This document shows positions 1 to 64,000 of a DNA stretch of 64,000 bases, piece by piece. The notes below the pieces were generated by a model. It was not told the DNA's origin. It ran no database searches and worked only from the letters and a program-made list of their open reading frames with translations. A program made the translations under genes and the position numbers. The stretch lies in IMG/VR virus record IMGVR_UViG_3300028584_001240; one strand, written 5' to 3'. This DNA is from a virus (Duplodnaviria > Heunggongvirae > Uroviricota > Caudoviricetes). How positions within the stretch are numbered: the stretch's first letter is position 1; every line of letters starts with the position of its first letter.

Positions 1-282
1 ATTATCAAGTCCACGCTTACCATGATTAAGAATAACGTGTAGGCATTCATGAGCAATCACAAAGGCTTTGTTATTCATATCAAGAGCATCCCAAAAATCT
101 GGGTTAAGAATAAGGTAAAGGACATGACCACTGCGGTCAAAACCTACTGCAGCCGTTTTAATGCTGTGGGTGAACAAAGGCTTACCAATAGCCCAAAAAG
201 TTTGAAAGATGACATGATGCATAGACAAGCGGTTAGCAATGTCAATACGTTCTTCAAAAGTAAATTCTCTATCTTTTATCAC
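1..282 (-). CDS. HExxH metallopeptidase domain protein (DUF2201-N/vWA-like partner of MoxR ATPases), 3' part outside window
   Basis: Own translation of the minus strand from GTG at 282 (SD GAGGG): ...TAAVGFDRSGHVLYLILNPDFWDALDMNNKAFVIAHECLHVILNHGKRG; not in the ORF track because it is truncated. Confidence 0.8.
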   Translation of the reverse strand, partial: MIKDREFTFEERIDIANRLSMHHVIFQTFWAIGKPLFTHSIKTAAVGFDRSGHVLYLILNPDFWDALDMNNKAFVIAHECLHVILNHGKRGLDN

Positions 283-409
283 TATTAAGCCCTCTTTTCA
301 TTGATATATTATACCAAATATAACAAAAAAAGTAAAGAAAATTAGTCAAAAAACAAATGAAAAAAGCATCCTAAAACGCTTTGTTTTCAATGATTAAACT
401 GTGTAATTT

Positions 410-970
410 CTATATCCTAACCATTGATAATAGATCCAGCTTATCATTTAAATCAATGTTTTTTGTATCAATTTCTAAATTTTTTAATTCTTTATCAAGT
501 AATTTACTTACATGAATTATTAAATCAAGACGCTCACTTGAAGCTCTATCCATATAAATATTGAGTGTATGCTGAAACTTATCAAAAACTATTTTTCTAG
601 TGGTTTTATCCATGAAAATATTCATTTCTATAAGTGGACAATAGTGTCTAATTTGCTCTCTATCAAGAAAATCCATACATTTTAAACCTAATGCTATTTC
701 GTCTTTTAAAATAGCTCCATCAAATTGTAAGACATCTACAACATTATTACCGTAACTACAACTGACATTCGCTTTTAAAGTGGTATCATTTTCATCAAAA
801 GAAAACCGAATAATCAAACCATTACTCATTGACTGTGAAGCATTTATAAGTCGATAAGTGACAGAATAACAATGAGGCGACAAAATATTTTTATGTTCTT
901 TGAATTTACCTGTAATCGTGATGTTAAAGTGGTAAAAAAAGTGATTAATCAATCGTTCATAATCTGTCAT
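410..970 (-). CDS. hypothetical protein, C-terminal LxxMxxI-motif group
   Basis: 186 aa ORF ending LDLLSMVRI*. Confidence 0.75.
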   Translation of the reverse strand: MTDYERLINHFFYHFNITITGKFKEHKNILSPHCYSVTYRLINASQSMSNGLIIRFSFDENDTTLKANVSCSYGNNVVDVLQFDGAILKDEIALGLKCMDFLDREQIRHYCPLIEMNIFMDKTTRKIVFDKFQHTLNIYMDRASSERLDLIIHVSKLLDKELKNLEIDTKNIDLNDKLDLLSMVRI

Positions 971-990
971 TTTAAAAATCCCTGTATGAT

Positions 991-1014
991 AAAAAAGAGG
1001 CCGAAGCCTCTTTT
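991..1014. terminator. intrinsic terminator hairpin (cUUCGg loop on minus strand)
   Basis: aaaaaagaggccgaagcctctttt; U-tract on both strands. Confidence 0.8.
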
Positions 1015-1030
1015 AATTATTACCTGTTGA

Positions 1031-2296
1031 TTAGAAGTTACCATAAACGGCATGGAATTCATCTTCTGAAAGAATAGTCACTCCTTGTCTTTGAGCATCT
1101 TGCATTTTAGTAGTAGATGTATTCTTATCCTCTACAATCAGATAATCAGTCGTTCCACTAACTGTTTTCTGAACTTTTGCACCAATACGCTGTAACAAGC
1201 TTTCAATATCGGATCTAGTATTGCCATTTTTATAATTTCTAACAAATTTACCAGTAATCACTACGTTTTTACCATTCAAATTCATTGAGAGATTAGATGG
1301 AAGAATGTTTTTCAAGTCTTTCAAAATATCAGAAAAGTCTTTTTTGTGAGTCGTTTCCATCGTTGTCACAATTGACTCTGGAATTTTTGATGGATTAGCG
1401 ACTGCTGCATCAAGCCATTCCAAATCTTTAATTTCAAGTTTAGAAATCAAAAAGTCTTCGGGAACAAATTTAGCGTAGTTTGCAAAATCCTTAATAATGA
1501 AATCTTTAAATTTCACCACATTGCTCACGTTTTGCAAAAAATTAAGCTTTTCATTGTTGGTCATGGTCACAACATCTTTCCATTCATCATCCAATGAGAC
1601 TTTCATAATGCGATCACGCAATGATGCCAAGTTACTTTCTTTTGGCAGCACATGCTCAAGATTTCCCTTAACGTTGTAAACACACAACGCATCTTCCAAA
1701 CGACGCGGTGAAATTTTGTATTGCATTTCCTTATCAAGTGCGTTCCACCACTCTACAAAAGGCGTAGCGATGGCACCATGCTTGGCTTTCATGTAAGGAC
1801 GATCAATCTTATAAGGTACATCAATTTGAACTTGGAAACGGTCAAGCTGTGCTGGGTCAATTTGTTCAACGTCATAACCACCAGCATCTTCGGAGAATGG
1901 GTTGATAGCGGCCCAAATAACTTTGAGATTATTAAACTTACGTCCGTTAATAGATTTGAATTGAATAAGCTCCATTACAGCGTTTCGAACTTTTGCCGGT
2001 GCTCGGTTAAATTCATCGAAGAATATTGCCTGAACATCATCATCAGCAAAACGAGCTGGACGGATAAGCTCAATAACTTCCATACCATCTTTTCGCGTGA
2101 CTGCTTTTGGAACGCCCACAAAGTCAACCCATGCGTCCATTGTAGCTGCCGAAAAGTAAGCCCAATTATCTTCACCGAAGGTTTCAGAAAAGACTTCTTT
2201 AATAATGGCAGTTTTACCAACACCGTGACGGCCAGACAGCAAAACGTTGAAACCATTTGATGCATAAAGCTTCAATAAACCTGTGTCTAAAATCAT
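1031..2296 (-). CDS. MoxR/AAA_5-like AAA+ ATPase with C-terminal BRCT domain
   Basis: Walker A GRHGVGKT, Walker B IFFDEFNR, sensor AAINP, DPAQLDRF; C-terminal GKNVVITG...GAKVQKTVSGTTDYLIV...GVTILSEDEF is LigA/RFC-type BRCT. Confidence 0.85.
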   Translation of the reverse strand: MILDTGLLKLYASNGFNVLLSGRHGVGKTAIIKEVFSETFGEDNWAYFSAATMDAWVDFVGVPKAVTRKDGMEVIELIRPARFADDDVQAIFFDEFNRAPAKVRNAVMELIQFKSINGRKFNNLKVIWAAINPFSEDAGGYDVEQIDPAQLDRFQVQIDVPYKIDRPYMKAKHGAIATPFVEWWNALDKEMQYKISPRRLEDALCVYNVKGNLEHVLPKESNLASLRDRIMKVSLDDEWKDVVTMTNNEKLNFLQNVSNVVKFKDFIIKDFANYAKFVPEDFLISKLEIKDLEWLDAAVANPSKIPESIVTTMETTHKKDFSDILKDLKNILPSNLSMNLNGKNVVITGKFVRNYKNGNTRSDIESLLQRIGAKVQKTVSGTTDYLIVEDKNTSTTKMQDAQRQGVTILSEDEFHAVYGNF

Positions 2297-2422
2297 ATAA
2301 TAACCCTCGCCTCTCCGTCAATTTAGTAAGAGCATTATACCAAAAAAGCAAAAAAAAAGCAAGCTTTTTGGTAAAAGTTTGCTTGATTTTTTAACTATTT
2401 TTACTGTTTTTTCACTTGATTT

Positions 2423-2791
2423 TTAACTCGTAATTTCTTTCAAAATTGAAATATTTCTAAATTCAAATAAGAACTCTTCGCCATCACCTACATATTGACT
2501 TTCAATATCACCGTGAAAAATAGCTTCTGCAAATTTGCTATTAACCGGCATAAAAAACAGTTTTTCTGTGGGTGTTTTGAACAAAATGATGTAACCACCT
2601 GTTGAAAGTTCATCCTGTCGAACAAGATAAGCGTCCAGCGATGTTAAATGTGGTATCTTTTCTTCAAAAGCTTTGTATGTTTTTAAAAATGAGAACTCAT
2701 GTAAATCTTTTTCCATAACGTAAGGCATTTCGTAGCTTGTGTTTCGTTTGTGATATGTCATCTTTCCAAGGTAGTATGTTTTATTTTTCAT
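2423..2791 (-). CDS. hypothetical protein
   Basis: ORF; start moved to ATG 2791 with SD AGGAG. Confidence 0.65.
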   Translation of the reverse strand: MKNKTYYLGKMTYHKRNTSYEMPYVMEKDLHEFSFLKTYKAFEEKIPHLTSLDAYLVRQDELSTGGYIILFKTPTEKLFFMPVNSKFAEAIFHGDIESQYVGDGEEFLFEFRNISILKEITS

Positions 2792-2899
2792 TTTAAACTC
2801 CTTAAATAAAAATGAGGTTTTTACGCCCATTTAAGTTACATTAGTTTCCAAAAGTTAATTAATCCATTTAATTAATCTTGGTTGTAAAATATAGCATTT

Positions 2900-3088
2900 T
2901 CATATTTCGTTGTTTTGTATAGCGTTTGTCTCTTTTCGTAAAGCAAGTAACACACGTTTGAAAACATTACAAATTAAGTTTGCGATAAAGATTGTAACTT
3001 TAACTGTCAACATTAAAACAAGTGACAAGAAGAATATAAACGTAAATAATAAACTCACACCTATAAGCTTCAATTTGTATCTATTCAT
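2900..3088 (-). CDS. small membrane protein
   Basis: 62 aa with one hydrophobic helix, start overlaps upstream stop. Confidence 0.55.
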   Translation of the reverse strand: MNRYKLKLIGVSLLFTFIFFLSLVLMLTVKVTIFIANLICNVFKRVLLALRKETNAIQNNEI

Positions 3089-4080
3089 TAAAAACCCCCG
3101 ATAGATATATCTCCATTATATTCCATAACTGCAACGTTATCAATAGCAGAAATGATAGTCGGGATGTCACAAGCATAAAAACCTGAACTAGAAAAAGAGT
3201 TTAGTTCAATGATTTTCGGCTCTCCATTTACAATACCAACATCACAAGCATAAGCAATATCTGGTTGCCAGACATTCTTAGCCATTTCAACAGCCACATC
3301 ATAAGCTGCCTGTGAATAACCTTCCTTCACATTCAGTTCATCATTCAATTTATATTGTGAACCTGTAATGACTTCTCGGTTAACAATAAAGAAACGATAT
3401 TCTTCGGCAATTTTTTTACAATTAGAAACAAGCACCAACACGTCATCACCAACTTGTTTAAGCTTGCGAAGACTGTTGACTTCACTTGCAAATTCATCAC
3501 TGTGAATAGGTAATCCAGTAAAGGTCTTCAATCCGCTATTCGGACGCACGAAAATTTTATTGGTGTTAAACGTATCATAGAAAAATTCTTTACGATCAAC
3601 CAAATCTTTAAAAGTAGTAAAAACATGGTTGTAGTTCGCCATCAATTCAGGTTTATCCATGAATGGCATATAACCAAGAGATTCCATAGATTTTTCTGGA
3701 AGATATCCACCCGGTGTGAACTGATGGTGGTTCATTTGTTGTCGAACAAAACTAATACTGCCATAAATAACAACACAATCACCATTCGCATAAGGAATCG
3801 TAGAGACAGGTTCAGGAACAGGAACATACTGTTTCCCATAGATAATAACACTTTCATTTTCCACATAAGGAACCGCAACATCACCAGAAAAAGGCACGTA
3901 TTTCTTACCATGAATAAAGACAGTATCAGCCGTTGCATACGGAACAGTGGGAGAGGCGTCAGAGAACGGAACATATTTCTCAACATGGTACTCAAAGCCC
4001 ATTTTAGCTAAAACAAGACGAATATCCCCATGATAGGATGTCTTAATCATATAGTCATCGAGTAACCACTTACTTTTCAT
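3088..4080 (-). CDS. ATP-grasp domain protein (R2K-like)
   Basis: IFVRPNSGLKTFTG, EEYRFFIV, YACDVG, IIELNSFSSSGFY. Confidence 0.75.
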   Translation of the reverse strand: MKSKWLLDDYMIKTSYHGDIRLVLAKMGFEYHVEKYVPFSDASPTVPYATADTVFIHGKKYVPFSGDVAVPYVENESVIIYGKQYVPVPEPVSTIPYANGDCVVIYGSISFVRQQMNHHQFTPGGYLPEKSMESLGYMPFMDKPELMANYNHVFTTFKDLVDRKEFFYDTFNTNKIFVRPNSGLKTFTGLPIHSDEFASEVNSLRKLKQVGDDVLVLVSNCKKIAEEYRFFIVNREVITGSQYKLNDELNVKEGYSQAAYDVAVEMAKNVWQPDIAYACDVGIVNGEPKIIELNSFSSSGFYACDIPTIISAIDNVAVMEYNGDISIGGF

Positions 4081-4098
4081 TTTTGTTCCCCTTAGTAT

Positions 4099-4251
4099 TT
4101 AGAATGCTTGATAGGTTTCAATATTACTAAACGCCTTAGTATTGAATACTTTGCTCATGTAGTTAGTATGCCCAACAATCATATAGAAAATCGAAAAAAT
4201 GAGAATACATTTAATAACTTTGATTTTGCCATCTTTATTGTTATTGTTCAC
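4099..4251 (-). CDS. possible small membrane protein (50 aa)
   Basis: Own translation from GTG: NNNNKDGKIKVIKCILIFSIFYMIVGH...; lies behind a promoter-like TTGCTT..TATACT. Confidence 0.35.
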   Translation of the reverse strand: MNNNNKDGKIKVIKCILIFSIFYMIVGHTNYMSKVFNTKAFSNIETYQAF

Positions 4252-4361
4252 ATTGAAAACCTTTTATGAAATATAGGCTTCAAGTATAACAGAAAAAAAA
4301 ATAATAAGCAATGAAACACCATCAAAATAAGATAAGAGGTGTTTCGGTTAGGTGACGGATA

Positions 4362-4841
4362 TTAGCTAACTTTAATAGTAATCGTTCGCAATATAGATAA
4401 GTTATTGGTGTTCGTTTTTAAAATATTAAGTTGCTCTGGTGACAATGATTCTTGATGCTTCTCAAAAACTCCTAGTAACATATTTGTTTCAACATATTCA
4501 CCAGCAGAGCTGTTATAAAATCCAAATGTTAAACCCAGTCCTACTAAAAGACATCCCACAACATAGAAGACACAACCGAAGGAGCTTAATCCAAGTTCTC
4601 TCTTGTTCAAATAACTAATGACCATCAAGGTCATAAAGGAAATGACTAAAAAAGCTTGTGGTATGTAGAAGCTGAAAGGATTAACCAAAACAAACCAAAA
4701 TGCAATAGCAATGACTGATGTTGTTGTTACAGTAAATAACCTATTATTACGAATGTCAGCAGGCTCTAATCGGTTCATAGAGGCTTCTCTCTTATCGTGT
4801 ATTCTACTATGTTCTGTGTGTAAATTAAATTGATTATTCAT
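4362..4841 (-). CDS. membrane protein (about 3 TM helices)
   Basis: Hydrophobic segments; ATG 4841 with SD GAGG. Confidence 0.7.
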   Translation of the reverse strand: MNNQFNLHTEHSRIHDKREASMNRLEPADIRNNRLFTVTTTSVIAIAFWFVLVNPFSFYIPQAFLVISFMTLMVISYLNKRELGLSSFGCVFYVVGCLLVGLGLTFGFYNSSAGEYVETNMLLGVFEKHQESLSPEQLNILKTNTNNLSILRTITIKVS

Positions 4842-4988
4842 AAAGCTGTCCTCATAAAGTAATGCATGCATTAGAAATACTTATGATAGAGGCTAAACTT
4901 AATAAAGCAAGACTACAATAATAATAAAGTCAAAATACTGACAAATAGATGTAAAACAAGTCAAAAAAAAATACTTTTTGTAACGATT

Positions 4989-5828
4989 TTACTGTATTTT
5001 AATCATTTCTTGAATCAAAAGAAAATCTTTCAACTCTGACGCTGATGATATTGGTAATTTTTTTATTTTTAATAAACTAAATATAATATCTAGAATATCT
5101 TGATTAGACGTTTCTAAAAATTCATTAATCGTTAATGATAGAGTCTGACCGGCCAATACTATAATCACATGTTCTTCATAAATCCTGATGTCCAAAAAGT
5201 AATAAGTCCTTTCATCATCAACTTCACCATAAAAATTAACTAATTTGCTTCTTACCATAATAGTTCTTTCATTAAATTCAAAAGTAAATACTGATAGATC
5301 TATTGTATCTGAAATAGGTGACATTCCACGATTTCTAATCAAATTATAAACGCTTTGATTGTATTCTAACAATTCGTCTATTTTTTTTAATTTTATAAAA
5401 ATGTTATTATCAATAAGACATGAAAGTTGACAGTCTTCATTCAAATAATAAGATTTCATATTATTAAGATCATGTAAATTGATTTCTAAATAAAATCTTT
5501 TATTCGTTGCACGAAAAGGAAATATAACGTGATCTGACCATAACGTTAAGATGATGCTGTTTTTTGAAGTAAGTTTTAAACTTATAACTATTTCAATATC
5601 ATCTTTTTGATAAAAATTTATATCTTTCTTCAGTGTTTCAAGAATATCATAAAGAGCTGTAATAGTGATTTCTGAAAAATCCAGTCGGGTGTTAACTTTT
5701 CTAAATTCTTTAAGAACTTCATCAAATACAGGCTGGCATAAATCATATAGAGTTGTTGTCTTTCTATATTGAATAATGCCGAACATTGTGTCATTAAAAG
5801 CTAAATTGTCATTATACTTATCGACCAT
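4989..5828 (-). CDS. hypothetical protein, C-terminal motif group
   Basis: 279 aa ending FLLIQEMIKIQ*. Confidence 0.75.
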   Translation of the reverse strand: MVDKYNDNLAFNDTMFGIIQYRKTTTLYDLCQPVFDEVLKEFRKVNTRLDFSEITITALYDILETLKKDINFYQKDDIEIVISLKLTSKNSIILTLWSDHVIFPFRATNKRFYLEINLHDLNNMKSYYLNEDCQLSCLIDNNIFIKLKKIDELLEYNQSVYNLIRNRGMSPISDTIDLSVFTFEFNERTIMVRSKLVNFYGEVDDERTYYFLDIRIYEEHVIIVLAGQTLSLTINEFLETSNQDILDIIFSLLKIKKLPISSASELKDFLLIQEMIKIQ

Positions 5829-6702
5829 TGTTTGAACTCCTATTCATGAAGAATATTTTTTGAAACATTATGACGATGAAGTTGAGAATGCTATCTTCAA
5901 ATGGTCGATAGATGACACGACCTTTATCGGTGGTCTTCTTATCTATCTTTACCGCCATGTCACGAACATAGACATTACCAGAGTCGTTAACACGAACTGT
6001 TAACGATTCAATGGGATTACAATAAATATCACCTGTACCATTTTGCTCAACATGTACAACTTTTGCTTTCAATTGTTGAGCATAAACATCACCATTCGAT
6101 TTAGAGTTAATGTTAAATTGATCAGCTTTACCGGCTAAGTAAACATTTTCAATACTCGTACTAATCATCGAAAAGGTTCCTGAATTGATACCTTCAATGT
6201 CTACTTGCCCACGACCTTTATTATGAAATGAAACCACTTTATTAGTTCTGATAGTGATTTCACAGTCATAGCCTGAGTGACTACTGATCTGTGGATGGGT
6301 AATTGTCAATACGTCATTAACCTTACTTAACTGAATAAGCTCCACAAACGATTCGTCACCTTTAACTTCAATTGTTGGAACCTTAGTAAAATTATCAATA
6401 ATCACTTTAATATCAAAAATTCCATTATAACGAATCGAATCCAAAGGTTTTTTATTCGCATACCGAGGGTATTCAAAATGCTTAGTGATATTAATCCCAG
6501 AAGCTTTTACCATCTTTGAAATAAAGATAACTCCACTATCCTTGGAACCTGCAGTCACATGGTTATTGTGATACTTTTTCTTATGAACTTTAATAAGTTT
6601 CTTTTTCTTGTTTAATAATCGGTCTTTAAGGACTAAGAATATAAGTCCAGCAAATACCAAAAAGAATACAGCCCAAAATAAATGATGGGTAAAAATTTCC
6701 AT
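5818..6702 (-). CDS. membrane-anchored GIN/DUF2807-like beta-helix protein
   Basis: N-terminal TM helix; IEVKGDESFVELI...NDVLTI and repeated xxxxGxGxV turns. Confidence 0.65.
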   Translation of the reverse strand: MEIFTHHLFWAVFFLVFAGLIFLVLKDRLLNKKKKLIKVHKKKYHNNHVTAGSKDSGVIFISKMVKASGINITKHFEYPRYANKKPLDSIRYNGIFDIKVIIDNFTKVPTIEVKGDESFVELIQLSKVNDVLTITHPQISSHSGYDCEITIRTNKVVSFHNKGRGQVDIEGINSGTFSMISTSIENVYLAGKADQFNINSKSNGDVYAQQLKAKVVHVEQNGTGDIYCNPIESLTVRVNDSGNVYVRDMAVKIDKKTTDKGRVIYRPFEDSILNFIVIMFQKIFFMNRSSNNGR

Positions 6703-6719
6703 GTATGTATAATCCTTAA

Positions 6720-7307
6720 TTAAATAGTTTTCATCTCATTTAAAGCAACGTGTTTATCAAAATTATCAATCAAATCTTGAACGCTTTCAGCCGTGCTCGA
6801 TACTTCATCAGCAAAGACTTTAAAACAGAAGAGTTCAAACAACACTTGATCATTACTAATGATGTCTCTAACTTTGTAAACTTTCTTTGTCATGTCTTTG
6901 TAAGCCATCAAAAAGCTGATAACACTATGATCATTTTCAATAAATTCTAAAAGTGTACTGACACGAGTAACGAAAGCAAGTCGTTTTCTGAGATAAAAGA
7001 CAGCGGCTCGTTCTTGAGCGGTGTTAAATTTTTCATCAAAAATAGAATGAAACCAAGTTTTTTCCAAGTCTTTATAGTTGATAATAATCTTAGGTTGTTT
7101 CGTAGGAAGATCAAACGAGAATTTAGCTTCAATAAAATTTTTTGAACCATCTTTATTATTTACAACAAAATTCAAAGTGTTTGTGTTTTCACGAAAAAAT
7201 ACTTTAACTGCTTCAAGTTTTAATGTTTGATTGACATTATCAATAACGTTACGAAACTGCTCAATCGTATACATGGGAGTTTCTTTATAGCCTTCAATTT
7301 CAATCAT
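6720..7307 (-). CDS. hypothetical protein, C-terminal motif group
   Basis: ATG 7307 with SD AGGAG; ends HVALNEMKTI*. Confidence 0.75.
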   Translation of the reverse strand: MIEIEGYKETPMYTIEQFRNVIDNVNQTLKLEAVKVFFRENTNTLNFVVNNKDGSKNFIEAKFSFDLPTKQPKIIINYKDLEKTWFHSIFDEKFNTAQERAAVFYLRKRLAFVTRVSTLLEFIENDHSVISFLMAYKDMTKKVYKVRDIISNDQVLFELFCFKVFADEVSSTAESVQDLIDNFDKHVALNEMKTI

Positions 7308-7588
7308 AAACGATGCTCCTATTAAATTATCCTTAATGATAACATAATTTAAAAATAAAAGCAAAAGTAATGTGAACTATACTAACACGGATTTTTGTAC
7401 GATTTCCAAAATCTATAGCGAATCTCTTACAAAATAATAGGATTTAATGAAGTTTACTTAAGAATAGATAAACGGTATGCTGTAATTGTGTTAAGTTAGT
7501 CTTTAAGTTAACATATTTTTGTATCCTTAAACCTCTAAAAAGACCATCGAAAGATGGTCTTTTACGTACTTCTCGATAAAGTAAATAA

Positions 7589-8344
7589 TCAAACAGTTAA
7601 CTTAGACTTTCGTTTTTCAACAAACAAATGTTCAATCGTTGTCAACGGAACTATTTCTGATTTTTCAATTTTTTGTCCGATATAAATAGCTTGGTAATCA
7701 CCCAGTATGGCATTTTCAGCTTTAATAGTAATTTTATTAAGCTTAAAATCATGTTCAAGCAAGAGGTCAAAAACCACCTTGTTAGAAAGCCACTCTTTTA
7801 TTTGTTTTTCATCAGCAAAAGCGAACATCCATTTTCTTTTGTATTCATTATCTAGAAATGGGCCTCTGTGAGCAAAGATTTCCATAAATTTAGGATCTTT
7901 CTCTGGTCCGGGGTGATTGTAGTCTTCCGCATTTAAAAGAATGTTGTAACCTATTCCATCATAAAGACCTTTATGGTTAGATGTCTCAATTCGATATAGG
8001 GATACTAACTCATCATTAGTAATAATATTCTGATCAATAAGTTTATCATAAAGAATATTTAAGTTAAGATTGGAAAGGTACTGACAATAGTCACTGTCAG
8101 GGTTGTCATCTTCATAGTAGTGGTCAAATTCAATATCTATATCACCTTTTACGAACAAAGGACCATTCGCAATATTTAACGATTCATACATGGTTTCTAA
8201 CTTGGAATTAATATACATCAAACCCAGTGTTTCACTATTTTTAGTTGAGTTTAAAAGAATTTTAAATTGAAGAAAAGGCCACTCACTTACGGCTTCATCT
8301 GGATTGTTGTCTTTGAAGTGTTGTACGAATTCATTACGTGTCAT
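7589..8344 (-). CDS. hypothetical phage-type protein (YRIE..G.Y..HP.P..D..F.F motif), basic C-terminal tail
   Basis: 251 aa; ends EKRKSKLTV*. Confidence 0.65.
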   Translation of the reverse strand: MTRNEFVQHFKDNNPDEAVSEWPFLQFKILLNSTKNSETLGLMYINSKLETMYESLNIANGPLFVKGDIDIEFDHYYEDDNPDSDYCQYLSNLNLNILYDKLIDQNIITNDELVSLYRIETSNHKGLYDGIGYNILLNAEDYNHPGPEKDPKFMEIFAHRGPFLDNEYKRKWMFAFADEKQIKEWLSNKVVFDLLLEHDFKLNKITIKAENAILGDYQAIYIGQKIEKSEIVPLTTIEHLFVEKRKSKLTV

Positions 8345-8445
8345 AGCATTACTGTTCGTTGTTATATTTTAATATTATAACATGACTAAAAAAAAAATAA
8401 AAAAAAGAGCACCGAAATGCTATTTTTTTTAAAGTTACTTTTATT

Positions 8446-9027
8446 TCAAACTGGTTTGCCAGAAGTTTTTATAGTTTCTGCTTTAACAACTTTTTCAGCT
8501 TTTCCTTTTGCTTCTTTCTTTGAAACCGTTTCAGTCGTGCCAGCTTTTCGGAAGTCGGTAGCAGCATTAATCAAATTTGTCATGTTAGCAATTGAAAATC
8601 TACCCGGTTCTTTTGCAATAGCTTTTTGTTCAGTAACTTCTACTTTCTTTTCTATGGGATATGTCTTGGTACACTTTGAATAAAGTTCATCAGCAATACT
8701 CCAACCAACAGCTTCAATAATTACAATAGAGATAGTAGGTGCAACAGCTTGCCCCAAGAATGGAATAAATTTAGAGACTTCTTTTGTGATGACTTTGATA
8801 GGCTGTTTCAACATTGCATTTTTAAAGGATGCTATAGCGACAGCTTTCGCAGCTTCTTCTGTAAGATTTCCACCAAAAACAGCACAAAGACTCATCGTCA
8901 TTGCAGTAATAGTCACAAGATCAGTGGCTACACCTAATCCCGGCACTGGAACAGCGTTTCCTGCTCCTGCTGCTATGGCGTGTGAATGAATAATATAATG
9001 ACACTTTTTCTTTTGTTCTTCGTTCAT
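8446..9027 (-). CDS. DUF697/YcjF-like protein
   Basis: IIHSHAIAAGAGNAVPVPG...KFIPFLGQAV pattern. Confidence 0.6.
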   Translation of the reverse strand: MNEEQKKKCHYIIHSHAIAAGAGNAVPVPGLGVATDLVTITAMTMSLCAVFGGNLTEEAAKAVAIASFKNAMLKQPIKVITKEVSKFIPFLGQAVAPTISIVIIEAVGWSIADELYSKCTKTYPIEKKVEVTEQKAIAKEPGRFSIANMTNLINAATDFRKAGTTETVSKKEAKGKAEKVVKAETIKTSGKPV

Positions 9028-9232
9028 TTTTAAGCTCCAATAAATTTATTAAAATAATAGCATGATAGTTAGATATGTCAAAAATAATAGATGATATTTT
9101 TAACAAAAAAAATATATATATCTATGAGCATACAATAACAGAGATGAATTTAAAAGTCTACCTTTAAAGCAAAAAAGAGTTGAAGTTAAATTTTATTTTT
9201 GCTATTATATTAGATACATTTGGAGAAATATA

Positions 9233-10681
9233 ATGAAAAAAGTAAGAACTCGCGTAGCACCATCACCTACGGGCGATCCACATGTGGGTACCGCCTATAT
9301 TGCCTTGTTTAACTATTGCTTTGCTAAGAAGCATGGTGGTGAGTTCATTCTTCGTATTGAAGACACTGATCAAGTGCGTTCTACCAAAGAATCCGAAGAA
9401 TCTATTTTAAATTCACTTAAATGGTTGGGACTGTCTTGGGATGAAGAACCTTGTCGTCAAAGTGACCGTAAAGCCATTTATCAAGAACATGCTCAAATCC
9501 TTGTAGACAAAGGACATGCTTTCCCATGCTTCTGTGATAGCCATCGCCTTGATAAAATGCGTGAAGATCAAATAGCGGCTGGATTGTCTCCTAAGTATGA
9601 TGGTCACTGCCTTACATTAACATCAGAAGATGTCACTAGTAAGCTAAATGCGGGTGTTTCTCATGTTATCCGTATGAAAGTTCCAACAGAAGGTGTCTGC
9701 ACTGTAAATGATATGTTACGTGGGGCTGTAACCTATGATTGGAAGCAAGTGGATATGCAAGTGCTCATGAAGCAAGATGGTTTACCTACTTATTTCTTGG
9801 CTAACGTTGTGGATGACCACTTGATGGACATTACCCATGTGCTGAAAGGCGAAGAGTGGTTACCGTCTGCACCTAAGATTGTTTTACTGTATCAATACTT
9901 TGGCTGGGAAATGCCTGAGCATTGTCATATGCCTCTGTTGCGTAATATGGACAGAAGTAAATTATCCAAGCGTAAAAATCCTACGTCCATCACCTTTTAT
10001 AAGGACATGGGTTACCTACCAGAAGCTTTATTGAACTATTTGGGTCGTATGGGTTGGTCGATGCCGGATGAAAGAGAAAAGTTTACCTTGCAAGACATGG
10101 TAGATAACTTTGATATACAGCGTGTATCATTGGGTGGCCCTGTTTTCGACGTTAATAAGCTTTCTTGGCTCAATGGTCTATGGTTAAGAGAACTCACGCC
10201 AGATACCTTTAAAGAGAAGCTGTCACAATGGGCATTCAGCACCAATAAGTTTGATAAACTGGTGCCAATGATCCAAAGTCGCGTAGAAAATTTCAGTCAG
10301 GTGAATGATTTGGTGGCCTTCATGTATAGTGGTGATTTGAAATATGATACTTCATTACTAACGCATAAGAAATTAACAGATGCAGAAGTAAAAGATGCCA
10401 TTCAAGTCATGTTATGGGATCTTGAAGCATTGAAGAAATGGAATGAAGTTCAAATATTGGATACATTAAAAGCGTCAGCCGCTAAAATGAATCTAAAATT
10501 GAAAGATATCATGCCATTGGTGTTTGTGATTATTACTGGTTCACTAAATTCTATTTCAGTAATTGATGCAATGAGCTTATTGGGGCCAGACATGACACGT
10601 TATCGTTTCAGATCGGTTCTGAATAAGTTGGGTGGTTTTACTGAACAAGAATTAGATGCATTAATTACTAAATATAAATAA
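9233..10681 (+). CDS. gltX: glutamate--tRNA ligase
   Basis: [16 protein letters not shown] (HIGH), LRIEDTD, KLSKR (KMSKS), full-length anticodon-binding region; resembles gammaproteobacterial GluRS. Confidence 0.97.
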
Positions 10682-10686
10682 GCAGT

Positions 10687-10721
10687 AAAAAGAAAAGCCA
10701 CTCGAGTGGCTTTATCTTTTT
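10687..10721. terminator. bidirectional terminator between convergent genes
   Basis: aaaagccactcgagtggcttt. Confidence 0.75.
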
Positions 10722-10724
10722 ATT

Positions 10725-12317
10725 TTACATTTCTTTTTTATTTAAATAAATGTATTTTGCTATTTCTGCGGGTCTATACTCTAATTTCAATGCACTAAAA
10801 CTGTAGCCTCGTTCATGATTTAAATGAGTTTTCTTATCTAAAGCATAGTCATTGTAACCAAATACCATAGCCTCGCCCGCCGACTGACTTTTTATATTTC
10901 GCCCCTTATAAAATGGAGGGAAATTAGTTAGATCCCTCATTATGCGAAGTTGAATAGCATCAGGAAGTTCGGGATATTCCCCTTTCATGAGAACAAACGT
11001 TTTCGCATCCTTAATAATCTGCTTCATAAAGTGGGTGTCTCTGTGAAAGTCTTGCACAGCATAAATCATATTTATTGAATGTGGATTTGTCATCGAAAGA
11101 TAATCCGAAAGATTATTTGAAATCAATGAAGAAACATCATCCAGAATAACAGTTTGAGTATTTTCTCTGTGTTCAAATTCCTTGATAACTTTATTGATAT
11201 TTAACATCATCAAATTGACTAATGATTGACATAAGTCCCACGATTTTTCTAAAGATGGAAATAATGTTAATATTATTTTCCTTTTGTAGAAGGCTTTTTC
11301 TAAACTGACTTCTGGATTAATTGAAAACACTGATTGATAAGCAATCAACGTATTTACCATTGGAAAAGCCACATCGCAATTGAGGACATGTGAGCGTAAT
11401 GTTTCATCAGCATCATAATCTAAATTATTTAAATAATCATCAATATGAGGTACAGCGGTAGAAAATAATGGATCTGATTTAATTTTGTGTAGAGTATCAA
11501 GCATTAAAAAAGATTCAATATTGTCAACAGACACTAATCCATTATTGGATTTGATACATTTTGATAGTTCATGTAATAGTCTGCCGATTTTATCACCAAA
11601 TAAAATTTTAAAAGCTGTTTCATCACCAATCAACGGATTGATTGGGTCAATGGTATGCGTTATTTTACTATCATTAGTATTCTTCATTAAAAAGTTAAGA
11701 AGGAAAAGATCATCATGTCGATTATGCTGTTTGGCGATGCTAAACAATTTTGCATAAACACTAACATCACCTTTGCCCTCTACATACATCAAGCCTTCTC
11801 CATTTTCAATATATTGATGCCCCATTGAAATCAATGCCTCAGTTTTACCTGATCCGGTCGAACCTGAAATGGTAACTGGATAACTGGTTAACGACCAGTA
11901 TTTAGATTTATTTGAAAATTTATCAGTTATTGACGCAAAATACCTTGGCGAAAAGTCGCCTAATTTAATAGGCGTGTGTGGCTTATCGTCTACTGTCTTA
12001 TAATTTTCTTTCGCTGTTGTATTAGGATTGAAAATAAAAGGAAGTTCTCTATTGAAGAAATCTATGTTCGATAATAAATAATCTTCGTTTTCTCTTATCT
12101 TTTTAGTAGAACTGACATCTTGAATGCTATCACGTTTATTTAATTCTTTTTCAAAAACATTCCAATTGGGATACCCATTAATATTGGCTATATGTTCTTT
12201 AGCGTGACTTAGATTGTTGATGGTTAGTTTGAAAGGCGGTGTATCGGTGTATTCATTTTTTTTGGCTAATTTTAATAAACGTGCAGCCTCACGCTTAGCT
12301 TGATCGAGCTGACTCAT
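10725..12317 (-). CDS. DotL/IcmO/TraD-like coupling-protein ATPase without TM anchor, N-terminal small helical domain
   Basis: Walker A GSTGSGKT, YVEGKGD, DDLFLLNF, LFPSLEKS, Walker B VILDD, AGEA; N-terminus AKREAARL...LSHAKEHIANINGYPNW. Confidence 0.65.
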   Translation of the reverse strand: MSQLDQAKREAARLLKLAKKNEYTDTPPFKLTINNLSHAKEHIANINGYPNWNVFEKELNKRDSIQDVSSTKKIRENEDYLLSNIDFFNRELPFIFNPNTTAKENYKTVDDKPHTPIKLGDFSPRYFASITDKFSNKSKYWSLTSYPVTISGSTGSGKTEALISMGHQYIENGEGLMYVEGKGDVSVYAKLFSIAKQHNRHDDLFLLNFLMKNTNDSKITHTIDPINPLIGDETAFKILFGDKIGRLLHELSKCIKSNNGLVSVDNIESFLMLDTLHKIKSDPLFSTAVPHIDDYLNNLDYDADETLRSHVLNCDVAFPMVNTLIAYQSVFSINPEVSLEKAFYKRKIILTLFPSLEKSWDLCQSLVNLMMLNINKVIKEFEHRENTQTVILDDVSSLISNNLSDYLSMTNPHSINMIYAVQDFHRDTHFMKQIIKDAKTFVLMKGEYPELPDAIQLRIMRDLTNFPPFYKGRNIKSQSAGEAMVFGYNDYALDKKTHLNHERGYSFSALKLEYRPAEIAKYIYLNKKEM

Positions 12318-12407
12318 GGTAATTTCTCCTTAACTTAGAGCACTTTGTTATTACTTTTTTATTTATTTTTCATACATAAAACGCTACTTGTCCAGTAAGA
12401 CTTTACC

Positions 12408-12530
12408 AATGTGCTCAGTAAGGCAGTATTTGTCCTTAATACTATTAAATCATTGATTGGAAGATTGTCAAAACAGGCTGTTAAGAAATAATTTTTGGTT
12501 GTTTTAAAATATAGATTATATTTTGTTTAA
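12408..12530 (+). repeat. diverged direct repeat, copy 1 (left of tnpB element)
   Basis: aatgtgctcagta...tatagattatattttgtttaa matches 14294-14418. Confidence 0.9.
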
Positions 12531-14291
12531 GATGGAAGCCATTAGATTCATTTACGGGGAGGCAATTTTATAAAGTTCTTGACTTTTTTATTTTATTTAT
12601 ATATACTTAACCGCATGAATTATTTATCTTTTTCGATCAAATCAAATGTTTTTACCTTAAATTATTTAAGGAGCCTTTTATTGTCTAAGAAGATCAAAAA
12701 AACAAGAAAACCTCCCACACCATCTTTTACGCATGAACTTCCACTTAAAACCAATAAACACCAAAACAGAAAACTTTCTATAAAGTTCAAAGCTTTGCGT
12801 GAACTTTATAACATGGTTTTAAGTGAAGTTTTCAAACGTGAGCGTAAAATGTGTAAAGATCTTCGTTTTGCAGAGGCTGTTGCTTTAAATAAAACCGAAT
12901 CAACAAAGAAAAAAGGAAAATCCTTATTTAACTTATTAAGAAAAGAGTATCTTTTAGAAAAAGCTAATCTTCAATCTTTTTCAACAAATGCCAAAAATTC
13001 AAGTTATATGGTTGATCATTTGGATGGTGATACTGTCCAAGTCATAAGCGATAGAGCTTATGATGCTTATATGAATTATAAAATAGGTAAACGAGGTAAA
13101 CCTCGTTTTAAATCTTATAAAAAAGGTTTAAGAAGCATTAGTGGTAAAAAGAACAATTGTGTTATGTTTAAAGATGGAAAAGTTAAATGGAAAGATTTAC
13201 TTATTGACGTTGTTTATGATAAGAAAGATAAAAATGGTGTTCAATTTCATGCGTTATCTCAAAAAATAAAGTATTGTCGAATAGTGGGGCGATTAATAAA
13301 AAGCGAAATTCGTTATTACCTTCAAATTGTTGTTGAAGGTACTCCACTCATTAAACATGATTATCCAACATCAACCATAGGTTTTGATGTTGGTGTATCA
13401 ACTTATGCCTTTGTCGGTGATAATGCTGCTATGTTAGGGCCATTTTGTGCAGAGTTAGAAGATATACAAAAAAAGATAGTTAAATTACAACGAAAAAATA
13501 GCCGTTCAACAAGATCGATGAACAGTCAAAATTTTGAACCTAACTCTTATGAGAAAGGAAAAAAGAAATTTGGTAAAGTTATAAAAGGTAAAAAAGTTTG
13601 GACGAATTCAAAAAACTACAAAAACAATTTAACTAAAATACAAGAACTTTATCGAATTCAAGCAGATAAACGTAAAACGTTACACAATATTTTAGCCAAT
13701 GAAGCTCTTTCATTGGGCAAATATGTAAAGATAGAAAAGAATAATTATAAAGCTTGGCAAAAAGGATGGTTTGGAAAAACTATCGGTTTCCGTGCTCCAA
13801 GTGCATTTGTTTTAACTTTAACTCGCAAGGCTGAAAGTGCTGGTGGGAAAGTTGATCTAATTGACACTTGGACTAGTAAGTTATCTCAATATTGTCATGT
13901 GTGCGATGGTTATCATAAGAAGACACTTTCAGAACGCACACACACTTGTGGTAAGATAACAAAGCAAAGAGATCTTTACTCTGCGTTACTAATAAAGCAC
14001 TATGATCTTGAAGCAAGAAAGGTTAATACGACCCAAATACATGAAAATTGGGAAAGTTTAGATACGATCTTAGAAGATGCGGTATTAACTTGTAGAAATA
14101 AATTTCAATCGGTTGGTAAGTTACCAACTAGCTTAGGCATTCAGGAGCTTGAGAAGAGAAATTCGCATAAAAAATCTGTGGTGGTTAGCCGTCAGTGGCT
14201 GGCTTCGGATAATTGTGAAAGCAAGAAAAAGAAGCCAGAGGAAACAGCTAACAAAAACAGAACACCATAGTTTTATCTATGGGGAGTGTCA
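12531..14291 (+). mobile_element. non-autonomous IS200/IS605-family (IS1341-like) tnpB element
   Basis: Preceded by TTTAA; related subterminal sequences ccattagattcatttacggggagg (left) and ccatagttttatctatggggagtgtca (right); no tnpA in window; ends inferred. Confidence 0.7.
12681..14270 (+). CDS. tnpB: RNA-guided endonuclease TnpB
   Basis: GKPRFK, RuvC-I GFDVG, RuvC-II KIEK, zinc finger CHVC..HTC, RuvC-III QRDLYSA; likely TTG start at 12681 behind SD AAGGAG. Confidence 0.9.
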   Translation: MSKKIKKTRKPPTPSFTHELPLKTNKHQNRKLSIKFKALRELYNMVLSEVFKRERKMCKDLRFAEAVALNKTESTKKKGKSLFNLLRKEYLLEKANLQSFSTNAKNSSYMVDHLDGDTVQVISDRAYDAYMNYKIGKRGKPRFKSYKKGLRSISGKKNNCVMFKDGKVKWKDLLIDVVYDKKDKNGVQFHALSQKIKYCRIVGRLIKSEIRYYLQIVVEGTPLIKHDYPTSTIGFDVGVSTYAFVGDNAAMLGPFCAELEDIQKKIVKLQRKNSRSTRSMNSQNFEPNSYEKGKKKFGKVIKGKKVWTNSKNYKNNLTKIQELYRIQADKRKTLHNILANEALSLGKYVKIEKNNYKAWQKGWFGKTIGFRAPSAFVLTLTRKAESAGGKVDLIDTWTSKLSQYCHVCDGYHKKTLSERTHTCGKITKQRDLYSALLIKHYDLEARKVNTTQIHENWESLDTILEDAVLTCRNKFQSVGKLPTSLGIQELEKRNSHKKSVVVSRQWLASDNCESKKKKPEETANKNRTP

Positions 14292-14311
14292 GTAATGTGC
14301 TCAGTAGGCAG
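14100..14311 (+). ncRNA. putative TnpB omega/reRNA with guide starting at about 14292
   Basis: Known TnpB architecture (RNA overlaps the gene 3' end and right end); hairpin ccatag-ttttat-ctatgg then GGAGTGTCA; 5' boundary is a guess. Confidence 0.5.
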
Positions 14312-14418
14312 TATTTGTCCTTAATACCATTAAATCATTGATTGAAAAATTGTCAAAACAAGCTGTTAAGAAAATATCACGTTTGGTTATTTTAAAATAT
14401 AGATTATATTTTGTTTAA
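14294..14418 (+). repeat. diverged direct repeat, copy 2
   Basis: Matches 12408-12530; includes the 3' end of ORF 14387-14959. Confidence 0.9.
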
Positions 14419-14959
14419 TTTCACCACTGGTAGGTGTAAATCCATAGATAAGATAAGCTCTACGTTTTTCATTAGGAGCTAAATCAATGTAGTCAAGATT
14501 AGGTTTACCCATCTCTACCGGATCTAGTGAAAAGTAATCAAGCTTCTTACCGGCTGGAATAGGATATTCTAGATATCTCACTTTCGTTAAATCTAATTTA
14601 GTATCATTCACTAAACTTTCGGAACCTTCACCGTATTCATTAATACACGTTTTTTTTATGCTGCTTTCTGCATGAATAGAATTGATATCTTTTTCAAGAA
14701 GACAATAAACAAACTTTGATTCATACACATAATCTGAATCAGTTTTTTTATCACGTTTGACAGTTTTGATAGAAACATTATCAGAGATAGGATTTGAATT
14801 AACGGTAAAAACTAAAGTCTTCACTCGTTCTGCTGGTGACACATAGACCATCGGCTTTTCTGAATAAAATGCGTCGGTTGTTTCTAATGGATCTGCGATA
14901 GCCATTTGAAAAGGTAATAATAAAAAGGCTGTCATTAAAGATAATTTAATCATATGCAC
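14387..14959 (-). CDS. secreted protein (signal peptide), probable distant paralog of 52292-52873
   Basis: MIKLSLMTAFLLLPFQMAIA-D; two Cys, CINEYGE. Confidence 0.7.
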   Translation of the reverse strand: MHMIKLSLMTAFLLLPFQMAIADPLETTDAFYSEKPMVYVSPAERVKTLVFTVNSNPISDNVSIKTVKRDKKTDSDYVYESKFVYCLLEKDINSIHAESSIKKTCINEYGEGSESLVNDTKLDLTKVRYLEYPIPAGKKLDYFSLDPVEMGKPNLDYIDLAPNEKRRAYLIYGFTPTSGEIKQNIIYILK

Positions 14960-15087
14960 TCCTAGTATATTTTATAAAAGTCTACCATATAATACTCAAA
15001 ATACAAGAATTGATGATTTTTTAACAGATAAATGGATTTATTATAAGACCTGTGTTAACATATAGGATGATAACAAGGTGATAAACA

Positions 15088-15876
15088 ATGGACAATATTT
15101 TTGAAACAGTTTTTAATATAGAGAATTTATTAAAGTTCCTTGATAAGAATGTCCCTAATTTCTCAAATGAACCTATTGTCGAAAAAGACAGTGAAGGGGT
15201 TGTTGAATATGAATTCTACGACATCAAATCGCCAGCCAGTTTACATCATCCTTTCATGCATTTAAGAGTATATAACAATAGACAAATATATTTCTTAGGA
15301 AGAGATCAAACCGAACTGATTAAAACATTTAATTATTTCAAAACACATGAAATGAAAGAGGCTGATTTATTGTCTATCATTGACATTATTAATAAAACAG
15401 GTGAGAAGTATGGCATCTATAATAAAGATAAAAATAAAATACATGAAAAGAAAATAAAGAAACTATTAAAAAACAGAAACGAAGTAACACCAGAAGTTTT
15501 TTTTAAAACGGTGTATGACATTGTAGGTGTCTGTGGTAAAGGTGCATGGAGTAAACATGGACCAACCTATATCAAAAGACAGTATTTCATATTAGATGAC
15601 TGTAGTTTATTAGAGTGGTATATTATAAACTACCCAATGACTAGTAATCTAAAAGTAATTGTTAACGTTGTGAGACTAGATGATAAATTAATGATTGCTG
15701 TCAAATTTAAAGAATCTGACGAATTAATTATGATGGAAGATATTGAAGAGTTCCAAAAAATAGTGGATGATAAGTTCTTAGCTATTTATTTACCGATGAT
15801 AAAAAAACATCTTGGTAATGACCGCACAACATTTAATCAAGATGACATAACACTATTAAGGATGGTAAAAATATGA
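15088..15876 (+). CDS. hypothetical protein, C-terminal motif group
   Basis: ends DITLLRMVKI*. Confidence 0.75.
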   Translation: MDNIFETVFNIENLLKFLDKNVPNFSNEPIVEKDSEGVVEYEFYDIKSPASLHHPFMHLRVYNNRQIYFLGRDQTELIKTFNYFKTHEMKEADLLSIIDIINKTGEKYGIYNKDKNKIHEKKIKKLLKNRNEVTPEVFFKTVYDIVGVCGKGAWSKHGPTYIKRQYFILDDCSLLEWYIINYPMTSNLKVIVNVVRLDDKLMIAVKFKESDELIMMEDIEEFQKIVDDKFLAIYLPMIKKHLGNDRTTFNQDDITLLRMVKI

Positions 15877-16316
15877 AAGAACTGAGCGAAATCAATACAG
15901 AATTAGAAAAAGAGATTATAGAAATAGTTGAAGAAGGTAATGTGTTTCACGAATCAAACCTTTACACCGTTGCTCTCGATCATTATCAAGAAGGATGGGA
16001 AAAATTGCCAGATGATAAACAATGGTCATTCCTGACTTATTGGATAGCAGGCTGCTTATATCAGGTTTATTTTGATACTAAGGAATACAATAAAGCAAAA
16101 GAATGGATAAAAATATCAATGGCGGGTCAAACATCTAAAATAGACACAGGTGGTTTTATGGATCTAGGAATGGTGTGTTATGAATTAAAACAATATGATG
16201 AAGCCTATTCAGCATTTGATAGCTCATTTAAAATTGGTAACAAACGAGCCTTTAAAGAAAGACCAAAGAAATATTTGGATTTCTACTTAGACAGAAAGAA
16301 TACTAATACAAATTGA
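15873..16316 (+). CDS. TPR-like helical protein
   Basis: LGMVCYELKQYDEAYSAF TPR pattern; ATGA overlap with upstream gene. Confidence 0.65.
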   Translation: MKELSEINTELEKEIIEIVEEGNVFHESNLYTVALDHYQEGWEKLPDDKQWSFLTYWIAGCLYQVYFDTKEYNKAKEWIKISMAGQTSKIDTGGFMDLGMVCYELKQYDEAYSAFDSSFKIGNKRAFKERPKKYLDFYLDRKNTNTN

Positions 16317-16548
16317 AGTCTTTAATAACGTAGTCATTAATATCTATGGCTACTTGTCCATTTCGCAATGCCTTAATATAATAAACTTTCAAACAAAACA
16401 TACATTGTCGTGTATAATGTGTTTTGGCTGGAAACCGATGAATACCTGACGGATCATAAACGGTTTGGACAAAATCAATAACACAATTTTCTTGTGAACG
16501 ATTACAATGCGGACAATGAAGAATGTCTAATTTCTCATATATTATCAT
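16303..16548 (-). CDS. small zinc-ribbon protein, paralog of 18476-18712
   Basis: CPHC...CMFC. Confidence 0.65.
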   Translation of the reverse strand: MIIYEKLDILHCPHCNRSQENCVIDFVQTVYDPSGIHRFPAKTHYTRQCMFCLKVYYIKALRNGQVAIDINDYVIKDFNLY

Positions 16549-16605
16549 AATGATTACCTAATGGATGATCAAGTTTAACATATAAATATCAAAAATAAAG
16601 TGTTA

Positions 16606-17613
16606 TTATATTTCATACATAGAAAGGAGTAGAAGGGTGTTCTCATCCAGTGGAAGTGTATCATCCATACCCATTTTTTCAAGTGTTGCATAAGTCTGCA
16701 GTGATGGATAATAAGATCGACAATAATTGATACGTTTACTATAAACACTCAAAAACTCTTGCTGATAGTTTTGGAGGTCTTCTTCATTGAACACCACTGA
16801 TTTTTGTAGAGTGACACCTTTATCATAAGTGAACTCAAAAAACTTAATGGTAGTATCATCAGTCATTTTTCGGTCTTTCAAGTTATCATTATCCAGCTCA
16901 TTAAAATCTTCAACAAGCAGTCTATACTTCAAACCTTCTTTAATCAGTAGGCAAGCATTATAGTTGTGTTTTAGAATACGAACCTTTCGAGTATCAATCA
17001 TGTGTCCATATTCATTCATTTTATCTTTTAAACAGGGTATTGAACTAAAATCACTAAATCTGCCCACTTCAAATAGCTGATCATTAACGATGTAGAAATG
17101 TGCTCGACTTACTGCTTTTTTGGTAGATGACAATAAACAAAAGGTGACTTTATTTATATTCTTGATGACTGATTTTTTTACAATAGCCACTTCTGGATAA
17201 TAGATATCATTAAAATACTGAATAGAGGGTGATTTGTCAGTATCTTCTTCTATACCACCTAAGAACATATTCAATACGTTTGGGTGGTTTGTAAATATAG
17301 CAGAATATCTATTTCTGAGATAGGGAAATGTTTTTCTATCAAATTGAAAAAAGATATTATCAGCTAATTGATTGAGAACATAATGATGATTATCAATAGT
17401 CTCATCTATTTTTTGCGTGCAGTAATTCATAGTACTACTGCTACCTCTATCTTTAATGGTCACAAACATATAACCATCTTTAATATCTATTTCAGCAAAC
17501 AGTCCATTTTTAGCTTCTGCAGTAAACTGAACATCATTCACTTTTTTTACTTTGATAAGGTTATTGACTGATAAAGTGTTTCTACCAAACCGGTTCTTGA
17601 AGAAATTAATCAT
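16606..17613 (-). CDS. hypothetical protein, C-terminal motif group
   Basis: ends TLLLLSMYEI*. Confidence 0.75.
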   Translation of the reverse strand: MINFFKNRFGRNTLSVNNLIKVKKVNDVQFTAEAKNGLFAEIDIKDGYMFVTIKDRGSSSTMNYCTQKIDETIDNHHYVLNQLADNIFFQFDRKTFPYLRNRYSAIFTNHPNVLNMFLGGIEEDTDKSPSIQYFNDIYYPEVAIVKKSVIKNINKVTFCLLSSTKKAVSRAHFYIVNDQLFEVGRFSDFSSIPCLKDKMNEYGHMIDTRKVRILKHNYNACLLIKEGLKYRLLVEDFNELDNDNLKDRKMTDDTTIKFFEFTYDKGVTLQKSVVFNEEDLQNYQQEFLSVYSKRINYCRSYYPSLQTYATLEKMGMDDTLPLDENTLLLLSMYEI

Positions 17614-17620
17614 AAAACAC

Positions 17621-18412
17621 TCATATTCTCATCATACTAACAACATCAACATAAGGTTGTAATTCTTCTTCTGTCATTGCAATAATTTGATTAAATGGAA
17701 TACCATAATGTATATGTATTGGATAAAATAATTCATAAAGTGCGAAATCTTCAAGTTGCTTTTGAAAATATCTTAAATTTTTTGTAAATACAGCTTCATT
17801 ATTGGATATCCATAATTCAACAGCGTCCACATTGTCGTTACTCATAGACTGGTTAAAAATTAAACAATCGGCTGATAATATACCTTTTTTGAATGTGAAA
17901 TATATCATTGTCTTAAAATTATGAATCTTATTTTGGTGCTTGTAGAGGCTTTCATTAACAGCAACTGAGATATTACGATGCGAACTAACAACATTATATT
18001 CAACACCAGAAATTCTATCCAATTGAATCCTAGTGGACAGAATGGAATTACTGACCATTGTTATCTTTTTAAAGATTTTAAATTTTATACCAGTCTGTTC
18101 AAATTTATTAAACATTAAATTAAAGCGTTCGACATAATCTATAGTTTTGGTTTTCAAAATAGGATTAAGAAAGCTTTCAAAAAATTCACTGCTGGCTGTT
18201 GTTTTAAAGTAAACAGAATATTCACCAGTAAAGTCTTCGTGATATTCAATTACTAAATTTTCAATAGCACCATTGATTCGTATTCTAAAAACACAACGTC
18301 GTTTTGGTTTGATAATTTCATAATGGATCTCGTCTATATTCAGTTCTCTGACCAAATAATCAAGAAAATAGTTTTTAATTTCTGAATCTATGTCTGTTTC
18401 TGCTGTTGCCAT
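17621..18412 (-). CDS. hypothetical protein, C-terminal motif group
   Basis: ends YVDVVSMMRI*. Confidence 0.75.
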   Translation of the reverse strand: MATAETDIDSEIKNYFLDYLVRELNIDEIHYEIIKPKRRCVFRIRINGAIENLVIEYHEDFTGEYSVYFKTTASSEFFESFLNPILKTKTIDYVERFNLMFNKFEQTGIKFKIFKKITMVSNSILSTRIQLDRISGVEYNVVSSHRNISVAVNESLYKHQNKIHNFKTMIYFTFKKGILSADCLIFNQSMSNDNVDAVELWISNNEAVFTKNLRYFQKQLEDFALYELFYPIHIHYGIPFNQIIAMTEEELQPYVDVVSMMRI

Positions 18413-18475
18413 GACTATACACCAATGTTATACAGTCATTATGTGTCAACATGAAAAAAAAGCAACTGATTGTTG

Positions 18476-18712
18476 TTAAATGTTTGGCGTATTAGCGATT
18501 GATATTGTATGGTTGTTATTCAATTTAAGATACAGCATAGAATCACATTCAACGCATTTTTCTTCTTGAACGGATGTGCTATATGAAGGCTTGGCAATGC
18601 CTTGGAGATTAGGATTGAAAGGAATGTAGTCAATAGCAGGATGTTCTTGCTTTGCAAGGCAATAAATACAAATCAAAGAATCTTTTTCTGGAATAGTTTT
18701 CATTGTTATCAC
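18476..18712 (-). CDS. small zinc-ribbon protein, paralog of 16303-16548
   Basis: CIYC..QE...IDY...CVEC..Y. Confidence 0.65.
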   Translation of the reverse strand: MITMKTIPEKDSLICIYCLAKQEHPAIDYIPFNPNLQGIAKPSYSTSVQEEKCVECDSMLYLKLNNNHTISIANTPNI

Positions 18713-18724
18713 CTCGTTATAAAT

Positions 18725-18800
<76 letters not shown>

Positions 18801-18812
18801 ATATAAAACTTG

Positions 18813-19145
18813 TTAACTTATTACTTGGAAAATTAAACCTTCTTCCCAATCTGCAACGTTGCAGTAATCGGTTGGAATAATCCCAGACGCCAGAATTTTA
18901 ATGAAGGCTTCACGGGCTGCTAATTTTAACACGTTACTTGGAACTAGATCATTACCAATAAAAAATGTTTCACCTTCATACACCCAAATCATTGATGAGA
19001 AATCAAAAGTATAGGTTAAGTTAGCACTTTCATGACTGATATGAAAGTTTTCAATTTCTTCAAAAAATGAAGTATCTCTTTCATCAAAAGCTTTCTTATA
19101 TGAAAAACCATACTTTGGTAGTAAACCTAATCCCATAACATGCAC
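18813..19145 (-). CDS. hypothetical protein
   Basis: 110 aa ORF between tRNAs, SD GAGG. Confidence 0.55.
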   Translation of the reverse strand: MHVMGLGLLPKYGFSYKKAFDERDTSFFEEIENFHISHESANLTYTFDFSSMIWVYEGETFFIGNDLVPSNVLKLAAREAFIKILASGIIPTDYCNVADWEEGLIFQVIS

Positions 19146-19154
19146 CTCTTAATA

Positions 19155-19230
19155 TGGCTGGCGAAACAGGACTCGAACCTGTGACCCGGTGATTAACAGT
19201 CACCTGCTCTACCAACTGAGCTATTCGCCA
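19155..19230 (-). tRNA. tRNA-Asn(GUU)
   Basis: Cloverleaf, loop CT-GTT-AA, G73, CCA. Confidence 0.95.
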
Positions 19231-19247
19231 ATATAATCTATATATTA

Positions 19248-19499
19248 CTATTCCATAATTCGCAGATTACGTTTCCAGTAATCGTAGGTGTAATGCTCAC
19301 AATTATCGTCACCATAACCAATTCTATCTGACTGCCAAACATAAATACATCCGTGAAATGATTCAGTCGGTGGTTCTAACCTAACGACAACGCCACAATG
19401 ACCAGAAGAATCCTTTAATTGAACACCAAGTGTTAATTCGACATCTTTATTAAGACGTTCGTTTTTATCTTGCCATTTCACTAAATCATTATTTTTCAT
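19248..19499 (-). CDS. hypothetical protein
   Basis: 83 aa, SD AGGAG. Confidence 0.6.
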   Translation of the reverse strand: MKNNDLVKWQDKNERLNKDVELTLGVQLKDSSGHCGVVVRLEPPTESFHGCIYVWQSDRIGYGDDNCEHYTYDYWKRNLRIME

Positions 19500-19511
19500 A
19501 AGTACTCCTTC

Positions 19512-19778
19512 TTATTCATCAGCATCTGATAACACAGTTGTTGATGTTTTATCAAGTTTTGTGGTTTCTGTTTTTCCATTAGGGCAACGAGTCACATATA
19601 AGAATACAGCTCCAAAACCACCACTGTTCATGCGATAGATTTTACAATCTTTCATATCCTGCGGCATAATGAATTCCGCTGTAACATCCACAGTATTCTT
19701 ATCAACAGCATAACTGAAAGTAGAAAATAAAGAAAGTAGTATACAAAACGTCATTTTTTTAATCATAAGATGCCTCAT
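19512..19778 (-). CDS. small secreted protein
   Basis: Signal peptide ...STFSYA-V; KDCKIY...VTRCPN. Confidence 0.6.
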   Translation of the reverse strand: MRHLMIKKMTFCILLSLFSTFSYAVDKNTVDVTAEFIMPQDMKDCKIYRMNSGGFGAVFLYVTRCPNGKTETTKLDKTSTTVLSDADE

Positions 19779-19800
19779 ATTGAATCTTTTACTACAAATT

Positions 19801-19877
19801 TGGTGGGACTTGTAAGACTTGAACTTACGACCTGCCGATTATGAGTCGGATGCTCTAACCAACTGAGCTAAAATCCC
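19801..19877 (-). tRNA. tRNA-Ile2-type (CAU), copy 1
   Basis: GACT-CAT-AATC anticodon arm and GTTCAAGTC T-loop typical of lysidine tRNA-Ile2; Met not fully excluded. Confidence 0.85.
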
Positions 19878-19901
19878 ATGGAGAGCCGAAGCTCTTTTAA
19901 A

Positions 19902-20105
19902 TCATGTATCACCATAATCACAATGAACGAACCCGGCTTCAAGAGCGAACTCTTCAATTTCAGGTTCCTCACCATTACAAACATTACAGCGATAGTTTTC
20001 ATACGTTTCCATCAACTTGCGAGCGTCTTCCTTTGATGTAGCCAATACAACAATGCTTCCCATCCATCCAAAATCACAAGTGTATACTTTCAAAATAGTT
20101 TCCAT
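19902..20105 (-). CDS. small protein, paralog of 20320-20526
   Basis: LKVYTCDFGWMGSIVVLATS..AR...GFVHCD. Confidence 0.7.
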   Translation of the reverse strand: METILKVYTCDFGWMGSIVVLATSKEDARKLMETYENYRCNVCNGEEPEIEEFALEAGFVHCDYGDT

Positions 20106-20180
20106 AAAAAAATCCTCTAGTTAAGTTCTTTGAACAGTTAAGTTCTTTTAACATTAAGAATTATTTTAATCCATCAAAAC

Positions 20181-20264
20181 TGGTGCCCGAGGCCGGACTC
20201 GAACCGGCACTCCCGAAGGAAGGGGATTTTAAGTCCCCCGCGTCTACCATTCCACCACTCGGGC
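20181..20264 (-). tRNA. tRNA-Leu(UAA)
   Basis: GCCCGAG.., loop CT-TAA-AA, long variable arm, CCA. Confidence 0.95.
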
Positions 20265-20319
20265 GTTTATTGTAAATGAAAGCACACGATGATAAGTCGT
20301 ATGCTCTATTAACTAAGGA

Positions 20320-20526
20320 CTAGCCTCCGAATTCTCCATTATCGCAATGTATAAAACCACCACAAATAGGAAATTCCTTTATTTCAACCTTTTTATATTT
20401 TGATTCAGACTTGTAATTACCTTGCGTTTCCATATAAATACGTGCTTCTTCCAATGAAGTGGCTACAACAACAATACTACCAGCCCAATTTAAATCACAA
20501 GTATAAATCTTCAAATTATTATTCAT
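20320..20526 (-). CDS. small protein, paralog of 19902-20105
   Basis: LKIYTCDLNWAGSIVVVATS..AR...GFIHCD. Confidence 0.7.
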   Translation of the reverse strand: MNNNLKIYTCDLNWAGSIVVVATSLEEARIYMETQGNYKSESKYKKVEIKEFPICGGFIHCDNGEFGG

Positions 20527-20583
20527 AAAAAATCCTCTTATTAAGTTATCTAACTTATAAGAAATGTTTTATTCCATTAAAAC

Positions 20584-20659
20584 TGGTGCTAAGGACGGGA
20601 TTCGAACCCGTGACCATCGGTTTTAGGGACCGCTGCTCTTACCGCTGAGCTACCAAAGC
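20584..20659 (-). tRNA. tRNA with CUA anticodon (putative amber suppressor or pseudo-tRNA)
   Basis: GCTTTGGTAGCTCAGCGGTAAGAGCAGCGGT-CC-CTA-AA-ACCGATGGTCACGGGTTCGAATCCCGTCCTTAGCACCA; C33 and two U-U acceptor mismatches. Confidence 0.7.
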
Positions 20660-20746
20660 ATTTAATCTTTACTGCTTGTTTGTGTTGAGTAATTATACAT
20701 CAACATCTGACACTAATCAAGCTTTTATTTAATTTATTTCTAAATT

Positions 20747-20823
20747 TGGTGGGACTTGTAGGACTTGAACCTACGACCTGCCGATTATGAGTCGGACGCT
20801 CTAACCAACTGAGCTAAAGTCCC
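20747..20823 (-). tRNA. tRNA-Ile2-type (CAU), copy 2
   Basis: Near-identical to 19801-19877. Confidence 0.85.
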
Positions 20824-20827
20824 TTAA

Positions 20828-21238
20828 TTACAGCATCAACCATTTAAAACGTTCAGCGTAGGCTTGTTTGTTTTGTTCAGTCGCCACACCGAAATTATCT
20901 TCATACAAATAAGCCATACCTCGAATATCTGAAACAGACTGAGCTAATTCTGGATACATGATGGTATCTAAACGATAACCGCCACGACCATTCTTACCCT
21001 TCCATCTTTCCCAAACTAAAACCGCTTTAGTATCGACTTTACAAACTTTTTCATATTTAAAGTTACCAAGATACTGAACACAGCCACCAGAAGCAGCCAC
21101 TAAGACCTTAATACCTTTCGGGTTAACCTTAACAACTTTACCAGAACACAAAGAATAATCAATCAAAACTTTCACATCATCACCAACTGACAATGCTTTA
21201 TCTTTATTCATTAGAACAATGTGTTCTTCATAGCTCAT
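20828..21238 (-). CDS. hypothetical protein
   Basis: Start moved to ATG 21238 (SD AGGAG) because the longer ORF overlaps tRNA-Arg. Confidence 0.7.
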   Translation of the reverse strand: MSYEEHIVLMNKDKALSVGDDVKVLIDYSLCSGKVVKVNPKGIKVLVAASGGCVQYLGNFKYEKVCKVDTKAVLVWERWKGKNGRGGYRLDTIMYPELAQSVSDIRGMAYLYEDNFGVATEQNKQAYAERFKWLML

Positions 21239-21255
21239 AAAGTTACTCCTAAATT

Positions 21256-21332
21256 TGGTGTCTACGGTTGGATTCGAACCAACGACCATCCGCTTAGAAG
21301 GCGGATGCTCTATCCAACTGAGCTACGCAGAC
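21256..21332 (-). tRNA. tRNA-Arg(UCU)
   Basis: Loop CT-TCT-AA, A20 in D-loop (GGATAGAGC), CCA. Confidence 0.95.
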
Positions 21333-21498
21333 ATGTTTTTTACTTCGTTGTTTTCATTCGCTTATCTTATCTAAAAAACTCTTACGTGTCAACAAGTTTT
21401 TTATTTTTATTTGTTTTTAAGCTTTGCATTCAAAGTGTTGCGTCTTTTTGAATATGACGCTATTTTATTATATGAATGGATAGATGTCAACACCTATC

Positions 21499-22992
21499 TC
21501 AAAAGTTTTTCAACTTATTGAGTTTTTTAGGTGCTGAATCAAACGAGTATTTTGAGAATATCGCTTTCTTTTCTTCTTGTGTTTCATAGAAGTGGATATT
21601 CACTTTACCATCCAGAGCCTTGATAATGTCTGGGGCTGTATTCTTTGGCATTGCTACTGCTTGGAAGTCATCAAAGTAGATAACTTTTTGTGGTTTACCT
21701 TCAAAATAATGACTACTTAGATTTTTAATTCCATGACAGATGTCAAAACCTTCATTAATAACCTCTTGTGGTATAGCAGTAACATCAAAACCTTGTTTAG
21801 CTAATTTTGTATAAAATTGATCTACGGTTGATACACGAGCTAATGCCAAAGATAAATATTCTTGAACATCAAAAAATCTTGAATAAGGTGAATGGGGTTG
21901 TATCTTTTCGGCCAATTCAAAAATTCTCTTATTGAGAGCGTCTGTTTGATTGTGACGATCTTCCATTGTGTCCAATTTGTCAACATAGCTAATCATATCA
22001 TCATAAGAAGTAAATTGTGTAGAATAACTAGAAGATATTTTACCAATGCTGGTATCATTAACATCTTCGGCTCCTGTCACTTGCTGTCTTAACATATATT
22101 TGGAAATCGTGTCTAAGTTGTATTCAACTTTTCGTGTGCCATTTCTCAAATGCGGCTTAACAAAAATATCTTGCGTAAGTCCAGAAAAGAATTCATTGTA
22201 ATCAGCCGTGTGACTATCAGCAAACTTACTTAATTCATCCCTAGCCTTCTCAACATCTAAGATTTTAGAATCACCAGAATAACGTTTAACATCGTTAATA
22301 ATTTTTTCCAGATCACTGGAATAACTATTAATATCACCTTGTTGATTAAAGATAGTTTTCTTGTAACCATTCATAATGTCATCAGCAATCGTCAAACCGA
22401 TAGTCTCTTTGTAGTAAGTATGTCTTCTTTCTAATACAGCATGCAAAGCTGTCTTGAAGTCGTCATCATGTTGAAGGGTATGTATTCTCTTTTTCATATA
22501 GTCTTGAAAAATGAGGTCGGCTGAAAGATCAGATTGCAATTTATCAATCTTAGTAGGAAGTTCATAAGCAGGATTCATTTTTTGTATAAACATCAAACGA
22601 ACAAGAGGACTTGATTTTAAACGGTCTTCAATATAATCTGATGATTTTCTTTTCAATGAATCCAAATCATATAAATTAAATAAAGGTTCAAGACTTTTAT
22701 TGTTATCCACCATAGTGTCTAATTGTTTATGAAGACTGCTGAGTGCTTTCTTATCTATATCATAATAGAGTTCTGGAATTCTTTGAGAAAATATATCACG
22801 ATCAAAAAATAGATTTTTCTTATCTTTTGGATTAACAGATTCTGGTTTTAGGATGAAGGTGATATTGCCAAAACGTGTAAATTCATTATCAGGTTTCATA
22901 GCCGCGATGCTTGGTAGAGGCATTCCACCAAGTTCAACGGCTTTTCTGAGTTTTGATTCGGATAATGAGTGAACTATGATTATTTTAGACAT
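21499..22992 (-). CDS. hypothetical protein resembling a domain of large polyvalent proteins of mobile elements; basic tail
   Basis: VHSLSE.KL...GGMPLPSIA...FGNI...YFEGKP; ends KKLNKLKNF*; family call tentative. Confidence 0.55.
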   Translation of the reverse strand: MSKIIIVHSLSESKLRKAVELGGMPLPSIAAMKPDNEFTRFGNITFILKPESVNPKDKKNLFFDRDIFSQRIPELYYDIDKKALSSLHKQLDTMVDNNKSLEPLFNLYDLDSLKRKSSDYIEDRLKSSPLVRLMFIQKMNPAYELPTKIDKLQSDLSADLIFQDYMKKRIHTLQHDDDFKTALHAVLERRHTYYKETIGLTIADDIMNGYKKTIFNQQGDINSYSSDLEKIINDVKRYSGDSKILDVEKARDELSKFADSHTADYNEFFSGLTQDIFVKPHLRNGTRKVEYNLDTISKYMLRQQVTGAEDVNDTSIGKISSSYSTQFTSYDDMISYVDKLDTMEDRHNQTDALNKRIFELAEKIQPHSPYSRFFDVQEYLSLALARVSTVDQFYTKLAKQGFDVTAIPQEVINEGFDICHGIKNLSSHYFEGKPQKVIYFDDFQAVAMPKNTAPDIIKALDGKVNIHFYETQEEKKAIFSKYSFDSAPKKLNKLKNF

Positions 22993-23038
22993 ATTTTTCT
23001 TTATATTGTTAGGTATATTTTACCATATTTTTATAAAG

Positions 23039-23683
23039 TTAAAAGTCAACCATTTTAATAATTTCAAGATGTTCATCAATGAAATTACAAGGTTCAATGT
23101 CTTCTTCGATAAGAAATTGATTGATGCGATAAGCTTCAACGCCTGAAACTTTTAGGTCTGAAACAGCCTTTTCCGCCAGAAATCGAGAGAAGATGTCGTT
23201 ATAATGAACATCAATAGCTTCTTGTTTCTTCAAGTTGATAACAACACCATTCAAACTCAAGTAAGATTTCTTAGGTGAAAATGAAAGGAATGCTGAAACA
23301 CCAAAGGAGGTATCAAACATAAATTTCACAATTGCCATATTGCTATGTTCTTCATAAATAACTTTACGAATTTTATCAAATTTAAAAAGAAAAGGGTTCA
23401 CGTTGAACAATTGATAAAAATAACCAAAACCATCAATATAATCAATAATGGCACTATCTTGGTCAATGAGATAACTTTCTGGAAGGTTGGTTTGAACGAC
23501 AAACTTATTATCAACAACCATTACACTAGCGGTGGTAAAGAATGTATCAGTTTCAATTTCAATGCTACCATCACCCAAATCTTTCAAATTAATGATGTTA
23601 GGGAACAAGGCAGTCAAGAACTTTAGAACGTCTTCATTTTTCAAAACTTGATTAGTCTTTGATACCATTGTTAAAATCCTCAT
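23039..23683 (-). CDS. hypothetical protein, C-terminal motif group
   Basis: ends HLEIIKMVDF*. Confidence 0.7.
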   Translation of the reverse strand: MRILTMVSKTNQVLKNEDVLKFLTALFPNIINLKDLGDGSIEIETDTFFTTASVMVVDNKFVVQTNLPESYLIDQDSAIIDYIDGFGYFYQLFNVNPFLFKFDKIRKVIYEEHSNMAIVKFMFDTSFGVSAFLSFSPKKSYLSLNGVVINLKKQEAIDVHYNDIFSRFLAEKAVSDLKVSGVEAYRINQFLIEEDIEPCNFIDEHLEIIKMVDF

Positions 23684-23735
23684 TCATTTATAATATGCGA
23701 GTATTATAGCAAAAAGAGGATCTATGTGCAATCAA

Positions 23736-25061
23736 TTAATTTAAAAGATTCTGAGTTGTTTTCCATTCATCAATATAGAATTGTGAAATTTGATTAGGCG
23801 ACTGTGAATTGAGATACGTTGGACATGAGTTGTGTTCTATAATGGGGCTACGCTTAGGAGTATTAAGGTAGTTGAAAAAATTACGTTCAATACCAATAAC
23901 ATCTGCCACAAGGTTTTTAACTTGCTGTTTATAAATACCATTCAAACGATTAAACTCACTGGTATATTCAGAAATAGCTATCGCCGTTGTTCTGGTATCC
24001 ACTGATACTTTAATTTTGTTATTATAGAGAATTGATTCGTCTATTGTTGGACGAATGTTAAATAAGTTGCAATGAGCCAACAACTGATCTTCATCGTTCT
24101 GAATATGAAGAACAATGGTAATAATCTGGTCAATGACTGGTGTGTTTTCTGCCACAAAAACACAGCAATCCGCCATTACTATGTTGTCTTTGTTCATCAA
24201 CGTTAATTCATAAGGAATATGACCCCTCAACGGGCTGTGGGTCATATTGATCAATGACACACTACGCTTTTGACGAAAATGCCAATTGTATTTATCACCT
24301 TGCACTGTAAAGCCATCACCATTCACAAAACTAGTAATATTCTTTTTGCCAAACAGGTTGCTAAACTTTTTAACACCTTTTTTGATTGCTTTTTTAGCTG
24401 AAAGAACACGTTCATTTTCAACAGCCCGAGTGACAATATCATCACGGTCAATAATTCGATTACCATCGGTAAGCACCATATTTGTGCCTTCGATAGATTT
24501 ATGAAGCATAGACACATGATGTTTCCTTAGTTCATCAGAAGTGGCGGTAACATTCATTGAAAGCTTCAAACGGTCTTTGATGTTAACCATATATTCATAC
24601 AAACGATTCTCTTGCATAATAACCGTTGCAATGTTAGCTGGAAACAAGATATCAGATTCATTCAGAATATTCACAACATTACGTTCACGACCCATCGTAA
24701 AGTAGAAAGAATTGATTTTTTCCTCGATACCATTGTTATTTAAATAGTTGCGAACGAGAATGTTGGTGACACTACCGACGAATTCATTGAATTGCATATC
24801 CGATGAATACACATTCGTTGAAAGCAATACACCCTGAGTCAATGGATCTTGATCTTCCATCCATTCATACATCATGGTTGAAAGGTTTTTCATAGACGAA
24901 CAAGCCCCTTCAGTGGAATATCCAACGTCATACATATCAAAGTAGTTATTAAGATTCAAATTAGCAAAAAAAGATGCATTATGAACATCAGGAGTCATTT
25001 CCAAGAGTTCAAAAGCTGAATCCATCACATAGTGAATGTCAGGGCTTGCAATAGTAGGCAT
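23736..25061 (-). CDS. hypothetical protein
   Basis: 441 aa ORF, SD GAGG. Confidence 0.75.
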   Translation of the reverse strand: MPTIASPDIHYVMDSAFELLEMTPDVHNASFFANLNLNNYFDMYDVGYSTEGACSSMKNLSTMMYEWMEDQDPLTQGVLLSTNVYSSDMQFNEFVGSVTNILVRNYLNNNGIEEKINSFYFTMGRERNVVNILNESDILFPANIATVIMQENRLYEYMVNIKDRLKLSMNVTATSDELRKHHVSMLHKSIEGTNMVLTDGNRIIDRDDIVTRAVENERVLSAKKAIKKGVKKFSNLFGKKNITSFVNGDGFTVQGDKYNWHFRQKRSVSLINMTHSPLRGHIPYELTLMNKDNIVMADCCVFVAENTPVIDQIITIVLHIQNDEDQLLAHCNLFNIRPTIDESILYNNKIKVSVDTRTTAIAISEYTSEFNRLNGIYKQQVKNLVADVIGIERNFFNYLNTPKRSPIIEHNSCPTYLNSQSPNQISQFYIDEWKTTQNLLN

Positions 25062-25072
25062 AAAACGTCCTC

Positions 25073-25528
25073 TTAACCGGCTACAATACGTGGAGTTGCA
25101 ATGGTATGACTTTTCATAACTTCGTTAGCAGTCTTAGCTTTGCGAACAGTATTATAACTGGATTCAGGCACGTTTGCAATTCCAATACGACCCGCTTTAA
25201 AAAGATTTTCAGAGGCTTCATCACCCAACTTCAAAGTTTCACCCAGAATAGCTTTTGCACCACCTTTAATGGCATCTGTCTCCATAACGACTTCACGACC
25301 TTTGATTTCAGAAATGTTACGAATAGTTTTCTTTTTAGACCCTAGTGCTTTAAGGAAAGACACCCGAGGTTCAAGGATAAAAAAACAATAACCTGCGTCA
25401 ATTTTATCTTGAATCATTTTCTTGATTTCAGCATCTTCACCATCTTCCCACGTCAAGGTAATGTCACCTGTGCTGTTAAGAAGAGTAGTGCTATAAAATT
25501 CAGTTGTCTCGGTCATGATGTTCTCCAT
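25073..25528 (-). CDS. hypothetical protein
   Basis: 151 aa ORF co-oriented with 23736-25061. Confidence 0.7.
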   Translation of the reverse strand: MENIMTETTEFYSTTLLNSTGDITLTWEDGEDAEIKKMIQDKIDAGYCFFILEPRVSFLKALGSKKKTIRNISEIKGREVVMETDAIKGGAKAILGETLKLGDEASENLFKAGRIGIANVPESSYNTVRKAKTANEVMKSHTIATPRIVAG

Positions 25529-25814
25529 TAGAATTGAGGTGATTATACTAAAAAATCAATAAAAGGTCAAACAGTTTGATGACATCGAGAAAAAATAAAA
25601 ATACAGAATAATGCAATAATAACGTAATTTTATACCATTATGACGATAAAAAGATATAAAAAATATTTTCAAGTTCTTTTTGATTATATATTTTTCATTA
25701 TTTAAAAGTAAATGTAACCGTCAATATTTCAACACGATTGAAGTGTGGAAGATGTAACCTGTTGATTTCAATATTTTATGTGCTAGGCTGGTAGGAAATC
25801 AACCTAAGAGGAAA

Positions 25815-26429
25815 ATGATTATGAAAAAATTAGTGCTTGCAGCAACAATTATGGCAGTCAGTTCAATGGGTTCAATAGGCGTTGCTAGTGCAACCGAATC
25901 AACATTTGTTGGTGGCACAGTAGGTCAAACTTGGTCCAGAGTAACAAGTAGTCAAGCAGCAAAAGATAACCTTGATTATGCTGATTTCAATAACGTGTTC
26001 AACCAAGACACAACTTGGGGCATTCGAGCTGGTAAAGATTTAGGTGACAAAAGATTTTACGCCACTTATGACTACACATCCGGTGCAGCTCATCACAATA
26101 AACTTACTCAGGAGAACTTAATCGGTTCAGCAGATTACATCTATCCAGTCAATGACATGGGTACACGAGTATTTGCAGGTCTTTCTGCCGGTGTTAACAG
26201 CTTGAATAACACAACAGCAGGTTACACCAGTAACCGTTCATACGGCTTCACATACGGTGGTCAAGTAGGTGTTCTACAGACTGTCGCTGAGAACTTCGAA
26301 GTTGAAGGCGGTTTAAAATACATGCTCAACAACAACAACGTCGATTTCCGTGAAGATGGTGATAAAGTAGGCACAGCCACATTGAAAAATAACAAAACAA
26401 TGTATCTTGGTTTGAACTACCATTTCTAA
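25815..26429 (+). CDS. outer-membrane beta-barrel protein (8-stranded OmpA-TM/Ail-like)
   Basis: Signal peptide, alternating beta strands (YGGQVGVL, VEGGLKY), C-terminal BAM signal YLGLNYHF. Confidence 0.85.
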   Translation: MIMKKLVLAATIMAVSSMGSIGVASATESTFVGGTVGQTWSRVTSSQAAKDNLDYADFNNVFNQDTTWGIRAGKDLGDKRFYATYDYTSGAAHHNKLTQENLIGSADYIYPVNDMGTRVFAGLSAGVNSLNNTTAGYTSNRSYGFTYGGQVGVLQTVAENFEVEGGLKYMLNNNNVDFREDGDKVGTATLKNNKTMYLGLNYHF

Positions 26430-26536
26430 TGGTCTGTTGATTTATTAAAAAAGCCCTTTTCGAAGGGTTTTTTTGTTTGATTTCGCTTGAGTTTTCTTAT
26501 TAATAAGTATAATGTTGGAATAGGAGAATTTTTAAA

Positions 26537-26929
26537 ATGCATCATAAAATAAATTATAAAAGAATTTTTACATTACTGGGAATTGGTATTTCTATAGTTG
26601 CAATTGTTTTATACGTTGCATTAATAGAAAACAAGGTTGAAGAATACCCATTCATAGGGGATTGGAACTGTCACCAAAAAGAATCAGTAGTGATCATGAA
26701 TTTAAAGATAACCGACTCAACTATGTTTGAAAACGGTAAAAAACTACCAGACTACTATCCAGAAGCCAGTAAATCAAAAGAAAACACGTACAATCTTTAC
26801 AATGGAAATATCAAGTTTGCCAAGGTTAAAGAACTCAATAAAAATAAAATAAGTTTTAAGAAGTCTGCGATAAACGAAAAAACATATTATTGCAAGCGTG
26901 TTATGACTGAAAAGAGTAGTTTAAAATAG
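26537..26929 (+). CDS. membrane-anchored small beta protein
   Basis: N-terminal TM helix, PFIGDWNC...CKR. Confidence 0.65.
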   Translation: MHHKINYKRIFTLLGIGISIVAIVLYVALIENKVEEYPFIGDWNCHQKESVVIMNLKITDSTMFENGKKLPDYYPEASKSKENTYNLYNGNIKFAKVKELNKNKISFKKSAINEKTYYCKRVMTEKSSLK

Positions 26930-26940
26930 GAGAATCTGCA

Positions 26941-27705
26941 ATGATTGAAGCTATTACAGAATGTATGGAAAGGATATCATCAGGAAAAATTGATAAAAAT
27001 TTAATCACTCTCAACAATACAGTAAAAAATGAAAATATTTTTATTATTGACGACACACTCTGTGATGAACACTATCATCGGCCAACTATCATCATTAACG
27101 ATAACATCATCCATTTTATAATGACAATGGAACAATCTTCTTTGTATCTAAATGATGATTGTTTAAATGCAGTCAACCATTTTAACAATGAATTGATGTC
27201 TTACATCAATATCTATAAACAACTCCAACCCAATAACGATTTCAGCATAATGGATAGATACATTAAGGTTACTTATGATGTGCAAAAACAAAATTACGAT
27301 GTTTTCTTTGCTTATCACAATGCCTTATTTCTAAAACATGCCGAACAATTAAACCAGCACATCTGGACATCAGCGATTCGTTCAGCCATGATGAGAGCAC
27401 CCAACATTATTGTATTTGGCGAGTTAAGTGAGACAGGGGCGGCAGTATTGTTGAATAACACAAAAAAAATGATATTATTTCCCATTACCAATAATAATCT
27501 AATTTATTCTACTGAGCTAAAAGAGCTTGATCATTGTTTCATGACTAGGAATGGCTTATACAAAGAAAACGAATTGTTTAACGCAATTCAGTCATACTTA
27601 GATTTAACTGAAAGTGATGATTGCAATATTTTAGACCCAAATCTAATAAAAAATAAAACACATTTTGATAATTTGATGAAGATACATCAGATTATTAAAT
27701 TCTAA
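26941..27705 (+). CDS. hypothetical protein with PilT-like Walker B segment; C-terminal motif group
   Basis: WTSAIRSAMMRAPNIIVFGEL; ends LMKIHQIIKF*; paralog of next gene. Confidence 0.75.
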   Translation: MIEAITECMERISSGKIDKNLITLNNTVKNENIFIIDDTLCDEHYHRPTIIINDNIIHFIMTMEQSSLYLNDDCLNAVNHFNNELMSYINIYKQLQPNNDFSIMDRYIKVTYDVQKQNYDVFFAYHNALFLKHAEQLNQHIWTSAIRSAMMRAPNIIVFGELSETGAAVLLNNTKKMILFPITNNNLIYSTELKELDHCFMTRNGLYKENELFNAIQSYLDLTESDDCNILDPNLIKNKTHFDNLMKIHQIIKF

Positions 27706-27721
27706 ATAGGACAATTATTAT

Positions 27722-28495
27722 ATGACTCAAGAAATTAAAGTATTCTTAAAAAACGTTACCCAAAAAAGTAAAATAAATGACAACACAAAAATCATTCAAA
27801 TTGAAGACAAAGATATTTATATAATTGATAATAATTCTTTAAATCATTGTAAGTATAATCCTACACTCTTAAAAATGAATAATAAAATAATATTTAACAT
27901 GAATTTTGAACAAGCCTTATATTATTTAGAAAATAAATATGTTAAAGAAATAAATAAATTCAATAATTTATTAAATGAATATGTTCAAATTTATAATCAA
28001 ATTCAAATGTCATATAATATAAAAGAAATTGAAAAACATATAAAAATTGAGTATAATTTAGATACAAAGACCTATAATTTATATTTCATATTATTCAAGA
28101 GTTCTTTTTACACCAGAGAAGAAAAGAATAACCCTCATAATGGTTTTACTGCAGCAATACGATCTGCTATGCGATGCGATCCTGATATCATCATGGTAGG
28201 AGAACTGCAAAGTTTAGACTATAATGAAAATATGCTATTATCAAAAAACAGTAGAAAAATTATATTATTCCATACAGAAATGAATCTAATTTATTCAAGT
28301 GATATTAAACCATTAGATAACATGTTTACTGTAGATGTTAAAGGTAATTATAAAAATAGTGAACTATTTGATGCAATACAGTCATATTTAAATATAACTG
28401 AATCGACTGAATATAATATATTAGACCCAAATATAATAAGTGATAAACTTAAATTGAATGAATATATAACATTAAGTAGAATGATTGACATATAA
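27722..28495 (+). CDS. hypothetical protein with PilT-like Walker B segment; C-terminal motif group
   Basis: FTAAIRSAMRCDPDIIMVGEL; ends YITLSRMIDI*. Confidence 0.75.
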   Translation: MTQEIKVFLKNVTQKSKINDNTKIIQIEDKDIYIIDNNSLNHCKYNPTLLKMNNKIIFNMNFEQALYYLENKYVKEINKFNNLLNEYVQIYNQIQMSYNIKEIEKHIKIEYNLDTKTYNLYFILFKSSFYTREEKNNPHNGFTAAIRSAMRCDPDIIMVGELQSLDYNENMLLSKNSRKIILFHTEMNLIYSSDIKPLDNMFTVDVKGNYKNSELFDAIQSYLNITESTEYNILDPNIISDKLKLNEYITLSRMIDI

Positions 28496-28529
28496 CAAAA
28501 AACCTCATCACTGAGGTTTTTTTCGACTA

Positions 28530-29903
28530 TTAGATTTTTCTCAATTCAAAAGTTGCACCTTTATCAAGAATTTGCCAACCTTGTGATTGAACCTGTTGAC
28601 GATACTGATCAGCTAATGCATAGTTTTTATCTAATTTAGCCTGTTGACGTTTATTAACAAGGTCTACTATCTCTGCAGATGGTTTTGCGGCTTCCGTCAT
28701 CCATTTCTCATAAACCGTTTCTAATGTGGCTTCTGATGGTAAGACGGCTAACAATTTGAACACTTTCAAGACATCTTCGGCTACATTCAAGGATTTAGAC
28801 CTACGCAAGTTCTTCAAGCCTTCATGAAGCACAATAATGACTTGTGGTGTATTGAAATCATCTTCCAATGCATTAAGAGCTTGTTCAAAATAAGCATTGT
28901 CATCAAAATTATCAACCACATATTCTGGTATATCACGAGCGAAGTTATCCCAGTGCCTTTGTGCATCTTGAAGTTCATCGACTTTAAATTCCTGTGATTG
29001 ATTGTATTGTCCTTTATTCAAGAACAGTTTCAATGCTTCACCCGAGTAGACTGTCAACATATCTTTCACGTAGATAGAGTTACCCAACGATTTTGAGAGC
29101 TTTTTACCATCACTTGTCATCATCCCATTGTGTAACCAATAATTGGCTGGGTTAACACCATTATGAGCAACACTCTGCAAGATTTCATTTTCATGATGTG
29201 GAAAGATAAGGTCACGACCACCTCCATGAATATCAAAATGTTTACCTAATGTATGATGATGCATAACAGAACATTCAATATGCCAACCGGGACGGCCTTG
29301 CTTACTAAATACATTACTGTGATATCCATACTTATCATCAAGCTTCCATAATGCAAAGTCAGCTTTATGTTTCTTGTTGTATTCTTTATCATCCAGTCTG
29401 GAATTTTCATCCAAATCCTGCACAATCTTTTTGGAGAGTGGATAACGTTCTTGTTTATTCTTCTGAGTGTCAAAGTAAATACCATCGTCAGTTAAATAAG
29501 CGGTGCCATTTTCAATGAGATCTTCGATGTAATCTGAAATTTCTGGAAGGTATTGAGTCACACGAGGTTCTACATCAGGCATAGGAATTTGCATTTGTTC
29601 TAAAACGGCATGGAATTTATCAATATAGCTGTTTACCAAATCAAGCGGATCAACACCTAATTTTTCTGCCTTCATGATAATTTTGTCATCAACATCAGTG
29701 ATATTACGAACAAGCTTAACTTTCTGACCTTTTGCTAAGAAATAGTTTCTCATCACTTCAAATGAAATGATACTTTTAAGGTGCCCAATGTGAATGTCGT
29801 CATAAAGTGTTACACCACAGACATAAATGCTCACTTCACCAGTTTTATTAGCAACAAAGGTTTCTTTTTGACCTGATAGTGTATTGAGCATTTTTAAATT
29901 CAC
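28530..29903 (-). CDS. cysS: cysteine--tRNA ligase
   Basis: YVCGVT.YD..HIGH, NITDVDDKII, DFALWK, GRPGWHIECS, DIHGGGRDLIFPHHENE, KLSKSLGN, DDFNTP. Confidence 0.97.
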   Translation of the reverse strand: MNLKMLNTLSGQKETFVANKTGEVSIYVCGVTLYDDIHIGHLKSIISFEVMRNYFLAKGQKVKLVRNITDVDDKIIMKAEKLGVDPLDLVNSYIDKFHAVLEQMQIPMPDVEPRVTQYLPEISDYIEDLIENGTAYLTDDGIYFDTQKNKQERYPLSKKIVQDLDENSRLDDKEYNKKHKADFALWKLDDKYGYHSNVFSKQGRPGWHIECSVMHHHTLGKHFDIHGGGRDLIFPHHENEILQSVAHNGVNPANYWLHNGMMTSDGKKLSKSLGNSIYVKDMLTVYSGEALKLFLNKGQYNQSQEFKVDELQDAQRHWDNFARDIPEYVVDNFDDNAYFEQALNALEDDFNTPQVIIVLHEGLKNLRRSKSLNVAEDVLKVFKLLAVLPSEATLETVYEKWMTEAAKPSAEIVDLVNKRQQAKLDKNYALADQYRQQVQSQGWQILDKGATFELRKI

Positions 29904-29993
29904 TTGAATTCTCCTATAATATTTTTAAACTATAACAAAAAAAATAAAATTAGACAACAGAGAATTTTATTTTCATTTTAACCTTTGTTTATT

Positions 29994-30503
29994 TTATTGG
30001 GGTTTATCTTGATCACTATTGTCTAATGTAAAACAAGCAATGAACATAAGCATGAAAACCCATAAAAATGCATAAATACGACCATATTCACTAAAAGGAT
30101 CTTCATTTAAATTAAGATAGATCATATATAGAAGCGTATATAAAAAGAAAAAAGAAGTAGCACCTAGACCAATAATTCTCCATTGAAATATTGATTCTTT
30201 ACAATTTGGATCAATTTTACAGTAAACGCATAAAGACCATAAGCAAACCAGTAAGCAAGCCCACAACATATATTGACCTACAGCTGAAAAGACAGGTTTT
30301 AAAAATTGTGCAGTAGCCACAAATCCACCCGCCACAACAGAATAGACAACTTCAATAGTAGTTGAAATCCCATACCAGATAGCCCCACCATAATTGAACA
30401 ATATAAAGCCAAGGGCTACAATAGCTGCCAGTGTTAATGCACATTTTAAAGCATGTTTTTTAACATTTGGATCTCTTCTATGAGTATTTGAATAATTAAG
30501 CAT
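29994..30503 (-). CDS. multi-TM membrane protein, paralog family (LWSxCVxxK)
   Basis: MLNYSNTHRRDPN...LWSLCVYCKI. Confidence 0.75.
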   Translation of the reverse strand: MLNYSNTHRRDPNVKKHALKCALTLAAIVALGFILFNYGGAIWYGISTTIEVVYSVVAGGFVATAQFLKPVFSAVGQYMLWACLLVCLWSLCVYCKIDPNCKESIFQWRIIGLGATSFFFLYTLLYMIYLNLNEDPFSEYGRIYAFLWVFMLMFIACFTLDNSDQDKPQ

Positions 30504-30555
30504 GTAAACTCCTATTAAAATTAAAAATGAATACCATTAAGAATAATTTTACTAA

Positions 30556-31047
30556 TTATTGACTTAATTTATTTTTTTCATCATCTCTTCGAGCCGCAGC
30601 GGCTATCGCAATAAAGACATTAGATAAAAAACCAAACATGAGAAAACACATTGCGGTAATGCCGTGCAAAGAATTTTCTGGGCCTTTTTCGAGACTCGTG
30701 CAATATAACATCGTATAGATTACAAGCGAAACAGAAATAACATGACATATTTTTTGCCACTGCGTATTGGATTCAAGACAATCAGGTTTAATCTTGCAAA
30801 ACACACATATGCTCCACAACGAAGCAAATCCAAAGCACCACAGAATATAATAACCAATTGTTTTAAACATAGGTTTCAAAAATTCACATGTAGCTGTAAA
30901 GGAAGCTTCTAAACCATTTAATATAGGCTCATTATAATTATAAAAGACAAATCCTATAAGAAAAATGATAGCGAGTGTTATCGCACACTTTAATGCATTG
31001 CTTTTTATATTTGGATCTTTTCTGTGTGTGTTTGAATAATTAAGCAT
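30556..31047 (-). CDS. multi-TM membrane protein, same family
   Basis: MLNYSNTHRKDPN...LWSICVFCKI. Confidence 0.75.
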   Translation of the reverse strand: MLNYSNTHRKDPNIKSNALKCAITLAIIFLIGFVFYNYNEPILNGLEASFTATCEFLKPMFKTIGYYILWCFGFASLWSICVFCKIKPDCLESNTQWQKICHVISVSLVIYTMLYCTSLEKGPENSLHGITAMCFLMFGFLSNVFIAIAAAARRDDEKNKLSQ

Positions 31048-31085
31048 ACAATCTCCTATTAGTTTTAAATGTTCAATAAATATTG

Positions 31086-31604
31086 TTAAGAATAATCTGA
31101 CTGCTTATCTTGTTCTTTTTTGATGTTACTCAGCGTTCCAAACAGGAATATATGTGCAAAGATGGATAAAAATGCAATTAAACCTGATACTAAAACAAGT
31201 CCTGTTAAATCAATAGATTCTTTATGTTGGACTACGGGGCGTTCATCAATAAAGTGCAGCGTATCAATAATAAACAAAACACAGTAAAGAAACAAAGGAA
31301 TTAAAGCAGAATGAGCTATATTCTTCCAGAATTTAACAATACTTAATTCGCTCTCAGTTTTAGCCACCTTTGAAAATACACATAGACTCCAAAGAGTAAT
31401 GAAAACAAGCAATGCCAGTATATATTCACCCGCAAATCTAAACACTGGCGATAGAAAGGCAGCCGTTTTAACAAAAGAAGACGCAACAAATTGACCTATT
31501 TCTGAGCCAAAATCTTTCCAGATAAAAAAGATAACAAACAGTGGGAAAAGCTGCAAGAAACATTTCAAAGGCGGGTTTTTTATGTTTTTTATGTAATTGA
31601 TCAT
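31086..31604 (-). CDS. multi-TM membrane protein, same family
   Basis: LWSLCVFSKV; ATG 31604 with SD GGAG. Confidence 0.7.
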   Translation of the reverse strand: MINYIKNIKNPPLKCFLQLFPLFVIFFIWKDFGSEIGQFVASSFVKTAAFLSPVFRFAGEYILALLVFITLWSLCVFSKVAKTESELSIVKFWKNIAHSALIPLFLYCVLFIIDTLHFIDERPVVQHKESIDLTGLVLVSGLIAFLSIFAHIFLFGTLSNIKKEQDKQSDYS

Positions 31605-31733
31605 ACACTCTCCGATTAATTTGACAGGATTATAACTCAAGCAAGCATATAAAACAATGTTTATTTGTTTAAAATGTAGATATTTTCTTGATAAAATGAT
31701 ATACTTTCAATATCAAAAAAAAAGGTAATAAAA

Positions 31734-31973
31734 ATGCTAAAATTATTGATAATCCTATTATTGCTATCTCCATTGAGCGTTCAAGCTGGTTCAATGACTG
31801 GCAATATACAAGTTAGCTTAACCATCTTGCCATCGCCATGCACTGCAACATCATCTGAAAAATCGTGGACTGTTGATTGTGGTAATATCAAACAGGTTGT
31901 TAAAACGACTGTTGAGAAACAATCATCTACTGAAAAAATATCTGATAATTATCTGGTCACCATCACCTATTAA
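31734..31973 (+). CDS. small secreted protein, pilin/fimbrial-like N-terminus
   Basis: Signal peptide SVQA-G, GNIQVSLTILPSPC, ends VTITY. Confidence 0.55.
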   Translation: MLKLLIILLLLSPLSVQAGSMTGNIQVSLTILPSPCTATSSEKSWTVDCGNIKQVVKTTVEKQSSTEKISDNYLVTITY

Positions 31974-32198
31974 AATATTGTTTATTCAACTATATTGACA
32001 TTTAGTCTAAATAAATTATGATAAACAAATCGCACAGTTGTGTGCGGGCTAAATAGACTAGACGGCGAAGCTTATGACAAGCAACAACATTATCGAAACG
32101 ATAAAAAAAAAACCAAACAACTAATTTAATTTAATAACTTTAAATAAGTTGGCTTCTATTTGTCAAATTTAAAAACAATATTTAAAGGAGCTTAAATT

Positions 32199-33155
32199 AT
32201 GTCAAAGATCGAAATTACGTCCAGTAATATAGATAAATTCGTCAAAAGATTTCATAAAGTTACGGATGCAAAAAACAATGGTAAGAAACTATCAGAAAGC
32301 CAAGAAACCTTTGCAAAGTCATTAGGTTGCCATAACTATAATGAGTTAAAGACAATTCTGGAAAATGAACACATAGCTGTTAATGAACAAAAGGATGTAA
32401 AATCAATAAATGAATTATATAAAGGTTGGGTAATCGACAATGCTGACAATCTAGACGCTAATAATTTTTTAATAGAATTAAATAACGTTGTTACATCTAA
32501 ATCAAAAGAAATGTCTAAGGTCGAATTATTTTATAATCAATTACTAACCTTATTAAATCATCCAAAAAGTAAAATATCATCATGTTTATTCGAAAAGGAT
32601 GGTTTTGAATATAGCCTTAAATTGACAACTTGCTATGGAGATGAATTTTCATACGGTTTTGGAAAAGATAGAAAATCACTGGATAATATATTACTTGATA
32701 GAGGGTTTTCATTACTTGATACAAGTCTACTATCGTCCATTTTATCAAACTCAAATTTAACAAAACTAAACCTCAGTATCAGATTTGAAGCTATTGATTT
32801 TGCCAACGACCTCTATCAATACTTATCAAAAAAAATGGGTGAACAAAAAATATATGTACTTAAATTTAATAAAGATGATAATATTAATAATAAATATATT
32901 TTTAAAAATAATACATTATATAAACATGAATTAATATTTCTAAGTTTTTCAGATTATGAAAGAATTATAAAATCAACACAATCAATAGTAGAAGATAAAG
33001 AAAAATTTGAATTTTATGTTTTCAACAATTACAATGTTTTTGAATATCGAACAAATAATGGGCAAAATAAATTAGACTATTACAGGAACATAGGTAATAA
33101 TAAAAATATAATTGTTAGGAAAAAAGACATCAATTTAGATTTAAAACAAGAGTAA
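32199..33155 (+). CDS. hypothetical protein with N-terminal helical domain shared with 10725-12317
   Basis: KRFHK...KLSESQETFAKSLGCHNYNEL. Confidence 0.7.
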   Translation: MSKIEITSSNIDKFVKRFHKVTDAKNNGKKLSESQETFAKSLGCHNYNELKTILENEHIAVNEQKDVKSINELYKGWVIDNADNLDANNFLIELNNVVTSKSKEMSKVELFYNQLLTLLNHPKSKISSCLFEKDGFEYSLKLTTCYGDEFSYGFGKDRKSLDNILLDRGFSLLDTSLLSSILSNSNLTKLNLSIRFEAIDFANDLYQYLSKKMGEQKIYVLKFNKDDNINNKYIFKNNTLYKHELIFLSFSDYERIIKSTQSIVEDKEKFEFYVFNNYNVFEYRTNNGQNKLDYYRNIGNNKNIIVRKKDINLDLKQE

Positions 33156-33178
33156 AAAAGGCCACTTCGGTGGCCTTT
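33154..33178. terminator. bidirectional terminator (cUUCGg loop)
   Basis: aaaaaaggccacttcggtggccttt. Confidence 0.75.
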
Positions 33179-33851
33179 AATATATCTTTATCAATGTTAA
33201 TTGAGCTAAATCTTTAAACCCTGTAAAGCCTAGATCTAAATCATTTAAATGGTAGGCTTCTAAAATAGTTTGATGAAGTTGCTTATAATCACCATCGTAA
33301 ACAAGTTGTCCATCAAAATAATTAAAATCATAAGTTTTTTCAAATGGGATAGCCTCAGATGTATCAAGCATTCGTATTTTAGTCCACATCATAGGTTTAT
33401 TATAACGAATAATAAAAATACCACCATCAATTTCTTTATCATCTGCAGACACTTTCAAAACTAATGAAACATCCAATATATCCAACAAATGACCATAAGT
33501 TCGTCTATTAGAACCATCAACAAAGTCATCAGTAACGACAGCGTTAAAGATCTCTTTATCTCTTGAAAAGGCTTCAAACTGTTTTTTTAAAGATGGTATT
33601 TTTAATGAAAATTCTTCATACTCAATAACATTATGAACGAAGCTAAAAAGTTTATCAAACTGAATGGTGCCATTCATCATTTGAGTGTCTACATTGATGT
33701 AAATTCTACCAAAACTGGATGTGATGAAAAAGGTCCACATATAACGTTCACGGCTCAAATAAGTCACATCATTATTATGAGCAATGCCATAATGTGCAAT
33801 AACTAATTTCACTCTATTAAAGAAATTGTTTAAATAACTAGGATATCCCAT
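33177..33851 (-). CDS. hypothetical protein, C-terminal motif group; paralog of 33870-34535
   Basis: RTYGHLLDILDVSLV; ends LAQLTLIKIY*. Confidence 0.75.
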   Translation of the reverse strand: MGYPSYLNNFFNRVKLVIAHYGIAHNNDVTYLSRERYMWTFFITSSFGRIYINVDTQMMNGTIQFDKLFSFVHNVIEYEEFSLKIPSLKKQFEAFSRDKEIFNAVVTDDFVDGSNRRTYGHLLDILDVSLVLKVSADDKEIDGGIFIIRYNKPMMWTKIRMLDTSEAIPFEKTYDFNYFDGQLVYDGDYKQLHQTILEAYHLNDLDLGFTGFKDLAQLTLIKIY

Positions 33852-33869
33852 AGCAGTTACCTTTCATTG

Positions 33870-34535
33870 TTAATAGATCTTCATTAAAGTTAATTGAGCC
33901 AAGTCTTTAAAATTTTTAAATTTCAATTCTGAATCGTTTAAATTGTAGGCCGCACTGACTTCCTGATGAATTTGTTTATAGTCCCCATCATAAACAAGCT
34001 TGCCATTCACATAGTTAAAATCATACGTGTTTTCAAACTGAAGATAATAGACTTCATCCAGCATTAACATTTTACTACATGATTGAAGCGTATTATAACG
34101 AATAATAAAATTGTTTTCATTAATATCGACATCATCAATAGACACATTAAACACAAGTGAAACATCCAACAAGTCTAATAAATGGCCATAGGTTCTTTTC
34201 ATGGTGTAATCATTGTCGTGCTGAGTAACAAATGCATTGAAAATGTCTTTATCGGTTTCAAATGCTTGATAATATTGCTGCGACATAGGAAATTTTAGAT
34301 TAAATTCATCAACATTTATACTATGCTTACTCGATTGAAAGAGTGTATTAAATTCAATCTGCCCTTGAAAAGTATTAAGATCCACGGAAACAAAAACAAT
34401 ACCAGTGCTGGTTTGGATATAATACGTTGCGTTATCTCCTTTATTACGAAACTTTCCAATTTCATCATTGTAAGTAATTCCATAATGAGACAAGATTAAT
34501 TTTACTCGATTTAAGAAGTTATCTAATTGGCTCAT
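33870..34535 (-). CDS. hypothetical protein, C-terminal motif group
   Basis: RTYGHLLDLLDVSLV; ends LAQLTLMKIY*. Confidence 0.75.
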   Translation of the reverse strand: MSQLDNFLNRVKLILSHYGITYNDEIGKFRNKGDNATYYIQTSTGIVFVSVDLNTFQGQIEFNTLFQSSKHSINVDEFNLKFPMSQQYYQAFETDKDIFNAFVTQHDNDYTMKRTYGHLLDLLDVSLVFNVSIDDVDINENNFIIRYNTLQSCSKMLMLDEVYYLQFENTYDFNYVNGKLVYDGDYKQIHQEVSAAYNLNDSELKFKNFKDLAQLTLMKIY

Positions 34536-34536
34536 A

Positions 34537-35403
34537 TCAATAGCCCATCATATCAAAAATGTCTTTATAACGCTTATTAGGTAAGGCTTCTTCCGTATAT
34601 TCAGGATTAATGCTTCTGACCAGTGCCATTGAAAACTTAGCTACAAATTCGGATACATCTTTATATGCAGTAAATTCACTAAAATCAAAAATAAAATATT
34701 CATCACCCGCCTCATTGGGTTTAAATAACTCAGCATTATCTTTACCAGCGGTTACACTGACTTTGTAATATTTTTCGCCTTCACTTTCAATTAAAACAAC
34801 CGAAACATGACCACCCGATGATGGTTTGGTAACGGTATAATGCAACAACTTAAATTCATGTCCTGCTTTATCAAAGACAACTCCACAATTAGAAAAAATA
34901 GGGGGTGTCTTACGAGCATTAACCAATGTATTATCTGAACCAAAAATAGACTTATTATTCTTCATTGCGAAAACTAACTGCAGTAAACTTTTTTTATTGT
35001 TATTAAATGACGCCGTAACTTGTTGAGATTTAGTCAGAAAATTTTTCCAACGATCATTAAATGTCTTTTCAGGTTCAAAAGGATTAAATACATAACAGAA
35101 AATGAAATAGGTCATTTTAGAAAGATCGATAAAATCACTATGAAAGATATCGTAATCATTTTTATTAAGTGTTGCTAACATCTTATCGCTATTCACAATA
35201 GCACAGGTGTTATCTTTTGAATGGTTACCAATATCATTATCACCATACATTAAAGAACCTTTATCAAATGACATTGTTTTGATACTTGAAAAGACAGGCA
35301 GTTCATGGACGATACGTTTTAGCAACCAATATTTATCCTTATCCAGCATGGTCATGCCAAATACAATATTAGAATAAAGCTTTTTTAAAGGATTGCTGCT
35401 CAT
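34537..35403 (-). CDS. hypothetical protein, C-terminal motif group; paralog of 35465-36328
   Basis: ends YKDIFDMMGY*. Confidence 0.75.
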   Translation of the reverse strand: MSSNPLKKLYSNIVFGMTMLDKDKYWLLKRIVHELPVFSSIKTMSFDKGSLMYGDNDIGNHSKDNTCAIVNSDKMLATLNKNDYDIFHSDFIDLSKMTYFIFCYVFNPFEPEKTFNDRWKNFLTKSQQVTASFNNNKKSLLQLVFAMKNNKSIFGSDNTLVNARKTPPIFSNCGVVFDKAGHEFKLLHYTVTKPSSGGHVSVVLIESEGEKYYKVSVTAGKDNAELFKPNEAGDEYFIFDFSEFTAYKDVSEFVAKFSMALVRSINPEYTEEALPNKRYKDIFDMMGY

Positions 35404-35464
35404 ATGAATCTCCAACAAAATATAGCTAAGTATACAGTATTTTAATAATATTTACAATTGTTTT

Positions 35465-36328
35465 TTAATAGCAAGTCATGTCAAAAATAATTTTATCTCG
35501 AATGGTCGGATGTTTATCTTCTTTGTAGTCTGGATAAATACCTTTGACCATCATCATTGAAAAGTCTCCTATGAATTCAGTCACAACTTTATATCTAATA
35601 AATTCATCAAGGTTTAATTTTAAATAATCATAACCCATAACACTGTTTACAAGTTCACCCCTTGAAAATACATTAATTTTACTTAATTTATAATATTTTA
35701 CGCCATCTTTTTCTAGTAAAATAACTGAAACACGATCCATTGTGTTAGGTATTTTTACAATATATTCTAATAATTTACACTCCAAACCATTGGAATCAAA
35801 AACAACTCCAAATTCAGTTGAAATAGGTGGTGTCATGTTGCAATTTTCCAAGGTATTTGCAAACTCAGGGGGCGTAATATTATTGTTTAAATTAGTCAAT
35901 AAATCAACAGTTGCTTTAATTGTTTTCCCAAATGAAGTGATTTTATCATGTTTTAATGCATTAAAAAAGATCCGCCAACGCTCAATGTAATTAGCCTCAG
36001 CATTAAAAGGCATAAAGAGATAACAAAAAACAAAATAGGACATTTGTGACAATTCTAAAAAGTCATCATTAAAACAATCTGCATTATTCTTATTGAGCAT
36101 TGAGAGCATATTTGAATCTTTAATAATAGCAGTTTGATGGTCAACACTTATTTTACCAATATATTTTTCACCATAATATAAGTCACATGTGCTAGGTTTA
36201 AACTTTTTAAAGATTGAAAATGGAAGTGATTTTTTAGAAATACATTTTTCCAACCAATATTTATTATTAGACATTGAAATGATATTTAAAAATCTATAAT
36301 AAATATTGCTGAATAAATTTAAAATCAT
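35465..36328 (-). CDS. hypothetical protein, C-terminal motif group
   Basis: ends DKIIFDMTCY*. Confidence 0.75.
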   Translation of the reverse strand: MILNLFSNIYYRFLNIISMSNNKYWLEKCISKKSLPFSIFKKFKPSTCDLYYGEKYIGKISVDHQTAIIKDSNMLSMLNKNNADCFNDDFLELSQMSYFVFCYLFMPFNAEANYIERWRIFFNALKHDKITSFGKTIKATVDLLTNLNNNITPPEFANTLENCNMTPPISTEFGVVFDSNGLECKLLEYIVKIPNTMDRVSVILLEKDGVKYYKLSKINVFSRGELVNSVMGYDYLKLNLDEFIRYKVVTEFIGDFSMMMVKGIYPDYKEDKHPTIRDKIIFDMTCY

Positions 36329-36397
36329 AAATACTCCTTTAAAGATGAACTATTATACAATATTTTAATAATTTTAACAACAAAAAAAGCAATGGAT

Positions 36398-36982
36398 TCA
36401 CATCCACTGCTTCTCTTTTTTACTGTTTTTCCACGAGTTTGGTTTACCTTTTCTGCTATAACCTTCGAAATAGTAATCATGTTCAATAGCATTCATCCTA
36501 CTTTTTCTAAGTTTTACATACCCTTCCATTCTATCAAAAACGTTTTGAATACGCTCCTGACGAACACCAGAACTATACTTCACTACCAGTGGTCTATTTT
36601 TTTGTTTTGCCCAAGAATTGCGAACACGTTCGGGCTTCTTAGCTTTCAACAAATCTCTTGATTGGCGATATTCATAAGCTAACTCATAAATGTCAACAGG
36701 CCCACCTGCAAACGTTTCTATTCTGAAATCACCTGTGCGGTAGACTGTCTCATATTGAAAGTGCGGTCGAAACTTATAATCTTCAGTCTCATCAAACCAC
36801 CCACCAACGTGAAACTTTTTCTCAGAATGGAAAATAGTGCCTTCTCCAATTTCAAACGTATTACAAAAGCGGTTTAGAAAGCTTCTTAAACCAAAGTCAT
36901 CAATGACTTTGAACAAACTTTTCTTTGATTCTTCATAGTAAATTTTACCATCGAAACCATAAATTTTGTAAGTATAAAACAT
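36398..36982 (-). CDS. basic phage-type protein (SWKxxKxxKQW tail), related to 53061-53672
   Basis: ends NSWKNSKKEKQWM*; SD GGAGG. Confidence 0.7.
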   Translation of the reverse strand: MFYTYKIYGFDGKIYYEESKKSLFKVIDDFGLRSFLNRFCNTFEIGEGTIFHSEKKFHVGGWFDETEDYKFRPHFQYETVYRTGDFRIETFAGGPVDIYELAYEYRQSRDLLKAKKPERVRNSWAKQKNRPLVVKYSSGVRQERIQNVFDRMEGYVKLRKSRMNAIEHDYYFEGYSRKGKPNSWKNSKKEKQWM

Positions 36983-36983
36983 A

Positions 36984-37023
36984 GTAACCTCCGATATTAG
37001 TTAAAACATCGAAAATTACCTCC
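36984..37023 (-). promoter_or_regulatory. SD-sequestering hairpin containing a minimal uORF ATG-TTT-TAA (37001-37009)
   Basis: GGAGGTAATTTTCGATGTT-TTAACT-AATATCGGAGGTTAC forms 15 contiguous pairs including G-U. Confidence 0.6.
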
Positions 37024-37046
37024 ATAAAACTTAGCGAATAAAAATA

Positions 37047-37283
37047 TCATTTTAGTATCCTTTGAATGGCTCTTAAATTTAATTTTGAATAAATATAAAT
37101 TACAGAGTAGAAGGTAATCATACCTACAATACAGCCAACTGTCAATGTAATATATTGATTATCTATACCATATAGATTCTCAATACCTTTCGATCTCAAA
37201 TAACGATCTGTGGCTAAAAATGTAAAAGTAGTTGCGGCTATCATCATTAATAACACACATAACGCTTTTGTTGATGAACTCAT
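37047..37283 (-). CDS. small 2-TM membrane protein
   Basis: Two hydrophobic helices, SD AGGAG. Confidence 0.6.
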   Translation of the reverse strand: MSSSTKALCVLLMMIAATTFTFLATDRYLRSKGIENLYGIDNQYITLTVGCIVGMITFYSVIYIYSKLNLRAIQRILK

Positions 37284-37292
37284 TAATTTCTC

Positions 37293-38084
37293 CTATATTT
37301 CAACACTGTAATATTCAGCAATTTTAAAACGATGGCTGACAAAGCTACCAATAGTGGATGGTTGTCTAATTTTCAATAGTTGTTCAACCCTGTCATTCAT
37401 TGGACTACTATACATCAATGTATCAGCACTCTTAATCTTGGATAAATCAGCTATATGAAATTTTTCAACATTAATGTATGAGTTTTTATCAATCACATGA
37501 TAAATATCAGAAACTTCAGCATCAACAACAATATCTTTCTTATTTTTATTCGTTAAAATGATATAATCATCAAAATTAAGATTGTCTGCAGTGAATTCTT
37601 TCATTGTCCATTCAAAGAAATAAAGATCGACAGCTTTGATAGGAAACAAATGAAACAACCCAGTGACACGATTAATTAAACGGTTATCTTTTTTGTTGCT
37701 CATGTTGACAAAATACATCTTTTGAGACTTCTTGTAGAATTTAAAGAAATACTTCAACAACATTTTTTCCAAGATGTGTTTACCTCTAAAACTTTTCATA
37801 ATTTTAAAGTCACACAAATACCAAATATTTTCACCATTCAAATGACGAAGAACAGCACAACCCGCACCAATAACCTTGTTATCATCATCTTCAACAACCA
37901 TATAATGAACTTCGCCTAGTTGTTCGAAGAATGAAAAGTAATCATAGGCACCTTGATACCCATGTCGAATGTAAAAGGATTTATCACCTAATGGGTAAGT
38001 GAATTCATTCTCAAAGTTCTGTAATTGTTCACTGTATGAACATCTCACTTTCCAATCTTCTAGATCTAAGGTTTTAATTTTCAT
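37293..38084 (-). CDS. GNAT-family acyltransferase
   Basis: VIGAGCAVLR..WYLCDFKIMKSFRGK (motif A). Confidence 0.7.
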   Translation of the reverse strand: MKIKTLDLEDWKVRCSYSEQLQNFENEFTYPLGDKSFYIRHGYQGAYDYFSFFEQLGEVHYMVVEDDDNKVIGAGCAVLRHLNGENIWYLCDFKIMKSFRGKHILEKMLLKYFFKFYKKSQKMYFVNMSNKKDNRLINRVTGLFHLFPIKAVDLYFFEWTMKEFTADNLNFDDYIILTNKNKKDIVVDAEVSDIYHVIDKNSYINVEKFHIADLSKIKSADTLMYSSPMNDRVEQLLKIRQPSTIGSFVSHRFKIAEYYSVEI

Positions 38085-38096
38085 GATTCACTCCGA

Positions 38097-39641
38097 TTAA
38101 CGATTCACACCCACAGCGACTTCTGAATAAAACCATGTGACATCATTATCTGATTTCACCTTAAATCCACAATCAACCAACAAGTTTTTAAGATTGTAAT
38201 CACCCAACAATTTTCGACAAACAATCACACCATCATCAGCCAAACGGCCTTTAACATCCAGAATGACTTTCTTGTAGTCTTCCAAACTCATCCAGTCACC
38301 AATATTGGAAATGGACACGACTTTGTATTTTTTGTTAACATCTAATGCCTCAAAATCACCATGAATATATTGAATAGCATGTTTAAAGTGGTTAGCTTTC
38401 AACGCGGATTGAGTATTATGACTAGGATGAATATCAATACCATCAATAATGTTCTCAATGTTTCTACGAGTAATCGCACTTTCAATTTTACTTTCACACG
38501 CTTTAACAAAGACATTATAAAAGTGTTCAGCAAAACTTTCTGATGAATATTTAGTCGCCCTGTCACTGAATACATGTGCTAAGTTCTCATTTGAAAACAA
38601 CTCATTCACAATATATTTAAGTTTTTGACGGGCTACTGGTGATTCTTTGATGTAATCACTCAACAAACTATTCCCATGATAATTAAACGATGTTCTAATT
38701 TTCAGGAACACTTGTTCAAATTTACCACTAAAATTTTCTTCCTTGTTGTAATAACGGGAATCCGCCAACAATTCAAGGATTTTATATTTACAAAGATTAA
38801 TCTGATTGATGTTCATATCCACCGCATCAATTTGCAAATGGCATGGAAGGCCCAACATATCAATGATGGTTTCACCACCTGATGCAATCATAAGGATATT
38901 GTTTTCACCATTTTTCTTGCAGGTATCATTAATAGCCTTAATTTCAGGTGAGCTGTCTTCTCGGGTATAGTAAAATGAAATACCTTCTTCATTAACTTTT
39001 TTCATTTCATGTGCCGTTGCAATCACCATATGATTGTAAAGATCCAAAAATTCATCCTGCCCAACGTTGAAAGCTTCTTTTACAATATCTTCATCTTGTT
39101 CCAAGTGTACACCCACACTCAACAACTCGTCACCATGAATCCAATCCAGTTCAGAGTGGACCGCATAATGCGATTGTTCAGCGACCAAATCCAATGTCTT
39201 TACATGATCGGCAATGGTTTTACTGATAGGAGCATAAGCATACTCAATACCAGCCAAATAAGCCGCATAAGCACCAGCAGACATATCTTTACTCAAGACT
39301 TTTGAGATCCACTCTTGAATCCAAGGATTTTGGTGAAATTCACCATCCCAACCAAGAGCTGTTAGAAATTCTTTAAAGGTGGTGGTATGAAAGTGGGTCT
39401 TATTGCCATGTCCATGTTCTTCCCATAGATTTTCAACAACAAGCAAACGGTCTTCACTGATTTCAATCTGGCTAACTAATTTAGCAAGAAAACGTGGGAA
39501 TGCTTGGACAGCAAAGAAGAAAGGGATCTGAGAGCGTAGGTATTCAGCTTGGTTAGATTCTTCAATGAATGTATGATAACGATGTAGTGTCCAACCATTG
39601 TTGATTGTGGCATCAATTGCCCAGTTTTTAAATTTGCTCAT
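38097..39641 (-). CDS. heme-oxygenase-like diiron (CADD/PqqC-like) domain fused to DUF3419/BtaA-like SAM-dependent transferase
   Basis: ENLWEEHG..H, GIE, HSELDWIH metal ligands; YTREDS..E, IASGGE, DAVDMNINQ, GKFE, SNIGDWM; ATG 39641 with SD GGAG. Confidence 0.7.
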   Translation of the reverse strand: MSKFKNWAIDATINNGWTLHRYHTFIEESNQAEYLRSQIPFFFAVQAFPRFLAKLVSQIEISEDRLLVVENLWEEHGHGNKTHFHTTTFKEFLTALGWDGEFHQNPWIQEWISKVLSKDMSAGAYAAYLAGIEYAYAPISKTIADHVKTLDLVAEQSHYAVHSELDWIHGDELLSVGVHLEQDEDIVKEAFNVGQDEFLDLYNHMVIATAHEMKKVNEEGISFYYTREDSSPEIKAINDTCKKNGENNILMIASGGETIIDMLGLPCHLQIDAVDMNINQINLCKYKILELLADSRYYNKEENFSGKFEQVFLKIRTSFNYHGNSLLSDYIKESPVARQKLKYIVNELFSNENLAHVFSDRATKYSSESFAEHFYNVFVKACESKIESAITRRNIENIIDGIDIHPSHNTQSALKANHFKHAIQYIHGDFEALDVNKKYKVVSISNIGDWMSLEDYKKVILDVKGRLADDGVIVCRKLLGDYNLKNLLVDCGFKVKSDNDVTWFYSEVAVGVNR

Positions 39642-39737
39642 TTTAGCTCCATAAAGTAATTCAAAGAGTATATCATTTAAATCAGATATTATCAATAAAT
39701 AATAGAAAAAAGTGGCCGAAGCCACTTCTTTAATTAT

Positions 39738-40235
39738 TTAAGGTTGTTCTCGCAAGAGACGACGAACTTCCATCAGAACACGACCTAGCAAATTCAGCCC
39801 AAGCCATTTCTCTGGATTAGTGGCATCAGGATGGTTCTCATCCATACCGATACCCCAAATAGTATCATAGGGTGAAGCTTCAACCAGCACCAAGTCATCA
39901 GTAGCCAGCAACTGATCTTTCAAGTGTGTATTTTGAAGAAACTTTTGAAGGCAACCTTTTACCATAATAGCAAAACATTCTTGTTCCCATACTTCGGATA
40001 CGAAGCCTTTAACTTTTCGACCTAACGCCTTTTGATTACGTGGAATAGGTTCGGCCAACACCTCTTTTGCAATAGCTGTATCACCAAAGAGCATAGCTTT
40101 CGCATACATCATCCATTGTTCAGCACAATTGAATCGAACACCATCAATGGTAAAGGGCGATAGATGCCAGTTTGACATATAGTCTTTGGTCGTCCAGAAG
40201 AATGCAAAGCCGCTTTTAATTTTCATTTTTTTCAA
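39738..40235 (-). CDS. NADAR (YbiA/DUF1768) family protein
   Basis: SNWH, AEQWMMYAKA.LFGD, KALGRKV, LVEASPYDTIWGIG, GLNLLGRVLMEVR. Confidence 0.92.
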   Translation of the reverse strand: MKKMKIKSGFAFFWTTKDYMSNWHLSPFTIDGVRFNCAEQWMMYAKAMLFGDTAIAKEVLAEPIPRNQKALGRKVKGFVSEVWEQECFAIMVKGCLQKFLQNTHLKDQLLATDDLVLVEASPYDTIWGIGMDENHPDATNPEKWLGLNLLGRVLMEVRRLLREQP

Positions 40236-40285
40236 GCCTCATAAAATATAATAGGCGAGAATGATACCACAATCACAGTGTGTTA

Positions 40286-40783
40286 TCAAGATTTAAATTG
40301 AAAACCACCTACAATAGACTTAGACATAAGCTCAGAAAAAGCAGATTCTTCATCGGATAAAGAAGAACGTAGTGATAGTGTATAAACAACGTAAGCTGAT
40401 GCGTCACCACGAATAAAGTAGCCATGCTGTCCGTTGACAGTCACAAACCCAGTTTCAACACGGTTCATTGATTTGTTTTCAAATTGAATGTCGATGTCAT
40501 TTAGTTCTTGAACATCATGCGTTATTTCATCAACTATAATGATATTATCATACAGAGGGTCATTAATCTGGGAGACTAGATTATTATAGAAAGAATTAAT
40601 ATACATCTTTGAAAAACTATCGGCATCCAATACATTTTCTGGTTTAATTGCTTCAGCAGGTTTGATATTTTTCTTGATATAACTGATAGTTAAGAATGTT
40701 CCCGGCCAATCATTTTCACCAAATTGAACAGGCCCACTTTTAAGAGCAACATCACCAGCGACTGAAATAACGGTTGTTTTCAT
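40286..40783 (-). CDS. hypothetical protein with internal duplication (xxGxVxF...G.F)
   Basis: SGPVQFGENDWPGTF versus RVETGFVTVNGQHGYFIRGD. Confidence 0.65.
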   Translation of the reverse strand: MKTTVISVAGDVALKSGPVQFGENDWPGTFLTISYIKKNIKPAEAIKPENVLDADSFSKMYINSFYNNLVSQINDPLYDNIIIVDEITHDVQELNDIDIQFENKSMNRVETGFVTVNGQHGYFIRGDASAYVVYTLSLRSSLSDEESAFSELMSKSIVGGFQFKS

Positions 40784-40849
40784 GGTATAATCCTCATAGT
40801 CGCAATAATATACCATTATTTGTAAAGATGTTCAACAAATAATACTGAA

Positions 40850-41203
40850 TTAAACTTTATATTTGATACAGATATTGGACGATAATGTAGTTGCAGTGTC
40901 TTTCTTAAATTCCATAAAAGCAATAGTCGTAATACGCTCAGTAATCACAATAGACAAATTGGTACCAATCTCTCTGGTACCTGTCAAACAGGAATAACTC
41001 ACTTTAATTTTTTGACCATCATTAGTAAGAACATTAGCAACATCAACTTTAACACCTTTAACTTTCATGGTGCTAAAACCTGTAAGTTTTCCATCTTTCT
41101 CGATAGATGTAATGGTTTTATTGTAACCTAGCAAAAGAACTAGCATAGCAACAATGACTATAAGGTATGAAGATATTATAGCAATTGATTTGAAACTTTT
41201 CAT
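40850..41203 (-). CDS. membrane-anchored small protein
   Basis: N-terminal TM helix; SD GGAG. Confidence 0.65.
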   Translation of the reverse strand: MKSFKSIAIISSYLIVIVAMLVLLLGYNKTITSIEKDGKLTGFSTMKVKGVKVDVANVLTNDGQKIKVSYSCLTGTREIGTNLSIVITERITTIAFMEFKKDTATTLSSNICIKYKV

Positions 41204-41378
41204 GTAGACTCCCATTTAATTTAAGCTAACTATTATAACTATACGACAATAAGTCATAATAACAAGATTAAACGAAAATAATGTTTCAAAAAGTAACATG
41301 AAAAGTCGTTAAGATAAAGAAAATTTGAAATAAATATGGATTTATGTTATAATCATCACTCAATCAAGAGGTTTACTT

Positions 41379-41825
41379 ATGCTCACATTAAAAAAAGTTG
41401 AACATCCAAAAAATAAATTTTGCATTCAATATAAGACATGTCACACCGATATACATGAACATGATGTTTGGATGACTTTACCACCTTATATTCTAAGTGG
41501 TGTTGAAACTCTTGATGATCTTAGTAGTTTTCTCGAATGTTTTAAAGTTGTCAAAGATGAAATCACCAAATCAAGAACTGGCTACGGCTATCCCGGTAAT
41601 GATATTGATTTTGAAACACTGGCTGAGAATGTTGGCTGTGAGAAAATGGAATGGTACCAAAATGATGGTGTCATGGTTATTAAAGATGGAAAAGAGTTCT
41701 TTATTGATGTAGGCACAGATTTGGGAATGCCAACAGAAGATGGTCGTTTCATGTGTGGCATTGATATTAAACTGATCACTTATTTCGATAACAATGGTAT
41801 TGAATATATTGTAGAAGAAAACTAA
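41379..41825 (+). CDS. hypothetical protein
   Basis: 148 aa, promoter -10 TGTTATAAT and SD GAGG. Confidence 0.7.
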   Translation: MLTLKKVEHPKNKFCIQYKTCHTDIHEHDVWMTLPPYILSGVETLDDLSSFLECFKVVKDEITKSRTGYGYPGNDIDFETLAENVGCEKMEWYQNDGVMVIKDGKEFFIDVGTDLGMPTEDGRFMCGIDIKLITYFDNNGIEYIVEEN

Positions 41826-41875
41826 TCGCAGATGTAGAAAAAGAGGCATCTGCCTCTTTTTTTATAATTTTTATA

Positions 41876-42364
41876 TTATTGATTTTCTTTAATTGACTTC
41901 AATTTAGTATTTGAAATCTCAGTAATCAAGTCATGCATAAATCCACAAATAGCAACAAGAAACATAAATGAAGCAAGAAACAACACAGCAGATAAACCGC
42001 CTTCATGCATATCGGCAACACAAAGAAGGAGAATTTCACCGCACACCAAAACTCCTGCCAATATTTTCATTAATAGCATTAAACTTTTAACATGTTCTTT
42101 TGGTGTTTTTGCAAAGACGCACATTATCCATAAACCAAAAACACCTAACGGAATAACAAAATTCCAGATATTATCTTGAATAAAATGTTTACTTGGTAAA
42201 AATAAATTATTAACGAATAATATCGCACTCCATATATTGGCAGCATAAAAACTAGTTAATTTGGCTATTCCAATAATGATAGCAAGAACACCTGCAAACA
42301 GCAATAATTGCAAACCGCATTTAAACATTGTTTTTAATAATTCATTATTTTCATTGTTATTCAT
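41876..42364 (-). CDS. multi-TM membrane protein, same family as 29994-31604 genes
   Basis: KCGLQL...LWIMCVFAK. Confidence 0.7.
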   Translation of the reverse strand: MNNNENNELLKTMFKCGLQLLLFAGVLAIIIGIAKLTSFYAANIWSAILFVNNLFLPSKHFIQDNIWNFVIPLGVFGLWIMCVFAKTPKEHVKSLMLLMKILAGVLVCGEILLLCVADMHEGGLSAVLFLASFMFLVAICGFMHDLITEISNTKLKSIKENQ

Positions 42365-42510
42365 AATTAAACCTTTATTTGATATCCATTATTATATTAA
42401 ATGATACAACTTAATATAAGGTAGCAAGATGTCTAAAAAAGTCAATATAATAAAGAAATAAATATAATTAAACATCAATAAAAAATAAAGAGGCCGAAGC
42501 CTCTATATAA

Positions 42511-43266
42511 TTATAGTTCATTCGTTACAACTAATTCTTTAAACACGGTTTGTCTTTGATTGATGTTATAGATTAAACGTTCAAGACCAAAAGCTATTTC
42601 CAGCACAAAACATTCTCTTGGTTGATTTTTGACCATCGGTTGATAAGTAAAATCTTTTCTTAATGACACTGAACAGACTTCCATCCATTTATCATTATTG
42701 AATACTTCTATATCAATTGTTTTTAAAGAATAATCAGGCAATCTATCGGAAAGAACAATTCTGACTGGTAAAGCAACCACATCCAAGAATATTTGAGCCA
42801 AAGGTTCTATAATACTTTCTTGGTAGTTATTCTTTGTGTCTTTTGTATATAAACATTGAAATTCTTGTTGATAGAATTCTTTGTATCTGCAGTGTTTGGT
42901 TACTTGGTCCTGTTCACGTCTAAAACTCTTTGATGTCTGCCATACACACAATGGTGGCATGTAATCCTGAGATTTTAAAAGATGTTCCATATACAAATAG
43001 GAACTTGCCGTAGTTTCTGGTTTAAGCACAATAGCGTCATGATTATGTTCTTCCTGTACCCATATATCTTCATCCGTATAATTAGCATTGACTAATTCTC
43101 TCGGAATTAAGCAAGGGGCTTCTATTTGGATAAATCGCCATGATTTATTCTGAGCAAAAAGTAACTCTTGAATTTCAAATTCCATCAGTTTAACCAGATA
43201 GTCTTTCAACATCAAGTCTCGTTTGTTTAAAAAAGGTAAAGCATTAAAGTTGTAAATAAATTCCAT
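42511..43266 (-). CDS. class II aaRS catalytic core, homodimeric GlyRS-like, lacking anticodon-binding domain (251 aa)
   Basis: LKPETT, motif 2 WQTSKSFRRE..RYKEFYQQEFQ, YS.KTIDIE, WMEVCSVSLR.DF, motif 3 VLEIAFGLERL; ATG 43266 with SD AGGAG. Confidence 0.8.
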   Translation of the reverse strand: MEFIYNFNALPFLNKRDLMLKDYLVKLMEFEIQELLFAQNKSWRFIQIEAPCLIPRELVNANYTDEDIWVQEEHNHDAIVLKPETTASSYLYMEHLLKSQDYMPPLCVWQTSKSFRREQDQVTKHCRYKEFYQQEFQCLYTKDTKNNYQESIIEPLAQIFLDVVALPVRIVLSDRLPDYSLKTIDIEVFNNDKWMEVCSVSLRKDFTYQPMVKNQPRECFVLEIAFGLERLIYNINQRQTVFKELVVTNEL

Positions 43267-43303
43267 GATAGTTCTCCTAGTTAGTTTGTTAAATTTTAAG
43301 CAT

Positions 43304-43326
43304 AAAAAAACCGCCGTTAGGCGGTT
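43304..43326 (-). terminator. attenuator terminator in leader of GlyRS-like gene
   Basis: AACCGCC-TAAC-GGCGGTT-TTTTT located between promoter and gene. Confidence 0.8.
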
Positions 43327-43367
43327 CGTGTCATTGTCAAAGGACAAACAGGTATACGCCAAAACCT

Positions 43368-43418
43368 TTAAGTTTGACGGCCACCACCAACAATGTTTGA
43401 AAAATTAATATGTTTCAT
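43368..43418 (-). CDS. leader peptide MKHINFSNIVGGGRQT
   Basis: SD AAGGA, three tandem Gly codons GGT GGT GGC, upstream promoter TTGACT-17-TAAAGT (43474-43446). Confidence 0.75.
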   Translation of the reverse strand: MKHINFSNIVGGGRQT

Positions 43419-43595
43419 GTGTTTATCCTTTTTGAAATTACTTTAACTTTAACAAAACAAAGAGATTAAGTCAACATTTTTCTTAAATCATAAGTAAAAA
43501 AAGAGTAAAGTGATTGTAAATAAGAACAATATTGATTTACTTTCTAGAAAATAGGAATAAGATGTAAGTATTAAACAAACATCTCTGAGGCACTT

Positions 43596-44000
43596 ATGAA
43601 ATTCCTATTCGGCATCCCATTATTGTTCACACTAAGTGGATGTATTGCTGATCCTTATTATGATGATTCATACAGCTATACAGAAACAACAACAAGAACG
43701 CAGTATGTTCCATCGGGAAGTTCGATGATTTATACTGAAACAGTTGTTCGTCCACAGATTTACTATCAACCAGCACCAGTGTATGTGTATCCAAGACCCG
43801 TTTATAGACCTTACTACAACGATAGAGGGCCACATTATAGACCTCATTATAATAGACCGGGACATGATTACAGACCTAACCGTCCACATAGACCTGACTA
43901 TAACAATGGTCATGGCAGACCTGATGGACATGGACCTAGACCGGGAAATGGCAACGATCATGGTGGTCGTCCTGATAGACCGCGTGGTGGTAGAGATTAA
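43596..44000 (+). CDS. Pro/Arg/His/Gly-rich lipoprotein
   Basis: Lipobox LSGC; low-complexity YRP/GHGRP repeats. Confidence 0.75.
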   Translation: MKFLFGIPLLFTLSGCIADPYYDDSYSYTETTTRTQYVPSGSSMIYTETVVRPQIYYQPAPVYVYPRPVYRPYYNDRGPHYRPHYNRPGHDYRPNRPHRPDYNNGHGRPDGHGPRPGNGNDHGGRPDRPRGGRD

Positions 44001-44045
44001 GATTAAAAAAAAGCAGCCTAAATGGTTGCTTTTTTATAGTTAATT

Positions 44046-44675
44046 CTATTCGCCTGTTAATTTATCCAGTGGATATAGAAAAGACGTTTTTGTAGAATTG
44101 TAATAACCTGATTGCGGGAAACTGTGTAAGATGTTTCTAACTCTGTAAAATAATTGATTACTTTTAAACAATTTAAACTTGGTTTCTTTTAATACATCTA
44201 AATTATCATAATTAGGTACAGCACATAATTTATATTCTAATGACATCAATGCATCAATACTTTCAAACATTAAATAAATCGCATCAATAACTTCTTTATT
44301 TGAAGCACTAGTTAATGCTGGTTTTGTGTCTAATTTACTTTCTAATAAATCAATAGTTGATTTAACTTCATTTTCAAATGCCGACATATCAAAAGAAAGT
44401 TCTGGATTGTTGATCTTGTGTTTATGGCAGTAATTATTAGCAAAGTCGTTTAGATTACTTGCATAGTTTTTATAAAATTTTAAAACAGTAAATTTCATAT
44501 GTCCATGCGTTTTATAAACTTTCAGTAATACATCATTAATATCTCTTATCTCGGTGCGAGATTCGCATTTGACAGATGGGAGATTAACAAAATAATCAAT
44601 TTTTTCTGCAGTTAATTTATGTAGACCATAAACGAATTGTAGATATTCTTTAATAGCTCTCTCATGATTACTCAT
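44046..44675 (-). CDS. hypothetical protein
   Basis: 209 aa, SD AAGGAG. Confidence 0.7.
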   Translation of the reverse strand: MSNHERAIKEYLQFVYGLHKLTAEKIDYFVNLPSVKCESRTEIRDINDVLLKVYKTHGHMKFTVLKFYKNYASNLNDFANNYCHKHKINNPELSFDMSAFENEVKSTIDLLESKLDTKPALTSASNKEVIDAIYLMFESIDALMSLEYKLCAVPNYDNLDVLKETKFKLFKSNQLFYRVRNILHSFPQSGYYNSTKTSFLYPLDKLTGE

Positions 44676-44765
44676 TATTTACTCCTTATTGGTTGATAAT
44701 ATATCAAAAAAATTGAAAGATGTCAAAAGAATGATACAATAATATTAAACAATAATTTAGTAGAT

Positions 44766-46070
44766 ATGATTAAAATTACAGGTGTCACGGATTTAATTAT
44801 GGGTTCATGGGATTATCACCAGACGAAAAAAGACCTGAAAGATAATAATATGGGACTTGAATTGAGTGATTCATATCTTTCTTATCATGGTGCAAAAGCA
44901 GTACTTGGAGCTGTTAGATTTACAACACTAGGTATAGCTTACGGTTATGCTCTAAATACAGGAGCCTTTAATCAATTAGACAGCATAAGTGTAGGGTTAG
45001 TGGCTGCATTTACGGCGGGTCATATAGTTAATGGAATTATTCAATATGCTCCATCCTTACTAAAAGATGAAGCACTTTCATATAAGAGATTTCAAGGTAA
45101 TATTCTAAAAGATAACGAAATTTTTAATAAGATTACCAATCAAACAGAACTATCTGTACACACTTCATATCAATTGTTTATGGTGGGTAATAAGCTGGCT
45201 ACTGGTAATCCATTCGATAAAATAGTGTTTAAAATGAAAGAACAAATATCATTATGGAAAGAGAAATGGAACAATGAACAACTTGATCAATTTAATTTTA
45301 TTTCAAAAGCTGTTTTAAAATTAATAAAGAAATCAGATAGGTTAAGTGATATCCTAACTAAATTTGTTAAAGACAGCCCATTAAAAGTCGAAACTAACAA
45401 AATAATAAAAGTTCATGGAAATATCGAATCAAAAGAAAATGAATATTTCAGATCATACATGGCTGAAAAATACCCAGAAGAACAGAAAGTGAAAAAAAGT
45501 TGTGAAGAAAGGTTAGCAGGACTAAATCAGAAGGCAATATTGTCCGCTTATGATATAATAAGACAGCAAAACGTACAATTGTTTTTTGCTAAAATCGTAA
45601 TGGACTACAATAAGGGTCATATTCATAGTGATCTTATCAAGAAATTCGCGGAACTAAATAATCAAACAAAAATACCAGAAAAAGGTAAAAACACTTATCA
45701 GGAATTTGAACCTTATGCCAATATATCAAGAATGGCAAGAAAAATGATGGATAACAAAAAATTATACCTACCTGATGTAGATGTTAAAAAAATATTAAAA
45801 GACATTAATAAAGAAATGGTCAATGATAATAAAATAAAAATATATTCATTCAATAATATTTTTTATCATACAAAGAAAAAAATAATTAACAAAGAACTTG
45901 AAAAACAAGCACTTGGAAATATACTTAAATCTGATAAAAAGGCTGTCGTCAACGAAATAGAAATTGATAACAATTCATTCAACGAGATTGTAAAAATAAC
46001 AGATAAAAAACTAAATGAAGAGAAAAAGATTGCAGAAAAAATTCAAGAAGCAAAGAAAAACAAAATATAA
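44766..46070 (+). CDS. membrane-associated protein with basic tail
   Basis: Hydrophobic hairpin near aa 43-95; ends EAKKNKI*. Confidence 0.7.
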   Translation: MIKITGVTDLIMGSWDYHQTKKDLKDNNMGLELSDSYLSYHGAKAVLGAVRFTTLGIAYGYALNTGAFNQLDSISVGLVAAFTAGHIVNGIIQYAPSLLKDEALSYKRFQGNILKDNEIFNKITNQTELSVHTSYQLFMVGNKLATGNPFDKIVFKMKEQISLWKEKWNNEQLDQFNFISKAVLKLIKKSDRLSDILTKFVKDSPLKVETNKIIKVHGNIESKENEYFRSYMAEKYPEEQKVKKSCEERLAGLNQKAILSAYDIIRQQNVQLFFAKIVMDYNKGHIHSDLIKKFAELNNQTKIPEKGKNTYQEFEPYANISRMARKMMDNKKLYLPDVDVKKILKDINKEMVNDNKIKIYSFNNIFYHTKKKIINKELEKQALGNILKSDKKAVVNEIEIDNNSFNEIVKITDKKLNEEKKIAEKIQEAKKNKI

Positions 46071-46090
46071 CTCAGCCGTAGCTGAGTTTT

Positions 46091-47173
46091 TTATAATTTC
46101 GCAATGATATTATAATTGTGTACTTGTTTGTTTTTGATATTCTTTTCAAAATAGATTTCTGGATTACTGACATATTTCTCTTCGGATGTATAATACCTTA
46201 CCGTTTTATAACCTAAACCATGCATCATATCGACTAATGAATCAATGTCTCTTATTTTACTAATCACATCGCGTTGCACTTGTGTAATAACACCTTTATC
46301 CATAAGATATTGACCAATCTTACTGTAAGTAACAAACACATTGCTTTTATCAATAAGACCCAATGAGATTTCATCATCACGACCTGTTTCAAGTTTTTTA
46401 AGATAAGCCATTGGCTGCAATAAGTTAACATTTTTATCCATAAAATGTATAAGTTCTTTCTTTAAATTGTGTGTGCTTGTTCGCATACCATCGTTATTGC
46501 TTCTTAACGTTTCAAGTAGCTCAGAAAATTCATTAGTGTACTCAGTAAAACCACATTCAACATAGTTTTCAAACTTTGTTTTTGTCTTGCTTAATGATTT
46601 CTCTATCTGATAAATATCATTCTTACTTCTCTCTATCTTTTCTTGCAAATCATATTTATTATCAATGTAGTCATCATCATCCATATCGAGATCTTCGAAT
46701 TCTGATTCAAAACGAGCCAGTTGATCATTTTCTGCATTAAGATCTTTCTCTTCCTCAATATAAGCTTCATGTAGTGTTTCCCACTCTTTAATCATTTTAT
46801 TGATATTGTTGGCTTGCCTTTCTACTTCATCAAGGTAATCAAGACTTAATCTTTCTTCAATATCTTCATAATATTCAAGTATATCTTCTCGATGACCTTC
46901 TGGAATTAAATCTTTATCCATCTCATCAAATAAGTTACTAACATCAACTGCCCACTGCTGCAATTGGGCTACACGGTCTTGTAATTCATGCAATGTTAAA
47001 TACATTTCTTCTGGATTAAATAAGATGTCTACTTCATAAACAACTGATGAACGTTCACTGTTAAAGATGAGTGCATTGATCAATGGGCATGTATTGGGTG
47101 GTTGATTAGTAATCCCTAATAACGTATCTTCTTTAATTTGACTAATGGATGATAATTCTTTTAATGATTTCAT
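46091..47173 (-). CDS. acidic coiled-coil protein, paralog of 47175-48242
   Basis: QPPNTCPLI, LRSNND, QPMAYLKKLETG. Confidence 0.75.
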   Translation of the reverse strand: MKSLKELSSISQIKEDTLLGITNQPPNTCPLINALIFNSERSSVVYEVDILFNPEEMYLTLHELQDRVAQLQQWAVDVSNLFDEMDKDLIPEGHREDILEYYEDIEERLSLDYLDEVERQANNINKMIKEWETLHEAYIEEEKDLNAENDQLARFESEFEDLDMDDDDYIDNKYDLQEKIERSKNDIYQIEKSLSKTKTKFENYVECGFTEYTNEFSELLETLRSNNDGMRTSTHNLKKELIHFMDKNVNLLQPMAYLKKLETGRDDEISLGLIDKSNVFVTYSKIGQYLMDKGVITQVQRDVISKIRDIDSLVDMMHGLGYKTVRYYTSEEKYVSNPEIYFEKNIKNKQVHNYNIIAKL

Positions 47174-47174
47174 G

Positions 47175-48242
47175 TTAAAGTCTCGGTTTAAGTTTACTTT
47201 CAGTTATTAATTCTTGGCTAAAATTGACTTCTTTGTAGAGTTCTGGGTGTTTTATACTGATAATTGGGTCGTCATAATATCGTATTGTGGTATAACCAGA
47301 CTTCTTCAAAAAGTCTAACAAAGGTTCAACGTCATCACATCTTTTTAATAATGTCTTCGCTATATCATTTATGACATCATGCTTATTGAGGTATTCAGTT
47401 AACTTTTCAAATGTCTGGGAGTAATAAGACTTATCAACAAGTCCTAGTGATATTTCATCTGGTTTGCCTGTTTCGAGTTTTTTTAGATAATCCATTGGTT
47501 GGGTGACATTAAAATCATTGTGGGCATATTCAATAACCATATCTCTTAAATAAATAACCGTATGTCGCAATTCATCATTATTTGAGCGAATCGACTCCAT
47601 TAATTCAGTAAAGGCATTAAGTTCCTTCTCAAAAGGTTTAGAAACATCAGAATTAAAATCATCTTTTAACTCTTCAAGTTTTTCATTAATATCTTCAACT
47701 GCAGTTTTTGCTGTGGCTATTGCAGCAACAGCATCTTCATAACCTTCATCTTCTGGTTCATTATCAAAATTACTTTCTAACTGGTCATGTTCCTTTTCGG
47801 CATTATCAAGTTCTCGTTCAACACGTAAATAATAAGCATGCTTATCCTGCCAATCATAAATAAGGTCATTAATGGTTTTGACACTGCAACCCACTTCATA
47901 CATTTTATTCCATGCTATTCTGTCTGTAATATCGGTTATATAGTCATCCATATTAACGATATCATCATTATCAATAATGGATTTATCTAATATTGAATAA
48001 ACATCAACCACTTCACTGGCCCATTTTTCAAGCGTTTCAATACGTTCTGCAAGACTTTTCTCATCCAGTAACAAATGTTTTGGATCATATTCAATGTCAA
48101 GGTCATAAATAGGACTACGGCGTTGCCCTAAATAGATTAAAGGGTCTATTAAAGGGCACGTATTGTCTGGTTGTGGTGTTATCTCTAACATGTGATCAAG
48201 TCTAACTTGACGTATGGATGGAAGATCCTTTAAAGACTTCAT
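47175..48242 (-). CDS. acidic coiled-coil protein with basic tail
   Basis: QPDNTCPLI, IRSNND, QPMDYLKKLETG; ends SKLKPRL*. Confidence 0.75.
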   Translation of the reverse strand: MKSLKDLPSIRQVRLDHMLEITPQPDNTCPLIDPLIYLGQRRSPIYDLDIEYDPKHLLLDEKSLAERIETLEKWASEVVDVYSILDKSIIDNDDIVNMDDYITDITDRIAWNKMYEVGCSVKTINDLIYDWQDKHAYYLRVERELDNAEKEHDQLESNFDNEPEDEGYEDAVAAIATAKTAVEDINEKLEELKDDFNSDVSKPFEKELNAFTELMESIRSNNDELRHTVIYLRDMVIEYAHNDFNVTQPMDYLKKLETGKPDEISLGLVDKSYYSQTFEKLTEYLNKHDVINDIAKTLLKRCDDVEPLLDFLKKSGYTTIRYYDDPIISIKHPELYKEVNFSQELITESKLKPRL

Positions 48243-48299
48243 GTTTTTGCCTACTGTTTTTTACATTATAGCATAAGTGCTATAATTATTCAAAAAACA

Positions 48300-48659
48300 T
48301 CAATCAAACAATTTTTCTATGACTTTAACCATACGCTTTGCTTCTTTTCTCGCTTTAACCAACTTTTTTCGCCAAGCTGCTTGTTCTTTTCGGGTTCTTT
48401 TTTGGAAGGATAATTCTGAAAAGCTACGAATGGGAATATTATTTTCATCAACAATCTCACCAATTATCCAGTCAAAGAGATAACCTTCTTTAATATTTTG
48501 ATGGTCGGAAACATCAAAAACAGAAAAATTAAATTCCCCTATTTCTTCGTCAGACTTTGGATTAGTCACATCATATAAAATGGCAAAAAAAGTCTTTTTT
48601 TCAATGTCTACTGAATCAATATAACCTTCAAATTCTTGTAATATTTGTTTATGCTCCAT
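48300..48659 (-). CDS. hypothetical protein
   Basis: 119 aa, SD AGGAG. Confidence 0.65.
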   Translation of the reverse strand: MEHKQILQEFEGYIDSVDIEKKTFFAILYDVTNPKSDEEIGEFNFSVFDVSDHQNIKEGYLFDWIIGEIVDENNIPIRSFSELSFQKRTRKEQAAWRKKLVKARKEAKRMVKVIEKLFD

Positions 48660-48693
48660 CTCTATTCTCCTGTTGATAACTACAATAACACAA

Positions 48694-49449
48694 CTATTTA
48701 TTAAATAAAACCATATGTGCTAACTTAAGTTGAGCATGAACTAAATCTATATCCAATGGTTTCGGTAATGGACCATAAAATTGTGTGAATATTTCGTCAA
48801 AACTTTCTAATGAATCCATTAATATATAATGTTTTAAGAGTAGGTTTTCGTCTTTGACATTAAAGCCCTGTTGGTAAGTTCTAAACTTAGCATTGTATTT
48901 ATCAACAATGCCATTAAAAAGTCCCCTCTGATTGCCTACAAACAGTTTTCCAACAGGATTATAATCCTTGTCAAAATCATAGCCAATATAGAATTCTGAC
49001 ATCATATATTTAATTTTAAAATAATTATGAAGATGAAATGCTTCATGAATATAGCAAAGTTCAAAGTTGTCATTATAAAACATAATTTTATTTTCAACCG
49101 AATCTTTAAACGATTGTTCATCACCACAGTGGATAAATAAAGTTAAGTCCAGATTTAAAAGAACATGATATTTAAATTGAGACGCAAGTGGACTATCGAG
49201 AATTTTAATAAAATCATCAATTTTTGTATCCACTGTTTTTTGATATACGGAGTCTATAATAGATACATTAGTTTTAGTGTCTTTAAATTCAATAGTAACA
49301 CTGACCCCATCATAAGAAGTCATTACCGTAATATCATCTAATGTAAATACTCTTTTTAGCAAACCTTTATGATTGATTGATTCCAGTCCAATAGCAATCA
49401 TACGTTCTAATTGAGATTTCTCAATATTTTTAACTTTATTTATCATCAT
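48694..49449 (-). CDS. hypothetical protein, C-terminal motif group
   Basis: ends QLKLAHMVLFNK*. Confidence 0.7.
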   Translation of the reverse strand: MMINKVKNIEKSQLERMIAIGLESINHKGLLKRVFTLDDITVMTSYDGVSVTIEFKDTKTNVSIIDSVYQKTVDTKIDDFIKILDSPLASQFKYHVLLNLDLTLFIHCGDEQSFKDSVENKIMFYNDNFELCYIHEAFHLHNYFKIKYMMSEFYIGYDFDKDYNPVGKLFVGNQRGLFNGIVDKYNAKFRTYQQGFNVKDENLLLKHYILMDSLESFDEIFTQFYGPLPKPLDIDLVHAQLKLAHMVLFNK

Positions 49450-50570
49450 TTGGCCTTTGATACAGAAAAGAAGGTATTCTTGCTGGAATCATGTGAAGCA
49501 TTAAATGAACGTACATTGTATTCACCCTGATCAACATTCACAGTAATGCAACTATCAGATAATTCTTTAAAATCAATATTATGTTTCGTACAAAGATCTT
49601 TCATCAAATCATGATCAATCGCACAAACAGCCCAAAGATCGGTGCAAACATAACCCAAATCTTTTTCAGTATCCGTATAGTTTTTCACATAATCAGGATC
49701 TTCATCATCGTCACTATCATCGACATCAAGATCATCTTCACCTTCTTGTGGTGTATAAATGGATTCAAATTTTACTTCAATATTTTTTGTAATAGAGTCT
49801 TGAAATACATGTGGAGAAGTATTCCCAACTTGGACATAAATCATACCATGATTGTTCCAAAACTCTTGGGTATACATCACACCCAATTCACTGTTGATGC
49901 TGTTTGAGTAACCTGATTTTTCAGTAATATACTTATCAGCTTCAAAACGAGATAATTCTGGGAATAATTCACGGAGGTCATTCGCAAACAACAGTTTTCC
50001 TGATGGGATATTGAGTTTGTAAGTGTATTCATCAATGCCTTTTGTTAGTTTACAAGGCTGATGTCCTACAAACCTACCCATTCGGCTGTCTTCTGAAACA
50101 ACGCTAGTAAACATGCCATTTTTGAATGATGATTTAGTGGTTACACCACAAACAAAACAATAATGGTCAACCGTTAAAAACGAGGCATCAAGTGTTCTGA
50201 TGAATTCTGTTATAATTTTATCTTTGATAACGTTATCTACATCATTTTTAAGTTCTTCTTTATGTTTTAAGATCTCTCCAAAAAGTTTATAAGAAATCAC
50301 AAATTTGATTTGGTCACAATAACGTTGTACAAGGTAATCATATTCCATTGTGTCTTTAATTTCTTGCAAAGTAAGACCATCATATACACCCCTGTGATGA
50401 CCTTGAAGATCAACTTTCTTCGTCATAACAGTGGCTTTGAAATAAGTGTCAAAAAATGCATCTTCTTCTTTTTCCAAATGATGAACGTCTTCTTTGGCCT
50501 TCACAGGATCAACATCAAACATCAATGTATGGGCAGATTTGAAAATAATTGAATAATCAAGGTCTTTCAT
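49446..50570 (-). CDS. hypothetical protein
   Basis: 374 aa; CFVCG, PSGKLLFANDLR, VGNTSP, CTDLW. Confidence 0.75.
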   Translation of the reverse strand: MKDLDYSIIFKSAHTLMFDVDPVKAKEDVHHLEKEEDAFFDTYFKATVMTKKVDLQGHHRGVYDGLTLQEIKDTMEYDYLVQRYCDQIKFVISYKLFGEILKHKEELKNDVDNVIKDKIITEFIRTLDASFLTVDHYCFVCGVTTKSSFKNGMFTSVVSEDSRMGRFVGHQPCKLTKGIDEYTYKLNIPSGKLLFANDLRELFPELSRFEADKYITEKSGYSNSINSELGVMYTQEFWNNHGMIYVQVGNTSPHVFQDSITKNIEVKFESIYTPQEGEDDLDVDDSDDDEDPDYVKNYTDTEKDLGYVCTDLWAVCAIDHDLMKDLCTKHNIDFKELSDSCITVNVDQGEYNVRSFNASHDSSKNTFFSVSKAK

Positions 50571-50620
50571 GTTAAAACTCCATTAAAAATTTGTTTTATT
50601 ATAGCATAAATTGAGAATTG

Positions 50621-51367
50621 TTAAATTTTTGTCATGTCATATAAACTTAAAAAGGCTTCTGGATTTTCTTTAAATTTATTATACAAATCAGACCAGTCTT
50701 CTGTGTCAAATAATTCTTGAATATTTTCATCATGAATACTTAAAAAAGACATTTTAGCAAATATTAGGGCTTCTTGTGGGTTCGTAATCTTATAGAACCT
50801 ATTATAATCCTCACTATAAAGGCTTAATGAATTGGTATAATAACGATTACTGCCTCTTGCTGATGAAGGCCCATTACGATAACTATCAGAATATTTAAAC
50901 ACACCATCAATATCGGTTAACACACCATCAAAATTAAATTTTAGTGTAGGTGAAACACTCTCAACAATGTCAGAACGAGTCACTATAAAAGATGAGACTT
51001 CTTTAAAGTTAGCGAAATATGAAGTGAGATCATGTAAATGAAGCAATTCTTTTAAGGTGTCATCATCTTTGTCATTGAATTCAAATTCTATATAATTAAC
51101 TTTTAAGGAATCATCTTTAAACAAAGTAGCTGACAGCTTAAATTTAATAGGATGATCCGCATTAAATGCCCCAAACCCACAATCCAGTATATAAGTAGGT
51201 GTGAACACATACGTTTTATCTTTATCATTCATATGAAAAATTTCATTGTCCTTATTTTCTTTTACATAAGAACAACCATTAAGACCAATTCTTTGTACAA
51301 GTTCGGAAAACGTGGACAATATATCTCGTTCAACTTTATGCTTTGCATCGTCAGTGAATTTAGTCAT
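50621..51367 (-). CDS. hypothetical protein, C-terminal motif group
   Basis: ends FLSLYDMTKI*. Confidence 0.75.
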   Translation of the reverse strand: MTKFTDDAKHKVERDILSTFSELVQRIGLNGCSYVKENKDNEIFHMNDKDKTYVFTPTYILDCGFGAFNADHPIKFKLSATLFKDDSLKVNYIEFEFNDKDDDTLKELLHLHDLTSYFANFKEVSSFIVTRSDIVESVSPTLKFNFDGVLTDIDGVFKYSDSYRNGPSSARGSNRYYTNSLSLYSEDYNRFYKITNPQEALIFAKMSFLSIHDENIQELFDTEDWSDLYNKFKENPEAFLSLYDMTKI

Positions 51368-52236
51368 ATTTTTATCATCTCAAAAGTGGTTAAAGAAACT
51401 TTGTAAAGCTCATAAACCTCAAGATCAGTCAACGAGAATATATCATTAAAGTAATCATTTTCTTCCATGAAAGACATCAACTCTGGAATAGGTTGACCAC
51501 CCAACATAATTAAAACACCCAAATGTTCGGAATTAAAGGTTTCAAAGTCTAATACTCTCCTGAAAACAATTTTACTGATGTATTCATAAAAGGTGGTAAA
51601 CAATTTTTTCTTGATTAACTGCTTGAAGTGGTCATAATGGTCATTGATTTCATCAACAGGAATCGAAACAATAACTTGCATTTTATCGGCTGATTTAGGG
51701 GCTTGGAAATAAAAAATACCATCAATAATGTAATAAGAGAATTTCATAAACTCATTATCAACATTGCCATTGCCATAATTAGACATAATGGTGTAAAAGT
51801 TGTACTGACTTTTGTCGTCAATAAAAATGGCGTTATTAAAAATAACTCGATCAACCAAGTGCGGCGTTTCAAATTCATGAGGAAAGGCTAATGTTTTGGG
51901 TCTACGAAAATTAAGAAAGCCTTTCTGGAAAATACGCACTTTATCTGAGTCAAAGTGTAAATGCTCTTTAAATTCAGTATCCGAAGGGATAATATTGAAT
52001 TCAATCAACGCTTCAAAATAAGCAGTCATCATCTTGTGATGAATTTCAGCAGATACCGAATCAATTTTAAACAAAGCGTTTAATTTGTCAGTGACAAGCT
52101 TTCGAATGTAAAGTGGACTGGCACAAACACGATTGTCCATTAATTTAAATTGAACAGATTCTCCCCAGTGCGTAAGGAATTCATCCGCAGCCAGAAAAGA
52201 TTGCCCATATTTTTTGTAGTAATCGTATAGTTGCAT
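51364..52236 (-). CDS. hypothetical protein, C-terminal motif group
   Basis: ends SLTTFEMIKI*; possible internal copy HLGVLIMLGG. Confidence 0.75.
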   Translation of the reverse strand: MQLYDYYKKYGQSFLAADEFLTHWGESVQFKLMDNRVCASPLYIRKLVTDKLNALFKIDSVSAEIHHKMMTAYFEALIEFNIIPSDTEFKEHLHFDSDKVRIFQKGFLNFRRPKTLAFPHEFETPHLVDRVIFNNAIFIDDKSQYNFYTIMSNYGNGNVDNEFMKFSYYIIDGIFYFQAPKSADKMQVIVSIPVDEINDHYDHFKQLIKKKLFTTFYEYISKIVFRRVLDFETFNSEHLGVLIMLGGQPIPELMSFMEENDYFNDIFSLTDLEVYELYKVSLTTFEMIKI

Positions 52237-52291
52237 AGTTAACCTCGCAAAAGATGAAAGATTATAGCATACAACTACTTAATTATCAACA

Positions 52292-52873
52292 TCACTCTTT
52301 TGGATTAGCACCTTCTTTAACAACAAATTGACGATTGCCATTCCATGCATTAGTTTGTGGGTCAATTCTGACCAAAGTGTAAACTTCTGGGAAATCACTG
52401 TCTGACATTTTATCGACTTCAAACGTAGGCTCACTACCGATATCAACATCAAAGTTAATTTTAGTCACTTTAAATCCCGGTTCAACGTTAATAACAGTTG
52501 GCTCATCCATGAAATTACCAAAATTTTGACCATCAAATGTATGTTTTTCACCAAGTTCTTTCAATTCGTTAACACACACCAGACTGTGATGAACCTTGCC
52601 GAAAAATGGCTTTTTAGTGATACACAAGACTTCAAATAAATCTTCTGGATGACGTTCTCTAAATGAAACAACAGTATCTTTCAGCCCCAGAAGGTTCATC
52701 TCAATGGATGTTACTTTTTTCTCTGGGGTAATATCAATGAATTGTGTATCAAGTCCTTGAACATTATAAGCGGGTTTAAAATTATCAGAGGGCATGTCTG
52801 CCATAGCAGTGAATGAAAGTCCGGCTGCAAAGCATAGCAATATACTTTGACGAATTAAAGATGTAGCGTGCAT
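52292..52873 (-). CDS. secreted protein (signal peptide)
   Basis: LSFTAMA-D; CVNELKELGE. Confidence 0.7.
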   Translation of the reverse strand: MHATSLIRQSILLCFAAGLSFTAMADMPSDNFKPAYNVQGLDTQFIDITPEKKVTSIEMNLLGLKDTVVSFRERHPEDLFEVLCITKKPFFGKVHHSLVCVNELKELGEKHTFDGQNFGNFMDEPTVINVEPGFKVTKINFDVDIGSEPTFEVDKMSDSDFPEVYTLVRIDPQTNAWNGNRQFVVKEGANPKE

Positions 52874-52994
52874 GTAAAGGCTCCAATTTATATAATTTTT
52901 ACATCATACCAAAAAAAAATATTATGTAAAGAAAACGCTTGATTGTTATCATCAAAACAGTTATAATGGCAACATATTAAAGAGGAAACACACT

Positions 52995-53039
52995 ATGTTT
53001 TTCAAATACGAATTAAAGGTGATCGAAGACAAATATTAA
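52995..53039 (+). CDS. uORF MFFKYELKVIEDKY
   Basis: SD GAGG, directly downstream of a TTGATT..TATAAT promoter; stop lies in a hairpin that covers the next SD. Confidence 0.5.
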   Translation: MFFKYELKVIEDKY

Positions 53040-53060
53040 ATAAAATTAATAGGAGTCTTT

Positions 53061-53672
53061 ATGAAAACAGAAGTTATTTACCTTATCAACAAGGAAGGTA
53101 TCGTTAATACCTACCAAAATAAGGCAGAAGCATTTAACAAGTTGGGATACAACTTCATTGTCTACTCGTTAGCCGTTGAACTTGCATCTCCTGATCGTGA
53201 CAAAATTTGGGATGGTTACGCTAACCGTCGCTTTGCCAAAAAGAAACACGAAGGGTTGGGACAAACTTACGGCGAGCTTTACAAAAAGCTTAACCGTTAT
53301 GACGAAATGAAAGTATACGGTGATTTCATTCTCAAAAATGAATACAACGAACATCTTACTGTTCTTGACTTTGCTGAGTTTGTTTTCAAAGAAAAGAAAG
53401 AAAAAACTTACATCGGTTACGGGAAAAAGTTTTGGAATGGTGAAGGTGCTGTTCCTTACACTGGGAAACGTGGACGTTATTGCTATCGTAGAAAGCCAAA
53501 AACGCTTTTCTTGCTTAAAGATGCTGCCAGCGAAGTTGATGAAGATGAAATTGAATTCAACGTCAAAAATCGCAGACCAAAAGGTGCTATCACTACGGCA
53601 TGGGATGATAAAGGAAGAAATGACTGGCGTAACAGAAACTGGAAAAGACACCGTAACACACAATACAAATAA
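53061..53672 (+). CDS. basic phage-type protein (WDD...NWKxxRxxQY tail), related to 36398-36982
   Basis: VPYTGKR..RKPKT..TAWDD..RNWKRHRNTQYK*. Confidence 0.75.
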   Translation: MKTEVIYLINKEGIVNTYQNKAEAFNKLGYNFIVYSLAVELASPDRDKIWDGYANRRFAKKKHEGLGQTYGELYKKLNRYDEMKVYGDFILKNEYNEHLTVLDFAEFVFKEKKEKTYIGYGKKFWNGEGAVPYTGKRGRYCYRRKPKTLFLLKDAASEVDEDEIEFNVKNRRPKGAITTAWDDKGRNDWRNRNWKRHRNTQYK

Positions 53673-53725
53673 GCCACAGCAATGTGGCTTTTTTTATACC
53701 TAAATTTATGTAAAAAAAAGGCAAC

Positions 53726-54628
53726 CTAGATGGTTGCCATAGCATAAATATTCATATGTTCATGGGTCAGTTTTTCACCCTCACCCAAAATAGACAATTC
53801 AATTAACTTTTCAGTAAAACCATGTTTAGGGTGATGAATAATCACAGTATCATAAATAAAATTGAAAATAAAGTTAACATCATATTCCTGATGTTCTTTA
53901 AGTAGGTTGATCTCCTTTAAAACGTTTGAATCCTCATAACTAACAGTCTTGTATTGATAAAGCTGCAAATAAGGATCATAGTGTGTCTCAGCGACAAACC
54001 AGTCACCCGCAAAAGAATCAATCACATAACCACCGGCTGACTCATAATGCGTATAGTCCTGCAGGTTAAACTTACCTTTAACAAATTCTTCTTGGTCTGG
54101 ATCGTCATTAAACATCATTGTAAAGTAAACAAGTCCATCACGAACAATGGCTTTATACTTAAAATTATAGACGTTATCTTCAATTTCAATATTGTTTAAA
54201 ACTTGTTGACCATGTTCTTGGACAAAATTAATATGCACTTTATAATATGATACACTTTTCATAAAATGATTAACTTGGTCATTAATAACAGTGCCTAACT
54301 GGATAGCACAATCATTTGAATAATAAGGTTCGAGAAATTCAACATACATTTTCCAACGCTCTTGTTCAATGCCTTCTGGGGTATAGCTAGTATGCTGACT
54401 AATAAAAAGGTGCTTCACATTAAAACTGTTAACCAAGAGATTATCTCTGAAAACAAAAATCCCCATATGGTTGGGATGTTTATTGCTGTCCATCACAACA
54501 ACAGCATTATCAGATTTATTAATCAAATAGTGCAGATCTTCTGATTTACCCAATAATGAACGTTCATTTTCATAGACGATCTGATGTTTGGAATCAATGG
54601 TTGGGTACAATTCTTTTAAATGAGTCAT
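53726..54628 (-). CDS. hypothetical protein, C-terminal motif group; paralog of 54719-55693
   Basis: QEYDVNFIFNFI; ends HMNIYAMATI*. Confidence 0.75.
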   Translation of the reverse strand: MTHLKELYPTIDSKHQIVYENERSLLGKSEDLHYLINKSDNAVVVMDSNKHPNHMGIFVFRDNLLVNSFNVKHLFISQHTSYTPEGIEQERWKMYVEFLEPYYSNDCAIQLGTVINDQVNHFMKSVSYYKVHINFVQEHGQQVLNNIEIEDNVYNFKYKAIVRDGLVYFTMMFNDDPDQEEFVKGKFNLQDYTHYESAGGYVIDSFAGDWFVAETHYDPYLQLYQYKTVSYEDSNVLKEINLLKEHQEYDVNFIFNFIYDTVIIHHPKHGFTEKLIELSILGEGEKLTHEHMNIYAMATI

Positions 54629-54718
54629 TTATTTACCTTAAAGGGTTAAAATTTGGTTAATTATAACATATTTTAATACCACAATCAACGATAAGTTGTT
54701 CATAAAACAACTGCGTTT

Positions 54719-55693
54719 TCAAATAACAGTCATTTCATAGACCTTAACATGTTCAAGTGTAACACATTCGTTTTCACCTAAAATGGAAAGTTCCCTAAGT
54801 CTCTCTATGAAATCTTCTTTTGGATAACACAAAAACTCAGAATCAAAAATAAAATTAAATATAAAATTAACATCATATTCCTGTTCATTTATAGTCTTTT
54901 GCTCAACTGATGTTGTCAAAGTATCACCATCTGATATAGTTCGGTGGCAATAAATACTGTAAGCTTTTATGATAGGATCATAACGTGATTCTATAAATAA
55001 TTTATCTGACTTAAATATGTCAATAATCACATCAGATAGAGACTCATAATGTTCATAATCGGACAGTTGAAAATATTTTTTAACAAAAGATTCTTTAGTG
55101 GGTTTTTCTTTAATTAAATTAGTGAAATAAAGAATATTGTCACGAATAATGGCCCTATAAATAAGCTCATTCTTTTCATCAATAATAATAAGCATTTTTC
55201 CTAAGTCATTAATACACTTAGAGTCTATAATACGAATTTCATAAAGATCAACATATTTCATAAAATGCTTAATTTGCCAACTAATATCAGAATTTAAATG
55301 AGTGTAACAATCATTTTGATAGGCTTTTTTCAAGATGTCTATTTCACGACAATGAATGTTTTCAAGAGATGTGTCATCTTCAAATCGTAATGTTGGGTTT
55401 TCGAGTCGAAAACGTATTTCAGCAGCAGTTAGGCGACTGCGACCTGATCCAGAATTTTCTACTAACTCATTGTAGAGTCGTTTAAATGAATTGTACCTTA
55501 GCGAATCAACAGAAACGAGATCAATAAATGTTCTTGTTTTTTGTGGATGTGATCGTTCGTAAACAATAATTGTCGTATCCAATTTACTGACCAGATAGTA
55601 ATTCTGTCCATTTACGCCAATTCGGCAACTATCATCTTCATAAAATGATTCATTAAGATCTATCTTAGGGTACCATGAAGATAATGTTAGCAT
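54719..55693 (-). CDS. hypothetical protein, C-terminal motif group
   Basis: QEYDVNFIFNFI; ends HVKVYEMTVI*. Confidence 0.75.
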   Translation of the reverse strand: MLTLSSWYPKIDLNESFYEDDSCRIGVNGQNYYLVSKLDTTIIVYERSHPQKTRTFIDLVSVDSLRYNSFKRLYNELVENSGSGRSRLTAAEIRFRLENPTLRFEDDTSLENIHCREIDILKKAYQNDCYTHLNSDISWQIKHFMKYVDLYEIRIIDSKCINDLGKMLIIIDEKNELIYRAIIRDNILYFTNLIKEKPTKESFVKKYFQLSDYEHYESLSDVIIDIFKSDKLFIESRYDPIIKAYSIYCHRTISDGDTLTTSVEQKTINEQEYDVNFIFNFIFDSEFLCYPKEDFIERLRELSILGENECVTLEHVKVYEMTVI

Positions 55694-55757
55694 ACGTTAA
55701 TTCTCCTTCTATAGTTTATGACTTAACAAAAAACCCACCGAAGTGGGTTATTATCAT

Positions 55758-57335
55758 TTAAAGTCCCGCAATTTTTTTCAATGCATTTTCATAATAAACA
55801 ATATTATCTTTACGTTCTATTTCATCATAACCCCAGAAACCATGCTTGAAGCGGTCAACAACCATTGTCAAGTAGACACGAAGCGTCTTACCAGCAATAC
55901 AGACATCACCTTTCTCAATCATGACATCTAATACTTCTGAAATAATAACATCATTCGTCAGTGCAATTGCCACGTTCATATCAGTGTTAGAGAAATCGGC
56001 ATAATCAAATAACGCTTTTCTCACTTGTTTTTTGACAAAATCACTGTTATAGAAGTCTTCATTTGAAATAGCGTTAGCATAACAAATACAGGCTGCATAC
56101 ATTTCATTGAGCTTATCAAATTTCTCTTCAAGCTTACCTAATGAGTAAAGGAAATAGATAAATGCGGCGTTTGCAAGGTAGCTTTCTTTTGTAAAGTCAT
56201 AGTTTGCATGTTCAAGAAGGTATTGAATGTAATTAAATTCACTCTTATCCGTAAACAAAATAGCATCACGCCATACAGTGTTCGCTTCTCCATTATGACC
56301 AACGGCTAAATTTGGAGTATGTTGAACCAACACTTTAAAGCATTCATGTAAATCATTATTCAAGCAATAAGAGTGCATTGAAATACGGTTAATCATAAAA
56401 CTTAAATCAAGCCCATGCGAAATAGCTTCTTCCAGATCAACCGCATTGTCATCCTTAACAATGTTACAGAACAAATCAATCGTTGTGACCAATCTTGGTT
56501 TTGCTACCGAAACACTATCTTGTTCCTTCGTGACCTGAGTTGGTGTAGATGGAGCTACTGGTTTGAAAGCTTCTTCAATCGTATTACCTTCAACAAAATT
56601 AAAAGTGTTCATTACATCTTTAAGCAAGCAACGGTCATCATAACGATCATCACGGTCAAATTCATATTTAAAACCTTGTTTCGCCATCATAGTAACGAAA
56701 TCTTTAATTGAAATAGGATGTTCATAATAGAAACCAAACACACACTCCATTTCTTCGCCAGAATTTTGTGGAAAAAATTGTTGCAACAATGGCTGTAAGT
56801 GTTGGTCATAACCATCATGTTCAATAGGGCTTAGGTAGAGTGTAAATGAACTGAATTTAGCATTAATGTCAAGATTACGATTAGCTCGCATAAGTATACC
56901 AGATTCATCATCGTTAATATCGGTGAATGAATAAGTAAATTGTGAAGGTATTGCAAAGAAACCTTTCGCGGTTACACGAGGTTCATTATAAGTGCTGACA
57001 AAATGGTCAACCAAACCACTAGCCAGTTCAACTTCATCTTTACTAAATGTTTTGACAAAGATATCATGGGTGCCTAATTCAATTTTCGGTGCTGGGGCTG
57101 ACGGTGGTGTTTGTGATGTGCTGGTAGCCGTAGTGGCAGCAGCCTTTTTAAAGAAGCCTAATACACCATTAACTTCAACCAATGAGACATTGCCGACATC
57201 AGGGTTACTAAAATCACGGCACCAATCACCCGCGTCATTTTTATATTTTCGTTCACGCTTCCAAAGAGCACGTTTACTGTGTGGAAATTTTGAGATAAGG
57301 AAATCTTTGCACTCTTCGGTTGAAATATTGGACAT
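55758..57335 (-). CDS. multidomain hypothetical protein with ankyrin-like segment
   Basis: N-terminal WKRERKYK..RDF domain, Thr/Pro linkers, DNAVDLEEAISHGLD..ECFKVLVQH. Confidence 0.65.
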   Translation of the reverse strand: MSNISTEECKDFLISKFPHSKRALWKRERKYKNDAGDWCRDFSNPDVGNVSLVEVNGVLGFFKKAAATTATSTSQTPPSAPAPKIELGTHDIFVKTFSKDEVELASGLVDHFVSTYNEPRVTAKGFFAIPSQFTYSFTDINDDESGILMRANRNLDINAKFSSFTLYLSPIEHDGYDQHLQPLLQQFFPQNSGEEMECVFGFYYEHPISIKDFVTMMAKQGFKYEFDRDDRYDDRCLLKDVMNTFNFVEGNTIEEAFKPVAPSTPTQVTKEQDSVSVAKPRLVTTIDLFCNIVKDDNAVDLEEAISHGLDLSFMINRISMHSYCLNNDLHECFKVLVQHTPNLAVGHNGEANTVWRDAILFTDKSEFNYIQYLLEHANYDFTKESYLANAAFIYFLYSLGKLEEKFDKLNEMYAACICYANAISNEDFYNSDFVKKQVRKALFDYADFSNTDMNVAIALTNDVIISEVLDVMIEKGDVCIAGKTLRVYLTMVVDRFKHGFWGYDEIERKDNIVYYENALKKIAGL

Positions 57336-57492
57336 TGTTTAACTCCTATAAATATTGATAAATAATAGCAAATTTTTAACATTTAGTCAATGCAAAATAT
57401 AAATAAAAAAGAACATTTAAAGCCATGTAATGATTGATTGTAGACTGATTATTTGATATAATAATGTTAATTAAATGACATGGAGATTTTTT

Positions 57493-57834
57493 ATGACTTC
57501 AAATGAAAGTGTTACTATGAGTTTTAAAACTGAATTTAAAAATACACTTGCTCTTATTGCTGTGGCATTATTGATCTTTACATCTATTCTAACTATTAAG
57601 GACTTTATATCGTTTCAAGAGAGAACTTCGGCTCAATACAAGACGCCTTGGTATACCAACAGTTTCATGAAAGAACCTTATACTACCGTGCGTCTATCAC
57701 TGGCTGATAAAACCAATGTTAAAGAATATTGGACGAAGAATGCTATTGGTTCTCAAGACTGGTTTGTGCGTGAAGTGAAAGTTGGTGAGACAACTTTTTG
57801 GACACTCTTGGAACGAAATGAAATCAATCATTAA
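57493..57834 (+). CDS. membrane-anchored small protein
   Basis: One TM helix; SD GGAG. Confidence 0.65.
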   Translation: MTSNESVTMSFKTEFKNTLALIAVALLIFTSILTIKDFISFQERTSAQYKTPWYTNSFMKEPYTTVRLSLADKTNVKEYWTKNAIGSQDWFVREVKVGETTFWTLLERNEINH

Positions 57835-57879
57835 CAAAGAAAACTAAAAAAGGACTTTCGAGTCCTTTTTTTGTGCCTG

Positions 57880-58725
57880 TTACATCTTTACCATCTCATG
57901 TATTTTAACAACATCTTGCATTTCCGTTCTTGTAAATGTTTTCAATTCCGTCACAGTCTCCGGCCCAACACCTGTTAAAGAGAACGCTCGATACAAAATC
58001 TTATACACATGTTGTTCCACATATAATTTAAAACGTTCTTCTGTCACAACCCTCCCATCTTCCATTAAAATAAATGGATTACTTTCATCTAATGAGACAA
58101 AAAAAGAATAGTTAATAACAGACTTATCAGTAAGAGATCGACAAGAACACTGCATTCGCATAACAAATCCAGAGCAGGAATTCTCTCGTTCACCCGCATC
58201 AAAATAACCAATACACCCATTGAACATACTAGGTTCATACAGTAAACTAGGTTCCACAGCATAAGTAACTTTGTTATTATTAAAAATGGTATGATCACCA
58301 TTAATATTAAAAGAGTGACTATGGGATGGATTGTCTGTTCGAGTATAACGAATATAAGCGTCTTGCCAATTTAAACCTGTTAAATTGATGTCTTTAAAAG
58401 GTTTTTTGATAACATAAGCATTAGATGCAACATCAGAGATAGAACACATCACCTGAGTAAAGTAGTCAAAATTGATGCCATAATTACAATGCAACGCCAT
58501 CAAACCACTAAACATATTCTCAACACTTGCACCAGCCATTGCCATTGAATAAAACCCTATTCCTGTGATATCAATAAATCTGATCTCTAATGGCTCATTA
58601 GCGTAAGTCAGCTTTTTCAATAAAGCTTGCGAATAGATATAACCATCATCGTTCTCATCCCCACCGAGATCATCTTTGAGAACTTTTAAAACATCATCTA
58701 ATTTTGATTTTTCGTTCAAATGCAT
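57880..58725 (-). CDS. hypothetical protein, C-terminal motif group
   Basis: ends VVKIHEMVKM*. Confidence 0.75.
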   Translation of the reverse strand: MHLNEKSKLDDVLKVLKDDLGGDENDDGYIYSQALLKKLTYANEPLEIRFIDITGIGFYSMAMAGASVENMFSGLMALHCNYGINFDYFTQVMCSISDVASNAYVIKKPFKDINLTGLNWQDAYIRYTRTDNPSHSHSFNINGDHTIFNNNKVTYAVEPSLLYEPSMFNGCIGYFDAGERENSCSGFVMRMQCSCRSLTDKSVINYSFFVSLDESNPFILMEDGRVVTEERFKLYVEQHVYKILYRAFSLTGVGPETVTELKTFTRTEMQDVVKIHEMVKM

Positions 58726-58769
58726 TTAAAACATCCTATTATTTTTAATGAATGGTTTGATATTCACGG

Positions 58770-59546
58770 TTAAATATCAACCATTGCGGTCAATTGTTTA
58801 AATTCAGCAATTTTACTGAAGATCCCTTTAACATTAGCAGGCGTAATATCTTCATGACTATAATCCAATCCTTTAAGCAAAGGCTCAAGCATTGATTCAA
58901 GAATCTTACATGCCAAGATTCGATGATCTTGGTTACGATCAACCACCACATAATTCGTGCCTTTCATACTGGCTGAGCAAATCAAGTCTGCTCCGATCAC
59001 ATAGAAATGAATGTTTCTATGAATGTGAAATTCATCACGGTATGAATTGAAGTGAACTTTCATATGCTCACACAATCCTTCATCTGGAAACTTGACATAA
59101 TCGTCAATAACATAAAAAGATTCGATATGCGACACTGACGTGTAGTAGTTGAAACAATACTGTTTATGTTGCCATGCATAATGAGCCAGAATAGTATCAG
59201 CAATGTCTTGTTCTGATGGTGTAATACACTCAATCAAGTATGCCACTGTTTTTGCAATATAACGAGCTTGTGAGTCATTAAACTTATTCACAGAAGTAAA
59301 GAGATCATCGAAATTTCGACGTGGACAGGGTTGCGTCCGAGATTTATGAATACGAATACCACGATGAGCCATATCATCAGTATGACTGAGCCAGTATTCT
59401 TTTGAGGTTAAATATTTATGTTTCAAGCAATAGACAATATCGCGTTCAGTATAGTCATCTTCAGGTTCGATATCAATACCTGCAGTAGCTACTGAGCAAA
59501 TTTCTTGTTGGATATAGTCTTTACGTTCAGCTTCTGTCATCGACAT
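58770..59546 (-). CDS. hypothetical protein, C-terminal motif group
   Basis: ends FKQLTAMVDI*. Confidence 0.75.
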   Translation of the reverse strand: MSMTEAERKDYIQQEICSVATAGIDIEPEDDYTERDIVYCLKHKYLTSKEYWLSHTDDMAHRGIRIHKSRTQPCPRRNFDDLFTSVNKFNDSQARYIAKTVAYLIECITPSEQDIADTILAHYAWQHKQYCFNYYTSVSHIESFYVIDDYVKFPDEGLCEHMKVHFNSYRDEFHIHRNIHFYVIGADLICSASMKGTNYVVVDRNQDHRILACKILESMLEPLLKGLDYSHEDITPANVKGIFSKIAEFKQLTAMVDI

Positions 59547-59665
59547 AAAATGTCCTCATAATTAAATATGCCTAATTATATCAAATTTCAACCAAAATGA
59601 CAATCGTTTTAATTGACTAATTTAAAATCAATGTAAAAATAGTGATATTTAAAAAGGAGTTTTTC

Positions 59666-60556
59666 ATGAGCCAAATATTATTAAGGGAAGTCAACAAGTA
59701 CAATAACAGTATTGGGTATTTTAGTAAAAATAAAAAGCTTTCTTATTCATCAACAGATATTTACATTGCTTCAAGTGATAAAAACAAACCAATCATATTA
59801 AACTTTGAGGAATGCCGTTCAGCTACTGCATTGTATGGATGCAACGAAAAAATAAAAACAATATATCTTAACATTATTATGCAAGCTATTGAGACAGATA
59901 TGCCTTTTACCATTGTAAATACGTTATTTAATCCATTAGAACTTGAAGAAGCAATACGCTATAAATTATCGACTACAACTTATAAATATAGTATCTATAG
60001 CATAGATAAAGAAGATCTTGAAAATGAAAATATTAATCTATTAACTAAAGAAGCTTCAATGATTGTCAACTATCATAACTATAACTGTCAAGAACATGAA
60101 AAAGGCTTACTACGAGCATCACTTTCTCGTTCATTTGCCAGTTACTTTCAACCTGTTAATCAAAATGATACTAAAAAAACAAAAATAGCCTATGCTCTTA
60201 TGATTATGGCATGTGATGAATCCGATGTTTTTTTCCATCCACAGTTTATCTCAATGGGACGTAGCATCGGGATATACAACTTTTTTTCTAATAATGAGTT
60301 GGATCTCAGCAAACTAGCTAATTCAAGTGCTTCAATATTATTAAATGATTCACAAAACATTTCTAAATACAAAGATACACTGGATGTTTTCCAATTTAAA
60401 CAAGTGAATGAGATTGACTACAATAAAGAATTAAAAGAACAAATAAAAGAGCAAATGAACACTAACTATAAAAACAAACTTAATGAAAATGAAAGTTATA
60501 TTGTCAGAAATAATTCAGATGTTACACGATTAATAGAAATAAAAAAATTCTATTAA
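59666..60556 (+). CDS. hypothetical protein, possibly a degenerate coupling-protein-like P-loop fold
   Basis: ALYG at a P-loop-like position without GKT; ISMGRSIGIYNFFS recalls the QARSLG segment of DotL/TraD; weak. Confidence 0.5.
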   Translation: MSQILLREVNKYNNSIGYFSKNKKLSYSSTDIYIASSDKNKPIILNFEECRSATALYGCNEKIKTIYLNIIMQAIETDMPFTIVNTLFNPLELEEAIRYKLSTTTYKYSIYSIDKEDLENENINLLTKEASMIVNYHNYNCQEHEKGLLRASLSRSFASYFQPVNQNDTKKTKIAYALMIMACDESDVFFHPQFISMGRSIGIYNFFSNNELDLSKLANSSASILLNDSQNISKYKDTLDVFQFKQVNEIDYNKELKEQIKEQMNTNYKNKLNENESYIVRNNSDVTRLIEIKKFY

Positions 60557-61311
60557 TAACTCAATATCTTAATAAGATCAGTATAGCCATTGTCTATAAT
60601 AGTTTTACGTTTAGCCAATGAGTCAATATCAAACTCTAAATCAGGAATCATTCTTTGTATTTTATAAAATGGAAGAAAGTCACCATAGAGTTTGTAAGTA
60701 AGACTAACTGTTTTATTCTTAATGTTGAACACTGCTTCATATAAATAAAAATCAGGTGTATTATCTGAGTTAGTGACGTAGTATGTCTTTCTACTGTGAT
60801 CATATGATGTATAATGATTAGTAATAATATGCCGCTCAATAAAACCATCAACATATTTAAATATCGTGGCAGGTTCTGCATTGTAAGCATCATCATATTG
60901 ATACAAGAAAGGCATTTTTCCATTACCTAACATTAACTCATTCTGTTGAAATAATTTCATACTCACATAAAAAAAATGATTGTGTTCAGATGTCATTCCA
61001 AAATCTGAGAAAAATAAGGTGACTGTTTTATTGTTTTTTGTTCTAATGTAAGTAAATTTAGGGTCGGCTTGAATGTTAAACTTATTAATAAAATCATTGG
61101 CCGTAGTTGTCTTATGATAGCCATCTACACGAACAAATCCTAATTCAGTTAACAAATATAATTGACTAGCAGCAATCATGAAACTATTTTTTGTTCTCAT
61201 AATATATTTTTCAAGCCGTTTTAGTTCATTTCCTTGCTCAAAACCATCACGAGTAAGGGCTTCCTTATCAGATAAAAAGTATTTTACTTCGCCAATAGTT
61301 TCGTAATCCAT
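60553..61311 (-). CDS. hypothetical protein, C-terminal motif group (variant)
   Basis: ends YTDLIKILSY*. Confidence 0.7.
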   Translation of the reverse strand: MDYETIGEVKYFLSDKEALTRDGFEQGNELKRLEKYIMRTKNSFMIAASQLYLLTELGFVRVDGYHKTTTANDFINKFNIQADPKFTYIRTKNNKTVTLFFSDFGMTSEHNHFFYVSMKLFQQNELMLGNGKMPFLYQYDDAYNAEPATIFKYVDGFIERHIITNHYTSYDHSRKTYYVTNSDNTPDFYLYEAVFNIKNKTVSLTYKLYGDFLPFYKIQRMIPDLEFDIDSLAKRKTIIDNGYTDLIKILSY

Positions 61312-61450
61312 AAGACCTCCTGAATGCTAGATTATAGCATAATTTCATCATTATGATCAACTATTATTATAATAAATATAGAATAATACACTATGTATAT
61401 TTTAATACTATGCTATAATTGAAAAAAGAATATAATGAATTAGGTGCATA

Positions 61451-62512
61451 ATGAATTTATTTAAAGCAAAGACAGCCGATCAATTAGAAGAAAAATTAAT
61501 GAAGATCGTTAATGATTTCTCTCATACAGTGGGATTAAAAGATGAAGTTACAACTAAGGTCAAAAATGCAGAAGGCCACATAAAATTAGGTGTAATGGGT
61601 GGTTTAGGCATTGGTGTATTAGGTGTTCTAGGCGGTATAGCCAGTATTCCACTTGTTCCAGCGATTGCAACCACAGCCGCCATTGGTAGTTTGACTGTAG
61701 CAGGTGTTGCTATGTTAGGTGGTGGAGCTGGTATGATGGCTGGACTTTCTTATGCAGGTCTAGGCAAGTTGTATACAAAATATCAAGAAAATAAATTAGG
61801 CGACCTTACTAGTAAGATATTTGAAGAACATAGAATGAAAATTGAAGATAGTAATTTTGAAAGACAGTTTAGTGACAAATTTCATAAACAAACAGATTAC
61901 AAAACCTATTCCCAACACATGAATTTACATAGTCTCATAAATGCTGTAAAAAAAGAAGACATGACTAAAGCTCAAGAAATAGTAAGATCCATTGTAGAAA
62001 GAGCAGAACTTCCAGAAGGTAAAAACAAAAAGCAACTATTTAAAGCACCAATGGCTGATGAGTTAAGTCAGAACCTTGGAAACTTCTTTGACACATACAA
62101 AAGAAAATTATATGGTCTTGAAAATCAAAGCAAGCAAATAAAAGCAGAAAATAAAATGGGATATGGCGGATTAGTTGCCGCTCTTGGTTCATTTGGTGCA
62201 GCGGCTGGATTGGTTGCGGCTAGTTCTGCTGTTATCGCAACAGGCGGAATTTCAATAAGTGTGGCAGCAATGGGATACATTGGTATTCAAGCTATTAAAA
62301 AAGCAGGATTTGCTCAAGCTGGCAGAAATGAAAGAGCGTTGGAACTTGATGCTGAACGTCACATGCATAAAGTTGCACAAGATTTGAATATTGATGTGAA
62401 AGACTTAAAATCAATACAAACGATGATGGAAAAGAAACCTTCTAATATTGCTGAAATGAAAGAGAAGTTTATCAATGAAACAGCCTCTCGTATAAAACAG
62501 AAAATCAGTTAA
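61451..62512 (+). CDS. membrane protein with two Gly/Ala-rich hydrophobic hairpins and basic tail
   Basis: GVMGGLGIGVLGVLGG...; GYGGLVAALGSFGAAAGL...; ends RIKQKIS*. Confidence 0.75.
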   Translation: MNLFKAKTADQLEEKLMKIVNDFSHTVGLKDEVTTKVKNAEGHIKLGVMGGLGIGVLGVLGGIASIPLVPAIATTAAIGSLTVAGVAMLGGGAGMMAGLSYAGLGKLYTKYQENKLGDLTSKIFEEHRMKIEDSNFERQFSDKFHKQTDYKTYSQHMNLHSLINAVKKEDMTKAQEIVRSIVERAELPEGKNKKQLFKAPMADELSQNLGNFFDTYKRKLYGLENQSKQIKAENKMGYGGLVAALGSFGAAAGLVAASSAVIATGGISISVAAMGYIGIQAIKKAGFAQAGRNERALELDAERHMHKVAQDLNIDVKDLKSIQTMMEKKPSNIAEMKEKFINETASRIKQKIS

Positions 62513-62597
62513 AAATAAAGACCATCTCATGATGGTTTTTTTATTGACATCAAAAGGTTATTTATGTTAATATAGTCAACTAATCGGAGAAAAAATA

Positions 62598-62627
62598 ATG
62601 AACACTAAACTATTGAGACGACTTTAA
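62598..62627 (+). CDS. leader peptide MNTKLLRRL upstream of argS
   Basis: SD GGAG; tandem AGA CGA codons; promoter TTGACA at 62544. Confidence 0.6.
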   Translation: MNTKLLRRL

Positions 62628-62681
62628 TTAAATCAAAAATTACCCATTACTATTTTTTATATAATTAAAAGGAGATTCAAT

Positions 62682-64000
62682 ATGTACAAGTCCATTATTA
62701 AATCGGATATCCAAAATTATCTGACATCAAAAAGCATCACGTTAACGGTTGATGTATCGTATTCAAGTTTTGAAAATTTTCATTATCAAACATCTATCCT
62801 TTTTCAATTAAATAAAAAAGGCGACTTTGACACGGCCAGCTTGATTGATTATTTATTGAAAACCACTCATTACGAAAACATTGAAATAACAGGGAAAGCT
62901 TTTTTGTCTTTCAAAATGAATTTAATGAATACACAAACAGTGCAAACAAAACTAAAAGAAACAGTGGTAGTCGATTACTGTGGTGTTAACGTTGCAAAAA
63001 AAATGCACATCGGACATATACGGTCTATGTTTATTGGCGACTTTGTTGTTCGGAGCCATCAGAATATGGGTGATGAAGTTATTTCATATAATCATATTGG
63101 TGATTGGGGAAATCAATTTGGTTTCCTACTCAATTACATTATGAAGAATGATTTAGCAAAGAACTTAGACAATCAAAAGCTCACTGAGTATTATAAGCTC
63201 GCTTATAGTGCCTATAACCTATCCAAAGAAAGTGATGATAATTCATTTGCACTTGAATCGGATAATGTTGCGTATAATCTTCAAAATAAACTTGATGATA
63301 AATTGCTAGCTTTATGGCAAAAATGTGTCGATATTAGTTTGATTGATCTAGAAGATACAATTAAAGAATTTAAGCTCAAATTGAACATTGCTGATACCAA
63401 GGGTGAAAGCTTCTTTGCTCAGTTCTGTCATGAAATCGTTGAAGACTTAATCAAAAAACAAATTGCCAGTGTTGATGATAATGGGTCGGTGTATGTTCAA
63501 CTTGAAAATAACAAGCTGGTCATCAAAAAAACGAATGGCACCTTTTTGTATGCTCTTTATGATTTAGCCGCTATAAAATGGCGGGTAGAACAACATAACC
63601 CAGATAAAATAGTGTATGTGGTTGATAAACGGCAGTCACTGCATTTTGAAACAATCTTCATGATTGCTAAAAAAGCAGGTTATGCAACCGATAAAAATAA
63701 GCTTGTCCATTTGGGTTTTGGTACCATCTTAGGTGAAGATAATAAGCCTATCAAAACAAAAACAGGAAAATCATTGTATTTGGATGATCTGTTAATGGAA
63801 GGTAAAAATGAATTATTAAAATCTACACACTTTACAAAGCTCTCAGGTGAGATACAAACTGAGTTGTTGAATAAAACGATTGTTGGTGGTCTTAAATTTC
63901 ATGATTTAAAATTAAGCAAGCATCAAGATTATGTGTTTGACTGGAAACATGTTTTAAACTTCTCTGGTGGTTCAGCTCCTTATCTTCAAAATGCTTCTGT
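62682..64000 (+). CDS. argS: arginine--tRNA ligase (3' end outside window)
   Basis: Own translation: VVVDYCGVNVAKKMHIGHIRSMFIGD, NHIGDWGNQFG, KGESFF, YVVDKRQSLHF, HLGFG, IKTKTG, GGSAPYLQ. Confidence 0.95.
   Translation, partial: MYKSIIKSDIQNYLTSKSITLTVDVSYSSFENFHYQTSILFQLNKKGDFDTASLIDYLLKTTHYENIEITGKAFLSFKMNLMNTQTVQTKLKETVVVDYCGVNVAKKMHIGHIRSMFIGDFVVRSHQNMGDEVISYNHIGDWGNQFGFLLNYIMKNDLAKNLDNQKLTEYYKLAYSAYNLSKESDDNSFALESDNVAYNLQNKLDDKLLALWQKCVDISLIDLEDTIKEFKLKLNIADTKGESFFAQFCHEIVEDLIKKQIASVDDNGSVYVQLENNKLVIKKTNGTFLYALYDLAAIKWRVEQHNPDKIVYVVDKRQSLHFETIFMIAKKAGYATDKNKLVHLGFGTILGEDNKPIKTKTGKSLYLDDLLMEGKNELLKSTHFTKLSGEIQTELLNKTIVGGLKFHDLKLSKHQDYVFDWKHVLNFSGGSAPYLQNAS

Follow-up and report, generated by a model that had tools for sequence, protein, structure and literature searches.

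A common C-terminal tail on dissimilar proteins

In a stretch of 64,000 nucleotides from a virus (IMGVR_UViG_3300028584_001240), here called the window, 21 proteins end in a common C-terminal tail with a hydrophobic residue at positions -7, -4 and -1 in 95–100% of the carriers. Roughly one gene in three in this part of a giant phage-like element, almost none of which is annotated, encodes such a carrier. The tail is under purifying selection at the protein level, is better conserved than the carrier bodies and is restricted to the clade of this element. Most likely, and with moderate confidence on our part, an amphipathic C-terminal helix of 13–14 residues, acidic and then hydrophobic, finishes in this tail, which serves as a common interaction handle plugging many variable bodies into one shared partner. 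We infer that this partner is bound in trans.

All 21 ends listed in a first-pass annotation of the sequence were present at the genes named. The number of genes, which had been put at about 80, came to 67–71 ORFs in our count; the number of proteins with Met at -4 remained at 16. Among the 67 ORFs that reach 100 aa these 16 represent a strong enrichment over the internal Met frequency of 2.5% (binomial p 9e-12), and 15 ORFs of the window fit [LIVMF]xxMxx[ILVFYM]-stop. A stricter tail pattern occurs 30 times among the 17,509 positions of the window proteins, about half of the occurrences lying at the extreme C-terminal end. The chain ends exactly three residues past position -4 in 18 of the 21 carriers. 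For the syntenic relatives the count was 13 of 44 ORFs. The controls were clean: in 41 GTDB bacterial loci (267 ORFs) Met was found at -4 in four ORFs and the full motif in none, and the motif was likewise absent from all 52 ORFs of other low-GC contigs having a DotL-like gene. Relatives of the window lie on contigs of 1.84–1.92 Mb.

The carrier genes

Fourteen carriers with Met at -4 are encoded on the minus strand: 410..970 (186 aa, stop codon TAG), 6720..7364 (214 aa; the tail is retained in the orthologue L001:18882-19469), 16606..17613 (335 aa, last 10 residues the same as in the L001 orthologue), 17621..18412 (263 aa), 23039..23683 (214 aa, terminal Phe), 33870..34535 (221 aa), 34537..35418 (293 aa, terminal Tyr), 35465..36328 (287 aa), 50621..51367 (248 aa), 51364..52236 (290 aa, its stop overlapping the start of 50621-51367), 53726..54628 (300 aa), 54719..55693 (324 aa), 57880..58725 (281 aa, terminal Met) and 58770..59546 (258 aa). 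Two more lie on the plus strand, 15088..15876 (262 aa) and 27722..28495 (257 aa), the latter with a PilT/GspE-like segment within. Ile replaces Met at -4 in 26941..27705 (plus strand, 254 aa), in 33177..33851 (minus strand, 224 aa), whose L005 orthologue has Met, and in the variant 60553..61311 (minus strand, 252 aa). The remaining two, both on the minus strand, extend past the motif: 4989..5828 (279 aa) by one residue, placing Met at -5, and the variant 48694..49449 (251 aa), which fits the tail profile most poorly, by two.

Four pairs are tandem paralogues: 26941-27705 and 27722-28495 (37% identity), 33177 and 33870 (50%), 34537 and 35465 (40%), and 53726 and 54719 (33%). Collapsing them leaves 17 independent carrier families. 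All carriers are acidic (median pI 5.65) and lack hydrophobic segments, in line with their original description as soluble proteins. The tail was found on no window protein with a Pfam enzyme domain, a TM segment or a signal-like N-terminus, as had been stated before; portability of the tail is therefore unsupported within the window.

Selection acts on the tail

Carriers were compared with orthologues of about 60% identity in the relatives L001 and L005, which gave 78% identity for the last 10 residues and 66.5% for the bodies. For non-carriers the situation is reversed, with 66% identity in the last 10 residues and 79.5% in the body, and overall the carriers evolve faster than the non-carriers. 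Codons at -7, -1 and the flanks vary between tails both synonymously and non-synonymously, and the DNA downstream of the tails of different carriers is unrelated, so that neither gene conversion nor a DNA signal accounts for the shared ends. In one carrier family even distant members among 1.84e9 proteins still end in the tail.

Extent of the shared segment

Position-specific periodicity reaches back to about -13 from the C-terminus. An amphipathic terminal helix of i/i+3/i+6 spacing had been proposed earlier, and both AF2 models end in a helix. Its hydrophobic positions are -13, -10/-9, -7, -4 (Met), -3 and -1, with the chain ending three residues past Met. Acidic residues are unusually frequent at -5, -11 and -18; between -18 and -9 carriers have 2.14 of them compared with 1.30 in non-carriers (p 3e-4), and the last 20 residues of the tails are acidic on balance (-0.76). 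The 30–40 aa module suggested in the first-pass annotation was not supported as a sequence module: when HMMs were tested with one family left out at a time, the last 13–14 residues alone carried over to unseen families, and the 42 residues upstream did not generalize. Nor did we detect the second copy that, as had been suggested, 51364-52236 might carry.

Several known systems join variable bodies to a constant C-terminal element. Xanthomonas XVIPCD, Bartonella BID and poxvirus ankyrin/PRANC proteins carry docking elements of this kind, which bind a coupling protein or a ubiquitin-ligase hub; those modules are, however, folded domains of 60–120 aa visible to profiles, whereas here about 13 residues are common. 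Encapsulin cargo-loading peptides and the C-terminal helix-turn-helix of the P22 scaffolding protein load diverse cargo into an HK97-type shell. They resemble the carrier tail in being a short C-terminal helix or peptide but differ in sequence motif. Neither the window nor the fetched relatives yielded a gene identified as shell, capsid or portal.

Proposed common handle or possible core helix of one fold

A great many soluble, acidic alpha/beta proteins of 190–335 aa in this giant phage-like element bear the tail. They diversify fast by tandem duplication, and their bodies drift until similarity in sequence is gone, whereas purifying selection holds the tail. The most likely reason would be its use as a common handle. 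The alternative with the most weight, which we consider possible but doubtful, is that all carriers belong to a single hyper-divergent paralogous fold. In that case the tail would be the buried last helix, its Met packed against an aromatic residue conserved in the long helix before it, there would be no common receptor, and the constant stop would reflect recent common descent.

We compared the bodies at the level of sequence and of predicted structure. Outside the four tandem pairs no cross-family similarity was found by blastp, phmmer or hhalign, and none in a search of 1.84 billion proteins. Profile-profile comparison between families gave no signal even with profiles of 10 and 25 sequences, which speaks against a single fold. 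The AF2 models of 17621-18412 (ma5038e33174d; pLDDT 87.5, last helix 248–262) and 27722-28495 (m67c39f7de724; pLDDT 77, last helix 242–256) both predict compact, folded proteins (pTM 0.78–0.81) with the tail in a confident helix (block pLDDT about 76–91). These two families share no sequence similarity, yet in both models the secondary-structure elements follow one another in the same sequence: an N-terminal helix, a four-stranded meander, a helix and a long helix, followed by a further sheet, a helix, a short helix and a terminal helix of 15 residues. The identical order suggests that the carriers may be one family with the tail as its best-conserved core helix. The earlier impression that the bodies are unrelated apart from the tandem pairs is borne out in sequence and, given the models, is uncertain for the fold.

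A single fold would also be consistent with the narrow range of carrier lengths (186–335 aa), with tandem pairs at 33–50% identity indicating ongoing duplication and fast divergence, with the amphipathic helix followed by strand-like segments with which many carriers begin, with the fairly high pLDDT of the tail helix and with an aromatic column that appears some 40 residues further upstream when the tails are aligned. Neither model matched a known fold. Against a single fold, the weak PDB neighbours of the two models differ, with no common PDB or BFVD neighbour. The failure of upstream residues to carry over between families argues in the same direction, and in bodies this diverged a structural Met would be expected to have become Leu or Ile more often than in 5 of 21 carriers. 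As to the common handle, compact models with a confident tail helix fit packing in cis equally well, and the strong hydrophobicity of the helix also suggests burial.

A coupling-protein-like ATPase as candidate partner

For a handle bound in trans the foremost candidate partner would be the soluble type IV coupling-protein-like ATPase encoded at 10725..12317 on the minus strand, which might read the tails, possibly via an adaptor. This gene, anticipated as a DotL-type coupling protein in the first description, contains a DotL/TrbC-like P-loop domain, a nucleotide-binding domain with the Walker A region of type IV coupling proteins. Its residues 149–211 match DotL in PDB 6sz9 (E 7e-17) with about 60% identity over 63 residues, the match to NCBIfam TrbC_conju (3e-10) scores far under the family cut-offs, and distant homologues carry PF10412. 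The protein differs from its counterpart in the DotL complex in being soluble and shorter and in lacking the adaptor-binding tail; an N-terminal TM anchor is absent (top 19-residue Kyte-Doolittle mean 1.09). Relatives and distant giant elements have likewise kept the P-loop domain.

These features raise the possibility, in our view an unlikely one, that the tail acts as a translocation signal with which the ATPase would export hundreds of effector-like proteins from the cell or load them into the particle, Lys-rich tails being a second signal class. Legionella Dot/Icm effector signals are C-terminal, with acidic residues upstream and hydrophobic residues near the end. The carriers resemble Dot/Icm effectors in being numerous, soluble, acidic and fast-evolving without detectable mutual similarity, as well as in the acidic block upstream of hydrophobic residues. 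Dot/Icm signals are, however, degenerate and without a fixed motif, in contrast to the fixed tail motif of this phage-like replicon. Apart from the ATPase, the window yielded no T4SS component or other secretion gene, neither a channel gene nor DotB, DotO, the DotC/D/F/G/H core or DotM, IcmS or IcmW-like adaptors. The missing TM anchor and the low family scores of the ATPase also count against secretion, and soluble FtsK/TraD-like ATPases can be DNA pumps, which would be an alternative role for this protein.

Shared tails of a different type were found beside homologues of the ATPase. In a distant element of 2.23 Mb 10 of the 18 proteins neighbouring the homologue end in K-x-K-[ILV], including a SAM methyltransferase, showing that shared C-terminal tails recur in such elements and also on an ordinary enzyme. 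Shared Lys-rich tails lie beside the homologue in L047. A Pseudomonas luteola prophage-like contig, however, has the ATPase and no shared tails. Taken furthest, and with a low probability, the element of about 1.9 Mb would use a C-terminal address code in which the hydrophobic M-tail and the Lys-rich K-x-K-hydrophobic tail are two classes or two of several. The soluble coupling-protein-like ATPase would read this code and so direct hundreds of fast-evolving effector-like proteins to the particle or to the outside of the cell. If true, this would be protein sorting of a scale and kind undescribed for any virus of prokaryotes.

Other candidate partners

A sliding-clamp-type hub would be the second candidate partner of a common handle, because the clamp-binding end of the RB69 DNA polymerase (gp43) has exactly the carrier-tail pattern, L(-7), M(-4) and the aromatic F(-1), preceded by acidic or polar residues. 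In T4-family phages hydrophobic-acidic C-terminal ends act as interchangeable handles for the gp45 clamp, and like the carrier tails these ends are short and form the very C-terminus of proteins that are unrelated in other respects (PMC2988020). We consider it very unlikely that the tail is such a gp45/PCNA/beta-clamp-type binding peptide, as on the T4-family polymerase, gp55 and gp33, tethering the carriers to DNA-bound clamps. An AAA+ protein in the window with weak clamp-loader similarity (phrog_168, 8e-8) and a T4 Y00F-family gene would fit, but no window protein matched a clamp family (gp45, PCNA, beta-type) in Pfam, PHROGs or NCBIfam, and no polymerase or sigma-like gene was found within the window or the fetched relative loci. 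Unlike the T4-family partners, the carriers have no recognizable function. The T4-family end sits on a flexible linker, whereas the carrier tail is predicted as a helix of 15 residues, and only three positions of the motif are defined. The T4 family equips three to four replication and transcription proteins (RB69 gp43, T4 gp43, gp55, gp33), compared with about 30% of the genes here, and we know of no precedent for tethering such a share of all proteins to a clamp.

Least probable of all is a signal for degradation or membrane targeting, either a C-terminal degron read by an AAA+ or Tsp-type protease or an amphipathic membrane helix like that of MinD: the non-polar end at the exact C-terminus and the amphipathic helix would suit such a signal, but there is no linked protease gene in the window, and the net acidic tails are without the basic residues that membrane-targeting helices typically have.

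Third among the candidate partners of a common handle would be a small TPR-like protein at 15873..16316 (plus strand), which reaches 27.6 bits with Pfam TPR_2 (cut-off 27) and stays under the cut-offs of other TPR models. Its gene is translationally coupled to carrier 15088, whose stop overlaps its start (ATGA). The TPR-like gene is conserved in L001 with the identical overlap, and the carrier's orthologue there, L001:12237-13028, retains both tail and overlap.

A shared C-terminal tail on 21 window proteins

Twenty-one proteins encoded in the window (carriers, named here by their start coordinates) end in a common tail, [LIV]-x-x-M-x-x-[IFY]-stop, or a variant of it. All 21 C-terminal ends reported in the first-pass annotation were found as described, and the observation of a shared tail is confirmed. 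The proposed enrichment of methionine at position -4, counted from the C-terminal end, also held: it occurs in 16 of 67 window ORFs (p 9e-12), with the full pattern [LIVMF]xxMxx[ILVFYM]-stop in 15. In the control comparison syntenic relatives reached 13/44. Bacterial control loci showed the full pattern in 0/267 and Met at -4 in 4/267, and other low-GC contigs showed the full pattern in 0/52.

The carriers were supposed to be soluble, and indeed TM or signal-like segments are absent from all of them; their median pI is 5.65. Hydrophobic residues occupy positions -1 and -4 in 100% of carriers, -7 in 95%, -9 in 71%, -3 in 67% and -13 in 62%, while acidic residues are most frequent at -5, -11 and -18. 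Over the last 20 residues carriers are net acidic, whereas non-carriers are net basic. A profile of the tail had no match among PDB sequences.

The best-supported explanation is that a common partner would recognize the tail, a reading to which we give an even chance. If the tail is such a handle, hundreds of functionally uncharacterized proteins would become accessible by one experimental route, and the hub could be captured with a peptide of 14–25 residues. The giant element would then keep only the address constant across a fast-evolving arsenal.

Relationship of the carrier bodies

Apart from four tandem pairs, the carrier bodies had been described as apparently unrelated. Sequence comparison agrees, since blastp and phmmer match those pairs alone; hhalign between carrier family profiles gave no match either. 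The 26941/27722 family profile matched 19 of 1.84 billion representatives, none belonging to another carrier family, and distant members of the family retain the tail. In leave-one-family-out HMMs transferable signal was confined to the last ~14 residues (3–6 bits). Against Pfam and PHROGs, the full set of carriers yielded a weak match to part of T2SSE and a single PHROG, itself without known function, with no match otherwise, and an ESM Atlas look-alike search for two carriers gave no usable matches. Similarity between carrier 51364 and the non-carrier 55758 was not significant (E 0.018).

The main rival to recognition by a partner is a single hyper-divergent family in which the tail is a conserved core helix. 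AF2 models were obtained for carriers 17621-18412 (pLDDT 87.5, pTM 0.81) and 27722-28495 (pLDDT 77, pTM 0.78). In both, the secondary-structure elements follow one order, the last three being a helix, a short helix and a terminal helix of 15 residues in which the motif lies; this likeness is one of element order. Foldseek (PDB, BFVD, Atlas) and a wide VIA-align search with both models found nothing above background (best Z 7.2 and 5.2). Chou-Fasman-type propensity profiles, 54–62% accurate on the two models, were uninformative about carrier architecture. Judging from the models, one hyper-divergent fold for the carriers is possible, and we consider the single-family account rather unlikely overall. 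If it applied, the family would make up ~30% of the genes in 64 kb of a 1.9 Mb element, an unusual gene-family expansion for a prokaryotic mobile element.

Within the tandem pair 26941-27705 and 27722-28495 (+), residues ~140–165 resemble the Asp-box/Walker B region of PilT/GspE/DotB secretion ATPases (Pfam T2SSE, E 1.4e-5), without a Walker A. The family profile matches true T2SSE-like proteins solely through this segment, in which AF2 confidence is low. The segment may imitate the interface of a host ATPase.

Constraint on the tail

Codons at the conserved tail positions differ between carriers (six codons are used at -7, for example) and the DNA downstream of the tails is unrelated, so the constraint acts on the protein and there has been no recent gene conversion. 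A DNA-level account, in which gene conversion or a terminator or promoter in the tail would produce the likeness, is excluded by the same observations. Chance as the source of the tail is ruled out by its enrichment (p 9e-12) and the control counts.

We compared carriers and non-carriers with their orthologues at two loci of relatives, L001 and L005. Carrier identity was 78% over the last ten residues and 66.5% elsewhere; for non-carriers the values were reversed in order, with 66% over the last ten residues and 79.5% elsewhere. The tail is therefore the best-kept portion of proteins that evolve faster than their neighbours.

Candidate partners of the tail

Recognition of C-terminal tails by one common partner is known from T4-family phages, whose gp43, gp55 and gp33 have hydrophobic-acidic C-termini that can replace one another as handles for the gp45 clamp (PMC2988020). 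The end of the RB69 DNA polymerase, which places L, M and F at -7, -4 and -1, respectively, has the exact pattern of the carrier tail. Neither a clamp nor a polymerase gene was recognized in the window.

One candidate reader, the protein encoded at 10725-12317 (-), is soluble and belongs to the type-IV coupling-protein superfamily. Its residues 149–211 share ~60% identity with Legionella DotL (6sz9, E 7e-17), the IncI TrbC model also matches, and remote homologues contain a TrwB domain; a TM anchor is absent. Other giant low-GC contigs encode homologues with 30–40% identity. A second candidate is a small TPR-like protein (15873-16316, +), whose gene overlaps the stop codon of carrier 15088-15876 in the window and in a relative alike. 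Complex prediction with the ATPase, the TPR protein and the tail scored 0.01 against a mark of 0.32, which gives no verdict.

The ATPase gene lies near that of a T4 Y00F-family protein, both in the window (7589-12317) and at L048:5083-11641, a prophage-like region of the Pseudomonas luteola assembly GCA_044903105.1 with a SNF2 helicase and an S24 repressor alongside. This pairing may reflect a conserved phage module and a host of pseudomonad type.

A second, Lys-rich class of tails

Beside a DotL-like homologue on a 2.23 Mb contig of a distant giant element (L047:1-21752, JGI 3300047323), the ending K-x-K-[ILV] is shared by 10 of 18 proteins, a SAM methyltransferase among them. The fuller form of this tail is K-x-K-[ILVMF]-stop following an L..EL helix. 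It was counted in 11/52 proteins of three such contigs vs 0/267 in the bacterial controls. In two further contigs the Lys-rich ends are weaker, and a NUDIX enzyme has one of these. In the window a 434 aa protein (44766-46070, +) ends in the K-x-K form. The Pseudomonas luteola prophage-like contig has the ATPase and lacks shared tails. Shared C-terminal tails thus recur in such elements, and at least the Lys-rich class is found on ordinary enzymes.

A giant phage-like element

Carrier orthologues were found in several samples on contigs of 1,843,594, 1,858,324, 1,859,102 and 1,917,244 bp, the last (Ga0370506_000001 of JGI 3300034157, source of locus L005) being syntenic with the window. These relatives are single assembled contigs of 1.84–1.92 Mb in which most genes have no Pfam match. 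INPHARED, searched with a carrier, the PBECR5 protein and 20 kb of DNA, contained no relatives and at most weak domain matches; a scan of IMG/VR with one carrier and its alignment and a search of GTDB species genomes with one carrier family gave no match. Identity of the window GluRS to Pseudomonas enzymes reaches 62% at most. Taken together, the giant contigs, the database negatives and the GluRS comparison indicate that the replicon is a giant, almost wholly unannotated, phage-like bacterial element. The relatives' contigs may represent an undescribed class of giant phage-like replicon, and literature searches found no description of either the tail or the element. To our knowledge the largest phage reported is ~0.7 Mb, and the element would far exceed every phage we know of.

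The window has a G+C of 32% and ~70 densely packed ORFs on both strands. Shine-Dalgarno sites precede its genes and many have extended -10 promoters (TGnTATAAT), so expression is of bacterial type. The few identifiable genes are phage-like in flavour and include GluRS, CysRS, ArgRS, a PBECR5 nuclease, an R2K ATP-grasp protein, NADAR, a TnpB-like transposase, the Y00F-family protein and an AAA+ protein with a BRCT domain. A 283 aa protein (42511-43362, -) with tRNA-synt_2b, 2d and 2e matches comprises a class-II aminoacyl-tRNA-synthetase core only and is far below the size of a working GlyRS, HisRS or ProRS.

An array of seven tRNAs with interleaved small ORFs lies at 18725-21332 (-). It includes an amber suppressor with anticodon CTA (20584-20659, -; called as Pyl by ARAGORN). 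TAG is the stop of 9/71 window ORFs, three carriers among them, so read-through would change those C-terminal ends.

Four small 4-TM proteins (29994-31640, -, and 41876-42364, -) form one family, three of them in tandem with 32–47% identity; none of the four has the tail. A 151 aa and a 441 aa protein (23736-25528, -), both unannotated, are among the best conserved in relatives, with 82–97% identity vs a carrier average of 66%. Their genes come first in an operon-like row that also includes carrier 23039 and the PBECR5 gene, and the two proteins are candidate core structural or hub components. Another row comprises the AAA+ protein (MoxR/AAA_3-like, C-terminal BRCT; 1031-2296, -), carrier 410-970 (-) and, just past the left window end (L052:10689-11999 in a comparison locus), a DUF2201_N protein, a putative metallopeptidase/VWA-partner. 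This arrangement looks like that of MoxR-VWA pairs.

Follow-up and report, generated by a model that had tools for sequence, protein, structure and literature searches.

Leader-peptide attenuation is a textbook mode of control for biosynthetic operons and for pheST. In the enterobacterial trpL, hisL and thrL leaders (RF00513 and relatives), four RNA regions pair as 1:2, 2:3 or 3:4, the stop codon of the leader ORF lies beside region 2, and region 2 is found about 10–18 nt past the regulatory codons. Pairing of the trp leader RNA with its own ribosome-binding site is possible as well. In Escherichia coli, the pheM leader places an attenuator over an aminoacyl-tRNA synthetase: a short ORF with codons for the enzyme's own amino acid is followed by hairpins that form in alternative ways and by an intrinsic terminator. 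In Bacillus and relatives, the glyQS T-box (RF00230) responds to uncharged versus charged tRNA-Gly with terminator read-through before the GlyRS gene, and it does so by binding the tRNA directly, without translation.

The locus described here lies on the minus strand of a 64,000-nucleotide stretch of Caudoviricetes DNA (hereafter the window), upstream of a gene for a small GlyRS-like protein. Like pheM, it combines a short ORF with alternative hairpins and places an intrinsic terminator before a synthetase-like gene, with codons for the presumed amino acid of that enzyme. Unlike pheM, the codons are those of Gly (2–4 per leader across the family) rather than Phe, the sequences are unrelated, and the controlled product is a 251-aa catalytic core without an anticodon-binding part, carried by giant-phage-like genomes or as a stand-alone bacterial cassette. 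The four-region logic and the placement of stop codon and region 2 are shared with trpL, hisL and thrL, whereas the target is a synthetase-like gene instead of a biosynthetic operon, a prominent helix of 7–16 bp covers the leader SD/AUG, and the antiterminator of the window copy is very short. The proposed signal and output would be those of the glyQS T-box, but here an ORF predicted to be translated is conserved and no T-box match is found. No description of a glycine version of a leader-peptide attenuator was found in a full-text literature search or in Rfam; the same literature search found no leader-peptide attenuator in phage genomes or before a phage synthetase, and a review of jumbo phages makes no mention of a Gly-codon leader attenuator. 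The Gly-codon leader thus appears to represent a known mechanism, leader-peptide attenuation, in an undescribed glycine form.

Anatomy of the leader and its gene

The elements of the locus, in the direction of transcription, are as follows.

43446–43474, minus strand: sigma-70-like promoter, with −35 TTGACT at 43474–43469, a spacer of 17 nt and −10 TAAAGT at 43451–43446
43426–43430, minus strand: leader SD AAGGA, 7 nt 5′ of the ATG at 43418
43420–43431, minus strand: 5′ strand of helix P0, AAAGGATAAACA, overlapping the leader SD AAGGA and abutting the leader ATG
43368–43418, minus strand: leader ORF of 16 codons, MKHINFSNIVGGGRQT plus TAA, with ATG at 43418 and TAA at 43370–43368
43380–43388, minus strand: regulatory codons GGT GGT GGC, the Gly codons inside the leader ORF
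43373–43379, minus strand: region 1, CGTCAAA, 5′ arm of the 1:2 hairpin, pairing with TTTGGCG at 43363–43357
43357–43366, minus strand: region 2, GGTTTTGGCG, partner of region 1 or, via GGCG, of the terminator 5′ arm
43339–43350, minus strand: 3′ strand of P0, TGTTTGTCCTTT, with the local hairpin TTGTC-CTTT-GACAA (43347–43334) as the alternative
43304–43327, minus strand: intrinsic terminator (regions 3 and 4), GAACCGCC-TAAC-GGCGGTTT plus T run, with the stem-loop at 43327–43308 and seven T at 43310–43304
42511–43278, minus strand: gene SD AGGAG (43278–43274) and the 251-aa GlyRS-like gene, with ATG at 43266 and stop at 42511
42489–42504, minus strand: terminator closing the one-gene cassette, from the terminator scan

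All the parts that the initial annotation had listed, from the promoter-like site, SD and leader through the 1:2 hairpin, the GGCG/CGCC pairing and the terminator to the gene, are thus present on the minus strand. The leader stop codon falls in the loop of the 1:2 hairpin CGTCAAA/TTTGGCG, and region 2 occupies the stretch 2–11 nt 3′ of it, so that a terminating ribosome covers region 2. GGCG at 43360–43357 is complementary to CGCC at 43323–43320, in the 5′ arm of the terminator, whose GC-rich stem of 8 bp is followed by T7 and lies 38 nt from the gene. Since the upstream neighbour, a lipoprotein-like ORF (43596–44000), is on the plus strand, the leader most likely sits in a divergent intergenic region and requires its own promoter.

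Taken alone, the window makes a moderate case, and the decisive support is comparative. The terminator is clear (3 terminator-like sites vs 0.9 expected from shuffles), and three GGN codons in tandem are unlikely by chance at the 32% GC of the window. The annotated sigma70-like promoter, TTGACT-17-TAAAGT, is there to be read, but its hexamers do not stand out from chance, as 22% of shuffled sequences score as well. Folding, proposed earlier as a check, does place the 1:2 hairpin in the minimum free energy (MFE) structure, but the z-score of the leader fold is only −2.07, and the long-range helix P0 over the SD/AUG had been missed. The one promoter-like site between terminator and gene, TTAACA-16-TATCAT, overlaps the start codon of the gene and cannot serve it.

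Searches against Rfam returned only tRNAs at gathering score. The T-box (RF00230) was without a match at gathering score and, on 43200–43600, at E≤10, and no match to the glycine riboswitch aptamer (RF00504) was found at either level; at E≤10, the sub-threshold matches were to sRNAs and Trp_leader. Trp_leader (RF00513), the sole attenuator-like match, reached 21.7 bits where the gathering threshold is 41 (E=0.044), and is an architectural resemblance only. In addition, none of the remaining synthetase genes of the window showed a comparable cognate-codon attenuator ahead of it: candidate leaders of cysS (MKIKFSVV) and argS (MNTKLLRRL) are both without a terminator, and the GluRS/GlnRS-type gene is without a leader attenuator.

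The 251-aa protein matches PF00587, and its best NCBIfam match is GlyRS (1.3e-12), at a score of 47 bits that is far below the equivalog cut-off of 312. Its motif 2 follows the GlyRS pattern PET...KSFRxE...REFxQxE and aligns with mycobacterial GlyRS. An AlphaFold (AF2) model built from 32 relatives reached a pLDDT of 90.5, and Foldseek against the PDB returned alpha2 GlyRS first, followed by PylRS and ProRS cores. The class IIa core, motif 2 pattern and fold are those of the alpha2 enzymes of M. tuberculosis (8t5n) and T. thermophilus (1ati). Unlike these, to which identity is ~20%, the protein is devoid of insertion domains and stops shortly past motif 3, without the C-terminal anticodon-binding domain, and its activity is putative. 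By HMM, motif 2 and fold the enzyme is nearest to alpha2 GlyRS, with charging of tRNA-Gly as a putative function. The most frequent tRNA in the loci of the family is tRNA-Gly.

The replicon itself is most likely a very large phage, since, among named relatives, the gene's best matches come from giant phages, namely Xanthomonas phage XbC2 (66%), uncultured phages of 630 kb and jumbo phages of Caulobacter and Brevundimonas. One 94% relative, however, is on a 1.86-Mb contig, which tempers this assignment. The window carries seven tRNA genes, one of them a CTA suppressor, together with a GluRS/GlnRS-type gene, a CysRS gene, a phage-type PBECR5 nuclease and what we take, from the initial annotation, to be an ArgRS gene; many of its ORFs have no family. 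A near-identity DNA search with 24 kb of the window against a phage collection gave no match. A search for distant DNA similarity found the coding region only, in three giant phages, where tRNA genes and no leader lie upstream.

Conservation of the unit and its glycine codons

A search of 5.8 billion proteins yielded 718 relatives, up to 96% identical, and DNA around relatives of the gene was taken from assemblies, metagenomes, viral contigs and genomes, giving 63 loci with distinct upstream regions. The same order of promoter-like site, SD, short ORF, hairpin, GC-rich terminator and gene recurs in 14 diverged lineages with protein identities of 50–96%, on DNA that ranges from AT-rich phage-like contigs to GC-rich Paraburkholderia chromosomes. 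The leader peptides of these lineages are listed below.

Window and L007: MKHINFSNIVGGGRQT
L011: MNHIIISNIVGGGRQT
L008: MNVILVIIGGGSQT
L009: MFNSQLTTIVMQGGCPQT
L010: MQTFSVIIAVIGGGRQL...
L082: MLPNIVITVIGGGCPKK...
L083: MKTHNTFTSIGGGQPTG
L085: MYNLISLIVVGGGRPKN...
L034: MVHFLTKQNGGGANFWR
L012: MTTFNFNNIGFGGGC...
L086: MFSYFINKGFGEGC...
L013-15 and L089/90: ...KKGFGGYSLKE and variants
L033, L079 and L080: ...QRGFGGT/N
L028 and L030-32: ...VIGNGAGARRSG

An ATG ORF stands at the same place in all 14 lineages, with an SD in most, and translation of the leader is predicted. Intrinsic terminators are present in 14/14, and a TTGAC-type −35 with a −10 ending 24–33 nt 5′ of the leader ATG in 9/14. The gap between terminator and gene is 28–71 nt in 13/14 lineages (164 nt in L009), which leaves little room for a separate promoter; in the window, the one promoter-like site in this gap overlaps the start codon, and at the level of sequence the objection that the gene might be transcribed from downstream of the terminator is weakened. 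Small ATG ORFs with GG or GFG were found in 26/63 upstream regions, against 6/63 reverse-complement controls.

Across the 14 lineages the leader peptides share nothing but G-[F/G]-G-G, and Gly accounts for 47/286 leader residues. GG dinucleotides start at codon positions 1, 2 and 3 in 47, 11 and 10 cases, respectively (chi-square p=3e-9). The third positions of the Gly codons are free while GG is invariant, as in GGT GGT GGC, GGC GGC GGT and GGA GGG GGT, and close pairs differ by synonymous changes (GGC to GGT between L079 and L080; GGG to GGA between L089 and L090). The conservation of the Gly codons, which had been named as a point on which the proposal could fail, is thus borne out by wobble changes in diverged leaders. 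These patterns suggest that the Gly triplets are read as codons, a periodicity predicted by translated regulatory codons and not by a structural G-rich strand. The Phe inside GFGG is conserved as well, and Gly sensing does not account for it.

In a quick tree, the leader types follow the protein tree, which points to long-range inheritance of the leader together with its gene. A single clade (support 98) holds the GGG leaders and has two GFGG leaders as its sister; GFGG is also the mark of two further clades, that of L013 and that of Paraburkholderia. Leaderless genes surround the GNGAG type, which may have been gained independently and may be less clearly glycine-specific. About 40 of the 63 distinct loci are without a leader, and in them the gene stands behind tRNA genes or inside an operon. 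The tRNA genes that precede such leaderless copies are those for Gly, Ala, Ser, Tyr and Glu, with a CTA suppressor in four loci.

The unit had been proposed as an attenuator on a mobile element. It also occurs in the GC-rich Paraburkholderia chromosomes (L079 and L080, protein identity 50%), where GNAT/hydrolase genes adjoin it, and, in L086, beside a kup potassium transporter gene on a 2.2-Mb contig; it is therefore not restricted to phages, and the mobile-element setting is not specific to it. The GNAT gene upstream of a Paraburkholderia copy was considered as a TacT-like Gly-tRNA-acetylating toxin and rejected: its matches are to generic GNAT proteins only, and the second Paraburkholderia genome has another gene in that place.

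A proposed switch between alternative helices

The terminator stems of the family fall into about seven kinds (CCGCC, CCACC, CCCAC, GGCUGC, GGCUAC, CCCAGUCA and GGCGCC/GGCGCU), and in each lineage the segment 3′ of the Gly codons bears the complement of its own terminator 5′ arm. The best duplex between region 2 and the terminator 5′ arm averages −12.5 kcal/mol within a leader against −8.2 kcal/mol across leaders (permutation p=1e-5); with nine lineages the same test gives p=0.00025. The earlier claim of a 2:3 pairing is upheld by this family-wide complementarity and by the presence of GGCG/CGCC, but in the window the antiterminator GGCG:CGCC spans 4 bp and, at −8.0 kcal/mol, is the weakest of the 14. 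Region 2 starts 6–18 nt past the last Gly codon, the geometry of trpL, just beyond the leading edge of a ribosome stalled there. In the short leaders, the stop codon is in or beside the 1:2 hairpin, and a ribosome at the stop covers region 2. In L010, L012, L082, L085 and L086 the ORF continues through region 2, so that in these leaders the stop codon has a different role.

The effect of ribosome position was modelled by minimum-energy folding of transcripts that stop at the terminator loop, with 27 nt masked by the ribosome. The modelled leaders show the 1:2 hairpin in their MFE structures. Masking of the Gly codons brings 2:3 into the MFE of L008, L010, L012, L013, L015, L030 and L034, and masking of the stop codon gives no 2:3 in the short leaders. 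For the window, L009, L079 and L033, the modelled 2:3 requires that the SD/AUG be occupied too, as it would be by a second ribosome initiating there; in the window this is because P0 is strong.

P0 in the window is a 12-bp helix of 43431–43420 with 43350–43339 and is in the MFE. In nearly every lineage, the leader SD/AUG can be paired in this way with the segment between region 2 and the terminator. The sequences of the P0 helices are unrelated between lineages, and the pairing is nonetheless stronger within leaders (−11.0 kcal/mol) than across them (−7.9 kcal/mol, p=2e-5). Since P0 and 2:3 are topologically incompatible, P0 belongs to the terminating conformation; it would also limit the leader to one round of translation.

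Within alignment A2, 85.7% of the cells of region 1 are paired, and 3 pairs carry changes on both sides. Column-wise covariation in a MAFFT alignment of eight GGG-type leaders was no better than in shuffles, because variable-length loops misalign the terminator arms, and for this reason the alignment-free duplex test across lineages was relied on. In the same eight-leader alignment, sliding the partner lowers pairing from 80% to 33–60% for 1:2 plus 3:4, and from 84% to 31–56% for 2:3.

Altogether, codon conservation, the tracking of region 2 with the terminator and the stall geometry argue for the ribosome-mediated Gly-codon attenuator that had been suggested before the GlyRS-like gene. The explanation that we favour, and regard as likely, is a leader-peptide transcription attenuator that senses how much Gly-tRNA(Gly) is available and thereby governs a one-gene minimal GlyRS-like cassette. 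We infer the following order of events from the anatomy and the comparison. A host-type promoter would start a leader RNA of ~135 nt, on which a ribosome would load at the SD/AUG and meet GGU GGU GGC after ten codons. With ample Gly-tRNA, the ribosome would proceed to the UAA in the 1:2 loop and cover region 2; the 3:4 terminator would form, P0 would close over the SD/AUG, and transcription would end at the T run. With scarce Gly-tRNA, the ribosome would stall on the Gly codons and cover region 1, and region 2, left free outside the ribosome, would pair with the terminator 5′ arm and let the polymerase enter the gene. In a leader that is not translated, 1:2, P0 and 3:4 would all form, leading to termination. 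The enzyme, by raising Gly-tRNA, would shut off its own synthesis in a negative feedback.

Alternative readings and biological meaning

The same architecture can be read in other ways. In one, leader translation and P0 would set a fixed or growth-rate-dependent read-through as a general translation-coupling device, and the Gly codons would be a by-product of G-rich stems. P0 is as well supported as 2:3, 2:3 is weak in the window, and region 2 translates as F-G-G or L-G-G, so that G-rich stems can mimic Gly codons. Such a by-product does not fit the codon-position-1 register of GG in 47/68 cases or the invariance of GG beside varying wobble bases; moreover, the Gly codons of the GGG clade are mostly 5′ of region 1, where no stem needs them, and we regard this reading as unlikely. 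A further reading, in the style of TnaC or SpeFL, is that a G-F-G-G or G-G-G nascent peptide responds to a small molecule, or to how the translation machinery is faring, by stalling its ribosome and flips the same switch. It would give a role to the Phe of GFGG, which is kept in L012, L086, L013-15, L089 and Paraburkholderia, in leaders that are otherwise unlike and of widely different GC, and the motif lies 1–6 codons from the stop in the short leaders. One entire clade, however, has GGG without Phe, and neither the remaining peptide nor the length before the motif is conserved, whereas known arrest peptides require a longer conserved stretch within the exit tunnel. It is simpler to read the triplets as codons for the amino acid that the enzyme presumably uses, and a nascent-peptide sensor seems quite unlikely.

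An independent small gene, either a ~135-nt sRNA or a 16-aa peptide, would also present a complete unit from promoter to terminator, with the synthetase expressed through incidental read-through or from an unrecognised phage promoter. The sub-threshold Rfam matches to sRNA models fit such a gene, and giant phages may use non-sigma-70 promoters that are invisible to the scan. Yet the unit always stands directly 5′ of one gene family in unrelated contexts (phage contigs; beside kup on the 2.2-Mb contig; beside GNAT/hydrolase genes in Paraburkholderia), at a short spacing; its peptide is unconserved outside the Gly motif, and complementarity between region 2 and the terminator would be purposeless in a plain sRNA, all of which makes a small gene improbable. 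Least probable, to the point of being hardly credible, is a riboswitch that binds tRNA or glycine (a T-box or a glycine riboswitch) with the ORF incidental to it. Firmicutes GlyRS genes do use T-boxes, and the leader is structured, but neither riboswitch matches even at E≤10, the leader is too short for a Stem I plus antiterminator, and SD, ATG and codon periodicity are conserved.

The favoured reading, the Gly-codon attenuator, carries consequences for both the enzyme and its hosts. Conservation of the leader would provide a regulatory argument that the orphan 251-aa synthetase core of many giant phages acts on glycine and feeds the Gly-tRNA pool. It would likewise be evidence that very large phages monitor host tRNA charging by a cis-acting device for which the ribosomes and RNA polymerase of the host suffice. 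At ~135 nt, the leader is a compact, putative natural sensor of Gly-tRNA. A broader reading, which we hold as a tentative possibility, is a portable "emergency glycylation" cassette in which a sensor of Gly-tRNA charging and a minimal, anticodon-blind GlyRS move together between giant phages and bacterial chromosomes and are switched on when host glycyl-tRNA collapses. Such a collapse might be caused, for example, by phage takeover, by toxins acting on Gly-tRNA or by synthetase inhibition; the earlier suggestion of a host defence that targets tRNAs or synthetases as the trigger is pure speculation. If the emergency cassette is real, the leader would give a large family of orphan enzymes its first functional annotation, and no other attenuator that senses an amino acid would be known in a phage before it.

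Variant and possibly decayed leaders

In the 68% relative (loci L004, L087 and L088), the gene lies within a tRNA cluster. All that is retained approximately 80 nt upstream of it is the short ORF MNTILMIRGRG, which has a strong SD, together with a small hairpin; a terminator is absent. This arrangement may be the leader in a decayed or translational form. Upstream of the gene in the 55% relative (L017), the leader reads MNTRFHSLYPQLSTNKFGGCQSYTI; its FGG codons are able to pair with a downstream CACCACC, and a GC-rich terminator is absent downstream of this leader. Furthermore, the leaders of loci L028 and L030-L032 read ...AVIGNGAGARRSG, with the Gly region closing with GNGAG, and in L028 one Gly codon is replaced by GAC (Asp). 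The E. coli thrL peptide ends in the same five residues, a match that is probably a coincidence.

Other ORFs, synthetase genes and replicons

The window holds several further genes, among them an ORF oriented divergently from the GlyRS-like gene and additional synthetase genes:

43596-44000, plus strand: divergently oriented ORF, whose start, MKFLFGIPLLFTLSGC, is a lipoprotein signal with lipobox
21499-22992, minus strand: 497-aa protein with an N-terminal PBECR5 (phage barnase/EndoU/colicin E5-D/RelE-like) nuclease domain
12579-14270, plus strand: transposase-like ORF, separate from the PBECR5 gene
9233-10681, plus strand: GluRS/GlnRS-type gene (Pfam)
28530-29903, minus strand: CysRS gene (Pfam)
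62682-63998, plus strand: argS, a name taken from the initial sequence reading only

At the site of the lipoprotein-signal ORF, a different, overlapping frame is picked by gene callers in the 96% relative. The PBECR5 nuclease-domain protein adjoins the window's tRNA cluster. Besides the minimal GlyRS, Pfam identifies two further synthetase genes, and short ORFs precede both cysS (MKIKFSVV) and argS (MNTKLLRRL), with neither a GC-rich terminator nor clear runs of cognate codons at these two upstream ORFs.

The window itself looks phage-like. The 94% relative (L011), which carries the same leader, lies on the 1.86-Mb contig Ga0308158_10000001, and the 70% relative (L086) lies beside the potassium transporter gene kup on a 2.23-Mb contig; the replicon of each may be a huge phage, a bacterium or a chimeric assembly.

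Suppressor tRNA and amber stops in leaders

The minimal GlyRS-like protein is devoid of an anticodon-binding domain, and in four distant relatives (L061, L063, L066 and L069) its gene is found 53-391 nt downstream of an amber suppressor tRNA. A tRNA gene of this type is also present in the window, and the leaders of two related loci have TAG as their stop:

Window 20584-20659, minus strand: tRNA with anticodon CTA (amber suppressor)
L008, 447-550: leader with TAG stop
L009, 2201-2342: leader with TAG stop

Amber suppression is inapplicable to the window's own leader, where the stop is TAA. In both L008 and L009, the reading frame continues past the TAG with TTT GGN GGN (F-G-G). The extended frame of L008 ends in a TAA that abuts the 5' arm of the terminator, and amber suppression would therefore bring the ribosome onto the terminator.
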